Source: Mobula hypostoma (taxonomy: Eukaryota). Taken from it: a DNA stretch of 64,000 nt. Made by a program: the position numbers and the translations under genes. The DNA lies in the NCBI RefSeq assembly GCF_963921235.1, contig NC_086107.1, positions 116,128,001 to 116,192,000 of the forward strand. The letters run 5' to 3'. A model generated the notes under the pieces. The model saw only the letters and a program-made list of their open reading frames with translations. It was not told the DNA's origin and did not search any database. Position 1 is the stretch's first letter. Each line of letters starts with the position of its first letter. Positions 1 through 64,000 of this stretch are shown one piece after another.

Positions 1-1494
1 CATCACCAGCCCACTCCCCATCCCAAAAACATATCACCATCACCAGCCCACTCCCCTTCACAAAAACATATCACCATCACCAGCCCACTCCCCATCACAA
101 AAACATATCACCATCACCAGCCCACCCCCATCACAAAAACATATCACCATCACCAGCCCACCCCCATCACAAAAACATATCACCATCACCAGCCCACTCC
201 CCATCACAAAAACATATCACCATCACCAGCCCACTCCCCATCACAAAAACATATCACTATCACCAGCCCACACCCCATCACAAAAACATATCACCATCAC
301 CAGCCCACTCCCCATCACAAAAACATATCACCATCACCAGCCCACCCCCATCACAAAAACATATCACCATCACCAGCCCACCCCCATCACAAAAACATAT
401 CACCGTCACCAGCCCACTCCCCATCACAAAAACATATCACCATCACCAGCCCACCCCCATCACAAAAACATATCACCATCACCAGCCCACACCCCTTCAC
501 AAAAACATATCACCATCACCAGCCCACCCCCATCACAAAAACATATCACCATCACCAGCCCACTCCCCTTCACAAAAACATATCACCATCACCAGCCCAC
601 TCCCCATCACAAAAACATATCACCATCACCAGCCCACTCCCCATCACCAAAACATATCACCATCACCAGCCCACTCCCCATCACAAAAACATATCACCAT
701 CACCAGCCCACCCCATCACAAAAACATATCACCATCACCAGCCCACACCCCATCACAAAAACATATCACCATCACCAGCCCACTCCCCATCACAAAAACA
801 TATCACCATCACCAGCCCACTCCCCTTCACAAAAACATATCACCATCACCAGCCCACTCCCCATCACCAAAACATATCACCATCACCAGCCCACTCCCCA
901 TCACAAAAACATATCACCATCACCAGCCCACACCCCATCACAAAAACATATCACCATCACCAGCCCACTCCCCATCACAAAAACATATCACCATCACCAG
1001 CCCACCCCCATCACAAAAACATATCACCATCACCAGCCCACACCCCATCACAAAAACATATCACCATCACCAGCCCACTCCCCATCACAAAAACATATCA
1101 CCATCACCAGCCCACCCCCATCACAAAAACATATCACCATCACCAGCCCACTCCCCTTCACAAAAACATATCACCATCACCAGCCCACTCCCCATCACAA
1201 AAACATATCACCATCACCAGCCCACTCCCCTTCACAAAAACATATCACCATCACCAGCCCACTCCCCATCACAAAAACATATCACCATCACCAGCCCACT
1301 CCCCATCACAAAAACATATCACCATCACCAGCCCACCCCCATCACAAAAACATATCACCATCGCCAGCCCACCCCCATCACAAAAACATATCACCATCAC
1401 CAGCCCACCCCCATCACAAAAACATATCACCATCACCAGCCCACTCCCCTTCACAAAAACATATCACCATCACCAGCCCACCCCCCATCACAAA
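1..1494. repeat. Minisatellite, 37-bp unit with 35-bp variants (CATCACCAGCCCACTCCCCATCACAAAAACATATCAC)
   Basis: Directly visible tandem array, about 40 copies, running off the left edge. Confidence 0.97.
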
Positions 1495-4400
1495 ACCCAG
1501 CCCTCTACACCAACTCTACACCCAATAACCCAGCCCTCTACACCCTCAACTCTACACCCAGTAACCCAGCCCTCTACACCAACTCTACACCCAGTAACCC
1601 AGCCCTCTACACCAACTCTACACCCAGTAACCCAGCCCTCTACACCCCCAACTCTACACCCACTAACCTCGCCCTCTGCACCCCCAACTCTACACCCAGT
1701 AACCCAGCCCTCTACACCCTCAACTCTATACCCACTAACCCAGCCCTCTGCACCCCCAACTCTACACACACTAACCCAGCCCTCTACACCAACTCTACAC
1801 CCAGTAACCCAGCCCTCTACACCAACTCTACACCCAGTAACCCAGCCCTCTACACCCCCAACTCTACACCCACTAACCTCGCCCTCTGCACCCCCAACTC
1901 TACACCCAGTAACCCAGCCCTCTACACCCTCAACTCTATACCCACTAACCCAGCCCTCTGCACCCCCAACTCTACACACACTAACCCAGCCCTCTACACC
2001 AACTCTACACCCAGTAACCCAGCCCTCTACACCCCCAACTCTACACCCACTAACCCAGCCCTCTACACCCCCAACTCTACACCCACTAACCCAGCCCTCT
2101 ACACCCCCAACTCTACACCCAATAACCCAGCCCTCTACACCCCCAACTCTACACCCAATAACCCAGCCCTCTACACCCCCAACTCTACACCCAGTAACCC
2201 AGCCCTCTACACCCCCAACTCTACACCCACTAACCCAGCCCTCTACACCCCCAACTCTACACCCACTAACCCAGCCCTCTACACCCCCAACTCTACACCC
2301 AATAACCCAGCCCTCTACACCCCCAACTCTACACCCAGTAACCCAGCCCTCTACACCAACTCTACACCCAGTAACCCAGCCCTCTACACCAACTCTACAC
2401 CCACTAACCCAGTCCTCTACACCCCCAACTCTACACCCACTAACCCAGCCCTCTACACCAACTCTACACCCACTAACCCAGCCCTCTACACCAACTCTAC
2501 ACCCAGTAACCCAGCCCTCTACACCAACTCTACACCCACTTACCCAGCCCTCTACACCCCCAACTCTACACCCAGTAACCCAGCCCTCTACACCCCCAAC
2601 TCTACACCCACTAACCCAGCCCTCTACACCAACTCTACACCTATTAACACAGCCCTCTACACCCCCAACTCTACACCCAGTAACCCAGCCCTCATACACC
2701 CCCAACTCTACACCCACTAACCCAGCCCTCTACACCCCCAACTCTACACCCAGTAACCCAGCCCTCTACACCCCCAACTCTACACCCAGTAACCCAGCCC
2801 TCTACACCCCCAACTCTACACCCAGTAACCCAGCCCTCTGCACCCCCAACTCTACACCCAGTAACCTCGCCCTCTACACCCCCAACTCTACACCCACTAA
2901 CCCAGCCCTCTACACCCCCAACTCTACACCCACTAACCCAGCCCTCTACACCCCCAACTGTACACCCACTAACCCAGCCCTCTACACCCCCAACTCTACA
3001 CCCACTAACCCAGCCCTCTACACCCCCAACTCTACACCCAATAACCCAGCCCTCTACACCCCCAACTCTACACCCAGTAACCCAGCCCTCTACACCCCCA
3101 ACTCTAAACCCACTAACGCAGCCCTCTACACGCCCAACTCTACACCCACTAACCCAGCCCTCTACACCCCCAACTCTACACCCAATAACCCAGCCCTCTA
3201 CACCCCCAACTCTACATCCAGTAACCCAGCCCTCTACACCAACTCTACATCCACTAACCCAGTCCTCTACACCCCCAACTCTACACCCACTAACCCAGCC
3301 CTCTACACCAACTCTACACCCAGTAACTCAGCCCTCTACACCAACTCTACACCCAGTAACCCAGCCCTCTGCACCCCCAACTCTACACCCAGTAACCTCG
3401 CCCTCTACACCCCCAACTCTACACCCACTAACCCAGCCCTCTACACCCCCAACTCTACACCCACTAACCCAGCCCTCTACACCCCCAACTGTACACCCAC
3501 TAACCCAGCCCTCTACACCCCCAACTCTACACCCACTAACCCAGCCCTCTACACCCCCAACTCTACACCCAATAACCCAGCCCTCTACACCCCCAACTCT
3601 ACACCCAGTAACCCAGCCCTCTACACCCCCAACTCTAAACCCACTAACGCAGCCCTCTACACGCCCAACTCTACACCCACTAACCCAGCCCTCTACACCC
3701 CCAACTCTACACCCAATAACCCAGCCCTCTACACCCCCAACTCTACATCCAGTAACCCAGCCCTCTACACCAACTCTACATCCACTAACCCAGTCCTCTA
3801 CACCCCCAACTCTACACCCACTAACCCAGCCCTCTACACCAACTCTACACCCAGTAACTCAGCCCTCTACACCAACTCTACACCCAGTAACCCAGCCCTC
3901 TACACCCCGAATTCTACACCCACTAACCCAGCACCTACACCCCCAACTCTACACCCACTAACCCAGCCCTCTACACCAACTCTACACACACTAACCCAGC
4001 CCTCTACACCAACTCTACACCCACTTACCCAGCCCTCTACACCCCCAACTCTATACCCAGTAACCCAGCCCTCTATACCCCCAACTCTACACCCAGTAAC
4101 CCAGCCCTCTACACCAACTCTACACCTATTAACACAGCCCTCTACACCCCCAACTCTACACCCAGTAACCCAGCCCTCATACACCCCCAACTCTACACCC
4201 ACTAACCCAGCCCTCTACACCCCCAACTCTACACCCAGTAACCCAGCCCTCTACACCCCCAACTCTACACCCAGTAACCCAGTCCTCTGCACCCCCAACT
4301 CTACACCCAGTAACCCAGTCCTCTACACCCCCAACTCTGCACCCAGTAACCCAGCCCTCTACACCCCCAACTCTACACCCACTAACCCAGCCCTCTACAC

Positions 4401-5261
4401 CCCCAACTCTACACCCCCTAACCCAGTCCTCTACACCCCCAACTCTACACACACTAACCCAGCCCTCTACACCCCCAACTCTACACCCAGTAACCCAGCC
4501 CTCTACACCCCCAACTCTAAACCCACTAACGCAGCCCTCTACACCAACTCTACACCCACTAACCCAGCCCTCTACACCAACTCTACACCCAGTAACCCAG
4601 CCCTCTACACCAACTCTACACTCAGTAACCCAGACGTCTACACCCCCAACTCTACACCCAGTAACCCAGCCCTCTACACCCCCAACTCTACACCCAGTAA
4701 CCCAGCCCTCTACACCCCCAACTCTACACCCAGTAACCCAGTCCTCTACACCCTCAACTCTACACCCACTAACCCAGCCCTCTACACCCCCAACTCTACA
4801 CCCACTAACCCAGCCCTCTACACCCCCAACTCTACACCCAGTAACCCAGCCCTCTACACCCTCAACTCTACACACACTAACCCAGCCCTCTACACCCCCA
4901 ACTCTACACCCACTAACCCAGCCCTCTACACCCCCAACTCTACACCCACTAACCCAGCCCTCTACACCCCCAACTCTACACCCAGTAACCCAGCCCTCTA
5001 CACCCTCAACTCTACACACACTAACCCAGCCCTCTACACCCCCAACTCTACACCCACTAACCCAGCCCTCTACACCCCCAACTCTACACACACTAACCCA
5101 GCCCTCTACACCCCCAACTCTACACCCACTAACCCAGCCCTCTACACCCCCAACTTTACACCCAGTAACCCAGCCCTCTACACCCCCAACTCTACACCCA
5201 CTAACCCAGCCCTCTACACCCCCAACTCTACACACACTAACCCAGTCCTCTACACCCCCAA
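1495..5261. repeat. Minisatellite, 36/33-bp unit (AACCCAGCCCTCTACACCCCCAACTCTACACCCAGT)
   Basis: Tandem array of more than 100 copies abutting the previous array. Confidence 0.97.
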
Positions 5262-5751
5262 TCACCACAACTTTATCATTTTCTGTCAGAGTCACGTTAC
5301 ATACTGACACTCCTGTGCCCAGCATCACCTTATGCACATACAATCAATCAATGTACAAGTTACCTCTAGAATTGATGTGTACAAGTTATCTCATGATTTT
5401 ATATTTATTGTGTTTTTTTATTCTTCTATACTTAATGTTATTGTGTTTTTTTGTGCTGCATCAGATCTGGAGTAACAATTATTTTGTTCTCAGTTGCATG
5501 TGCTCAGGAAATGACATGAAACGATCTTCAATCACCTACTTTGAAACAAACAAGTAAAGTGTGCCATTTCTGTTAACAGCCAACGCAACGAAGGCTGTGC
5601 TGGGGGCAGCCCGCAAGTGTCACCACACAATCTGCTGCCAACCGAGCAGTGCCAACACATTCAGCACGGAACACAAGACACAACAAACAGCGAAGCATCC
5701 TCAGCAAAATACATCCTCTCCCCCTCCCACCCACCACAAACATACTCATTC

Positions 5752-5986
5752 CTTAAGACCATAAGACAAAGGAGCAGAAGTAGGCCATTCGGCCCATCAA
5801 GTCTGCTCCGCCATTTTATCATGAGCTGATCCATTCTCCCATTTAGTCCCACTCCCCCGCCTTCTCACTATAACCTTTGATGCCCTGGCTACTCAGATAC
5901 CTATCAATCTCTGCCTTAAATACACCCAATGACTTGGCCTCCACTGCTGCCCGTGGCAACAAATTCCATAGATTCACCACCCTCTG
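5752..5986 (-). mobile_element. CR1-clade LINE 3' end
   Basis: Reverse complement of the CR1 ORF2 end, 3'UTR (gaatggcctacttctgctcc) and a short repeated tail. Confidence 0.75.
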
Positions 5987-6108
5987 GGGTTAGAGGAATT
6001 CTTCAGCCTTCAGTGCACTGTGAACTCACAGATACTGGGTTTTGACTACCCCAGCGGGCTCGGAGACACTTTCCCAAGGGGCTCGGACACACTTCCCCGG
6101 CGAACTCG

Positions 6109-6484
6109 GACAGATTTCCACAGTGGATTCCAACAGATTTTCCTAGTGGACTTGGACAGATTTCCACAGTGGATTCCGACAGATTTTCCTAGTGGACTTG
6201 GACAGATTTCCACAGTGGATTCCGACAGATTTTCCTGGTGGACTTGGGACAGATTTCCACAGTGGATTCAGACAGAATTTCCTGGTGGACTTGGGACAGA
6301 TTTCCACAGTGGATTCCGACAGATTTTCCTGGTGGACTTGGGACAGATTTCCACAGTGGATTCAGACAGATTTTCCTGGTGGACTTGGGACAGATTTCCA
6401 CAGTGGATTCAGACAGAATTTCTTGGTGGACTTGGGACAGATTTCCACAGTGGATTCAGACAGAATTTCCTGGTGGACTTGGAG
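6109..6484. repeat. Tandem repeat, 47-48-bp unit made of two related halves (GACAGATTTCCACAGTGGATT / GACAGATTTTCCTGGTGGACTT)
   Basis: About 8 copies visible. Confidence 0.92.
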
Positions 6485-6599
6485 ACACTCTCAGATTTGC
6501 ACTCCAGCCATTGAACCTCTGATAACCTGCTTTGATCTTCCCAGTAGCCAAGACTCATAGACGTTGACGAATGAGGGCCAAATGCATGACTTATGAGAC

Positions 6600-7700
6600 T
6601 GAAGGCATTAGAAATGATCTTTCAAAGATCATTGTACTCTGGTATGGTGCCAGAGGACTGGAAAATTGCAAATGTCACTCACTCTTTAGAAAAGGAGGAA
6701 GGCAGCAGAAAGGAAATTATAGACCAGTTAGCCTGACCTCGGTTTCTGGGGAGATGCTGGAGTCAATTGTTACGGACAAGGTGATGGAGTACTTGGTGAC
6801 ACAGGACAAGATAGGCCAAAGTCAGCATGGTTTCCTTCAGGGAAAATCCTGCCTGACGAACCTGTTGGAATTCTTTGAGGAGATTACAAGTAGGCTAGAT
6901 AAAGGGGATGTAGTGGATGTTGTGTATTTTGACTTTCAGAAGGCCTTTGAGAAGGTGCCACACATGAAGCTGCTTACCAAGTTAAGTATTACAGGAAAGT
7001 TACTAACATGGTTAGAGCATTGGCTGATTGGGAGGAGACAGCAAGTAGGAATAAAAGGATCCTTTTCTGGTTGGCTGCCAGTGACTGGTGGTGTTCCACA
7101 GGGGTCTGTGTTGGGACTGCTTCTTTTTATGCTGTATATAGATGATTGAGATGGAATAGATGGCTTTGTTGCCAAGTTTGCAAATGATATAAAGATTGCT
7201 GGAGGAGCAGGTAGTGTTGAGGAACCCAATAGGCTGCAAAAGGACTTAGACAGATCAGGAGAATGGGCAAGAAAGTGGCAAATTAAATACAATGTTGGAA
7301 AATGCATGGTCATGCACTTTGGTAGAAGAAATAAATACAAAGACTATTTTCTAAATGGGGAGAAAATCCAAAAATGTGAGTTGCAAATTGACTTGGGAGT
7401 CTTTGTGCAGAACTTCCTGAAAGTTAACTTGCAGTTAGAGTCAGTGGTGAGGAAGGCAGTGCAATGTTGGCATTGATTTCGAGAACAGGGATGTGATGCT
7501 GAGGATTTATAAGGCACTGGTGAGTCCACATCTAAGGAAAGCTGTGCTGGCATTGGAGAGGGTCCACAGGAGGCTCACAAGGATGATTCTGGGAACGAAA
7601 GGGTGATCATACAAGCAACATTTTATTACTCTGGGTCTGTACATGCTGGAACTTAGAAGGAAGATGAACAAAATGGTCTAATTCCACTCCTTTGTCATAG
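6600..7700 (+). mobile_element. Degenerate CR1-clade LINE, RT domain
   Basis: NYRPVSLTS, QHGF..GKSCLTNLLEFFE, DFQKAF, GVPQGSVLG motifs, with stops and frameshifts. Confidence 0.92.
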
Positions 7701-7989
7701 GGTTTAACTCCAGGACTTGAATAATGACCCAAAAGCTAGCCCTCTAACTCTGGGTACGCCCTTGCCACTGGCCTTCCAAAGCAGAGTGGAGGTTTACAGT
7801 TGGACTTAGGATTCAGTTTACTGTTTAAGGATGGGGATGTGCCATAATTGTCGGACAGGCCAGATTCTTAACTCACATCTCTGTCCCCAAAACCATCCCT
7901 ATGAACCAAAAAAGCCCTAAGCAGTGATCTCGACAAAGACCACAACGTGATGCCATTTTGAAATGTCTGTCATCCTGCCGCTGTCTCTA

Positions 7990-8225
7990 AGGGTTTGTAC
8001 GTTCTTGATGGCCATGTTGCCACTGTCAGTAAGGAGTTTGCACATTCTCCTGTGACCATGTGGGTTTCCTCCGGGTGCAACTGTCTCCTCCCAGTCCAAA
8101 CACGTCCCAACTGGTAGGTGAGTTGGTCGTTGTAAATTGTTCTGTGATTAGGCCAGGATTAAATCGGGGCTTGCTGGGTGCTGCGGCTCCAAAGGGCAGA
8201 AAGGGCTGTCCCACGCTGTATTTTA
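7990..8225 (+). mobile_element. V-SINE (HE1-like) fragment
   Basis: Core gagtttgcacattctcctgtgaccatgtgggtttcctccgggtgc resembles the V-domain. Confidence 0.7.
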
Positions 8226-8544
8226 ATTTTTTTTAATTTCTCAAAATGTTATGAAAATAGACAAAATGCTGAAGACAAATATTGAGGTCGTTTTCACGCT
8301 CCAAGGACCATTCAAAAATCTGGTAGCAGAACAGAAAAAGCTTTTCCAGAATCATTCAGTGTGGGTCTGATGGGGACAATGCAAAGAGGGCATGTCCTGG
8401 GTACTGGGGGTCCTCTGCGTGAGGCACCACCTCTGGAAGATTCCTGGTGCCTGAGATGGCTGAGTCTACAACAACCCCTGCAGCATTTTGTGATGCAGTG
8501 GCATTACAGCCTCGACAGCAGACGGTGAGAATGCTCTCCTCTGC

Positions 8545-9092
8545 ACTAATCCCCTAATGAGGAAAGACATCCTTGCCATAGAGGGAGTACAAATAAGGTT
8601 CACCAGATTGATTCCTGGGATGGCAGGACTTTCATATGAAGAAAGACTGGATGAACTGGGCTTGTACTCGTTGGAATTTAGAAGATTGAAGGGGGATCTG
8701 ATTGAAACGTATAAGATCATAAAGGGATTGGACAGGCTGGATGCAGGAAGATTGTTCCCGATGTTGGGGAAGTCCAGAACGAGGGGTCACAGTTTGAGGA
8801 TAGAGGGGAAGCCTTTTAGGATTGAGATGAGGAAAAACTTCTTCACACAGAGAGTGGTGAATCTGTGGAATTCTCCGCCACAGGAAACTGTTGAGGCCAG
8901 TTCATTGGCTATATTTAAGAGGGAGTTAGATATGGCCCTTGTGGCTACAGGGGTCAGGGGGTATGGAGGGAAGGCTGGGGCGGGGTTCTGAGTTGGATGA
9001 TCAGCCATGATCATAATAAATGGCGGTGCAGGCTCGAAGGGCCGAATGGCCTACTCCTGCACCTATTTTCTATGTTTCTATGTTTCTATCTA
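8545..9092 (+). mobile_element. 5'-truncated CR1 LINE, ORF2 C-terminus with 3'UTR and (TTCTATGT)n tail
   Basis: Uninterrupted RFTRLIPGM..YEERL..LYSLE.RRL.GDLIETYKI..TRGH..FFTQRVVNLWNS. Confidence 0.93.
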
Positions 9093-9119
9093 TAGAAATT
9101 ACATTTTTGCTGATGTACC

Positions 9120-9305
9120 AAATTACAAGAAATGCCTAATCAAGTGGAGCAGCTGACAGACTTTCTTGGTGACGGCATCAATGTGTTGGGTCCACGATAG
9201 ATCCTCAGAGATGTTGACACCCAGGATTTTGAAAATGCTCAACCTTACCTCCACTGACCAATCGAGGAGAATTGACATGTACTTTCTCAACTTCCCCTTT
9301 CTTAA
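9120..9305 (-). mobile_element. LINE (Rex1/L2-type) RT C-terminal fragment
   Basis: FKILGVNISEDLSWTQHIDAVTKK. Confidence 0.7.
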
Positions 9306-9327
9306 TTCATGCAGATAGCGAGTACAT

Positions 9328-12300
9328 GGGAGTGTGTGATGGTTCGGTGTGGTGGGAGATTCACTCTGTGTCTGACCCCGGGAGTGTGTGATGGGACGGT
9401 GTGGAGGGAGATTCACTCTGTGTCTGACCCCGGGAGTGTGTGATGGGACGGTGTGGAGGGAGTTTCACTCTGTGTCTGACCCCGGGAGTGTGTGATGGGA
9501 CGGTGTGGAGGGAGTTTCACTCTGTGTCTGACCCCGGGAGTGTGTGATGGGACGGTGTGGAGGGAACTTCACTCTGTGTCTGATCCCGGGAGTGTGTGAT
9601 GGGACGGTGTGGAGGGAGATTCACTCTGTGTCTGACCCCGGGAGTGTGTGATGGGACGGTGTGGAGTGAGATTCACTCTGTGTCTGACCCCGGGAGTGTC
9701 TGATGGGACAGTGCAGAGGGAGCTTCACTCTGTGTCTGACCCCGGGAGGGTGTGATAGGTCGGTGTGGAGTGAGATTCACTCTGTGTCTGACCCCGGGAG
9801 TGTGTGATGGGACGGTGTGGAGGGAGATTCACTCTGTGTCTGACCCCGCGAGTGTGTGATGGGACGGTGTGGAGGGAGTTTCACTCTCTGTCTGACCCCG
9901 GGAGTGTGTGATGGGACGGTGTGGAGGGAGATTCACTCTGTGTCTGACCCCGGGAGTGTGTGATGGGACGGTGTGGAGGGAGATTCACTCTGTGTCTGAC
10001 CCCGGGAGAGTGTGATGGGACGGCGTGGAGGGAGTTTCACTCTGTGTCTGACCCCGGGAGTGTGTGATGGGACGGTGTGGAGGGAGATTCACTCTGTGTC
10101 TGACCCCGAGAGTGTGTGATGGGACGGTGTGGAGGGAGATGCACTCTGTGTCTGACCCCGGGAGTGTGTGATGGGACGGTGTAGAGGGAGTTTAACTCTC
10201 TGTCTGACCCCGGGAGTGTGTGATGGGACGGTGTGGAGGGAGATGCACTCTGTGTCTGACCCCGGGAGTGTCTGATGGGACAGTGCGGAGGGAGATTCAC
10301 TCTGTCTGACCCCGGGAGTGTGTGATGGGACGGTGTGGAGGGAGATTCACTCTGTGTCTGACTCCGGGAGTGTGTGATGGGGGGTGTGGAGGGAGATTCA
10401 CTCTGTGTCTGACTCCGGGAGTGTGTGAAGGGACGGTGTGGAGGGACATTCACTCTGTGTCTGACCCTGGGAGTGTGTGATCGGACGGTGTGGAGGGAGC
10501 TTCACTCTGTGACTGACCCCGGGAGTGTGTGATGGGACGGTGTGGAGGGAACTTCACTCTCTGTCTGATCCCGGGAGTGTGTGATGGGACGGTGTGGAGG
10601 GAGATTCACTCTGTGTCTGACCCCGGGAGTGTCTGATAGACGGTGCGGGGGGAGATTCACTCAGTGTCTGACCCCGGGAGTGTGTGATGGGACGGTGTGG
10701 AGGGAGTTTCAGTCTGTTTCTGAACCTGGAATTGTGTGATGGGACGGTGTGGCGTGAGCTTCAGTCTGTGTCTGACCCCGGGAGTGTGTGATGGGTCGGT
10801 GTGGAGGGAGATTCACTCTGTGTCTCACTCCGGGAGTGTGTGATGGGGGGTGGAGAGGGAGTTTCACTCTGTGTCTGACCCCGGGAGTGTCTGATGGGAC
10901 GGTGTGGAGGGAGATTCACTGTGTGTCTGACTCCTGGAGTGTGTGATGGGACGGTGTGGAGGGAGTTTCACTCTGTGTCTGACCCCGGGAGTGTGTGATG
11001 GGACGGTGTGGAGGGAGTTTCACTCTGTGTCTGACCCCGGGAGTGTGTGATGGGACGGTGTGGAGGGAACTTCACTCTGTGTCTGATCCCGGGAGTGTGT
11101 GATGGGACGGTGTGGAGGGAGATTCACTCTGTGTCTGACCCCGGGAGTGTGTGATGGGACGGTGTGGAGTGAGATTCACTCTGTGTCTGACCCCGGGAGT
11201 GTCTGATGGGACTGTGCAGAGGGAGCTTCACTCTGTGTCTGACCCCGGGAGGGTGTGATAGGTCGGTGTGGAGTGAGATTCACTCTGTGTCTGACCCCGG
11301 GAGTGTGTGATGGGACGGTGTGGAGGGAGATTCACTCTGTGTCTGACCCCGCGAGTGTGTGATGGGACGGTGTGGAGGGAGTTTCACTCTCTGTCTGACC
11401 CCGGGAGTGTGTGATGGGACGGTGTGGAGGGAGATTCACTCTGTGTCTGACCCCGGGAGTGTGTGATGGGACGGTGTGGAGGGAGATTCACTCTGTGTCT
11501 GACCCCGGGAGAGTGTGATGGGACGGCGTGGAGGGAGTTTCACTCTGTGTCTGACCCCGGGAGTGTGTGATGGGACGGTGTGGAGGGAGATTCACTCTGT
11601 GTCTGACCCCGAGAGTGTGTGATGGGACGGTGTGGAGGGAGATGCACTCTGTGTCTGACCCCGGGAGTGTGTGATGGGACGGTGTAGAGGGAGTTTAACT
11701 CTCTGTCTGACCCCGGGAGTGTGTGATGGGACGGTGTGGAGGGAGATGCACTCTGTGTCTGACCCCGGGAGTGTCTGATGGGACAGTGCGGAGGGAGATT
11801 CACTCTGTCTGACCCCGGGAGTGTGTGATGGGACGGTGTGGAGGGAGATTCACTCTGTGTCTGACTCCGGGAGTGTGTGATGGGGGGTGTGGAGGGAGAT
11901 TCACTCTGTGTCTGACTCCGGGAGTGTGTGAAGGGACGGTGTGGAGGGACATTCACTCTGTGTCTGACCCTGGGAGTGTGTGATCGGACGGTGTGGAGGG
12001 AGCTTCACTCTGTGACTGACCCCGGGAGTGTGTGATGGGACGGTGTGGAGGGAACTTCACTCTCTGTCTGATCCCGGGAGTGTGTGATGGGACGGTGTGG
12101 AGGGAGATTCACTCTGTGTCTGACCCCGGGAGTGTCTGATAGACGGTGCGGGGGGAGATTCACTCAGTGTCTGACCCCGGGAGTGTGTGATGGGACGGTG
12201 TGGAGGGAGTTTCAGTCTGTTTCTGAACCTGGAATTGTGTGATGGGACGGTGTGGCGTGAGCTTCAGTCTGTGTCTGACCCCGGGAGTGTGTGATGGGTC

Positions 12301-15300
12301 GGTGTGGAGGGAGATTCACTCTGTGTCTCACTCCGGGAGTGTGTGATGGGGGGTGGAGAGGGAGTTTCACTCTGTGTCTGACCCCGGGAGTGTCTGATGG
12401 GACGGTGTGGAGGGAGATTCACTGTGTGTCTGACTCCTGGAGTGTGTGATGGGACGGTGTGGAGGGAGATTCACTCTGTGTCTGACCCCGGGAGTGTGTG
12501 ATGGGATGGTGTGGAGGGAGATTCACTCTGTGCCTGACCCTGGGAGTGTGTGATGGGACAGTGTGGAGGGAGATTCACTCTGTGTCTGACTCCGGGAGTG
12601 TGTGATGGGGCAGTGTGGAGGGAGATTCACTCTGTGTCTGACTCCGGGAGTGTGTGATGGGTCGGTGTGGAGGGAGATTCACTCTGTCTGACCCCGGGAG
12701 TGTGTGATGGGACGGTGTGGAGGGAGATTCACTCTGTGTCTGACTCCGGGAGTGTGTGATGGGGGGTGTGGAGGGAGATTCACTCTGTGTCTGACTCCGG
12801 GAGTGTGTGAAGGGACGGTGTGGAGGGAGATTCACTCTGTGTCTGACCCCGGGAGAGTGTGATGGGACGGCGTGGAGGGAGTTTCACTCTGTGTCTGACC
12901 CCGGGAGTGTGTGATGGGACGGTGTGGAGGGAGATTCACTCTCTGTCTGACCCCGGGAGTGTGTGATGGGACGGTGTGGAGGGAGATTCACTCTGTGTCT
13001 GACCCCGGGTGTGTGTGATGGGACGGTGTGGAGGGAGATTCACTCTGTGTCTGACCCCGGGAGAGTGTGATGGGACGGCGTGGAGGGAGTTTCACTCTGT
13101 GTCTGACCCCGGGAGTGTGTGATGGGACGGTGTGGAGGGAGATTCACTCTGTGTCTGACCCCGAGAGTGTGTGATGGGACGGTGTGGAGGGAGATGCACT
13201 CTGTGTCTGACCCCGCGAGTGTGTGATGGGACGGTGTAGAGGGAGTTTAACTCTCTGTCTGACCCCGGGAGTGTGTGATGGGACGGTGTGGAGGGAGATG
13301 CACTCTGTGTCTGACCCCGGGAGTGTCTGATGGGACAGTGCGGAGGGAGATTCACTCTGTCTGACCCCGGGAGTGTGTGATGGGACGGTGTGGAGGGAGA
13401 TTCACTCTGTGTCTGACTCCGGGAGTGTGTGATGGGGGGGGGGAGGGAGATTCACTCTGTGTCTGACTCCGGGAGTGTGTGAAGGGACGGTGTGGAGGGA
13501 CATTCACTCTGTGTCTGACCCAGGGAGTGTGTGATGGGACGGTGTGGAGGGAGCTTCACTCTGTGACTGACCCCGGGAGTGTGTGATGGGACGGTGTGGA
13601 GGGAACTTCACTCTCTGTCTGATCCCGGGAGTGTGTGATGGGACGGTGTGGAGGGAGATTCACTCTGTGTCTGACCCCGGGAGTGTCTGATAGACGGTGC
13701 GGGGGGAGATTCACTCAGTGTCTGACCCCGGGAGTGTGTGATGGGACGGTGTGGAGGGAGTTTCAGTCTGTTTCTGAACCTGGAATTGTGTGATGGGACG
13801 GTGTGGCGTGAGCTTCAGTCTGTGTCTGACCCCGGGAGTGTGTGATGGGTCGGTGTGGAGGGAGATTCACTCTGTGTCTCACTCCGGGAGTGTGTGATGG
13901 GGGGTGGAGAGGGAGTTTCACTCTGTGTCTGACCCCAGGAGTGTCTGATGGGACAGTGTGGAGGGAGATTCACTGTGTGTCTGACTCCTGGAGTGTGTGA
14001 TGGGACGGTGTGGAGGGAGATTCACTCTGTGTCTGACACCGGGAGTGTGTGATGGGACGGTGTGGAGGGAGATTCACTCTGTGCCTGACCCTGGGAGTGT
14101 GTGATGGGACAGTGTGGAGGGAGATTCACTCTGTGTCTGACTCCGGGAGTGTGTGATGGGGCAGTGTGGAGGGAGATTCACTCTGTGTCTGACCCCGGGA
14201 GTGTGTGATGGGACGGTGTGGAGGGAGTTTCACTCTGTGTCTGACCCTGGGAGTGTGTGATGGGACGGTGTGGAGGGAGCTTCACTCTGTGTCTGACCCC
14301 AGGAGTGTCTGATGGGACGGTGCAGAGGGAGCTTCACTCTGTGTCTGACCCCGGGAGTGTGTGATGGGTCGGTGTGGAGTGAGATTCACTCTGTGTCTGA
14401 CCCCGGGAGTGTGTGATGGGACGGTGTGGAGGGAGATTCACTCTGTGTCTGACCCTGGGAGTGTGTGATGGGACGGTGTGGAGGGAGTTTCACTCTCTGT
14501 CTGACCCTGGGAGTGTGTGATGGGACGGTGTGGAGGGAGATTCACTCTGTGTCTGACCCCGGGAGTGTGTGATGGGACGGTGTGGAGGGAGATTCACTCT
14601 GTGTCTGACCCCGGGAGAGTGTGATGGGACGGCGTGGAGGGAGTTTAACTCTGTGTCTGACCCCGGGAGTGTGTGATGGGACGGTGTGGAGGGAGATGCA
14701 CTCTGTGTCTGACCCCGGGAGTGTCTGATGGGACGGTGCGGAGGGAGATTCACTCTGTCTGATCCCGGGAGTGTGTGATGGGACGGTGTGGAGGGAGATT
14801 CACTCTGTGTCTGACTCCGGGAGTGTGTGATGCGGGGTGTGGAGGGAGATTCACTCTGTGTCTGACTCCAGGAGTGTGTGAAGGGACGGTGTGGAGGGAC
14901 ATTCACTCTGTGTCTGACCCTGGGAGTGTGTGATGGGACGGTGTGGAGGGAGCTTCACTCTGTGTCTGACCCCGGGAGTGTGTGATGGGACGGTGTGGAG
15001 GGAGCTTCACTCTGTGTCTGACCCCGGGAGTGTGTGATGGGACGGTGTGGAGGGAGATTCACTCTGTGTCTGAGCCCGGGAGTGTGTGATGGGACGGTGT
15101 GGAGAGATTAACTCTGTGTCTGACCAAGGGAGAGTGTGACGTGACGGTGTGGAGGGAGATTCACTCTGTGTCTGACCCCGGGAGAGTGTGATGGGACGGC
15201 GTGGAGGGAGTTTCACTCTGTGTCTGACCCCGGGAGTGTGTGATGGGACGGTGTGGAGGGAGATTCACTCTGTGTCTGACCCCGGGAGTGTGTGATGGGA

Positions 15301-16866
15301 CGGTGTGGAGGGAGATGCACTCTGTGTCTGACCCCGGGAGTGTGTGATGGGACGGTGTGGAGGGAGTTTAACTCTGTGTCTGACCCCGGGAGTGTGTGAT
15401 GGGACGGTGTGGAGGGAGATGCACTCTGTGTCTGACCCCGGGAGTGTCTGATGGGACGGTGCGGAGGGAGATTCACTCTGTCTGACCCCGGGAGTGTGTG
15501 ATGGGACGGTGTGGAGGGAGATTCACTCTGTGTCTGACTCCGGGAGTGTGTGATGGGGGGTGTGGAGGGAGATTCACTCTGTGTCTGACTCCAGGAGTGT
15601 GTGAAGGGACGGTGTGGAGGGACATTCACTCTGTGTCTGACCCTGAGAGTGTGTGATGGGACGGTGTGGAGGGAGCTTCACTCTGTGTCTGACCCCGGGA
15701 GTGTGTGATGGGACGGTGTGGAGGGAGCTTCACTCTGTGTCTGACCCCGGGAGTGTGTGATGGGACGGTGTGGAGGGAGATTCACTCTGTGTCTGACCCC
15801 GGGAGTGTGTGATGGGACGGTGTGGAGGGAGTTTAACTCTGTGTCTGACCCCGGGAGTGTGTGATGGGACGATGTGGAGGGAACTTCACTCTGTGTCTGA
15901 TCCCGGGAGTGTGTGATGGGACTGTGTGGAGGGAGATTCACTCTGTGTCTGACCCCGGGAGTGTCTGATAGACGGTGCGGAGGGAGATTCACTCAGTGTC
16001 TGACCCCGGGAGTGTGTGATGGGACGGTGTGGAGGGAACTTCACTCCGTGTCTGATCCCAGGAGTGTGTGATGTGACTGTGTGGAGGGAGATTCACTCTG
16101 TGTCTGACCCCGGGAGTGTCTGATAGACGGTGCGGAGGGAGATTCACTCTGTGTCTGACCCCGGGAGTGTGTGATGGGACGGTGTGGAGGGAGTTTCAGT
16201 CTGTTTCTGAACCTGGAATTGTGTGATGGGACGGTGTGGCGGGAGCTTCAGTCTGTGTCTGACCCCAGGAGTGTGTGATGGGTCGGTGTGGAGGGAGATT
16301 CACTCTGTGTCTGACTCCGGGAGTGTGTGATGGGGGGTGTGGAGGGAGTTTCACTCTGTGTCTGACCCCGGGAGTGTCTGATGGGACGGTGTGGAGGGAG
16401 ATTCACTCTGTGTCTGACTCCTGGAGTGTGTGATGGGACGGTGTGGAGGGAGATTCACTCTGTGTCTGACCCCGGGAGTGTGTGATGGGACGGTGTGGAG
16501 GGAGATTCACTCTGTGCCTGACCCTGGGTGTGTGTGATGGGACAGTGTGGAGGGAGATTCACTCTGTGTCTGACTCCGGGAGTGTGTGATGGGGCAGTGT
16601 GGAGCGAGATTCACTCTGTGTCTGACCCCGGGAGTGTGTGATGGGACGGTGTGGAGGGATTTTCACTCGTGTCTGACCCCGGGAGTGTGTGATGGGACGG
16701 TGTGGAGGGAGTTTCACTCTGTGTCTGACCCCGGGAGTGTGTGATGGGACAGTGTGGAGGGAGATTCACTCTGTGTCTGACCCCGGGAGTGTGTGATGGG
16801 ACGGTGTGGAGGGAGCTTCACTCTGTGTCTGACCCCGGGAGTGTGTGATGGGACGGTGTGGAGTGA
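9328..16866. repeat. 52-bp satellite array 1 (GGGAGTGTGTGATGGGACGGTGTGGAGGGAGATTCACTCTGTGTCTGACCCC)
   Basis: About 7.5 kb and about 145 copies, with a higher-order period near 1.5 kb. Confidence 0.98.
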
Positions 16867-16921
16867 CATTATCCTGCTGGATGATAATCATGACAATAGA
16901 GGGAAGGTATCTGATCATTCA

Positions 16922-16927
16922 TTTATT
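16922..16927 (-). promoter_or_regulatory. Candidate polyadenylation signal AATAAA
   Basis: TTTATT on the + strand, about 100 nt downstream of the predicted stop. Confidence 0.5.
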
Positions 16928-17028
16928 GGTAGATTATTCAGCAGTAACAGCAATGGGAGAACAGGGTGATCACTACTCACTGGGACTGTGCCCTCCTGCC
17001 TCCCTGGTGGACAGCTCCTGGGCGCATG

Positions 17029-17205
17029 TCAGAGCGTCTTGGTGCAACCCCTCCTTGTAGCATCCGGTGTTTGCGCCTGGGGCTGTGGGTCAGGGTGACA
17101 GTGAGGTGTGGAGTCCAACCCACTCTCTTGCTGCTGGCCGTCCATTTGTGCTCCCGCTCTGCTCCCTTGTTTCCCCTGGATGGGCAGTGTGTCCCTGCCC
17201 TCCGT
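17029..17205 (-). CDS. tex14: Putative terminal coding exon (TEGRDTLPIQ..RRGCTKTL*)
   Basis: tctcccttcttgttgcag acceptor, phase 0, open to TGA, with AATAAA about 100 nt further on. It is a unique-sequence island between two satellites. Confidence 0.5.
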   Translation of the reverse strand, partial: TEGRDTLPIQGKQGSRAGAQMDGQQQESGLDSTPHCHPDPQPQAQTPDATRRGCTKTL

Positions 17206-17599
17206 CTGCAACAAGAAGGGGAGACCCATCAGGGAGGTGGCTGCCTCCCTCCCCCCGGGATCCAAAGGGCACAGGTTTTTTAAGGTGAGAAGGGAGAAAG
17301 AAGCTTAATAGAGACCAAATGGGCAACATTCTCAGGCAGAGGGTGGCTCACTGGGAGCACCTGTTATGTGAGAAACGGAGGGTGGGTCCAGTGAAATATT
17401 CAGACAGACGGACAGAAACAACCCCTCTGATCCACACTGACCCAGTCCAGATCAGTCCCCTCAGCCTTCAGTTGGACGACATCCCACTGAACCTTCCCTC
17501 TGCATGTATCTCTCCCGGTGTTGTACAATCCACCAACCTCCAGCACTTACACTTCCCCGGAGCCTCATTCCAGTGATGGACCACCCTTACCTCTGCATG

Positions 17600-17815
17600 A
17601 AAAAGCTGCCCTCGAGTCTCCATTAAACTTCCTCCCTCTCACCGTGAACACCAGTGCCCTTTGGTTCTGGATTCCCCAAACTGTCCAGTCTCTCCTTGTA
17701 ACAAAAGGCCTCGGGTTCCGGGCAATCTTCTCTGCACCCTCCCAGCTTAAACACACACTTCCTGTAGCTGGGCGAGCAGAACTGCCCACAGCACTCAGAC
17801 TCCCGTCTCACCAAC
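17600..17815 (-). mobile_element. Degenerate CR1 RT fragment that runs directly into the 34-bp array
   Basis: LVRRESECCGQFCSPSYRKCVFKL resembles CR1 LVRPHLEYCVQFWSP.YRKDV.KL. Confidence 0.75.
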
Positions 17816-20800
17816 ACCCTGACAGCACCCAGACTCCCGTCTCACCAACACCCTGACAGCACCCAGACTCCCGTCTCACCAACACCCTGACAGCACTCAG
17901 ACTCCCGTCTCACCAACACCCTGACAGCACCCAGACTCCCGTCTCACCAACACCCTGACAGCACTCAGACTCCCGTCTCACCAACACCCTGACAGCACTC
18001 AGACTCCCGTCTCACCAACACCCTGACAGCACCCAGACTCCCGTCTCACCAACACCCTGACAGTACTCACACTCCCGTCTCACGAACACCCTGACAGCAC
18101 CCAGACTCCAGTCTCACCAACACCCTGACAGCACTCAGACTCCGGTCTCACCAACACCCTGACAGCACCCAGACTCCCGTCTCACCAACACCCTGACAGC
18201 ACTCAGACTCCAGTCTCACCAACACCCTGACAGCACACAGACTCCCGTCTCACCAACACCCTGACAGCACTCAGACTCCAGTCTCACCAACACCCTGACA
18301 GCACCCAGACTCCAGTCTCACCAACACCCTGACAGCACCCAGACTCCAGTCTCACCAACACCCTGACAGCACCCAGACTCCAGTCTCACCAACACCCTGA
18401 CAGCACCCAGACTCCCGTCTCACCAACACCCTGACAGCACTCAGACTCCCGTCTCACCAACACCCTGACAGCACTCAGACTCCAGTCTCACCAACACCCT
18501 GACAGCACCCAGACTCCAGTCTCACCAACACCCTGACAGCACCCAGACTCCAGTCTCACCAACACCCTGACAGCACTCAGGCTCCCGTCTCACCAACACC
18601 CTGACAGCACCCAGACTCCAGTCTCACCAACACCCTGACAGCACTCAGACTCCCGTCTCACCAACACCCTGACAGTACTCACACTCCCGTCTCACCAACA
18701 CCCTGACAGCACTCACACTCCCGTCTCACGAACACCCTGACAGCACCCAGACTCCAGTCTCACCAACACCCTGACAGCACCCAGACTCCAGTCTCACCAA
18801 CACCCTGACAGCACTCAGACTCCCGTCTCACCAACACCCTGACAGCACCCAGACTCCAGTCTCACCAACACCCTGACAGCACTCAGACTCCCGTCTCACC
18901 AACACCCTGACAGTACTCACACTCCCGTCTCACCAACACCCTGACAGCACTCAGACTCCCGTCTCACCAACACCCTGACAGCACCCAGACTCCCGTCTCA
19001 CCAACACCCTGACAGCACTCAGACTCCCGTCTCACCAACACCCTGACAGCACTCAGACTCTCGTCTCACCAACACACTGACAGCACTCAGACTCCCGTCT
19101 CACCAACACCCTGACAGCACTCAGACTCCAGTCTCACCAACACCCTGACAGCACTCAGACTCCGGTCTCACCAACACCCTGACAGCACTGAGACTCTCGT
19201 CACACCAACACCCTGACAGCACCCAGACTCCAGTCTCACCAACACCCTGACAGCACCCAGACTCCCGTCTCACCAACACCCTGACAGCACCCAGACTCCC
19301 GTCTCACCAACACCCTGACAGCACTCAGACTCCCGTCTCACCAACACCCTGACAGCACTCAGACTCCCGTCTCACCAACACCCTGACAGCACTCAGACTC
19401 CCGTCTCACCAAAACCCTGACAGCACTCAGACTCCCGTCTCACCAACACCCTGACAGCACTCAGACTCCCGTCTCACCAACACCCTGACAGCACCCAGAC
19501 TCCCGTCTCACCAACACCCTGACAGCACCCAGACTCCAGTCTCACCAACACCGTCACAGCACTCAGACTCCCGTCTCACCAACACCCTGACAGCACCCAG
19601 ACTCCCGTCTCACCAACACCCTGACAGCACCCAGACTCCCGTCTCACCAACACCCTGACAGCACTCAGACTCCAGTCTCACCAACACCGTCACAGCACTC
19701 AGACTCCCGTCTCACCAACACCCTGACAGCACTCAGACTCCCGTCTCACCAACACCCTGACAGCACCCAGACTCCAGTCTCACCAACACCCTGACAGCAC
19801 TCAGACTCCCGTGTCACCAACACCGTCACAGCACCCAGACTCCAGTCTCACCAACACCCTGACAGCACTCGGACTCCCGTCTCACCAACACCCTGACAGC
19901 ACCCAGACTCCAGTCTCACCAACACCCTGACAGCACTCGGACTCCCGTCTCACCAACACCCTGACAGCACTCAGACTCCCGTCTCACCAACACCGTCACA
20001 GCACCCAGACTCCAGTCTCACCAACACCCTGACAGCACTCAGACTCCAGTCTCACCAACACCCTGACAGCACTCAGACTCCAGTCTCACCAACACCCTGA
20101 CAGCACCCAGACTCCAGTCTCACCAACACCCTGACAGCACTCAGACTCCCGTCTCACCAACACCCTGACAGCACTCAGACTCCCGTCTCACCAACACCCT
20201 GACAGCACCCAGACTCCAGTCTCACCAACACCCTGACAGCACCCAGACTCCCGTCTCACCAACACCCTGACAGCACCCAGACTCCAGTCTCACCAACACC
20301 CTGACAGCACCCAGACTCCCGTCTCACCAACACCCTGACAGCACTCAGACTCCCGTCTCACCAACACCCTGACAGCACCCAGACTCCCGTCTCACCAACA
20401 CCCTGACAGCACCCAGACTCCAGTCTCACCAACACCGTCACAGCACTCAGACTCCCGTCTCACCAACACCCTGACAGCACCCAGACTCCCGTCTCACCAA
20501 CACCCTGACAGCACCCAGACTCCCGTCTCACCAACACCCTGACAGCACTCAGACTCCCGTCTCACCAACACCGTCACAGCACTCAGACTCCCGTCTCACC
20601 AACACCCTGACAGCACTCAGACTCCCGTCTCACCAACACCCTGACAGCACCCAGACTCCAGTCTCACCAACACCCTGACAGCACTCAGACTCCCGTCTCA
20701 CCAACACCGTCACAGCACTCAGACTCCAGTCTCACCAACACCCTGACAGCACTCAGACTCCCGTCTCACCAACACCCTGACAGCACCCAGACTCCAGTCT

Positions 20801-23800
20801 CACCAACACCCTGACAGCACTCGGACTCCCGTCTCACCAACACCCTGACAGCACCCAGACTCCCGTCTCACCAACACCGTCACAGCACTCAGACTCCAGT
20901 CTCACCAACACCCTGACAGCACTCAGACTCCAGTCTCACCAACACCCTGACAGCACTCAGACTCCAGTCTCACCAACACCCTGACAGCACCCAGACTCCA
21001 GTCTCACCAACACCCTGACAGCACTCAGACTCCCGTCTCACCAACACCCTGACAGCACTCAGACTCCCGTCTCACCAACACCCTGACAGCACCCAGACTC
21101 CAGTCTCACCAACACCCTGACAGCACCCAGACTCCCGTCTCACCAACACCCTGACAGCACCCAGACTCCAGTCTCACCAACACCCTGACAGCACCCAGAC
21201 TCCAGTCTCACCAACACCCTGACAGCACCCAGACTCCAGTCTCACCAACACCCTGACAGCACCCAGACTCCCGTCTCACCAACACCCTGACAGCACTCAG
21301 ACTCCCATCTCACCAACACCCTGACAGCACCCAGACTGCCATCTCACCAACACCCTGACAGCACCCAGACTCCGGTCTCACCAACACCCTGACAGAACTC
21401 GGACTCCAGTCTCACCAACACCGTCACAGCACTCAGACTCTTGTCTCACCAACATCCTGACAGCACTCAGACTCCCGTCTCACCAACACCCTGACAGCAC
21501 TGAGACTCCCGTCTCACCAACACCCTGACAGAACTCAGACTCTGGTCTCACCAACACCGTCACAGCACTCAGACTCCCGTCTCACCAACACCGTCACAGC
21601 ACTCAAACTCCCATCTCACCAACACCCTGACAGCACTCAGACTCTCGTCTCACCAACACCGTCACAGCACCCAGACTCCGGTCTCACCAACACCCTGACA
21701 GCACTCAGACTCCAGTCTCACCAACACCCTGACAGCACTCAGACTCCGGTCTCACCAACACCCTGACAGCACTCAGACTCCCGTCTCACCAACACCCTGA
21801 CAGCACCCAGACTCCGGTCTCACCAACACCCTGACAGCACCCAGACTCCCGTCTCACCAACACCCTGACAGCACTCAGACTCTCGTCTCACCAACACCGT
21901 CACAGCACTCAGACTCCGGTCTCACCAACACCCTGACAGCACTGAGACTCCTGTCTCACCAACACCCTGACAGCACCCAGACTCCGGTCTCACCAACACC
22001 CTGACAGCACCCAGACTCCGGTCTCACCAACACCCTGACAGCACTCAGACTCCCGTCTCACCAACACCCTGACAGCACTCAGACTCCGGTCTCACCAACA
22101 CCGTCACAGCACTCAGACTCCGGTCTCACCAACACCCTGACAGCACTCAGACTCCCGTCTCACCAACACCCTGACAGCACCCAGACTCCAGTCTCACCAA
22201 CACCCTGACAGCACTCAGACTCCGGTCTCACCAACACCCTGACAGCACTGAGACTCCAGTCTCACCAACACCCTGACAGCACCCAGACTCCAGTCTCACC
22301 AACACCCTGACAGCACCCAGACTCCAGTCTCACCAACACCGTCACAGCACTCAAACTCCCGTCTCACCAACACCCTGACAGCACCCAGACTCCAGTCTCA
22401 CCAACACCCTGACAGCACTCAGACTCTCGTCTCACCAACACCCTGACAGCACCCAGACTCCCATCTCACCAACACCCTGACAGCACTCAGACTCCAGTCT
22501 CACCAACACCCTGACAGCACCCAGACTCCAGTCTCACCAACACCCTGACAGCACTCAGACTCCCATCTCACCAACACCCTGACAGCACTCAGACTCCGGT
22601 CTCACCAACACCCTGACAGCACTCAAACTCCCATCTCACCAACACCCTGACAGCACCCAGACTCCAGTCTCACCAACACCCTGACAGCACTCAGACTCCA
22701 GTCTCACCAACACCCTGACAGCACCCAGACTCCAGTCTCACCAACACCCTGACAGCACCCAGACTCCCGTCTCACCAACACCGTCACAGCACTCAAACTC
22801 CCGTCTCACCAACACCCTGACAGCACCCAGACTCCAGTCTCACCAACACCCTGACAGCACTCAGACTCCCGTCTCACCAACACCCTGACAGCACCCAGAC
22901 TCCCATCTCACCAACACCCTGACAGCACTCAGACTCCAGTCTCACCAACACCCTGACAGCACCCAGACTCCAGTCTCACCAACACCCTGACAGCACTCAG
23001 ACTCTCGTCTCACCAACACCCTGACAGCACCCAGACTCCCATCTCACCAACACCCTGACAGCACTCAGACTCCAGTCTCACCAACACCCTGACAGCACTC
23101 AGACTCCAGTCTCACCAACACCCTGACAGCACTCAGACTCCCGTCTCACCAACACCCTGACAGCACTCAGACTCCCGTCTCACCAACACCCTGACAGCAC
23201 TCAGACTCCAGTCTCACCAACACCCTGACAGCACTCAGACTCCCGTCTCACCAACACCCTGACAGCACTCAGACTCCAGTCTCACCAACACCCTGACAGC
23301 ACTCAGACTCCCGTCTCACCAACACCCTGACAGCACTCAGACTCCCGTCTCACCAACACCCTGACAGCACTCAGACTCCCGTCTCACCAACACCCTGACA
23401 GCACTCAGACTCCCGTCTCACCAACACCCTGACAGCACCCAGACTCCAGTCTCACCAACACCCTGACAGCACTCAGACTCCGGTCTCACCAACACCCTGA
23501 CAGCACTCAGACTCCAGTCTCACCAACACCCTGACAGCACTCAGACTCCCGTCTCACCAACACCCTGACAGCACTCAGACTCCCGTCTCACCAACACCCT
23601 GACAGCACTCAGACTCCCGTCTCACCAACACCCTGACAGCACTCAGACTCCAGTCTCACCAACACCCTGACAGCACTCAGACTCCCGTCTCACCAACACC
23701 CTGACAGCACTCAGACTCCAGTCTCACCAACACCCTGACAGCACTCAGACTCCAGTCTCACCAACACCCTGACAGCACTCAGACTCCAGTCTCACCAACA

Positions 23801-26800
23801 CCCTGACAGCACTCAGACTCCCGTCTCACCAACACCGTCACAGCACTCAGACTCCGGTCTCACCAACACCCTGACAGCACTCAAACTCCCATCTCACCAA
23901 CACCCTGACAGCACTCAGACTCCCGTCTCACCAACACCCTGACAGCACTCAGACTCCCGTCTCACCAACACCCTGACAGCACTCAGACTCCCGTCTCACC
24001 AACACCCTGACAGCACTCAGACTCCCGTCTCACCAACACCCTGACAGCACTCAGACTCCCGTCTCACCAACACCCTGACAGCACTCAGACTCCAGTCTCA
24101 CCAACACCCTGACAGCACTCAGACTCCAGTCTCACCAACACCCTGACAGCACTCAGACTCCCGTCTCACCAACACCCTGACAGCACTCAGACTCCGTTCT
24201 CACCAACACCCTGACAGCACTCAGACTCCCGTCTCACCAACACCCTGACAGCACTCAGACTCCCGTCTCACCAACACCCTGACAGCACCCAGACTCCAGT
24301 CTCACCAACACCCTGACAGCACTCAGACTCCCGTCTCACCAACACCCTGACAGCACTCAGACTCCAGTCTCACCAACACCCTGACAGCACTCAGACTCCC
24401 GTCTCACCAACACCCTGACAGCACTCAGACTCCCGTCTCACCAACACCCTGACAGCACTCAGACTCCCGTCTCACCAACACCCTGACAGCACTCAGACTC
24501 CCGTCTCACCAACACCCTGACAGCACTCAGACTCCCGTCTCACCAACACCCTGACAGCACCCAGACTCCAGTCTCACCAACACCCTGACAGCACTCAGAC
24601 TCCAGTCTCACCAACACCCTGACAGCACTCAGACTCCCGTCTCACCAACACCCTGACAGCACTCAGACTCCCGTCTCACCAACACCCTGACAGCACTCAG
24701 ACTCCGGTCTCACCAACACCCTGACAGCACTCAGACTCCCGTCTCACCAACACCCTGACAGCACTCAGACTCCCGTCTCACCAACACCCTGACAGCACTC
24801 AGACTCCCGTCTCACCAACACCCTGACAGCACTCAGACTCCAGTCTCACCAACACCCTGACAGCACTCAGACTCCCGTCTCACCAACACCCTGACAGCAC
24901 TCAGACTCCCGTCTCACCAACACCCTGACAGCACCAGACTCCAGTCTCACCAACACCCTGACAGCACTCAGACTCCCGTCTCACCAACACCCTGACAGCA
25001 CTCAGACTCCCGTCTCACCAACACCCTGACAGCACTCAGACTCTCGTCTCACCAACACCCTGACAGCACCCAGACTCCAGTCTCACCAACACCCTGACAG
25101 CACTCAGACTCCCGTCTCACCAACACCCTGACAGCACTCAGACTCCAGTCTCACCAACACCCTGACAGCACTCAGACTCCCGTCTCACCAACACCCTGAC
25201 AGCACTCAGACTCCGTCTCACCAACACCCTGACAGCACTCAGACTCCAGTCTCACCAACACCCTGACAGCACTCAGACTCCGTCTCACCAACACCCTGAC
25301 AGCACTCAGACTCCCGTCTCACCAACACCCTGACAGCACTCAGACTCCAGTCTCACCAACACCCTGACAGCACTCAGACTCCAGTCTCACCAACACCCTG
25401 ACAGCACTCAGACTCCCGTCTCACCAACACCCTGACAGCACCCAGACTCCCGTCTCACCAACACCCTGACAGCACTCAGACTCCAGTCTCACCAACACCC
25501 TGACAGCACTCAGACTCCCGTCTCACCAACACCCTGACAGCACTCAGACTCCGTCTCACCAACACCCTGACAGCACTCAGACTCCGTCTCACCAACACCC
25601 TGACAGCACTCAGACTCCGTCTCACCAACACCCTGACAGCACTCAGACTCCGTCTCACCAACACCCTGACAGCACTCAGACTCCCGTCTCACCAACACCC
25701 TGACAGCACTCAGACTCCCGTCTCACCAACACCCTGACAGCACTCAGACTCCGTCTCACCAACAGACTCCCTGACAGCACTCAGACTCCCGTCTCACCAA
25801 CACCCTGACAGCACTCAGACTCCCGTCTCACCAACACCCTGACAGCACTCAGACTCCGTCTCACCAACACCCTGACAGCACTCAGACTCCCGTCTCACCA
25901 ACACCCTGACAGCACTCAGACTCCCGTCTCACCAACACCCTGACAGCACTCAGACTCCCGTCTCACCAACACCCTGACAGCACTCAGACTCCGGTCTCAC
26001 CAACACCCTGACAGCACTCAGACTCCGGTCTCACCAACACCCTGACAGCACTCAGACTCCCGTCTCACCAACACCCTGACAGCACTCAGACTCCAGTCTC
26101 ACCAACACCCTGACAGCACTCAGACTCCAGTCTCACCAACACCCTGACAGCACTCAGACTCCCGTCTCACCAACACCCTGACAGCACTCAGACTCCAGTC
26201 TCACCAACACCCTGACAGCACTCAGACTCCCGTCTCACCAACACCCTGACAGCACTCAGACTCCCGTCTCACCAACACCCTGACAGCACTCAGACTCCAG
26301 TCTCACCAACACCCTGACAGCACTCAGACTCCCGTCTCACCAACACCCTGACAGCACTCAGACTCCCGTCTCACCAACACCCTGACAGCACTCAGACTCC
26401 CGTCTCACCAACACCCTGACAGCACTCAGACTCCCGTCTCACCAACACCCTGACAGCACTCAGACTCCCGTCTCACCAACACCCTGACAGCACTCAGACT
26501 CCCGTCTCACCAACACCCTGACAGCACTCAGACTCCCGTCTCACCAACACCCTGACAGCACTCAGACTCCCGTCTCACCAACACCCTGACAGCACTCAGA
26601 CTCCCGTCTCACCAACACCCTGACAGCACTCAGACTCCCGTCTCACCAACACCCTGACAGCACTGAGACTCCCGTCTCACCAACACCCTGACAGCACTCA
26701 GACTCCCGTCTCACCAACACCCTGACAGCACTCAGACTCCCGTCTCACCAACACCCTGACAGCACTCAGACTCCCGTCTCACCAACACCCTGACAGCACT

Positions 26801-28082
26801 CAGACTCCCGTCTCACACCAACACCCTGACAGCACTCAGACTCCGTCTCACCAACACCCTGACAGCACTCAGACTCCCGTCTCACCAACACCCTGACAGC
26901 ACTCAGACTCCGTCTCACCAACACCCTGACAGCACTCAGACTCCCGTCTCACCAACACCCTGACAGCACTCAGACTCCCGTCTCACCAACACCCTGACAG
27001 CACCCAGACTCCAGTCTCACCAACACCCTGACAGCACTCAGACTCCAGTCTCACCAACACCCTGACAGCACTCAGACTCCCGTCTCACCAACACACTGAC
27101 AGCACTCAGACTCCCGTCTCACCAACACCCTGACAGCACTCAGACTCCCGTCTCACCAACACCCTGACAGCACCCAGACTCCAGTCTCACCAACACCCTG
27201 ACAGCACTCAGACTCCCGTCTCACCAACACCCTGACAGCACTCAGACTCCAGTCTCACCAACACCCTGACAGCACTCAGACTCCAGTCTCACCAACACCC
27301 TGACAGCACTCAGACTCCCGTCTCACCAACACCCTGACAGCACTCAGACTCCCGTCTCACCAACACCCTGACAGCACTCAGACTCCCGTCTCACCAACAC
27401 CCTGACAGCACTCAGACTCCCGTCTCACCAACACCCTGACAGCACTCAGACTCCCGTCTCACCAACACCCTGACAGCACTCAGACTCCCGTCTCACCAAC
27501 ACCCTGACAGCACTCAGACTCCCGTCTCACCAACACCCTGACAGCACTCAGACTCCCGTCTCACCAACACCCTGACAGCACTCAGACTCCCGTCTCACCA
27601 ACACCCTGACAGCACTCAGACTCCCGTCTCACCAACACCCTGACAGCACTCAGACTCCCGTCTCACCAACACCCTGACAGCACTCAGACTCCAGTCTCAC
27701 CAACACCCTGACAGCACTCAGACTCCAGTCTCACCAACACCCTGACAGCACTCAGACTCCCGTCTCACCAACACCCTGACAGCACTCAGACTCCGGTCTC
27801 ACCAACACCCTGACAGCACTCAGACTCCCGTCTCACCAACACCCTGACAGCACTCAGACTCCCGTCTCACCAACACCCTGACAGCACTCAGACTCCCGTC
27901 TCACCAACACCCTGACAGCACTCAGACTCCCGTCTCACCAACACCCTGACAGCACTCAGACTCCGGTCTCACCAACACCCTGACAGCACTCAGACTCCCG
28001 TCTCACCAACACCCTGACAGCACTCAGACTCCCGTCTCACCAACACCCTGACAGCACTCGGACTTCCATCTCACCGACAGCA
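17789..28082. repeat. 34-bp minisatellite (CAGCACTCAGACTCCCGTCTCACCAACACCCTGA), about 10.3 kb
   Basis: About 300 tandem copies. Confidence 0.98.
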
Positions 28083-28199
28083 CTGCTGTCTGTCATAAAT
28101 GGAAATGACCTGGCTGACAATGTAGGGAGGTGGATTTGTATGCTTGCACACAACACTGGCGTTGTAATGGGGACTGGTGGAGGTGTGGACAGTGTTGAG

Positions 28200-29190
28200 T
28201 GTTGCCAAAGGACACAGTGGGATAGAGATCAGTGACAGATACAGGTGGAGAAAAGGCCGATGTGGTGTTTAATCCGGGCAAGTGTGAGGGGTTGCACTTT
28301 GAGAGGTCAAAGGTAAAGGGACAGGACAGAGTTATCGGCAGGACCTTTAACAGTATTGATCTACCGAGGGATCCTGGGGTCCCTGTCTACAGCTCCCTGA
28401 AGGTGACGACACAGGCTGACAGGGTGGTAAGGGAGGCGAACAGCGTGTTTGGCTTTATCAGACGGGGCACTGAGTTCAAGAGTCAGGACGTTATGTTGCA
28501 GCTTCATAAACCTCTGGACCGGCTGCATCTGGGTATTACATTTAGTTCTGGGTGCCCCACGACAGGAAGCGTGTCGGGGCTTTGGAGAGGGTGTGGGGGA
28601 TTTGGAGAGGGTAGGGGGTTTTGGAGAGGGTGTGGGGGCTTTGGAGAGGGTGTGGGGGATTTGGAGAGGGTAGGGGGCTTTGGAGAGGGTGTGGGGGCTT
28701 TGGAGAGGGTAGGGGGCTTTGGAGAGGGTGTAGGGGCTTTGGAGAGGGTAGGGGGCTTTGGAGAGGGTGTGGGGGCTTTGGAGAGGGTGTGGGGGTTTGG
28801 AGAGGATGTAGAAGATGTTCACCAGGATGCTGCCTGGGTTTGAGGGCCAGAGCTGGAAGGAGAGGTGGGAGAAATTTGGGTTGTTTTTCTCTGGAGTGGT
28901 GGAGACGAGGGGAGATGTGATCAAGATTTATAAGATCATGAGGGGTAAAGACAGAGCAGACAGGGGGATAGCTGGTATCTTCATCCCCAGAGTGGAAATG
29001 TCAACAGCAGAGGGTTTGCATTTGAGGTGAGCGGGGAACAGTTCAGAGGAGATGTGTACTGCAGATTGTTTTCACATGCAGTGCTCGGAATGTGCTGTCA
29101 GGGGTGGGGATGGAGGCAGATTCCATAGAGGCTGTTAGACAGACACATGAACGTTCAGGGAGTGGAGGGAGATGGACATAGTGTAGGCAG
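28200..29190 (+). mobile_element. Degenerate CR1 LINE 3' part with an internal tandem expansion
   Basis: FNPGKCEGLHF, FIRRGTEFKSQDVMLQL, FTRMLPG, RGDVIKIYKIM. Confidence 0.85.
28576..28812. repeat. 19-20-bp G-rich tandem repeat (GGGGGCTTTGGAGAGGGTGT)
   Basis: About 12 copies inside the CR1 fragment. Confidence 0.93.
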
Positions 29191-29677
29191 AAATTAGTAG
29201 TTTACCTTGTCAACAGAGAGAGAGAGCTGGACAGTGTCCCTCATCTGCCACCCAGCTCCCCATCCCTTTACAGACAGCCATGGGGAGGGGGGGGGTCACC
29301 ACAACTCCCACCAATTCTGTTCCCCCTCCCACTCCCAGCACAGACAGCCGGGGTCAGCTGTCCTTCACTCTGAGTCCACCACCCACACAGAGACCTAGGG
29401 TGAGCTGGAGCTCCCTTGCTCAAAATGGCAGCCAAGGGTCCTGTCTCAGGGGAGGGGTGAGTTTGGGCAGACATAAAGAACGAGCCACAGTGGTGGGAGG
29501 GGAGCCAGAATGATCGAGTGGAACAGAGGGGGAGAGAGCAAGGGAGCGAGGCAAACAGGGAGGGAGAGAATGAGTTTCAGGCAGGGAAGGAGGTGGGAAG
29601 GGAGGGGATGGGAGAGGGAGGGCATGATGGAGGGAGGCAGGGGGCGGGGGGTAGAGTCAGAGCCGCAGGCTGAGTAC

Positions 29678-29759
29678 CTGAATCAGGCTTCGTTCTGAGG
29701 TCCCGGCCGTGGTGGGCTGCTGCTTGAGTTCATCAATCATTTCCTGCATCAGGTCGAAG
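29678..29759 (-). CDS. tex14: Putative exon O (FDLMQEMIDELKQQPTTAGTSERSLIQ)
   Basis: ctgttcccccacag acceptor, CAG|gtactc donor, 82 nt, phase 2->0, which fits exon N. Confidence 0.72.
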
Positions 29760-30049
29760 CTGTGGGGGAACAGGAGGCCGGAGAAGTGAGTTGAGGGGCA
29801 GGCAGGGTAGGTAGAGGGACAAGGCAGGGTGAGGGAGAAGGTCAAGATGAGGTAGAAGGGAAGGGCAGGGTGAGGCTGAGGGACAGGGAGAAGCGGGGGG
29901 TGCAGGGTGAGGCAGAGGGACTGGGGTGAGGCAGAATGAGGTAGAGAGGAAGGGCAGGGTGAGGCTGAGGGCTAAGAGGAGGGAGGCAGAACTCAGCAAC
30001 CAGGGCACAATCCCAGTCAGAATCAACACTGGTAACCCTGGTCAAGAGG

Positions 30050-30220
30050 ATGTGAGATTCTGCAGACGCTGGATATCCTGAGCAACACATACAAAATGCT
30101 GGAGGAACTCAGCAAATCAGGCAGCATCTGTGCAGGAGGATAAAGCAGCTGATGATTCTGACCATCTGAGCTGAAAAGGTCGGTGTGGAGCAGAAGCCAG
30201 AGTAAAGGGTGTGGGGAGAG
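30050..30220 (-). mobile_element. Degenerate Penelope-like fragment
   Basis: ctgcagacgctgga..acaaaatgctggaggaactcagc is shared with the copies at 45137, 48826, 52610 and 56723. Confidence 0.55.
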
Positions 30221-30249
30221 GATGTGACATTTCGTCGTGGCAGTTTGGT

Positions 30250-30845
30250 GCAAGGAGATAAAATTACTACAATGTACAACAAGGTTTTCTCACTCCTGTG
30301 CAACTCCTTGTAGCCATTGGAGATTCTGACGACAGCAGTTCATTGGTAAATTTATAGATGCTGTTTGAGCTGTGCTTAGCTGGACAGTCATGAGTGTTGA
30401 GGGAGAGCAGCAGAGTAGAAATGCATTCTTGAGGTGCATTTGTGTCAATCATCAGCAACGAGGAGACTGCTTCTCCCTGAAGTTGGCCGCACCGGCTGAC
30501 AGGAGGTAAAGATTTGAATGTGGCAAGTTGCCCACACCGGCTGACAGGGAGGTAAAGAAGGTGTTGCCTTTATTACTCGAGGGACAGTTCAAGAGTCGGG
30601 AAGTTATGCTGAAAAGCTTTCTAAACCTCTGGTCAGGCTGCATCCGGAATATTTCACATAATCCTGGTTACCCCATCACAAGAAAGGGTGAGGGGCGCTG
30701 GAGAGGATGCAGACGAGGTTCACCAGGGTGTTGCCTGGATTAGAGGGCGTGGGCTAAAATGAGAAGGTTGGACAAACTTGGGTTGTTTCCTCTGGAGCAG
30801 CGGAGGCCAACGGGAAATCTGATAGAGGCTTATAAGGTCCTTCAA
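30250..30845. mobile_element. Old LINE fragments (Rex1-type on -, CR1-type on +)
   Basis: APQEC..LL.SL.THDC on the - strand; FKSREVML and RL.KLGL.PLE.RR-like sequence on the + strand. Confidence 0.6.
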
Positions 30846-30935
30846 GAACTTGTAGGGGATTTGAAGGTGGGATGTGGAGGACAGTGACAGGTGGCACAGA
30901 CACGTCCTGTACCCCAGGTGGGAGGGCAGACTCAC

Positions 30936-31033
30936 CCTGGCTGCCAACGATCACTGGAGGGTGAGGACGCAGTGCAGTGGCGGAGATTCCAGCGTTCCAG
31001 CAGGGCCAAGGCGCTCAAAGCCAAAGGGGTCGT
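30936..31033 (-). CDS. tex14: Putative exon N (TTPLALSALALLERWNLRHCTASSPSSDRWQP)
   Basis: Very strong sites (tttcccattgcag, GG|gtgagt), 98 nt. Only phase 0->2 is open. Confidence 0.68.
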
Positions 31034-31331
31034 CTGCAATGGGAAACAGAGCAGGGTGAGGAGGGATAGGGAGCTGCAGACACCAACACATCCACAGAGC
31101 CCCGACACTGAGACCGAGCAGGGGCGCGCACAGGAGGATCCCAGGAGGAGAGGCGAGACGGTCGAGAAACCATGAGGGGACAGCTGGTAGGGGAGAAGTG
31201 AGTGCATAGGGATGGAGAAGGCAGGGGGAGAGAGCCTACACAGATGTGGGGGGGGCGAGGAGGGGTAGAGAAAGAACTTATGGCACTCAGGCCCAGGGAA
31301 TCAGTGTGGACACCGGGATGTGGCCCAGTAC

Positions 31332-31474
31332 CTGGGTGGTTTCTTTCTGGGAACTGCTCTGAGACTCGCCATCTCCTGTTGCCACCAGCGCCCCATCCTC
31401 AGGAATGCTCGACAAACCATCTGTATTGTCTGCACTTGGTTGAGATTCCACAGAGCTTGTTCTCTCATGAGTTC
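31332..31474 (-). CDS. tex14: Putative exon M (GTHERTSSVESQ..SQKETTQ)
   Basis: CAG|gtactg donor. Several phase-1 acceptors exist; the most upstream was chosen. Bridges phase 1->0. Confidence 0.5.
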
Positions 31475-31549
31475 CTGTGTGATCCAAACACAAGGGTATC
31501 GCATGTCAGAAATCCACGTGGGAATAACGACAGGCTGGTGCCGACAGAA

Positions 31550-34500
31550 CTTCACTGTGTCTGACCCCGGGAGTGTGTGATGGGATGGTGTGGAGGGAGA
31601 TTCACTCTGTGTCTGACCCCGGGAGTGTGTGATGGGATGGTGTAGAGGGAGATTCACTCTGTGTCTGACCCCGGGAGTGTGTGATGGGACGGTGTGGAGG
31701 GAGTCTCACTCTGTGTCTGACCCCGGGAGTGTGTGATGGGATGGTGTGGAGGGAGATTCACTCTGTGTCTGACCCCGGGAGTGTGTGATGGGATGGTGTA
31801 GAGGGAGATTCACTCTGTGTCTGACCCCGGGAGTGTGTGATGGGACGGTGTGGAGGGAGATTCACTCTGTGTCTGACCCCGGGAGTGTGTGATGGGACGG
31901 TGTGGAGGGAGATTCACTCTGTGTCTGACCCCGGGAGTGTGTGATGGGACGGTGTGGAGGGAGATTCACTCTGTGTCTGACCCCAGGAGTGTGTGATGGG
32001 ACGGTGTGGAGCGAGTTTCACTCTGTGTCTGACCCCGGGACTGTGTGATGGGACGGTGTGGAGGGAGATTCACTCTGTGTCTGACCCCGGGAGTGTGTGA
32101 TGGGACGGTGTGGAGGGAGATTCACTCTGTGTCTGACCCCGGGAGTGTGTGATGGGACGGTGTGGAGGGAGATTCACTCTGTGTCTGACCCCGGGAGTGT
32201 GTGATGGGACGGTGTGGAGGGAGATTCACTCTGTGTGTGACCCCGGGAGTGTGTGATGGGACGGTGTGGAGGGAGTTTCACTCTGTGTCTGACCCCGGGA
32301 GTGTGTGATGGGACGGTGTGGGGGGAGTTTCACTCTGTGTCTGACCCCGGGAGTGTGTGATGGGACGGTGTGGAGGGAGTTTCACTCTGTGTCTGACCCC
32401 GGGAGTGTGTGATGGGACGGTGTGGAGGGAGATTCACTCTGTGTCTGACCCCGGATGTGTGTGATGGGACGGTGTGGAGGGAGATTCAGTCTGTGTCTGA
32501 CCCCGGGAGTGTGTGATGGGACGGTGTGGAGGGAGATTCACTCTGTGTCTGACCCCGGGAGTGTGTGATGGGACGGTGTGGAGGGAGTTTCACTCTGTGT
32601 GTGACCCCGGGACTGTGTGATGGGACGGTGTGGAGGGAGATTCACTCTGTGTCTGACCCCGGGAGTGTGTGATGGGATGGTGTGGAGGGAGATTCACTCT
32701 GTGTGTGACCCCGGGAGTCTGTGATGGGACGGTGTGGAGGGAGTTTCACTCTGTGTCTGACCCCGGGAGTGTGTGATGGGACGGTGTGGGGGGAGTTTCA
32801 CTCTGTGTCTGACCCCGGGAGTGTGTGATGGGACGGTGTGGAGGGAGTTTCACTCTGTGTCTGACCCCGGGAGTGTGTGATGGGATGGTGTGGAGGGAGA
32901 TTCACTCTGTGTCTGACCCCGGGAGTGTGTGATGGGACGGTGTGGAGGGAGATTCACTCTGTGTCTGACCCCGGGAGTGTGTGATGGGACGGTGTGGAGG
33001 GAGATTCACTCTGTGTCTGACCCCAGGAGTGTGTGATGGGACGGTGTGGAGCGAGTTTCACTCTGTGTCTGACCCCGGGACTGTGTGATGGGACGGTGTG
33101 GAGGGAGATTCACTCTGTGTCTGACCCCGGGAGTGTGTGATGGGACGGTGTGGAGGGAGATTCACTCTGTGTCTGACCCCGGGAGTGTGTGATTGGACGG
33201 TGTGGGGGGAGTTTCACTCTGTGTCTGACCCCGGGAGTGTGTGATGGGACGGTGTGGAGGGAGTTTCACTCTGTGTCTGACCCCGGGAGTGTGTGATGGG
33301 ACGGTGTGGAGGGAGATTCACTCTGTGTCTGACCCCGGATGTGTGTGATGGGACGGTGTGGAGGGAGATTCACTCTGTGTCTGACCCCGGGAGTGTGCGA
33401 TGGGACAGTGTGGAGGGAGATTCACTCTGTGTGTGACCCCGGGAGTGTGTGATGGGACGATGTGGAGGGAGTTTCACTCTGTGTCTGACCCCGGGAGTGT
33501 GTGATGGGACGGTGTGGAGGGAGTTTCACTCTGTGTCTGACCCCGGGAGTGTGTGATGGGACGGTGTGGAGGGAGTTTCACTCTGTGTCTGACCCCGGGA
33601 GTGTGTGATGGGACGGTGTGGAGGGAGTTTCACTCTGTGTCTGACCCCGGGAGTGTGTGATGGGACGGTGTGGAGGGAGATTCACTCTGTGTCTGACCCC
33701 GGATGTGTGTGATGGGACGGTGTGGAGGGAGATTCACTCTGTGTCTGACCCCGGGAGCGTGTGATGGGACGGTGTGGAGGGAGATTCACTCTGTGTCTGA
33801 CCCCGGGAGTGTGTGATGGGACGGTGTGGAGGGAGTTTCACTCTGTGTCTGACCCCGGGACTGTGTGATGGGACGGTGTGGAGGGAGATTCACTCTGTGT
33901 CTGACCCCGGGAGTGTGTGATGGGACGGTGTGGAGGGAGATTCACTCTGTGTCTGACCCCGGGAGTGTGTGATGGGACGGTGTGGAGGGAGTTTCACTCT
34001 GTGTCTGACCCCGGGAGTGTGTGATGGGACAGTGTGGAGGGAGATTCACTCTGTGTCTGACCCCGGATGTGTGTGATGGGACGGTGTGGAGGGGGATTCA
34101 CTCTGTGTCTGACCCCGGGAGTGTGTGATGGGACGGTGTGGAGGGAGATTCACTCTGTGTCTGACCCCAGATGTGTGTGATGGGACGGTGTGGAGGGAGA
34201 TTCACTCTGTGTCTGACCGCGGGAGTGTGTGATGGGACGGTGTGGAGGGAGATTCACTCTGTGTCTGACCCCGGGAGTGTGTGATGGGACGGTGTGGAGG
34301 GAGATTCACTCTGTGTCTGACCCCGGGAGTGTGTGATGGGACGGTGTGGAGGGAGATTCACTCTGTGTCTGACCCCGGGAGTGTGTGATGGGACGGTGTG
34401 GAGGGAAGTTCACTCTGTGTCTGACCCCGGGAGTGTGTGATGGGACGGTGTGGAGGGAGATTCACTCTGTGTCTGATCCCGGGAGTGTGTGATGGGACGG

Positions 34501-37500
34501 TGTGGAGGGAGGTTCACTCTGTGTCTCACCCCGGGAGTGTGTGATGGGACGGTGTGGAGTGAGATTCTGTGTCTGACCCCGGGAGTGGGTGATGGGACGG
34601 TGTGGAGGGAGATTCACTCTGTGTCTGACCCCGGGAGTGTGTGATGGGACGGTGTGGAGTGAGATTCTGTGTCTGACCCCGGGAGTGTGTGATGGGACGG
34701 TGTGGAGGGAGATTCACTCTGTGTCTGACCCCGGGAGTGTGTGATGGGACGGTGTGGAGGGAGTTTCACTCTGTGTCTGACCCCGGGAGTGTGTGATGGG
34801 ACGGTGTGGAGGGAGATTCACTCTGTGTCTGACCCCGGATGTGTGTGTTGGGACGGTGTGGAGGGAGATTCACTCTGTGTCTGACCCCGGGAGTGTGCGA
34901 TGGGACAGTGTGGAGGGAAATTCACTCTGTGTGTGACCCCGGGAGTGTGTGATGGGACGGTGTGGAGGGAGTTTCACTCTGTGTCTGACCCCGGGAGTGT
35001 GTGATGGGACGGTGTGGAGGGAGGTTCACTCTGTGTCTCACCCCGGGAGTGTGTGATGGGACGGTGTGGAGTGAGATTCTGTGTCTGACCCCGGGAGTGT
35101 GTGATGGGACGGTGTGGAGGGAGATTCACTCTGTGTCTGACCCCGGGAGTGTGTGATGGGACGGTGTGGAGTGAGATTCTGTGTCTGACCCCGGGAGTGT
35201 GTGATGGGACGGTGTGGAGGGAGATTCACTCTGTGTCTGACCCCGGGAGTGTGTGATGGGACGGTGTGGAGGGAGATTCACTCTGTGTCTGACCCCGGGA
35301 GTGTGTGATGGGACGGTGTGGAGGGAGATTCACTCTGTGTGTGACCCCGGGAGTGTGTGATGGGACGGTGTGGAGGGAGTTTCACTCTGTGTCTGACCCC
35401 GGGAGTGTGTGATGGGACGGTGTGGAGGGAGATTCTGTGTCTGAGCCCGGGAGTGTGTGATGGGACAGTGTGGAGGGAGATTCACTCTGTGTCTGACCCC
35501 GGGAGTGTGTGATGGGACGGTGTGGAGGGAGATTCACTCTGTGTCTGACCCCGGGAGTGTGTGATGGGACGGTGTGGAGTGAGATTCTGTGTCTGACCCC
35601 GGGAGTGTGTGATGGGACGGTGTGGAGGGATATTTACTCTGTGTCTTACCGCGGGAGTGCGTGATGGGACGGTGAGGAGGGAGATTCACTCTGTGTCTGA
35701 CCCCGGGAATGTGTGATGGGACGGTGTGGAGGGAGTTTCACTCTCTGTCTGACCCCGGGAGTGTGTGATGGGACGGTGTGGAGGGAGATTCACTCTGTGT
35801 CTGACCCCGGGAGTGTGCGATGGGACAGTGTGGAGGGAAATTCACTCTGTGTGTGACCCCGGGAGTGTGTGATGGGACGGTGTGGAGGGAGTTTCACTCT
35901 GTGTCTGACCCCGGGAGTGTGTGATGGGACGGTGTGGAGGGAGGTTCACTCTGTGTCTCACCCCGGGAGTGTGTGATGGGACGGTGTGGAGTGAGATTCT
36001 GTGTCTGACCCCGGGAGTGTGTGATGGGACGGTGTGGAGGGAGCTTCACTCTGTGTCTGACTCCTGGAGTGTGTGATGGGACGGTGTGGAGGGAGATTCA
36101 CTCTGTGTCTGACCCCGGGAGTGTGTGATGGGACGGTGTGGAGTGAGATTCTGTGTCTGACCCCGGGAGTGTGTGATGGGACGGTGTGGAGGGAGATTCA
36201 CTCTGTGTCTGACCCCGGGAGTGTGTGATGGGACGGTGTGGAGGGAGATTCACTCTGTGTCTGACCCCGGGAGTGTGTGATGGGACGGTGTGGAGGGAGA
36301 TTCACTCTGTGTGTGACCCCGGGAGTGTGTGATGGGACGGTGTGGAGGGAGTTTCACTCTGTGTCTGACCCCGGGAGTGTGTGATGGGACGGTGTGGAGG
36401 GAGATTCTGTGTCTGAGCCCGGGAGTGTGTGATGGGACGGTGTGGAGGGAGATTCACTCTGTGTCTGACCCCGGGAGTGTGTGATGGGACGGTGTGGAGG
36501 GAGATTCACTCTGTGTCTGACCCCGGGAGTGTGTGATGGGACGGTGTGGAGTGAGATTCTGTGTCTGACCCCGGGAGTGTGTGATGGGACGGTGTGGAGG
36601 GATATTTACTCTGTGTCTTACCCCGGGAGTGCGTGATGGGACGGTGTGGAGGGAGCTTCACTCTGTGTCTGACGCCTGGAGTGTGTGATGGGACGGTGTG
36701 GAGGGAGATTCACTCTGTGTCTGACCCCGGGAATGTGTGATGGGACGGTGTGGAGGGAGTTTCACTCTGTGTCTGACCCCGGGAGTGTGTGATGGGACGG
36801 TGTGGAGGGAGATTCACTCTGTGTCTGACCCCGGGAGTGTGTGATGGGACGGTGTGGAGGGAGATTCACTCTGTGTCTGACCCCGGGAGTGTGTGATGGG
36901 ACGGTGTGGAGGGAGATTCACTCCGTGTCTGACCCCGGGAGTGTGTGATGGGACGGTGTGGAGGGAGATTCACTCTGTGTCTGACCCCGGGAGTGAGTGA
37001 TGGGACGGTGTGGAGGGAGATTCACTCTGTGTCTGACCCCGGGAGTGTGTGATGGGACGGTGTGGAGGGAGATTCTGTGTCTGACCCCGGGAGTGTGTGA
37101 TGGGACGGTGTGGAGGGATATTTACTCTGTGTCTGACCCCGGGAGTGCGTGATGGGACGGTGTGGAGGGAGCTTCACTCTGTGTCTGACTCCTGGAGTGT
37201 GTGATGGGACGGTGTGGAGGGAGATTCACTCTGTGTCTGACCCCGGGAGTGTGTGATGGGACGGTGTGGAGGGAGCTTCACTCTGTGTCTGACTCCTGGA
37301 GTGTATGATGGGACGGTGTGGAGGGAGATTCACTCTGTGTCTGACCCCGGGAGTGTGTGATGGGACGGTGTGGAGGGAGCTTCACTCTGTGTCTGACCCC
37401 GGGAGTGTGTGATGGGACGGTGTGGAGGGAGATTCACTCTTTGTCTGACCCCGGGAGTGTGTGATGGGACGGTGTGGAGGGATATTTACTCTGTGTCTGA

Positions 37501-38001
37501 CCCCGGGAGTGCGTGATGGGACGGTGTGGAGGGAGCTTCACTCTGTGTCTGACTCCTGGAGTGTATGATGGGACGGTGTGGAGGGAGATTCACTCTGTGT
37601 CTGACCCCGGGAGTGTGTGATGGGACGGTGTGGAGGGAGCTTCACTCTGTGTCTGACCCCGGGAGTGTGTGATGGGACGGTGTGGAGGGAGATTCACTCT
37701 TTGTCTGACCCCGGGAGTGTGTGATGGGACGGTGTGGAGGGAGTTTCACTCTGTGTCTGACCCCGGGAGTGTGTGATGGGACGGTGTGGAGGGAGATTCA
37801 CTCTGTGTCTGACCCCGGGAGTGTGTGATGGGACGGTGTGGAGGGAGATTCACTCTGTGTCTGACCCCGGGAGTGTGTGATGGGACGGTGTGGAGGGAGA
37901 TTCACTCTGTGTCTGACCCCGGGAGTGTGTGATGGGACGGTGTGGAGGGAGCTTCACTCTGTGTCTGACCCCGGGAGTGTGTGATGGGACGGTGTGGAGG
38001 G
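31550..38001. repeat. 52-bp satellite array 2 (same family and orientation as array 1), intronic
   Basis: About 6.4 kb of the same consensus. Confidence 0.98.
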
Positions 38002-38023
38002 AACGTATTTTCAGCTGCATTAC

Positions 38024-38243
38024 CTGTGCGGGGTTGGATATGATGTTCGTCCTCCCAGTGCTGCCTGGAGACCTGCTCCAGCGCCTGGATCCCACTGAGG
38101 AACCGCTGCTCGAGACGCTCAAGGGATGAGTTGAAACAACCGAGCAGACCAGCCGACTCGCGGATGCTGCTCGCACAGCTGAGGAGCCTGATGTCCCGCA
38201 GGTGGATGGGTACAGGGTGAGGTGAGTCTTGACTGATGGGAGG
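38024..38243 (-). CDS. tex14: Putative exon L (IRLLSCASSIRESAGLLGCFNSSLERLEQRFLSGIQALEQ; helical/coiled-coil-like)
   Basis: G|gtaatg donor and an amphipathic-looking peptide. The acceptor position (gtcccgcag) is uncertain. Confidence 0.6.
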
Positions 38244-38406
38244 CTGCGGGACTCGATGTACACCAGCTGGGTCAGTACTGAAGTCCAATCTGCAAACATC
38301 TCCCCCACCATCCCCCTCCTTCCCTCTCCCTCTCCACCCTCTCATCCCACAATCCCTCTCTCTCCCTCTCTGCACTACCTGATCACCTCCCTCCCTCCCG
38401 CCTCAC

Positions 38407-38649
38407 CTGCTGTGCGTATCCTGGAGGCGGGGATTGCTCAGGATGCGCTGTCTCCGTCTCTGACGGGGATGGAGAGCTCTCGCTATCCGGGAGGAGGGGC
38501 AGGCTGCCGTCGGTGTCTGGGTCCAGCTCCCGTCCCCAGCGCACACTGTACACCCTCATCCCAGACCACTGGCTCTGCGCAGGACGGGAGGGGCTGGGCC
38601 AGTGATCCAGATGCAGGTGGCCACGGCTGGCAGTGTCCTCCAAATGGAA
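38407..38649 (-). CDS. tex14: Putative exon K (FHLEDTASRG..QSPPPGYAQQ)
   Basis: C-rich tract plus cag acceptor, CAG|gtgagg donor, 243 nt. Only the phase-0 frame is open. Confidence 0.62.
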
Positions 38650-38854
38650 CTGGGGGGGTGGGGGAAGCAGAGATCAGTTTTATCTGTATGGAAGACAGGG
38701 AGTCTGTCTAACTCACCCACTCCCCTTGATATCTGACAGACACCCACACTCCGCAAGCCCATCTCTCAGGGTCACTGACACCCTCCCACTCCCTCCTATC
38801 CATCCATCCCGTCTCTTTACCCCTTCCAGGATCCTTGCCTCATCACTCCCCCTC

Positions 38855-39146
38855 CCCTTCCCTGTCTCCACCCTCCTCGACTCCCTCTCCTTCCCCCGAC
38901 TCCACCCTCCTCGATTCCCTCTCCTTCCCCGTCTCCACTCTCGACTCCCTCTCCTTCCCCCGACTACACCCTCCTCGACTCCCTCTCCTTCCCCGTCTCC
39001 ACCCTCGACTCCCTCTCCTTCCCCGTCTCCACCCTCCTCGACTCCCTCTCCTTCCCCGTCTCCACCCTCGACTCCCTCTCCTTCCCCGTCTCCACCCTCC
39101 TCGACTCCCTCTCCTTCCCCGTCTCCACCCTCGACTCCCTCTCCCT
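38855..39146. repeat. 30/33-bp C-rich tandem repeat (CCCTCCTCGACTCCCTCTCCTTCCCCGTCTCCA)
   Basis: About 9 copies of alternating length. Confidence 0.9.
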
Positions 39147-39317
39147 TTGCCCCCCCATCTTCCTCCCCAATTCCACCCTCCCTCTTCCTCACAATCTCTC
39201 CTTCTCTCTCCCCTCCCTCCCCTCTCCCATTCCCCCTTCCCTGGTGTTCCCCAGCCTCCTCGGACTCTCTCTCTCACTCTCGCTCCTCTCCATGACGTGC
39301 ATCATACAACTGCTCAC

Positions 39318-39463
39318 CTTTAGCAATCCCTCCTCCCGCACTGTGCTTCCTCGCCCCTTCAGTGGGTGGCCTGGCTCTCCACCCTCGGCTCCCAGTCCCC
39401 GGTCGTAGGGGCGGCTCTTGGTCTGGCCGCTGGTGTCTCGCTCCACCTCGTAATGGGACAGGC
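39318..39463 (-). CDS. tex14: Putative exon J (GLSHYEVERDTSGQ..EEGLLK)
   Basis: tccctccctccag acceptor, AAG|gtgagc donor, 146 nt, phase 1->0, which fits the chain. Confidence 0.6.
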
Positions 39464-39659
39464 CTGGAGGGAGGGACAGCACTCATGTCCGAGGGCAAGT
39501 GGGGTTTGAGGAGGCAAGATCAGTGAGTGGGGAGGAATCCTTTCCTCCATCTCATCCCATCACTGGCCTTCCCCCTGCGTCAGGTCTCTCCCCTCCCTGA
39601 GGGATGGCCCCTCCCCCATCGCGTCCCTGCTCCCCCTCTCTGAGGGAGGTTTCTCTCCG

Positions 39660-40400
39660 TCACATTAAGAAAGAGGATGTTGGAACCTCTGAAACCACTA
39701 GGATAGATAAGTTCCTGGGACCGGATGGGATATACCCCAGCTTATTACTGGAAGCGAGGTCAGAGATTGCTGCACCTTTGACGACGATTTTTGCATCTTC
39801 AGTGGACACAAGATGAGGAGCAGATGACTGGGAGGTGACAAATGTTAGTGCTTTGTTGAGGGACGTCAGTAGGGATAACCTCGGAATTATAAACCAGCGA
39901 GAATACCTCAGTGGTGAGCAAATTACTGGAAAGGATTCTTGGAGACATGATTGATGGGAATTTGGAGAAGCATGGTCTGATTAGGGATCATCAGCATGGC
40001 TTTGTTATCAGCAGGTCATGGTCACGAAACTTGAATGAATTCTCTTGAGGATGTGACAAAGCACATTGACGAACTAGAGCAGTGGATGGGACGTACATGG
40101 ATTTTAGTAAAGTGTTTGATAAGGTTCCTCATGGTGGGGGCAGGGGGTCTCATTCAGAACGTCAGGAGGCTTGGGATCCAGGGAAACCTGACTGTGTGGA
40201 TTCAGATTGAAGCCAGAGGCTGGTAGTAGATGGAGAATGTTCTGCCTGGTGGTTACTGACCAGTGGTGGGCTACAGGGGTCTGCTCTTTGTGATTTTTAT
40301 CAATGGCTTGGATGAGGAAGGGCAGGGGTGAGTTAGGAAGTTTGCAGCCGACACAACTTTGGTGGTGTTGTGGAGAGAGACTGACAGGATGCAGAGCTGG
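39660..40400 (+). mobile_element. Degenerate CR1 RT fragment
   Basis: GPDGIYP.LL.E.R.EIAAPL..IF, plus QHGF and KFA.DT-like remnants. Confidence 0.8.
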
Positions 40401-40459
40401 GAATTAGAATCACGTTTATCATCACTGACATATCTTGTGAAAGTTGTTATTTTGCAGTA

Positions 40460-40762
40460 GACAATGGACAATAGGTGCAGGAGTAGGCCATTCAGCCCTT
40501 CGAGCCAGCACCGCCATTCACTGTGATCATGGCTGATCATCCACAATCAGTATCCAGTTCCTGCCTTCTCCCCATATCCCTTCACTCCGCTATCTTTAAG
40601 AGCTCTATCTAACTCTTTCTTGAAAGAATCCAGAGAATTGGCCTCCACTGCCTTCTGAGGGAGAGCATTCCACAGATCCACAACTCTGTGTGAAAAAGTT
40701 TTTCCTCAACTCCATTCTAAATGGCCTACCCCTTATTCTAAAACTGGCCTCTGGTTCTGGAG
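40460..40762 (-). mobile_element. CR1 LINE 3' end
   Basis: RIRGRPFRMELRKNFFTQ plus a 3'UTR similar to 8990-9070. Confidence 0.85.
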
Positions 40763-40797
40763 TACAGAAGGTACAGTGAAATACTACACTATAAATT

Positions 40798-40839
40798 ACA
40801 CACACACACAAACACAGACACACACACACATACCCACCG

Positions 40840-40877
<38 letters not shown>

Positions 40878-40883
40878 CCACCG

Positions 40884-40920
<37 letters not shown>

Positions 40921-41095
40921 CACACACACACACCTACACACACACACACACACACACCGATACACACACACACACCGATACACACACCTACACACACACA
41001 CACACACACACACACACCGATACACACACCTACACACACACACACACACACACACACCGATACACAGATACACTCACATGTACACACACACACAC
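40798..41095. repeat. Interrupted (CA)n microsatellite
   Basis: About 300 bp of CA with CCGATA and CCTA interruptions. Confidence 0.95.
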
Positions 41096-41174
41096 GGTTC
41101 CAGTTAATTGGGACGCATCAGGACCAGTACATTTTGCCCCATTTAAGTTCATGTCCCAATGACCTGAAGTTTAA

Positions 41175-41880
41175 TGGATGCCATTTGAGCTGTGCCTAGC
41201 CACACAGTGTTGTGAGAGTAGAACAGAGGGCTAAGCACACATCCTTGAGGTGCACCAGACCAGTGTTGATCGTCAGTGAGGAGGAGATGTTATTTCCAAC
41301 CCGCACAGACTGTGGTCTCCCGGTGAGGCAGTCAAGGATCCAGTTGCAGAGGGAGGTACAGAGGCTCAGGTTTTGGAGATTGATGATTAGTACTGAGGGG
41401 ATGATGATCTGTAATCAATAAACAGCAGCCTGATGTAGTTATTGCTGTTGTCCAGGAGATCCAAGGCCAAGTGGAGAGCAAGTGAGATTGCATCCTCTGG
41501 AGACCTACTGTGGCCAGAGGCAAATTGCAGTGCATCCAGGTGCTTGATCAGGAAGGAGCTGACTTCGGCCATGACTAATTTCTCAAAACACTTCATCACA
41601 GTAGATGTAAGTGCCACTGGGAGATAGTCACTGGGGCAGCTCGTCCTGCACTTCTTGGGCACTAGTATGACTGTCACCTTTTAGAAGCAGGTGGGAACGT
41701 CTGTCTGCATCAGTGAGAGGTTGAAGATGTCTATACACTCTCACCAGTTGGTTTTCAGTGCTCTGCCAGGTACACCACCAGGGCCTGACGCCTTGCAAGG
41801 GTTCACCCTCTGGAAAGATGTTCTGACACGAGCCTCTGAGATAGATATTACAAGGTTGCTGGATGTTGCAGGGATTCGCT
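41175..41880 (-). mobile_element. Rex1/Babar-type LINE RT fragment
   Basis: [43 protein letters not shown]. Confidence 0.85.
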
Positions 41881-41929
41881 TGTAGTTTGATTCTCCCTTC
41901 ATGCACATGTAGAAGGGTTGAATTTGAAG

Positions 41930-42420
41930 GCCGGATTCTCAGCAGTGTGAATAAACAGGGATCTGGGTCCACATCCATAGATCCGTCAGTCGTTAAGATG
42001 GCGTATCACACATTGGCCTTCATTAGTCAGTGGATTTAGCTGAAGAGCTGTGAGGCAACATTCGGGATCTGGACAGACTACGCCTGACGTAGAGTGCTCA
42101 GTTCTGGTCGCCTCGTTAAAAGAAGGACGTAGAAGCTTCGAAGTGGGTTATAGGAGCAGCTATCATTTTAAGGTGACTAGGGAAAGTACAGGGGGAATGT
42201 GAGAGATAAGTTTTGTTTTTACACAGAGAGTGGTGAATGTGCCAGGGCTGGTAGAGGCAGATATATCAGAGACAATTAACAAACTCTGAGATAGGCTCAT
42301 GGACGAAAGAAACTTGGAGTTATGTGGGCGGGAAGGGTTAGCTTGATCTGGGAATAGACCAAAAGGCTGGCACAAGATTGTACCACCTGAACTGTGCCAT
42401 TGTGCTCTATGTTCTTTCTC
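41930..42420 (+). mobile_element. Old CR1 3' fragment
   Basis: cagttctggtcgcc and ttttacacagagagtggtg remnants. Confidence 0.6.
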
Positions 42421-42679
42421 CATCTCTGAGGGGAGTTTCCCTCCATCCATCCCATCCCTGCTCCTCCCCCTGTCCCATCCCTCCTCACTCTGAGGACCTT
42501 TTAGCCAACCTGTCCTGCAGTAGTGAGGGGGCTACAACTACACCCAGTACTGGGAATAGATTCTGGGCACCTCTAGGTGAAGCAATACCAGGCCCTCCTG
42601 CCCTGACACTGGGTGCTGTGTCTGACGCTGACCAGTATCTTAGTCAGTACACTGGGATCCCACCACAACCTCCCCTCAC

Positions 42680-42776
42680 CCGACTCCACCCCAGTTATCA
42701 CCGAAGGCTCACCGTTCACGTCCCTGCACAGACTGCCAGCAGTTACAGGTGGGCGTAGAGGGTGTGAGGAGGAGCA
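42680..42776 (-). CDS. tex14: Putative exon I (CSSSHPLRPP..GVES)
   Basis: ctcctttccccag acceptor and G|gtgagg donor. Open only in phase 0->1. No homology recognised. Confidence 0.4.
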
Positions 42777-42948
42777 CTGGGGAAAGGAGCTGTTAGGAGC
42801 GGTGGGGAGGAGAGGGGCGCGAGAGGGGGAGGATAGAGGTTGGGGCAAGAGAGAAGGAGGGGTGGGGGAAGAGGGGAAGGATGGACTGGGCCGGAGCTAT
42901 GGACCTGCCCCACTCACCTCCCTCGCTTTGCGCCCTCCAAGATCTCAC

Positions 42949-43053
42949 CGGTTCCCATTCTGCTCCATCCTGGGCTTCCAGCTTCCCCCAAGCGTCCCGG
43001 CAGTCCCACCGCTCGCCCTGGCCTTTCTGAGCTTCAGGAGAGGGTCTTCCTTC
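42949..43053 (-). CDS. tex14: Putative exon H (post-kinase); alternative donor at 42918
   Basis: Strong acceptor cttccctcctctgccag, phase 0. Two candidate donors: CCG|gtgaga (phase 0) and GAG|gtgagt (phase 1). Confidence 0.6.
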
Positions 43054-43140
43054 CTGGCAGAGGAGGGAAGGAAGGAGGTGAGATGAAGCAGGGGGCGTAT
43101 TCTGACAGCAGAGAGAAGGGAAGTGAGGGTGGGGTCCTAC

Positions 43141-43331
43141 CTGGAGTTCCCGGTGCAGAATATGGTGCACATCCCGGAGGGTGAGGGTCCGGTGTCGGGG
43201 CTTTGGCAAGGTGCCCAGACTCAGGGCAAAGCGGAGGGATGGGGAGAGGCGGGGGTCCAGGGAGAGGGAGCGACCGCTGGACATCATCTGCCTCACCGTC
43301 TCACCTCCCGCCCCGGCCCAGGGAACCACGC
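43141..43331 (-). CDS. tex14: TEX14-like exon G (VPWAGAGGETVRQMMSSGRSLSLDPRL..RTLTLRDVHHILHRELQ; end of kinase domain)
   Basis: ttttgcag acceptor, CAG|gtagga donor, 191 nt, phase 1->0. Resembles TEX14 IPW.G..G..V...V.SG..L..D.RL...RT..L.DI..IL. Confidence 0.9.
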
Positions 43332-43975
43332 CTGCAAAAGAGTTCAGGGTCACTGACCGTCCCATGTCCTCATTGACTCTCTACCCTCCTCACCGTCTCA
43401 TACCCATCCACATCAACCCTCCCACCTCCTCCCCCTCTTCTTCACCCTCCCTACCTTCCCCAAAACCCTCCCCTCCTCCCCCCAACAACCCACCAACATT
43501 CCCAAGAACAAAATGATCACATTACAGCACTTTTCCCCACAATAACTTATTTCCCCCAATCAAAGACTCTCTCCCCACCCCACCCCACCCTGTCGCACTC
43601 TCTCTCTGCACCCCCCCACCCCCCGGCCAGGAGACCTACACACAATCTGTTAGTTCACTGTTCTTGCCCTGTCAGAGGGTCCCAGACCAGAACCGTCACT
43701 CCCATCTCTCCCCGTACACTGAGGGGCTTGGCACCCACTTCCCTGGTTTTATTCCAGATCAGAACAACTGATCCTGTCTCCCATTCTCAGCCACTGCTCG
43801 ACCTGGTGTGTCTTCCAGCCTCTCACTGCAGGTTTCACATCTCCCCAAACCCTGCGCCTAGAAACTCCAGTGTTGCATTGTCAGCTCCAACACTCCCCTT
43901 TCTTTCCCTCTCCCTCACTCCCACACTCCCCTCCTCATCCCCTCCCCTCCGCTCCACTCCCAGACGGGGCCCCAC

Positions 43976-44136
43976 CTGTGAACACCTCCTGGGTCAGGGC
44001 ACAGAAGCTGTAGAGGTCAGAGCGCTCGGAACCCACCAGGCCGCTGATGATCTCGGGGGGCAGCCAGTTGTAGAGCTGGTGCGGTGCGGGGGGTGCCGTG
44101 GCACACCGGCTCCCGTCCCCATGTTCGTCCTCAGCC
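43976..44136 (-). CDS. tex14: TEX14-like exon F (QLYNWLPPEII..SERSDLYSFCALTQEVFT)
   Basis: ccccgcag acceptor, G|gtgggg donor, 161 nt, phase 2->1. Matches TEX14 QLYNWAAPEVI..SDIYSF..QEILT. This frame is absent from the ORF track. Confidence 0.92.
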
Positions 44137-44187
44137 CTGCGGGGTGTTGCAGACAGTCAGAGTCAGAGCAGTCTCTCCCCAGCACGC

Positions 44188-44600
44188 AGATCACCGAGAC
44201 CCACCCAGGGGGAACCATCCTCCTCCCCCCAACCCCACTGAAGATTACCGAGACCCCCCCCCCAGGAGAACCATCCCCCTTCCCCCAACCCCAGTGAAGA
44301 TCACCGAGACCCACCCAGGGGAACCATCCCCCTCCCCCAACCCCACTGAAGATCACCGAGACCCACCCAGGGGGAACCATCCCCCTCCCCCCAATCCCAC
44401 TGAAGATCACCGAGACCCACCCAGGGGAACCATCCCCCTCCCCCCAACCCCACTGAAGATCACCGAGACCCACCCAGGGGAAGTATCCCCTCCCCCCAAC
44501 CCCACTGAAGATCACCGAGACCCACCCAGGGGAAGTATCCCCTCCCCCCAACCCCACTGAAGATCAACTGCAGATCGCTGAGACCCACGCAGGGAACTAT
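44188..44600. repeat. 52-54-bp tandem repeat (GAAGATCACCGAGACCCACCCAGGGGAACCATCCCCCTCCCCCAACCCCACT)
   Basis: About 8 copies starting about 50 nt from the exon F acceptor. Confidence 0.92.
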
Positions 44601-44884
44601 CTCCATCCTCCTCAACCCCATTCCTGGCCTCCTCAATCTGAGGGTCATCCCCTCTGACCCCTATCCTCCAACTTCTCCCCATTCTGACCCCACTGTCCTC
44701 CAACCCCCTCCCCCTAGAATCCTCCCCTCCCAATCCCTCCACAACACTCTCCACCCTCATTCTGTCCTCTTCATCACGCAACACCTCTGCCCCTCCAACC
44801 ACTCTCAGCCCTTCTAAGCATCTGCCCTCATGACCCCTAACCTTCAATTCCTCTCCTCCACCTCTCACCCTCAACCCCCTCCCA

Positions 44885-45130
44885 CACTCGGAGTATAGTG
44901 TTCAGCTCCGACTGCCTCATAATAGGAAGGATGTGGAAGCTTTAGAGAGGGTGTAGAGGAGATTTACTAGGATGCGGCCTGGATTAGACAGCATGTGCTA
45001 TAGGCTGAGCGAGCTAGGCCATTTCTCTTTGGAGTGAAGGAGGATGAGAGATGACTTGACAGAGGTGTACAAGATGATAAGAGGCATTGTCAGAGTGGAT
45101 AGCCAGGGACTTGTTCCCAGGGTGACAGTG
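44885..45130 (+). mobile_element. CR1 RT C-terminal fragment
   Basis: RKDVEALERV*RRFTRM..SLE*RRMRDDLTEVYKMIRG. Confidence 0.8.
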
Positions 45131-45136
45131 TTGTAA

Positions 45137-46700
45137 CACACACAAAATGTTGGAGATACTCAGCAAGTCAGGCAGCATCTATGGAATAAACAGTCAATGT
45201 CTCAGGTTCAGACTCTTCTTCAGAACTGGAAAGGAAGGGGGAAGATGGCAGAGTAAAAAGGTGGGGAAGGGGAAAGAGGACAGCTGAGGGTTAGGTGAAG
45301 CCAGGTGGGTGGGAAAGGTGAGGAAGGAATCTGATAGGAGAGGAGAGAGGGAAGGAGGAGGGACTCCAGGGACAGGTGGTAGGCAGCTGAGAAGAGGTAA
45401 GAGTGGAGAACAGAAGAGAGGAGGGAAAAATCTCTACTGGAAGGAGAAACTAATATTCACGCCATCAGGTTGGAGGCTACCCAGACGGAATATAAAGTGT
45501 TGCTCCTTCACCCTGAAGGTGGTCTCATTGTGGTACAAGAGGAGGCCGTGAACCCACGTGTCAGAATGGGAATGGGAATTAAAACGTTTGGCCACCGGGA
45601 GGTACTGCTTTGGTGGATGGAGCGGATGTGCTGGACAAAGCTGCTCCCCAGTTTACAACAGGCATCACCAATGTAAAGGCCACATCAGGAGCAACAGACA
45701 CAACAGACGACTCAAACAGATTCACAGGTGAAGTGTTGCCTCACCTGGAAGGACTGTTTGAGACCCTGAACGGAGGTCAGAGGTGAGGGAGGAGGTGAAT
45801 AGGCAGGTGTTAACTCTTTGGTCACTTGCAGGGACAAGTCACAGTCATAGTCATACTTTATTGATCCCGGGGGAAATTGGTTTTCGTTACAGTTGCATCA
45901 TAAATAATTAAATAGTAATAAAACCATAAATAGTTAAATAGTAATATGTAAATTATGCCAGGAAATAAGTCCAGGACCAGCCTATTGGCTCAAGGTGTCT
46001 GACCCTCCAAGGGAGGAGTTGTAAAGTTTGATGGCCACAGGCAGGAATGACTTCCTATGACGCTCTGTGTTGCATCTCGGTGGAATGAGTCTCTGGCTGA
46101 ATGTACTCCTGTGCCCAACCAGTACATTATGTAGCGGATGGGAGACATTGTCCAAGATGGCATGCAACTTGGACAACATCCTCTTTTCAGACACCACCGC
46201 CAAAGAGTCCAGTTCCATCCCCACAACATCACTGGCCTTACGAATGAGTTTGCTGATTCTGTTGGTGTCTGCTACCCTCAGCCTGCTGTCCCAGCACACA
46301 ACAGCAAACATGATCGCACTGGCCACCACAGACTCGTAGAACATCCTCAGCATCGTCCGGCAGATGTTAAAGGACCTCAGTCTCCTCAGGAAATAGAGAC
46401 GGCTCTGACCCTTCTTGTAGACAGCCTCAGTGTTCTTTGACCAGTCCAGTTTATTGTCAATTCGTATCCCCAGGTATTTGTAATCCTCCACCATGTCCAC
46501 ACTGACCCCCTGGATGGAAACAGGGATCACCGGTACCTTAGCTCTCCTCAGGTCTACCACCAGCTCCTTAGTCTTGTGTGGGGAGGGACTAAGTACTTGG
46601 GGTGGGGGAAACAAATGGACAAGGGAATCACGGAGAGACCAATCTGTGTGGAGGGGTGGGGGGTGTGGTAGAGATAAAGATATGTTTGGTGGTAGTATCA
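45137..46700 (-). mobile_element. Penelope-like fragment interrupted by a Rex1-type LINE
   Basis: Shares gccatcaggttggaggcta-cagacggaatataa with the insertion at 56723-57226 and has a degenerate hammerhead at about 45191-45229. Family assignment is from recall, not a search. Confidence 0.6.
45837..46575 (-). mobile_element. Young 5'-truncated Rex1/Babar-type LINE with (TGACTA)n tail
   Basis: Open frame [42 protein letters not shown], nearly identical to 56163-57426. Confidence 0.92.
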
Positions 46701-47099
46701 CTGAATTTTAAGGTGACTGGAGGAAAGTATATGAATCAGAATCAGGTTTAATATCACTATCATATGCCGTGAAATTTACTCTTTGCGGCAGCAGTACAAG
46801 TAATACGTAATAATAGAAGACAAAATATGTGGATTGCAATAAAGATATTGATATTAAATAGTTAAATTAAATAAATAGTGCAAAAATAAAAATTTAAAAA
46901 AGTATTGTTCATTTAGAAATCTGATGGTAGAGGGGAAGAAGCTGTTCCTGAATTGCTGAGTGTGCGGTTTCAGGCTTCTGTACGTCCTTCCTGATGGCAA
47001 CAATGAGAAAAAGGCTTATCCTGGGTGATGGGGGGTTCTTCATGACGGATGCCACCTTTTTGAGGCATCGCTCCTTGAAGATGTCCTGGATACAAGACT

Positions 47100-48825
47100 A
47101 CAGAATGCAGACCGTTCTATTTACCTCAGGAGTTCCCATCCATGATCCTGACCACAGTTTATAAAGTAGCCGTGGCCGAATATAAGCAAACACTCACAAA
47201 TCTGCACAACATCGTCTGTAGGAAAGAAACAGCCCATCCGAAGACTTTTTAAATTATAGTGGGTGACTTCAACCAGACCTGTTTGAAGAAAGCCCTACCC
47301 AATTATCACCAGCATGTAGCCTGTTGCACCAGAGGTCCCAACACACTAGACTGCTACGCTGCAATCAGGAAAGCCTATTGTTCCTTTCCGAGACTGCATT
47401 TTGGCAAATCAGACCATTTGGCTGTACCCCTACTGACTGCATACAGACAGACAGATAGATCCATACTTTACTGATCCCAAAGGAAACTACAGTGTCACAG
47501 TAGCATTACAAGTGCACGGATATAAACATTAGAAGAGAAGTAGAAAGGATAAAAAATAAATTACCACTAACGGGGGGGGGGGGGGTGGTATAGGTTATGG
47601 AGCCTAATGGCCGAGGGTAAGAATGACCTCATATAGCAGTCTTTGGAGCAGCACAATTGTCTTAGTCTATGACTAAAAGTGTTCACCTGTTCAGCCACTG
47701 GTGTGCTGGGGAGGGGGCAACAGGAGGGCAATTGTCAAACTCATTAGCCCATTCACAGCTGCATTCCAAGGCTCTACAGCTGGACTGACTGGTCTTCATG
47801 CTTCTCCATACCCCACCGTGTGCTACTCTACCCCAGCTTGTTCTTCAGCTCTCTCCTGTACTCCAGAGATGAAGCTCCAGAAATCAAGACGACTCAGAGG
47901 TGGTCACGGGAGGCAGAGGAATGGTTACAGGATTGCATTGAGTCGGTGGACTGGGTCGTGTTCAGGAACTCCTCTGAGGACCTGAATGACTGCACCAGGG
48001 TCATTACGGACCTTATTAAAACAGCTGTGCATGAGTGTCCCCCCACAAAATCGTTCAGGCCTTTCCCCATCATGGATGAGGATAAACGGTGAGATCTGGA
48101 TCCTGGAGAGAGCCGGATCAGAGGCATTGAAGTCTGGAGATGGAGAATGCAGGTGTGATCTCTGGAAAGCCATCTCAGAGGACGAGACTGGAATCAGCCA
48201 GGGATGCACAGTAGCTGTGGCAGGGTTTCAATGCATAACCCCCTAGAAAGTTAAACCTTCCGACATAGAGTTTCCTTTCCACATGAGCCGAACGCCTTCT
48301 ATGCTCACTTTAACCACCAGAACAGGGAGGAACCATCGCTCACCCAGTTGTCTCCAACTGATCTTTTGCTCATTATTAGAAGATGACGTGCGGGCTGCCT
48401 TCAAGAGAGTGAATCTAAGGAAACATCCAGTCCAGGCAGAGTACTTGTGATGATCAGCTGGCTGGTGCATTCACAAATATCTCATCCCAGCAGTGTGTGG
48501 TACCCACCTACTTCAAGCAGGCCTCAATCATACCAGTGCCTGAGAAGATGATGGCAACCTCATCCAGAGGCATTTACATCCACAATGAAGAAGTGTTTTG
48601 AGAGGCTGGTGTTGAGACATATCAGCTCCTGTCTGGGTGGCCACTTGGAGTTGTTCCCATTTGTCTACCGGAGCAACAGGTCCACAGCAGTTGCCATTTC
48701 ACTGGCTCTTCACTCAACCCTGGAACAGCTGGACAGCAAAGGTGCATAGATCAGGATGCTCTTTATCAACTACAGCTCAGTCTTTAAAACCATCACCCCT
48801 CAAAACTAATGAGTAAACTCCAAGA
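47100..48825 (+). mobile_element. Degenerate Rex1-type LINE (endonuclease to RT), interrupted near 47450-47860
   Basis: GDFNQ..TRGPNTLD..GKSDH (APE endonuclease), LQDC.ESVDW, then RT remnants. Confidence 0.8.
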
Positions 48826-49582
48826 AACACACAAAATGCTGGTGGAACGCAGCAGGCCAGGCAGCATCTATAGGAAGAAGCACAATCAACGTTTTGGGCC
48901 GAGACCCTTCGTCAGAGGGATTTAGGAGTTGATGTGCCTGTTCCATTTTTGTTTGTTTTTTTTTATGGCTTTGGGTGATATGATTGTGCTACCCTTCTTT
49001 TCTTTCTTGGTTTCATGGTTACCCAGGGAATTGAAGTATTTCAGGCTTGTATACTTTGATAATAAATGAATCTTTGAACGTTGATTAGTAAGAGCATCAA
49101 AGATTATCAGAATCAGACTCAGGTTTATTATCATCAGCATGTGACGTGAAATTTGAATACGGGGAGAAGGCAAGAGAAAGGAGTGGAGAGGGTTAATAAA
49201 TCAGCCATAATGGAATGACAGAGCAGACTCAAAAGGCCAGATAGTGTGGTTCTGCTCCTGTGTCTTATGGGGAATGGATTTGAGCTGGTAGGGAGAATGG
49301 TTCTCAAACAACAGAGAACATTGATGGTCGTGGTGTGCAGGCTGTGTTCCCAGGAGGGAGAAAGGTGAGGGGACTGACACTGGAATCAAAGATTAGAGGG
49401 CACAGGTCTTATATCAGGAGGAATATCTAAAGGGTATGTTTTTCACCTGACTGGTGTGCCACAGGGAGCGGTGGTGAGTCCTGTTGTGAACCAAAGGACC
49501 GAAAGTCTTCTTATCTTACAGCCACCAGCTCCCCGACTGTCTCCCGCCCTCCCTCTTCAATAGAGTCTCCAGCTCCCGCACC

Positions 49583-50885
49583 CAATGTTCCCTCTAATTT
49601 GTAATGACCAGTGTGCACAAAAATCTTGTGCTGTGCAATTTTTTGCCGAGTGATATCAAATTGTGCTCTCTGAATTTTAAACATAGAGGTTTTCATTTTA
49701 ACAGCCAGCAAAACACTGTCAATAAGAACTTTGGTCTCCTTTGGGTTTGATCATTTTTGTTCTCGCTCATCTGCACTCTCGCAAAACATATGTAGCAGGT
49801 AATGAAGGGTTTTGTCACCAGAGCTTTTACACACCGTCGATTTGTGATTTGCTTACTAAATGACACTTTAAAAAGTAAATTTCCAAACATCACTCCATTC
49901 TTCCCACTTGCAAATTCTCCAGCAACTTTAGCATCACGACAATACACGCAGGTCACAGCAGTTTCTGTGTTGTACACAAATATTTCTTGAAGCAGCACAT
50001 TCCTGACCTCATGAGCTTTCAGTGTAGCAATGTCTGCTGTTTCATTGAGCCATTCCGCTTCAAATGAACTGGCAGTTCTTCTGAACTTCATGCCCTTTGT
50101 TTCTTTGGAATTCAACATAGTGTATCAATAATTTCTTCAGTAAAAACTGTATCAATAAGCCAGTTCTAAAATCTGCAGACCTAAAATTGCAACCTCAAGC
50201 AAGGATGTAATGTTGAAACTGATGAGGCCTCACAGAGCATTGTGAGCAGTTTTGGGCCCCTTATCTCAGAAAGGATATGCTGAAGCTGGAGAGGGTTCAA
50301 AGGAGGTTTGCGAAAATGACTGAATGGCTTGTCATATGAAGAGTATCTGATGGCTCTGGGCCTGTATTCATAAGAATGAGGGGTGACCTCATTGAAACCT
50401 ATGGAAGGGTGAAAGGCCTTGACAGAGTGGATGTGGAGAGGATGTTTCCTATCGTGGGAGAGTCTAAGTTCAGAGGACACAGCCTTAGAATAGAGGGGTG
50501 TCCTTTTAGAACACAGATGAGGAGGAATTTCTCTAGCCAGAGCAGTGAATCTGTGGAGGCCAAGACTTTATGTATATTTAAGGCAGAGGTTGCACGATTC
50601 TTGAGTGGTCAGGGAATGAAGGGGAATGAGGAGAAGGCAGGAGACTGGGGCTGAGAGGGAAACTGGATCTGCCATGATGAAGTGGGCAAATGGCCCAATT
50701 CTGCTACATCTTATGGACTTAACTCCACGTTGTCAACACAGTCTGCAGCAGAAACCAGGAAAGGAAATGTGATCGTGAAATATACTTATATACCAACGAG
50801 GTAGAGGGTGACAAGCTGCCGTATCCAGTTTAAATTCCTCCATGCACCGACAAAAGATGTGTGTGCACGTGTGGAGGTAATATTG
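49583..50885 (-). mobile_element. hAT-like DNA transposon relic with a CR1 fragment inserted (about 50190-50720)
   Basis: Imperfect terminal inverted repeats CAATGTTCCCTCTAA / GTGGAGGTAATATTG, subterminal inverted GTGCACA.A.ATCTT, and a disrupted ORF with F..EW and C.YC zinc-finger-like motifs. Confidence 0.6.
50190..50720 (+). mobile_element. CR1 3' fragment
   Basis: MRGDLIETY..KGLDRVDVERMFP.VGESK.RGHSLRI. Confidence 0.85.
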
Positions 50886-52028
50886 TCCCACCCTGTCTCC
50901 CCTCCCCCCTCCTGTATCTCCTCCTCAGGGACCCACTGTCCCACCCTGTCTCCCCTCCCCCCTCCTGTATCTCCTCCCCGGGGACCCACTATCCCACCCT
51001 GTCTCCCCTCCCCCTCTCCTGTATCTCCTCCCCGGGGACCCACTGTCCCACCCTGTCTCCCGTCCCCCCTCCTGTATCTCCTCCTCGGGGACCCACTGTC
51101 CCACCCTGTCTCCCCTCCCCCTCTCCTGTATCTCCTCCCCGGGGACCCACTGTCCCACCCTGTCTCCCCTCCCCCTCTCCTGTATCTCCTCCCCGGGGAC
51201 CCACTGTCCCACCCTGTCTCCCGTCCCCCCTCCTGTATCTCCTCCCCGGGGACCCACTGTCCCACCCTGTCTCCCCTCCCCCCTCCTGTATCTCCTCCCC
51301 GGGGACCCACTGTCCCACCCTGTCTCCCCTCCCCCCTCCTGTATCTCCTCCCCGGGGACCCACTGTCCCACCCTGTCTCCCCTCCCCCTCTCCTGTATCT
51401 CCTCCCCGGGGACCCACTGTCCCACCCTGTCTCCCCTCCCCCCTCCTGTATCTCCTCCCCGGGGACCCACTGTCCCACCCTGTCTCCCGTCCCCCCTCCT
51501 GTATCTCCTCCCCGGGGACCCACTGTCCCACCCTGTCTCCCCTCCCCCTCTCCTGTATCTCCTCCCCGGGGACCCACTGTCCCACCCTGTCTCCCCTCCC
51601 CCTCTCCTGTATCTCCTCCCCGGGGACCCACTGTCCCACCCTGTCTCCCCTCCCCCTCTCCTGTATCTCCTCCTCGGGGACCCACTGTCCCACCCTGTCT
51701 CCCCTCCCCCTCTCCTGTATCTCCTCCCCGGGGACCCACTGTCCCACCCTGTCTCCCCTCCCCCTCTCCTGTATCTCCTCCCCGGGGACCCACTGTCCCA
51801 CCCTGTCTCCCCTCCCCCTCTCCTGTATCTCCTCCTCGGGGACCCACTGTCCCACCCTGTCTCCCCTCCCCCTCTCCTGTATCTCCTCCCCCGGGACCCA
51901 CTGTCCCACCCTGTCTCCCCTCCCCCTCTCCTGTATCTCCTCCCCGGGGACCCACTGTCCCACCCTGTCTCCCCTCCCCCTCTCCTGTATCTCCTCCCCG
52001 GGGACCCACTGTCCCACCCTGTCTCCCC
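50884..52028. repeat. 53/54-bp C-rich minisatellite (TGTCCCACCCTGTCTCCCCTCCCCCTCTCCTGTATCTCCTCCCCGGGGACCCAC)
   Basis: About 21 copies starting about 25 nt after the exon E donor. Confidence 0.96.
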
Positions 52029-52051
52029 ACTAGCCACCTCCCCCATCGTAC

Positions 52052-52230
52052 CTTTCCTGCAGATACTCGAGGTTGCCCAGCTTGGCCTGGCCCAGTCCCA
52101 CCAGCTGCACGGCATGGGAGGTGAGAGATCGGTGAAGGTATCCTCGGGAGTGCAGGAAGAGCAAAGCTTCACATACCTGGGAGAGGAGGGGGATGGCCTC
52201 CCGCACAGCCAGCCCATCCGTCGCCGCCCA
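52052..52230 (-). CDS. tex14: TEX14-like exon E (catalytic-loop region: [24 protein letters not shown])
   Basis: tgtacag acceptor, AG|gtacga donor, 179 nt, phase 0->2. HRS replaces HRD and NLE replaces DFG, as in the TEX14 pseudokinase. Confidence 0.93.
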
Positions 52231-52449
52231 CTGTACAGGACACAGAGCACAGGTCAGTGCAGTACAGGAACAGGCCCCCCAGCAAGTGCCTGTGCCCAAC
52301 ACAGCCGCAAATTAAACATCAGCTTTACTTGTCACATGCACGTCGAAACACTGAAAAGCCCCATCTGCATCGACAAACAACACACCCGAGGGTGAGCTGG
52401 GGGCAGCCTGCAAGAGCTGCCACGCTTCTGGTGCCCACAGCTCACTAAC

Positions 52450-52560
52450 TCCAACCACTACGTCCTTGGAATGTGGGAGGAAACCCACCCATCACGGGAG
52501 AACGTGCAGACTGCTTACAGACAGCAGCGGCAACTGAACCCCTATCAGCAACTGCTGGTG
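52450..52560 (-). mobile_element. Degenerate V-SINE fragment
   Basis: gaatgtgggaggaaaccca..gggagaacgtgcagact is the antisense V-domain. Confidence 0.55.
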
Positions 52561-52840
52561 CAGTCTAATTATTCTACTCTTAAATCTGGACTCTATACCT
52601 GATCTTGCACAAAATACTCTGCAGATGCTGGGGTCAGAGCAACACTCACAACACGCTGGAGGAACTCAGCAGGTCGGGCAGCATCCGTGGAAACGATCGG
52701 TCGATGTTTCAGGCCGGACCCTTCGTCCTGACCTTGCACTCTACGTCAGTAAGAGTAACGAATTGATTGTGGGATCCCCTACAGAAGGGGGATGTCAAGG
52801 GAACAGAGACCAGTTCTCATCGAGGGGTCAGCACCGGAAA

Positions 52841-55208
52841 GTCAAGTCACTTTTTATTGTCATTTCGACCATAACTGCTGGTGCAGTACACAGTAAAAAT
52901 GAGACAACGTTTTTCAGGACCATGGTGCTACATGAAACAACACAAAACTACACTAGACTACAGACCTACCCAGGACTGCATAAAGTGCACAAAACAGTGC
53001 AGGTATTACAATAAAAAATAAACAAGACAGTAGGCACAGTAGAGGGCAGTAGGTTGGTGTCAGTCCAGGCTCTGGGTATTGAGGAGTCTGATGGTCTGGG
53101 GGAAGAAACTGTTGCACAGTCTGGTCGTGAGAGCCCGAATGCTTCGGTGCCTTTTGCCAGATGGCAGGAGGGAGAAGAGTTTGTATGAGGGGTGTGTGGG
53201 GTCCTTCATAATGCTGTTTGCTTTACGGGTGCAGCGTGTGATGTAAATGTCTGTGATGGCAGGAAGAGAGACCCCGATGATCTTCTCAGCTGACCTCACT
53301 ATCCGCTGCAGGGTCTTGCGATCCGAGATGGTGCAATTTCCGAACCAGGCCGTGATGCTGCTGCTCAGGATGCTCTCGATACAACCTCTGTAGAATGTGG
53401 TGAGGATGGGGGGTGGGAGATGGACTTTTCTCAGCCTTCGCAGAAAGTAGAGACGCTGCTGGGCTTTCTTTGCTATGGAGCTGGTGTTGAGGGACCAGGT
53501 GAGATTCTTCGCCAGGTGAACACCAAGAACTTTGGTCTCTTAACGATCTGTATGGAGGAGTCGTCGATGTTCAGCGGAGAGTGGTCGCTCCGTGTCTTCC
53601 TGAAGTCAACAACCATCTCTTTTGTTTTGTTCACATTCAGAGACAGGTTGTTGGCTCTGCACCGGTCCGTTAGCCGCAGCACCTCCTCTCTGTATGCTGA
53701 CTCATCTTTCTTGCTGATGAGACCCACCACGGTCGTGTCATCGGCGAACTTGATGATGTGGTTCGAGCTGTGTGTTGCAGCACAGTCGTGGGTCAGCAGA
53801 GTGAACAGCAGCGGACTGAGCACACAGCCCTGGGGGGCCCCCGTGCTCAGTGTGAGGGTGTTGGAGATGCTGCTCCTGATCCGGACTGACTGAGGTCTCC
53901 CAGTCAGGAAGTCTAGGATCCAGTTGCAGAGGGAGGTGTTCAGGCCCAGTAGGCTCAGCTTTCCAATCAGTTTCTGAGGAATGATTGTGTTGAATGCTGA
54001 ACTGAAGTCTATGAACAGCATTCAAACATACATGTCTTTTTTGTCCAGGTGGGTTAGGGCCAGATGGAGGGTGATGGCAATGGCGTCCTCTGTTGAACGG
54101 TTGGGACGGTACACAAACTGCAGGGGGTCCAGTGAGGGGGGGGCAGCAGAGTCTTGATGTGCCTCATGACGAGCCTCTCAAAACATTTCATGATGATGAA
54201 TGTGAGTGCAACGGGATGGTAGTCGCTGAGGCAGGACACTGAAGACTTCTTCAGCATGGGGACGATGGTGGCAGCCTTGAAGCACATTGGAATGACAGCG
54301 CTGCTCACGGCGATGTTGAAGGTGCCAGTGAGAACATCTGCCAGCTGGTCTGCACATCCTCTGAGCACTCTGCCAGGAATATTGTCTGGTCCAGCAGCCT
54401 TCCGTGGGTTGACCCTGCACAGGGTTCTCCTCACATTGGCCACGGTAAGACACAGCACCTGGTCATTTGGAGGAGGGGTGGTCTTCCTTGCTGCCACGTC
54501 ATTTTCCACTTCAAACCGAGTGTAGAAATCGTTCAACACATCTGGGAGGGAGGCATCACCAGCACAGGCAGGTGATGTTGTCTTGTAGTTGGTGATGTCC
54601 TGAATGCCCTTCCACATGCGCCACATGTCTCCGCTGTCCTGGAAGTGGCTGTGGATCCGCTGGGCGTGTGCATGCTTTGCCTCTTTGACGGCCCGGGAGA
54701 GTTTGGCCCTCGCTGTTGTTAGGGCTGCCTTGTCACCTGCTCTGAAGGCAGAGTCACGGGTCCTCAGCACCTCCGCGGTCATCCATGGCTTCTGGTTAGC
54801 GCGTGTAGTGATGGTCTTAGCCACAGTGACATCATCGATGCACTTGCTGATGTAGCTAGTCACTGATGTCGTGTACTCCTCTAAGCTGGTGGAGTTGCCA
54901 TCGGTTGCAGCCTCCCTGAACATGTGCCCGTCAGTCTGCTCAAAGCAGTCTTGCAGATCAGAGATGGCTCCTGCTGGCCAGGTTTTCACCTGCTTCTGAA
55001 CTGGTCTGGAGCGTCTGACGAGCGGTCTGTATGCTGGGATTAGCATAACAGAGATGTGGTCCGAGTAGCCGAGCTGGGGGTGGGGCTCCACCTGGTACGC
55101 GTCAGGGATGTTTACGTAAATAAGGTCCAATGCATTCTCCCCTTTTGTTGCATAGTCCACATACTAATGGAACTTGGGGAGCACTGACTTAAAGTTTACG
55201 TGGTTAAC
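52841..55208 (-). mobile_element. Rex1/Babar-type LINE, 5'-truncated within the APE domain, frameshifted RT, (TGACT) tail
   Basis: [64 protein letters not shown]. Confidence 0.93.
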
Positions 55209-56722
55209 ATGAGGTTCACATGAGTCATCTGTTGTCGGCCCCCAACCAACTCATATTCCACTCTCCCCTCCTACCCCTCCTCACAGTCCCCCACCCTGCT
55301 CTCATGACTATGCCCCTTCCCCACATGAAACCACCACGGGGAGCTTCACAGCTGAACAGGTGAGAAGACAGCTGAAACGTCTCAACCCAAGTAAGGCTGC
55401 AGGACCGGATGGTGTCAGTACCAGGGTGCTCAAAGCCTGTGCCCCTCAGCTATGTGGAGTACTTCGCCATGTATTCAACCTGAGCCTGAGGCTCCGGAGG
55501 GTTCCTGTGCTGTGGAAGACGTCCTGCCTCGTCCCTGTGCCGAAGACGCCGCGCCCCAGCGGCCTCAATGACTACAGACCGGTGGCATTGACCTCCCACA
55601 TCATGAAGACCCTGGAGAGACTTGTTCTGGAGCTGCTCCGGCCTATGGTCAGGCCACACTTAGATCCCCTCCAGTTCGCCTACCAGCCCCGACTAGGAGT
55701 TGAGGATGCCATCGTCTACCTGCTGAACCGTGTCTACGCCCACCTGGACAAGCCAGCGAGCGCTGTGAGGGTCATGTTTTTTGACTTCTCCAGTGCATTC
55801 AACACCATCCGCCCTGCTCTGCTGGGGGAGAAGCTGACAGCGATGCAGGTGGATGCTTTCCTGGTATCATGGATTCTTGATTACCTGACTGGCAGACCAC
55901 AGTACCTGTGTTTGCAATACTATGTGTCCGACAGAGTGATCAGCAGCACTGGGGCTCCACAGGGGACTGTCTTGTCTCCCTTTCTCTTCACCATTTACAC
56001 CTGGACTTCAACTACTGCACAGAGTCTTGTCATCTTCAGACGTTTTCTGATGACTCTGCCATAGTTGGATGCATCAGCAAGGGAGATGAGGCTGAGTACA
56101 GGGCTATGGTAGGAAACTTTGTCACATGGTGTGAGCAGAATTATCTGCAGTTTAATGTGAAAAAGACTAAGGAGCTGGTGGTAGACCTGAGGAGAGCTAA
56201 GGTACCGGTGACCCCTGTTTCCATCCAGGAGGTCAGTGTGGACATGGTGGAGGATTACAAATACCTGGGGATACGAATTGACAATAAACTGGACTGGTCA
56301 AAGAACACTGAGGCTGTCTACAAGAAGGGTCAGAGCCGTCTCTATTTCCTGAGGAGACTGAGATCCTTTAACATCTGCCGGACGATGCTGAGGATGTTCT
56401 ACGAGTTTGTGGTGGCCAGTGCGATCATGTTTGCTGTTGTGTGCTGGGGCAGCAGGCTGAGGGTAGCAGCCACCAACAGAATCAACAAACTCATTCGTAA
56501 GGCCAGTGATGTTGTGGGGATGGAACTGGACTCTCTCACGGTGGTATCTGAAAAGAGGATGCTGTCTAAGTTGCATGCCATCTTGGACAATGTCTCCCAT
56601 CCACTACATAATGTACTGGGTGGGCACAGGAGTACATTCAGCCAGAGACTCATTCCACCAAGATGCAGCACAGAGCGTCATAGGAAGTCATTCCTGCCTG
56701 TGGCCATCAAACTTTACAACTC

Positions 56723-57226
56723 AAACAACAGGAATTCTGCAGATGCTGGAAATTCAAGCAACATACATCAAAGTTGCTGGTGAACGCAGCAGGCCAAGCA
56801 GCATCTATAGGAAGAGGCGCAGTCGACGTTTCAGGCCGAGACCCTTCGTCAGGACTAACTGAAGGAAGAGTGAGTAAGGGATTTGAAAGCTGGAGGGGGA
56901 GGGGGAGATGCAAAATGATAGGAGAAGACAGGAGGGGGAGGGATAGAGCCGAGAGCTGGACAGGTGATAGGCAAAAGGGGATACGAGAGGATCATGGGAC
57001 AGGAGGTCCGGGAAGAAAGACAGGGGGGGGGGGTGGTTGACCCAGAGGATGGGCAAGAGGTATATTCAGAGGGACAGAGGGAGAAAAAGGAGAGTGAAAG
57101 AATGTGTGCATAAAAATGAGTAACAGATGGGGTACGAGGGGGAGGTGGGGCATTAGCGGAAGTTAGAGAAGTCGATGTTCATGCCATCAGGTTGGAGGCT
57201 ATCCAGACGGAATATAAGGTGTTGAA
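56723..57226 (-). mobile_element. Penelope-like insertion flanked by a 14-bp direct repeat AAACTTTACAACTC
   Basis: Direct repeat at 56709-56722 and 57227-57240. The host LINE resumes seamlessly after it. Carries a hammerhead motif. Confidence 0.75.
56821..56856 (-). ncRNA. Minimal type I hammerhead ribozyme motif
   Basis: The minus strand reads AGUC-CUGACGA-AGGGUCUCGGCCU-GAAAC-GUC-GACU: stem I AGUC/GACU, conserved core, short stem II, palindromic ACGU stem III and a GUC cleavage triplet. Confidence 0.75.
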
Positions 57227-57429
57227 AAACTTTACAACTCCTCCCTTGGAGGGTCAGACACCTTGAGCCAATAGGCTGGTCCTGGACTTATTTCATAATT
57301 TACTGGCATAATTTACATATTACTATTTAACTATTTATGGTTCTATTACTATTTATTATTTATGGTGCAACTGTGACAAAAACCAATTTCCCCCGGGATC
57401 AATAAAGTGTGACTATGACTATGACTATT

Positions 57430-58150
57430 GAATATGGCGGGGCCACTGGAGTTGATCGAAAAAGTTGCAGAACGTTGCAAATCCAACCAGCTCCATCATA
57501 GGTACTAGTATCCTCTTCCAAAGGTGATGCTTCAAAAAAGTATCATTCATCACCCAGGACATGCCCTCTTCTCATTACTACCATCAGAAGACGTCCTGGT
57601 CATCCACTGTGCCTAGTCCCATCTCCAGCCGTCTAGACTCTGTCTTGCCACTGGATCCAGATGGGAATTGGGAAGAGAGAGTGAGGCTGACACTGTGCAA
57701 CTCTCCCTCACTTCAATCCAAATCACGCGCTAGTCTCGACACCATCATAATGGTGTCGAGGTCCTCATCGACGTCAATGATGGACGAACAACAACCATCA
57801 GGGAGGAGATCCAGGAGTCAAACACCCCTCTTCTCTTTACTACCATCAGGGAGGAGGTACAGGAGTCAAAAACCCCTCTTCTCTTTACTACCATCAGGGA
57901 GAGGTACAGGAGCCTAAAGACTCACACTCAACGACTGAGAAACAGCTTCTTCCCCTCTTCCATCAGATTTCTGAACTGTCCATGAACCCATCAACACTAC
58001 CTCATTATTTTACTCATTTTTGCACCATTTTTTAAAACTTTCTTTTTGTAACTTATAGTAATTTTTTTGTACATTGCTACCACAAAACAACAAATTTCAC
58101 AACACATGCCAATTATTAAAAATCTGAATTTGATTCCAATTCTGATTCAA
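57430..58150 (+). mobile_element. Old LINE 3' fragments with a short internal tandem duplication (about 57795-57910)
   Basis: LFSLLPSGRRYRS repeated, followed by an AT-rich 3'UTR with a (TCTGA[A/T]) tail. Confidence 0.65.
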
Positions 58151-58272
58151 GGCTACGTTCGAATCAACATTGGCTAACGTCCAGACCAGCCCTCACCTGT
58201 GGCTAATGAGGGTACACAGATCTCGAACGCACATATCCCGGGAACACGCAGGGGAGAAAGTGCGGCACCCAC

Positions 58273-58396
58273 CTGCTGATGAAGGACGGTGTGGAGGGAA
58301 CCCAGCCCCACTCGCTGGTACACCAGCCGCACCTGGGTCAAACTCTCTGACAGACATACCGCCATCAGCAGCAGGAGGTTGGGGTGACGTAGGTGG
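58273..58396 (-). CDS. tex14: TEX14-like exon D ([41 protein letters not shown])
   Basis: gttttccag acceptor, CAG|gtgggt donor, 124 nt, phase 2->0. [13 protein letters not shown]...RLVY...G.L..VLH is the TEX14 kinase signature. Confidence 0.93.
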
Positions 58397-58519
58397 CTGG
58401 AAAACAACAGCACACCTCAGCTCAGTGACCAGACGGGGTGTTGGGGGGTGATGGGATGAGAGCGAGGTTAGGGAGAGGAGGAGAGGTGTCAGGAAGGGGG
58501 AGAGGGGAGGGGTGGTCAG

Positions 58520-60095
58520 CGAGGTAAGGGGAGGGGTCATTAGCAAGGTGAGGGCAGTGGAGGTAGGAGGAGAGGGAGAGCGGTCATTAGCAACGGGAGG
58601 GGAGTGGGGTAGGAGGGGAGGGAGATGGTTATTGGCAAGGGGAGGGTAGTGGGGTAGGAGGAGAGGGAGAGCGGTCATTAGCAACGGGAGGGGAGTGGGG
58701 TAGGAGGGGAGGGAGATGGTTATTGGCAAGGGGAGGGTAGTGGGGTAGGAGGAGAGGGAGAGCGGTCATTAGCAACGGGAGGGGAGTGGGGTAGGAGGGG
58801 AGGGAGATGGTTATTGGCAAGGGGAGGGTAGTGGGGTAGGAGGAGAGGGAGAGCGGTCATTAGCAACGGGAGGGGAGTGGGGTAGGAGGGGAGGGAGATG
58901 GTTATTGGCAAGGGGAGGGTAGTGGGGTAGGAGGGGAGGGAGAGGGGTCATTAGCAAGGGGAGGGGAGTGGGGTAGGAGGGGAAGGAGAGGGGTCATTAG
59001 CAAGGGGAGGGGAGTGGGGTAGGAGGGGAGGGAGAGGGGTCATTAGCAAGGGGAGGGGAGTGGGGTAGGAGGGGAGGGAGAGGGGTCATTAGCAAGGGGA
59101 GGGGAGTGGGGTAGGAGGGGAGGGAGATGGTTATTAGCAAGGGGAGGGGAGTGGGGTAGGAGGGGAGGGAGCGGGGTCATCGGCAAGGGGAGGGGAGTGG
59201 GGTAGGAGGAGAAGGAGAGGGGTCATTAGCAAGGGGAGGGGAGTGGGGTAGGAGGGGAGGGAGAGGGGTCATTAGCAAGGGGAGGGGAGTGGGGTAGGAG
59301 GGGAGGAAGATGGTTATTGGCAAGGGGAGGGGAGTGGGGTAGGAGGGGAGGGAGAGGGGTCATTAGGAAGGGGAGGGGAGTGGGGTTGGAGGGGAGAGGA
59401 GGGGAGGGGGAGGGGTCATCGGCAAGGGAGGGGAGTGGGGTAGGAGGGGAGGGAGAGGGGTCATTAGCAAGGGGAGGGGAGTGGGGTTGGAGGGGAGGGA
59501 GAGGGGTCATTAGCAAGGGGAGGGGAGTGAGGTAGGAGGGGAGGGAGAGGGTTCATTAGGAAGTGAAGGGAAGTGGGGTAGGAGGGCAGGGAGAGGGGTA
59601 ATTGGCAAGGGCAGGGGAGTGGGGGTAGGAGGGGAGGGGTCAAGGGGAGGGGAGTGGGGTAGGAGGGAAGGGGAAGGGAGTGGGGTAGGAGGGGAGGGAG
59701 AGGGGTCATTAGCAAGGGGAGGGGAGTGGGGTAGCAGGGGAGGGACAGGGGTAATTGGCAAGGGCAGGGGTGTGGGGGTAGGAGGGGAGGGGTCATTGGC
59801 AAGGGGAGGGGAGGGAGAGGGGTCATTGGCAAGGGGAGGGGAGTGGGGTAGGAGGGGAGGGAGAGGCGTCATCGGCAAGGGGAGGGGAGTGGGGTAGGAG
59901 GGGAGGGAGAGGCGTCATCGGCAAGGGGAGGGGAGTGGGGTAGGAGGGGAGGGAGAGGGGTCATCGGCAAGGGGAGGGGAGTGGGGTAGGAGGGGAGGGA
60001 GAGGGGTCATCGGCAAGGGGAGGGGAGTGGGGTAGGAGGGGAGGGAGAGGGGTCATCGGCAAGGGGAGGGGAGTGGGGTAGGAGGGGAGGGGGGG
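58520..60095. repeat. G-rich minisatellite, about 46-bp unit (GGGGTAGGAGGGGAGGGAGAGGGGTCATTAGCAAGGGGAGGGGAGT), partly as a 91-bp dimer
   Basis: Tandem array filling most of intron C-D. Confidence 0.95.
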
Positions 60096-60118
60096 CAGAC
60101 AAGGTCCTGGTTCCGTAC

Positions 60119-60241
60119 CTGCAGTGCTCCAGTTCAGTGACGAGGAGGTCGGAGGTGCACAGTCCCTTTTGGGAGTGGGAGTGGGAGAGTCGGGGAGGCT
60201 TCAACTCCCTCACCGTCACTCGCTGCCCCCCCCACATCCGG
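60119..60241 (-). CDS. tex14: TEX14-like exon C (RMWGGQRVTVRELK...DLLVTELEHC; kinase beta3/alphaC)
   Basis: cccacag acceptor, AG|gtacgg donor, 123 nt, phase 2->2. Resembles TEX14 WNGSRVTVKEL..DLLIAEQEH. Confidence 0.9.
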
Positions 60242-60374
60242 CTGTGGGACAGTATAGTTTGTCAGTACCACCTACACCACCCCTCCCGTAGGAGCTCCTC
60301 CACAAACCCTCCCAGCTCCCACAGCCTGTATGCACTCTCACCCCCAGAGTCACCCTAGACCCTTTCCCTTCAAC

Positions 60375-61040
60375 CCTCCCTCCTCCCCTCACTGCTCCCT
60401 CATCTGATTTCCCTCCCTCCTCACACTCTGCTCCCTCATTTGATTCCCCCTCCTCCCCTCACTGCTCCCTCGTCTGATTTCCCTCCCTCCTCACACTCTG
60501 CTCCCTCATTTGATTCCCCCTCCACCCCTCACTGCTCCCTCGTCTGATTTCCCCCTCCCCTCACACTCTGCTCCCTCATTTGATTCCCCCTCCTCCCCTC
60601 ACTGCTCCCTCGTCTGATTCCCCTCCCTCCTCACACTCTGCTCCCTCATTTGATTCCCCCTCCTCCCCTCACTGCTCCCTCGTCTGATTTCCCCCTCCCC
60701 TCACACTCTGCTCCCTCATTTGATTCCCTCTCCTCCCCTCACTGCTCCGTCGTCTGATTTCCCTCCCTCCTCACACTCTGCTCCCTCATTTGATTCCCCC
60801 TCCACCCCTCACTGCTCCCTCGTCTGATTTCCCCCTCCCCTCACACTCTGCTCCCTCATTTGATTCCCCCTCCTCCCCTCACTGCTCCCTCGTGATTCCC
60901 CTCCCTCCTCACACTCTGCTCCCTCATTTGATTCCCCCTCCACCCCTCACTGCTCCCTCGTCTGATTTCCCCCTCCCCTCACACTCTGCTCCCTCATTTG
61001 ATTCCCCCTCCTCCCCTCACTGCTCCCTCGACTGATTCTC
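60375..61040. repeat. 70-bp C/T-rich minisatellite (two related halves)
   Basis: actgctccct recurs at 60391, 60461, 60531, 60601 and 60671. Confidence 0.95.
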
Positions 61041-61207
61041 CTTCCCTCCTCCCTTCCCTGCTTCCACCCCGCCCTCCCCATCCCCCTGTGCCACCCCGCC
61101 CCGTCCCAGCTCCCCCTCAGTGCCACCCCGCCCTCCCCATCCCCCTCAGTGCCACCCCGCCCGTCCCATCCCCGAAGACGGTGTGCTTGCACACCAGCAG
61201 TACCCAC

Positions 61208-61338
61208 TTGCACATGCGGGTGAGGGGCCCATTGGGGTAGCTGGTATCAGGCTCACTGTCTGTGTGGTGCAGGTCCCTGTCGCCCAGAACTGGCACCGAT
61301 CCCAACAACCCGACACCTCGACTACCACACTGGCACAG
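61208..61338 (-). CDS. tex14: TEX14-like exon B (LCQCGSRGVGLLGSVPVLGDRDLHHTDSEPDTSYPNGPLTRMCN)
   Basis: Polypyrimidine tract plus tag acceptor, AA|gtgggt donor, 131 nt, phase 0->2. Resembles TEX14 LGSLPVIGEKEV..DDEP..GPY..MTN. Confidence 0.88.
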
Positions 61339-61519
61339 CTACAGACCGGGGAGGGAGGGGGAGAGAAACAGACAGATCGAAACATGTTCCAGAATCACAC
61401 TGCGGACAGGGTCCCGCGGATGTGGAGAACACCGAGAGAGTGTGAGGGAAGTCCCAGGGTGGCAGGACCCTGTGAGGAGTCCGCAGGGCAGGGTGGCAGT
61501 GTGCAGGGAGGAGGGGAAG

Positions 61520-62856
61520 TTCCCCGGGTGTGTGGGACCCCACAGGGGTGATCCTGCAGAGTGTGAGATCCCACGGGGGTGATCCCCGGGAGTGTGGGAT
61601 CTCACAGGGGTGATCCTGCAGAGTGTGGGATCTCATGGGGGTGATCCCCGGGAGTGTGGGACCCCACAGGGGTGATCCTGCAGAGTGTGAGATCCCACGG
61701 GGGTGATCCCCGGGAGTGTGGGATCTCACAGGGGTGATCCTGCAGAGTGTGAGATCTCACGGGGGTGATCCCCAGGAGTGTAGGACCCCACAGGGGTGAT
61801 CCTGCAGAGTGTGAGATCTCACGGGGGTGATCCCCAGGAGTGTAGGACCCCACAGGGGTGATCCTGCGGAGTGTGAGATCCCACGGGGGTGATCCCCGGG
61901 AGTGTGGGATCTCACGGGGGTGATCCTGCAGAGTGTGGGATCCCACGGGGGTGATCCTGCGGATTGTGGGATCCCACGGGGGTGATCCCTGGGAGTGTGA
62001 GATCCCACGGGGGTGATCCCTGGGAGAGTGGGATCTCACGGGGGTGATCCTGCAGAGTGTGGGATCCCACGGGGGTGATCCCCGGGAGAGTGGGATCTCA
62101 CGGGGGTGATCCTGCGGAGTGTGGGATCCCACGGGGGTGATCCCTGGGAGTGTGAGATCCCACGGGGGTGATATCTGGGAGAGTGGGATCTCACGGGGGT
62201 GATCCCCAGGAGTGTAGGACCCCACAGGGGTGATCCTGCAGAGTGTGAGATCCCACGGGGGTGATCCCCGGGAGTGTGGGATCTCACGGGGGTGATCCTG
62301 CAGAGTGTGGGATCCCACGGGGGTGATCCTGCGGATTGTGGGATCCCACGGGGGTGATCCCTGGGAGTGTGAGATCCCACGGGGGTGATCCCTGGGAGAG
62401 TGGGATCTCACGGGGGTGATCCTGCAGAGTGTGGGATCCCACGGGGGTGATCCCCGGGAGAGTGGGATCTCACGGGGGTGATCCTGCGGAGTGTGGGATC
62501 CCACGGGGGTGATCCCTGGGAGTGTGAGATCCCACGGGGGTGATATCTGGGAGAGTGGGATCTCACGGGGGTGATCCTCAGGAGTGTGGGATCTCACGGG
62601 GGTGATCCTGCAGAGTATGGGATCCCACGGGGGTGATCCCCGGGAGAGTGGGATCCCACGGGGGTGATCCCCGGGAGTGTGAGATCCCACGGGGGTGATC
62701 CTGCAGAGTGTGGGATCTCACGGGGGTGATCCCTGGGAGAGTGGGATCCCACAGGGGTGATCCTGCAGTGTGGGATCCCACGGGGGTGATCCTGCAGAGT
62801 GTGGGATCCCCATGGGGGTTGTTCCCTGGGATGGTTTGGAGATCATGGGGATCCAC
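61520..62856. repeat. 31-bp minisatellite (GGGGGTGATCCTGCAGAGTGTGGGATCCCAC) with a 279-bp higher-order duplication
   Basis: About 43 copies filling intron A-B. Confidence 0.95.
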
Positions 62857-62867
62857 AACACACTTAC

Positions 62868-62925
62868 CTTCCCAAAGCCGAAGCTGTGTGTCCCACCCAA
62901 ACTGCCGACGTCAGACCGGGATGTC
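62868..62925 (-). CDS. tex14: TEX14-like exon A (pre-kinase, TSRSDVGSLGGTHSFGFGK)
   Basis: ttcctcttcag acceptor, AAG|gtaagt donor, 58 nt. The SFGFGK motif matches the segment preceding the TEX14 kinase domain as I recall it. Confidence 0.85.
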
Positions 62926-63037
62926 CTGAAGAGGAAGCAGTGGGTAGTGACTGTCTGACAGAGAATTCTCCCGAATGTTATCACCCAGCAGCCCCACTAT
63001 CCAAAACTTCTCATCAATTGCCCCCCACTATAGACAG

Positions 63038-63040
63038 GCG

Positions 63041-63074
<34 letters not shown>

Positions 63075-63099
63075 GAAACACACACAGACACACACACAC
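63038..63099. repeat. (GC)n(CA)n microsatellite
   Basis: Directly visible. Confidence 0.9.
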
Positions 63100-63224
63100 T
63101 AAACCTGTGAGCTGTTTGACTGGGGTGGGGCCATCATGGTCTTGCAGAGAGTTGGGTCTGCACAAACCCCTTTCCTGGGGGGAGGTGAAGGGGGATCCCT
63201 CGCTGTCAGGTCAGCTGGGTTGAG

Positions 63225-63790
63225 AAATGGCAGGTGGAGTTCAAGCCAGAAATGTGTCAAGTGATTCACTTTAGAAGGTCGAACTTCAAGGCAGAATACA
63301 GGGTTAATGGCAGGATACAACAGCGTGGAGGAACAGAGGGACCCTGGGGTTCACAACCACAGACGCCTCATGCAAATTGACAGGATTGTTGAGAAGGTGT
63401 ACAGTGTGTTGGTCTTCTTTAGTCAGGGGATTGAGTTGAAAAGCTGCGAGGTCTATAAAACCCTGGTCAGAACACACTCTGTCGTGTCACCACAGAGGGC
63501 TGATTTGACAGATGATGAGAGGATAGATCGAGTGGACAGCCAGAGGTATTTTCCCAGGGTGGCAAAAGCCAACACCACAGGACAATCCTTTGAAGGTGAC
63601 AGGAGAAAAGTTTGGGGGGGGGTATTCAGAGGTAGATTTTTTTTGAAACAAGGAAGTGCTGGTTGTGTGGAATGTAGTAGTGGCAGATAAATTACAAACA
63701 TTTAAGACCCTGAGATAGGCAGAGGATGGACAGAAAAATGGAGGGCCATGTGGCAGGGAAGAGTCAGATTGCTGGTGGAGTACGTTATTA
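63225..63790 (+). mobile_element. Degenerate CR1 3' fragment
   Basis: EEQRDPGV, GIELKSCEVYKTLVRTH, IDRVDSQRYFPR. Confidence 0.75.
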
Positions 63791-64000
63791 GTTCACAGTT
63801 CAAAGTACACAGACCATATATAGTACAATTTTCAGATTCATCTTCTCGCAGAAAACCACAGAACAAAGAAACACAATGAATTCACAAAATAAAAGCACAA
63901 ACCACAAAGACAGTCATACATCCACAGCCATGAAGAAAGGTTCAGTACAGAGGTGAGTAAACCCTCCAGAGTAGTGAGCTGAACACTGTTTGCCCTCCAC

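What the first reader, a model, noticed from the sequence alone, without database searches (positions are those of the whole stretch)
17029..62925. Hidden TEX14-like pseudokinase gene with a short tail and no GPPX3Y motif: possible divergent paralog
Seen: 16 phase-consistent GT-AG exons encode about 760 aa, of which about 320 are TEX14-type kinase region and about 440 are a low-complexity tail. Known: mammalian TEX14 stabilises germ-cell intercellular bridges by binding CEP55 through a GPPX3Y motif in a much longer tail. My exon chain has no GPP tripeptide at all. Inference: this is either a second TEX14 paralog that does not block abscission through CEP55, or a lineage-specific rewiring.
Basis: partly seen in the sequence, partly recalled or inferred. 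Interest (0 to 1): 0.7.

Follow-up and report, generated by a model that had tools for sequence, protein, structure and literature searches.

The report
Second TEX14 gene lacking CEP55 motif
This devil-ray gene is a real, ancient second copy of the germ-cell bridge gene TEX14, kept from sharks to rats and cattle but apparently unstudied, and it has lost the short motif that TEX14 uses to stop cells from separating.

Summary
The gene is real but neither hidden nor whole in the window. Fifteen GT-AG exons (minus strand, 62925-17029) give 736 of 736 residues of RefSeq 'TEX14-like' XP_062919497.1 (Mobula hypostoma, 923 aa); its ankyrin repeats lie beyond the window. Spliced contigs join the tail exons directly, so no motif-bearing exon was missed where TEX14 has one. 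The same species has a separate canonical TEX14. Trees split the family into two jawed-vertebrate clades; a cartilaginous-fish-only duplication is rejected (AU p=2e-11). The short clade (here TEX14B) includes sharks, coelacanth, lungfish, amphibians, turtles, lizards and mammals (Mus spicilegus Arhgap33os, next to PRODH2). 0 of 118 TEX14B models carry a [GA]PP-x2-3-Y motif against 127 of 137 canonical models. One correction: the ray's canonical TEX14 also lacks strict GPPX3Y and has APP-x2-Y, so 'no GPP' alone proves nothing. A structure model supports a TEX14-TEX14B pseudokinase dimer (0.86, best control 0.01), possibly by likeness to RAF dimers. Function and tissue are not shown. No paper on the paralog in 10 searches; from recall, kinome entry SgK424 may be its human remnant. 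The scan noted this gene's 5' end in the adjoining window, not on other DNA.

The parts
62868..62925 (-). First exon inside the window (aa 188-206, linker between ankyrin repeats and pseudokinase); upstream exons for aa 1-187 lie beyond the window end
61208..61338 (-). Exon, aa 207-250, start of pseudokinase N-lobe; no glycine-rich loop
60119..60241 (-). Exon, aa 250-291; beta3 (Arg in place of the catalytic Lys) and helix alphaC
58273..58396 (-). Exon, aa 291-332; alphaC-beta4 loop, centre of the predicted dimer interface (R294, H295, P296, L300-V304)
52052..52230 (-). Exon, aa 333-392; degenerate catalytic loop (HRS for HRD) and NLE for DFG
43976..44136 (-). Exon, aa 392-446; activation segment to helix F
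43141..43331 (-). Exon, aa 446-509; end of pseudokinase C-lobe
42918..43053 (-). Tail exon, aa 510-555
39318..39463 (-). Tail exon, aa 555-603
   Evidence: loose ends in 4 of 4 runs match its end
38407..38649 (-). Tail exon, aa 604-684; RVYSVR motif shared with sharks, lungfish and lamprey; a ray-only PPGY
38024..38243 (-). Tail exon, aa 685-758; conserved long helix (aa 700-751); alternative acceptor 48 nt downstream, in frame
31332..31474 (-). Tail exon, aa 758-805; joined directly to the helix exon, where canonical TEX14 has its CEP55 motif
   Evidence: loose ends in 3 of 4 runs
30936..31033 (-). Tail exon, aa 806-838
29678..29759 (-). Tail exon, aa 838-865; clade-specific C-terminal helix DLMQEMIDEL
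17029..17205 (-). Last coding exon, aa 866-923 and stop
16922..16927 (-). AATAAA polyadenylation signal about 100 nt after the stop codon
   Evidence: use of this site is inferred

Best explanation
The window holds the 3' 15 coding exons of TEX14B, an intact, spliced, ancient paralog of TEX14 in a devil ray. It arose before cartilaginous and bony vertebrates split (shown by trees; whole-genome duplication is inferred) and lost the far tail with the CEP55-binding PP..Y motif (shown by sequence; loss is derived, because lamprey and canonical TEX14 both have the motif). It is catalytically dead by sequence and most likely works as an ankyrin-pseudokinase scaffold. My preferred mechanism, inferred and not shown (about 0.35): in germ cells it pairs with TEX14, or itself, through a side-to-side pseudokinase interface. 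It thereby enters TEX14 assemblies as a subunit that cannot hold CEP55 and brings other partners through two conserved tail helices. It would tune the bridge and not itself block abscission. The confidence given is for the identity (ancient paralog, dead kinase, motif lost), not for the partner model.
For: Gene model 736/736 to P0001, 14/14 introns GT-AG. Spliced contigs in 4 of 4 runs laid, 3 studies. Second, canonical TEX14 in the same species on another contig, 41% identical over the ankyrin-kinase core. Six species sit in both clades of the 37-row tree. All-chondrichthyan clade rejected, p-AU 1.8e-11. A 99/97 and B 98/96 with invertebrate outgroup and lamprey left out. Motif in 0 of 118 B, 127 of 137 A, 4 of 4 lamprey models. 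C-terminal helix motif in 67 of 118 B, 0 of 137 A. HRD, DFG and G-loop missing. Dimer model 0.86, best of 3 controls 0.01; the mark was reached by 51 of 78 solved and 2 of 108 mismatched microbial pairs (eukaryotes: 39 of 65 and 2 of 126); runs share at least 42% of contacts, partner pLDDT at least 75. Full-length mouse TEX14 self-interacts in two-hybrid tests (PMC3045441, passages).
Against: With lamprey included, B has only 71/93 support and the lamprey's place is unresolved. No synteny could be tested (no genome). Tissue is unknown: the runs carry no library record, so germ-cell expression is assumed. The dimer pass may come from likeness to solved RAF-type dimers, close cousins usually pass too (10 of 12), and no homodimer control was run. 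Interface columns are barely more conserved than the rest (0.64 vs 0.58). The central loop residue is Arg in 96 of 137 A but His in 91 of 118 B models; in RAF the like change weakens dimers (recalled). Splicing was checked only for four tail exons.
Confidence: 0.88

Rival explanations
1. Same identity, other function: TEX14B works apart from TEX14 and from germ-cell bridges (monomer or homodimer scaffold in another structure or tissue), using its C-terminal helix to bind a partner of its own.
For: Clade-specific C-terminal helix kept from rays to rodents. His at the dimer loop in 91 of 118 B models. Mouse TEX14 knockouts lose male bridges (PMC9669650, passages), so no backup is evident. B not seen in the listed hits for ray-finned fishes, frogs, birds or apes, which make sperm normally.
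Against: The heterodimer model passes with a pseudo-symmetric interface. The ray protein keeps Arg at the loop position. The ankyrin-kinase core stays about 40% identical to TEX14.
Confidence: 0.45
2. The ray gene and the tetrapod/mammal short gene are two different duplicates (separate ohnologs), not one orthogroup.
For: B support 71/93 when lamprey is included. Neighbours differ: PRODH2/ARHGAP33 in mammals (names) versus GDPD3 in the ray (unchecked scan note e1-7813873).
Against: B 98/96 without lamprey; trees joining either half of B to A are disfavoured (p-AU 0.044 and 0.043, borderline); the C-terminal helix motif is shared by both halves and absent from A, lamprey and invertebrates.
Confidence: 0.12
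3. TEX14B still binds CEP55, through a non-canonical proline-tyrosine motif.
For: The ray tail has SPPPGY (aa 676-681); 23 of 118 B models have SPP-x3-Y just after the kinase. Canonical TEX14 tolerates x2 spacing and Ala for Gly, so the motif is looser than published.
Against: Neither lies at the homologous place. The ray motif was seen in the three myliobatiform ray models and not in the shark, lungfish, amphibian or reptile models listed. The mammalian one overlaps another conserved motif.
Confidence: 0.07
4. Gene-model artefact: a missed exon carries the motif.
For: Half of the gene span is tandem repeat (22.7 of 45.9 kb); only four tail exons were tested with reads; rare isoforms drop out of contigs.
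Against: No GPPX3Y or [AG]PP-x2-Y in six frames of the window; helix exon joined directly to the next exon in 3 of 4 runs; 0 of 118 clade members have the motif.
Confidence: 0.03
5. Ordinary 1:1 TEX14 ortholog with a rewired tail, or a duplicate private to cartilaginous fishes.
For: RefSeq names the Mobula birostris and Hemitrygon copies plain 'tex14'/'TEX14'.
Against: Canonical TEX14 exists in the same species and groups with skate, shark, coelacanth and mammals at 99/99; p-AU 1.8e-11 against a chondrichthyan clade.
Confidence: 0.02

Closest known systems
TEX14 (SgK307), germ-cell intercellular-bridge pseudokinase
   Same: Ankyrin repeats plus dead kinase domain (Pfam); same degenerate catalytic motifs; a long helix at the same place in the tail; about 40% identity over the core.
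   Different: Separate clade; tail 413 aa against a median of 938; no PP..Y CEP55 motif; no ERAHSTLD motif (0 of 118 vs 96 of 137); own C-terminal helix; beta3 Lys mostly Arg.
Mammalian 'TEX14-like' models at the ARHGAP33-PRODH2 locus (Mus spicilegus Arhgap33os; cattle 'gene model 1082-like')
   Same: Same clade in the tree, short tail, same C-terminal helix, no motif.
   Different: Mammalian copies are faster evolving, about 660-730 aa, and mostly lack the long tail helix; only database annotations, no functional paper found.
SgK424, second member of kinome family NKF5 (recalled from the 2002 human kinome catalogue; no call confirms it)
   Same: Recalled as the only TEX14 relative in that catalogue, so it may be the human remnant of this clade.
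   Different: Not verified: 0 papers hold the name and it is absent from the supplements searched.
Lamprey TEX14 (P0162)
   Same: Shares the RxYxVxRG motif, the LERRF helix and beta3 Arg with the window's gene.
   Different: Long tail with DEVD and APP-x2-Y as in canonical TEX14; lacks the C-terminal helix motif; may be the pre-duplication form or an early B.
KSR-RAF side-to-side pseudokinase/kinase dimers; ILK as an ankyrin-pseudokinase scaffold
   Same: Predicted interface centred on the alphaC-beta4 loop, which I recall as the RAF interface; side-to-side RAF and KSR dimers are described in PMC8141879 (passages). ILK is the top, non-significant PDB hit for that exon (E 0.19).
   Different: Both partners here are dead kinases; resemblance only, not membership.

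Membership tests
TEX14 family (both paralogs) | N-terminal ankyrin repeats followed by a kinase-fold domain | tested here: met
   Pfam Ank_2 aa 24-113 and PK_Tyr_Ser-Thr aa 281-493 on P0001; model confident over both. The ankyrin part lies outside the window.
TEX14 family (both paralogs) | Pseudokinase: G-loop, HRD Asp and DFG Asp missing | tested here: met
   HRS, NLE, beta3 Arg, no G-loop; by sequence only
TEX14 family (both paralogs) | Groups with vertebrate TEX14 against invertebrate relatives | tested here: met
   100/99
Canonical TEX14 orthologs | Falls in the clade of mammalian TEX14 | tested here: not met
   Clade A 99/99 excludes it and holds another gene of the same species
Canonical TEX14 orthologs | CEP55-binding AxGPPx3YxPP motif or its x2 variant after the tail helix | tested here: not met
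   direct exon join in reads
Canonical TEX14 orthologs | Long tail with ERAHSTLD motif | tested here: not met
   413 aa; motif in 0 of 118 B models
Canonical TEX14 orthologs | Germ-cell expression, localisation to intercellular bridges, CEP55 or MKLP1 binding | not testable with these tools
   Runs have no tissue record
Short TEX14-like clade (TEX14B) | Monophyly with sarcopterygian and mammalian short TEX14-like proteins | tested here: met
   98/96 without lamprey; 71/93 with it, so met with a caveat
Short TEX14-like clade (TEX14B) | C-terminal DL[LM]QE[IM]IxEL helix | tested here: met
   aa 840-850; 67 of 118 B, 0 of 137 A
Whole-genome-duplication ohnolog pair | Paralogous gene neighbourhoods (GDPD1 near TEX14, GDPD3 near the copy) | not testable with these tools
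   No genome held; GDPD3 from an unchecked scan note, GDPD1 recalled
SgK424 / NKF5 | Identity with the catalogued human SgK424 sequence or locus | tested here: inconclusive
   Name not found; no human protein among 120 listed of 199 hits

The most novel reading that the evidence does not exclude
Jawed vertebrates split an ancestral, lamprey-like TEX14 into two genes: TEX14 kept the CEP55-blocking motif, TEX14B kept other tail motifs. The two assemble through a RAF-like pseudokinase dimer, so TEX14B is an unrecognised subunit that sets how stable or open germ-cell bridges are. It is still coding in rat, cattle and lemurs, filed as the antisense gene Arhgap33os in mice, and decayed in monkeys and apes.
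Probability: 0.25. Interest if true: 0.8.

Novelty: new variant of a known kind. Interest (0 to 1): 0.55.

Why it matters
TEX14 is treated as a single vertebrate gene that keeps germ cells joined by holding CEP55. A conserved second gene with the same folded core and no CEP55 motif is a natural experiment that separates blocking abscission from whatever else the ankyrin-pseudokinase core does; a review notes that blocking abscission alone does not build a bridge (PMC9669650). It can be tested in rat or cattle. It also warns that 'TEX14' labels in databases mix two genes, and that the published GPPX3Y spacing does not hold across vertebrates. It is not a new kind of system, and databases already carry the models.

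Tried and rejected
Whole-genome search for synteny or a second copy: no genome held. A 16th exon at 29395-29440 broke the frame; no in-frame candidate with good splice signals stood out in 28800-29676. No run is on record as RNA ('no RNA holder listed'); contig depths (8 to 545) were not used as expression levels. Fold search gave only generic tyrosine-kinase-like folds; the PDB sequence search gave ankyrin proteins among the best 60 of 278. The first tree's careful mixture-model search did not finish, so one search is the quick tree. P0143 was dropped from the 86-row tree for short coverage, and multi-stretch ankyrin-only hits were left out. Synonymous versus non-synonymous differences in two runs (6:4 and 3:1) are too few to use. 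The ray's PPGY (WW-binding type, recalled) was not taken as functional because it is not conserved beyond rays. Searches for SgK424, NKF5, SgK307 and pseudogene lists did not confirm the recalled link. The structural paper on TEX14-CEP55 was not held. Scan look-ups by words and by the mammalian protein gave nothing more.
Full report
VERDICT. It is an ancient second TEX14 gene, here called TEX14B, already in databases as 'TEX14-like' but not described in any paper I could find. Its function is not shown.

OBSERVATION. The window is rich in tandem repeats; ten arrays fill 22.7 of the gene's 45.9 kb. One exon read by eye (52054-52230, minus strand) found 7 longer proteins among 27 candidates, all named TEX14 or TEX14-like; the best, P0001, matched 100% and is RefSeq XP_062919497.1 of Mobula hypostoma, 923 aa. 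Fifteen exons from 62925 to 17029, with 14 of 14 GT-AG introns, translate to residues 188-923 of P0001 with no mismatch. Residues 1-187, the ankyrin repeats, have no match in the window, so the gene runs past the window's end. There is no GPP in the protein, and no GPPX3Y or [AG]PP-x2-Y in any frame of the window.

TRANSCRIPTS. Eleven runs were listed for 38010-38700, none on record as RNA; I laid 4 of them, from 3 studies and 3 coded organisms. All 4 gave contigs that cover only the two exons and skip the intron: 3 at the RefSeq acceptor, 1 at an acceptor 48 nt further on, in frame, as in the Mobula birostris model. Loose ends match the end of the exon at 39318 in 4 of 4 runs and the start of the exon at 31474 in 3 of 4. 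The tail-helix exon is therefore joined straight to the next exon, at the place where canonical TEX14 carries its motif. Only these four exons were tested; contigs drop rare isoforms; tissue is unknown.

PARALOGY. A profile search gave 377 proteins at E<=1e-40, of which 120 were listed. They include a second M. hypostoma protein, P0024, on a different contig (61 Mb against 117 Mb), 41% identical over the core. On 37 ankyrin-kinase cores with four invertebrate outgroups (LG+G4), canonical TEX14 (A) is a clade at 99/99 holding P0024, skate, shark, gar, paddlefish, coelacanth, lungfish, amphibians, reptiles, a bird and mammals; the window's gene lies outside it, in clade B at 71/93. Six species are in both clades: M. 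hypostoma, Latimeria, Protopterus, Pelodiscus, Erythrolamprus and Eulemur. Holding all cartilaginous-fish sequences together costs 107.6 log-likelihood units, p-AU 1.8e-11. Without the long lamprey branch A is 99/97 and B 98/96; joining either half of B to A is disfavoured only narrowly, p about 0.04. The lamprey's place is open. An earlier tree without outgroup split A from B at SH-aLRT 100 (quick search).

RANGE OF B. The search of 50%-cluster representatives (150 listed), name look-ups and a search with five mammalian members (120 listed of 199) place B in rays, sharks, coelacanth, lungfish, caecilians, newt, turtles, lizards, snakes, marsupials, carnivores, ungulates, xenarthrans, bats, rodents and lemurs. 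[quoted passage not shown] Two New World monkey models look truncated or degenerate. No human, ape, Mus musculus, bird, crocodilian, frog or ray-finned-fish member appeared in the listed hits; the lists are cut, so this is weak evidence of loss.

THE MOTIF. Reviews give the TEX14 motif as AxGPPx3YxPP, binding CEP55 in competition with ALIX and TSG101 (PMC9669650 and PMC13216642, passages). Of 321 fetched proteins with a strong core match I scored those with a complete kinase end: 137 A, 118 B, 4 lamprey, 16 invertebrate (these are isoforms and 90% clusters, not species, and a few B models are PRODH2 fusions). Strict GPPX3Y: 101 of 137 A, 0 of 118 B. Relaxed [GA]PP-x2-3-Y: 127 A, 0 B, 4 of 4 lamprey, 0 of 16 invertebrate. 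The ray's own canonical TEX14 has APP-x2-Y; the two prolines and the tyrosine are invariant in a 22-row A alignment. The x2 form was seen in lamprey, rays, shark, coelacanth, paddlefish, gar, a characin, newt and a frog; x3 in lungfish, a caecilian and amniotes (18 proteins). So 'no GPP' does not mark the paralog; loss of the whole element does. Against a clean loss: the ray tail has SPPPGY, and 23 of 118 B models have SPP-x3-Y just after the kinase, both at other positions.

WHAT B KEPT. The kinase lacks the G-loop, HRD Asp and DFG Asp, as TEX14 does; beta3 has Arg in 96 of 118 B (22 unmatched by the pattern; the coelacanth fragment has Lys) and Lys in 130 of 137 A. AlphaFold2 (mean pLDDT 62.9, pTM 0.59) folds the ankyrin and kinase parts, a long helix at 700-751 and a short one at 841-850; the rest of the tail is below 50. 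The short helix motif is in 67 of 118 B and 0 of 137 A, 0 of 4 lamprey; ERAHSTLD is in 96 of 137 A and 0 B. The lamprey tail has B-type RxYxVxRG and LERRF elements together with A-type DEVD and APP-x2-Y, which fits a division of ancestral motifs between the two copies (inference).

MECHANISM. [quoted passage not shown] I folded the two ray ankyrin-kinase cores together (alignments were not used by the tool): score 0.86, best of 3 controls 0.01; the mark was reached by 51 of 78 solved and 2 of 108 mismatched microbial pairs, and by 39 of 65 and 2 of 126 eukaryotic pairs; runs share at least 42% of contacts; partner pLDDT at least 75. The interface is pseudo-symmetric around the alphaC-beta4 loop, which I recall as the RAF side-to-side surface (mode described in PMC8141879, passages). 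The pass may thus be from memory, and it cannot tell a heterodimer from homodimers. Interface columns are hardly more conserved than others (0.64 vs 0.58), and the central Arg of A (96 of 137) is His in most B (91 of 118) though Arg in this ray; the like change weakens RAF dimers (recalled). I put the model 'CEP55-blind subunit of TEX14 assemblies' at about 0.35 and a TEX14-independent scaffold role, of no specified mechanism, at about 0.45.

ORIGIN. A duplication before the jawed-vertebrate split, with a single lamprey gene in my hits, fits whole-genome duplication. An unchecked scan note puts the gene head-to-head with GDPD3 (e1-7813873); GDPD1 lies near human TEX14 (recalled). I could not test this.

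WHAT IS IN PRINT. Ten full-text searches showed no paper on a second TEX14 gene, judged from listings and abstracts. Arhgap33os, Gm1082 and LINC01529 gave 41 papers, many of them prefix matches to other Gm names; the one I opened lists the gene in a table (PMC5726758, passages). A 2026 review traces TEX14 only to vertebrates and names no paralog in the section read (PMC13216642, section 12). Passages only, nothing relevant: PMC9275260, PMC1845163, PMC7615534, PMC10216758, PMC13519141, PMC10132805. Supplements searched: PMC2572838 and PMC6930252 (also passages), which list SgK307/TEX14 and not SgK424. From recall only: the 2002 human kinome catalogue pairs SgK307 with SgK424 in family NKF5, and LINC01529 lies between human ARHGAP33 and PRODH2; if these are this locus, its human remnant was catalogued long ago. 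Subscription papers, bioRxiv supplements and other kinome or ohnolog tables were not seen and may hold it.

SCORES. Novelty: new variant of a known kind. Interest 0.55: annotated already and without functional evidence, but a conserved, motif-less twin of a key fertility gene, testable in rat and cattle, would surprise the field.

Noticed in passing
P0024, P0028, P0029, P0038, P0146, P0188, P0162 (not in the window): Canonical TEX14 of lamprey, cartilaginous fishes, coelacanth, gar, paddlefish, newt and a frog carries [AG]PP-x2-Y, one residue shorter than the published GPPX3Y; whether it binds CEP55 was not tested.
   Followed up: partly
P0253, P0185, P0203, P0213 (not in the window): Amphioxus and molluscs have ankyrin-pseudokinase proteins about 31-37% identical to the TEX14 core, without the motif (0 of 16), although a review traces TEX14 only to vertebrates.
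   Followed up: partly
P0339, P0413, P0353 (not in the window): Mus spicilegus, Mus caroli and rat have full or near-full coding models of the gene named Arhgap33os; no Mus musculus protein was among the cluster members listed, so the mouse gene may be coding but unannotated, or recently broken.
   Followed up: no
P0380, P0396 (not in the window): New World monkey models are truncated or degenerate while the lemur model is intact, suggesting decay in simians.
   Followed up: no
P0002, P0003 and several mammal records: Database names mix the two genes: some short-clade proteins are labelled plain tex14/TEX14, some 'hydroxyproline dehydrogenase' through read-through models.
   Followed up: partly
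window 9328-16870 and 31555-38002: The same 52-bp minisatellite forms two arrays (146 and 125 copies), one downstream of the gene and one inside an intron; a 34-bp unit fills 10.3 kb of the last intron (17788-28079).
   Followed up: no
window 52900-56800, 45900-46550, 41200-41850, 6600-7700: Broken LINE-type reverse-transcriptase pieces in introns and downstream, judged by eye from the sequence; two lie in opposite orientation at 52900-56800.
   Followed up: no
window 38195-38243: Alternative splice acceptor removing 16 residues just before the conserved helix, used by one run and by the Mobula birostris model.
   Followed up: partly
P0024: The ray's canonical TEX14 model is 1068 aa against about 1560-1600 in other batoids and ends before the C-terminal motifs, so it may be an incomplete model.
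   Followed up: no
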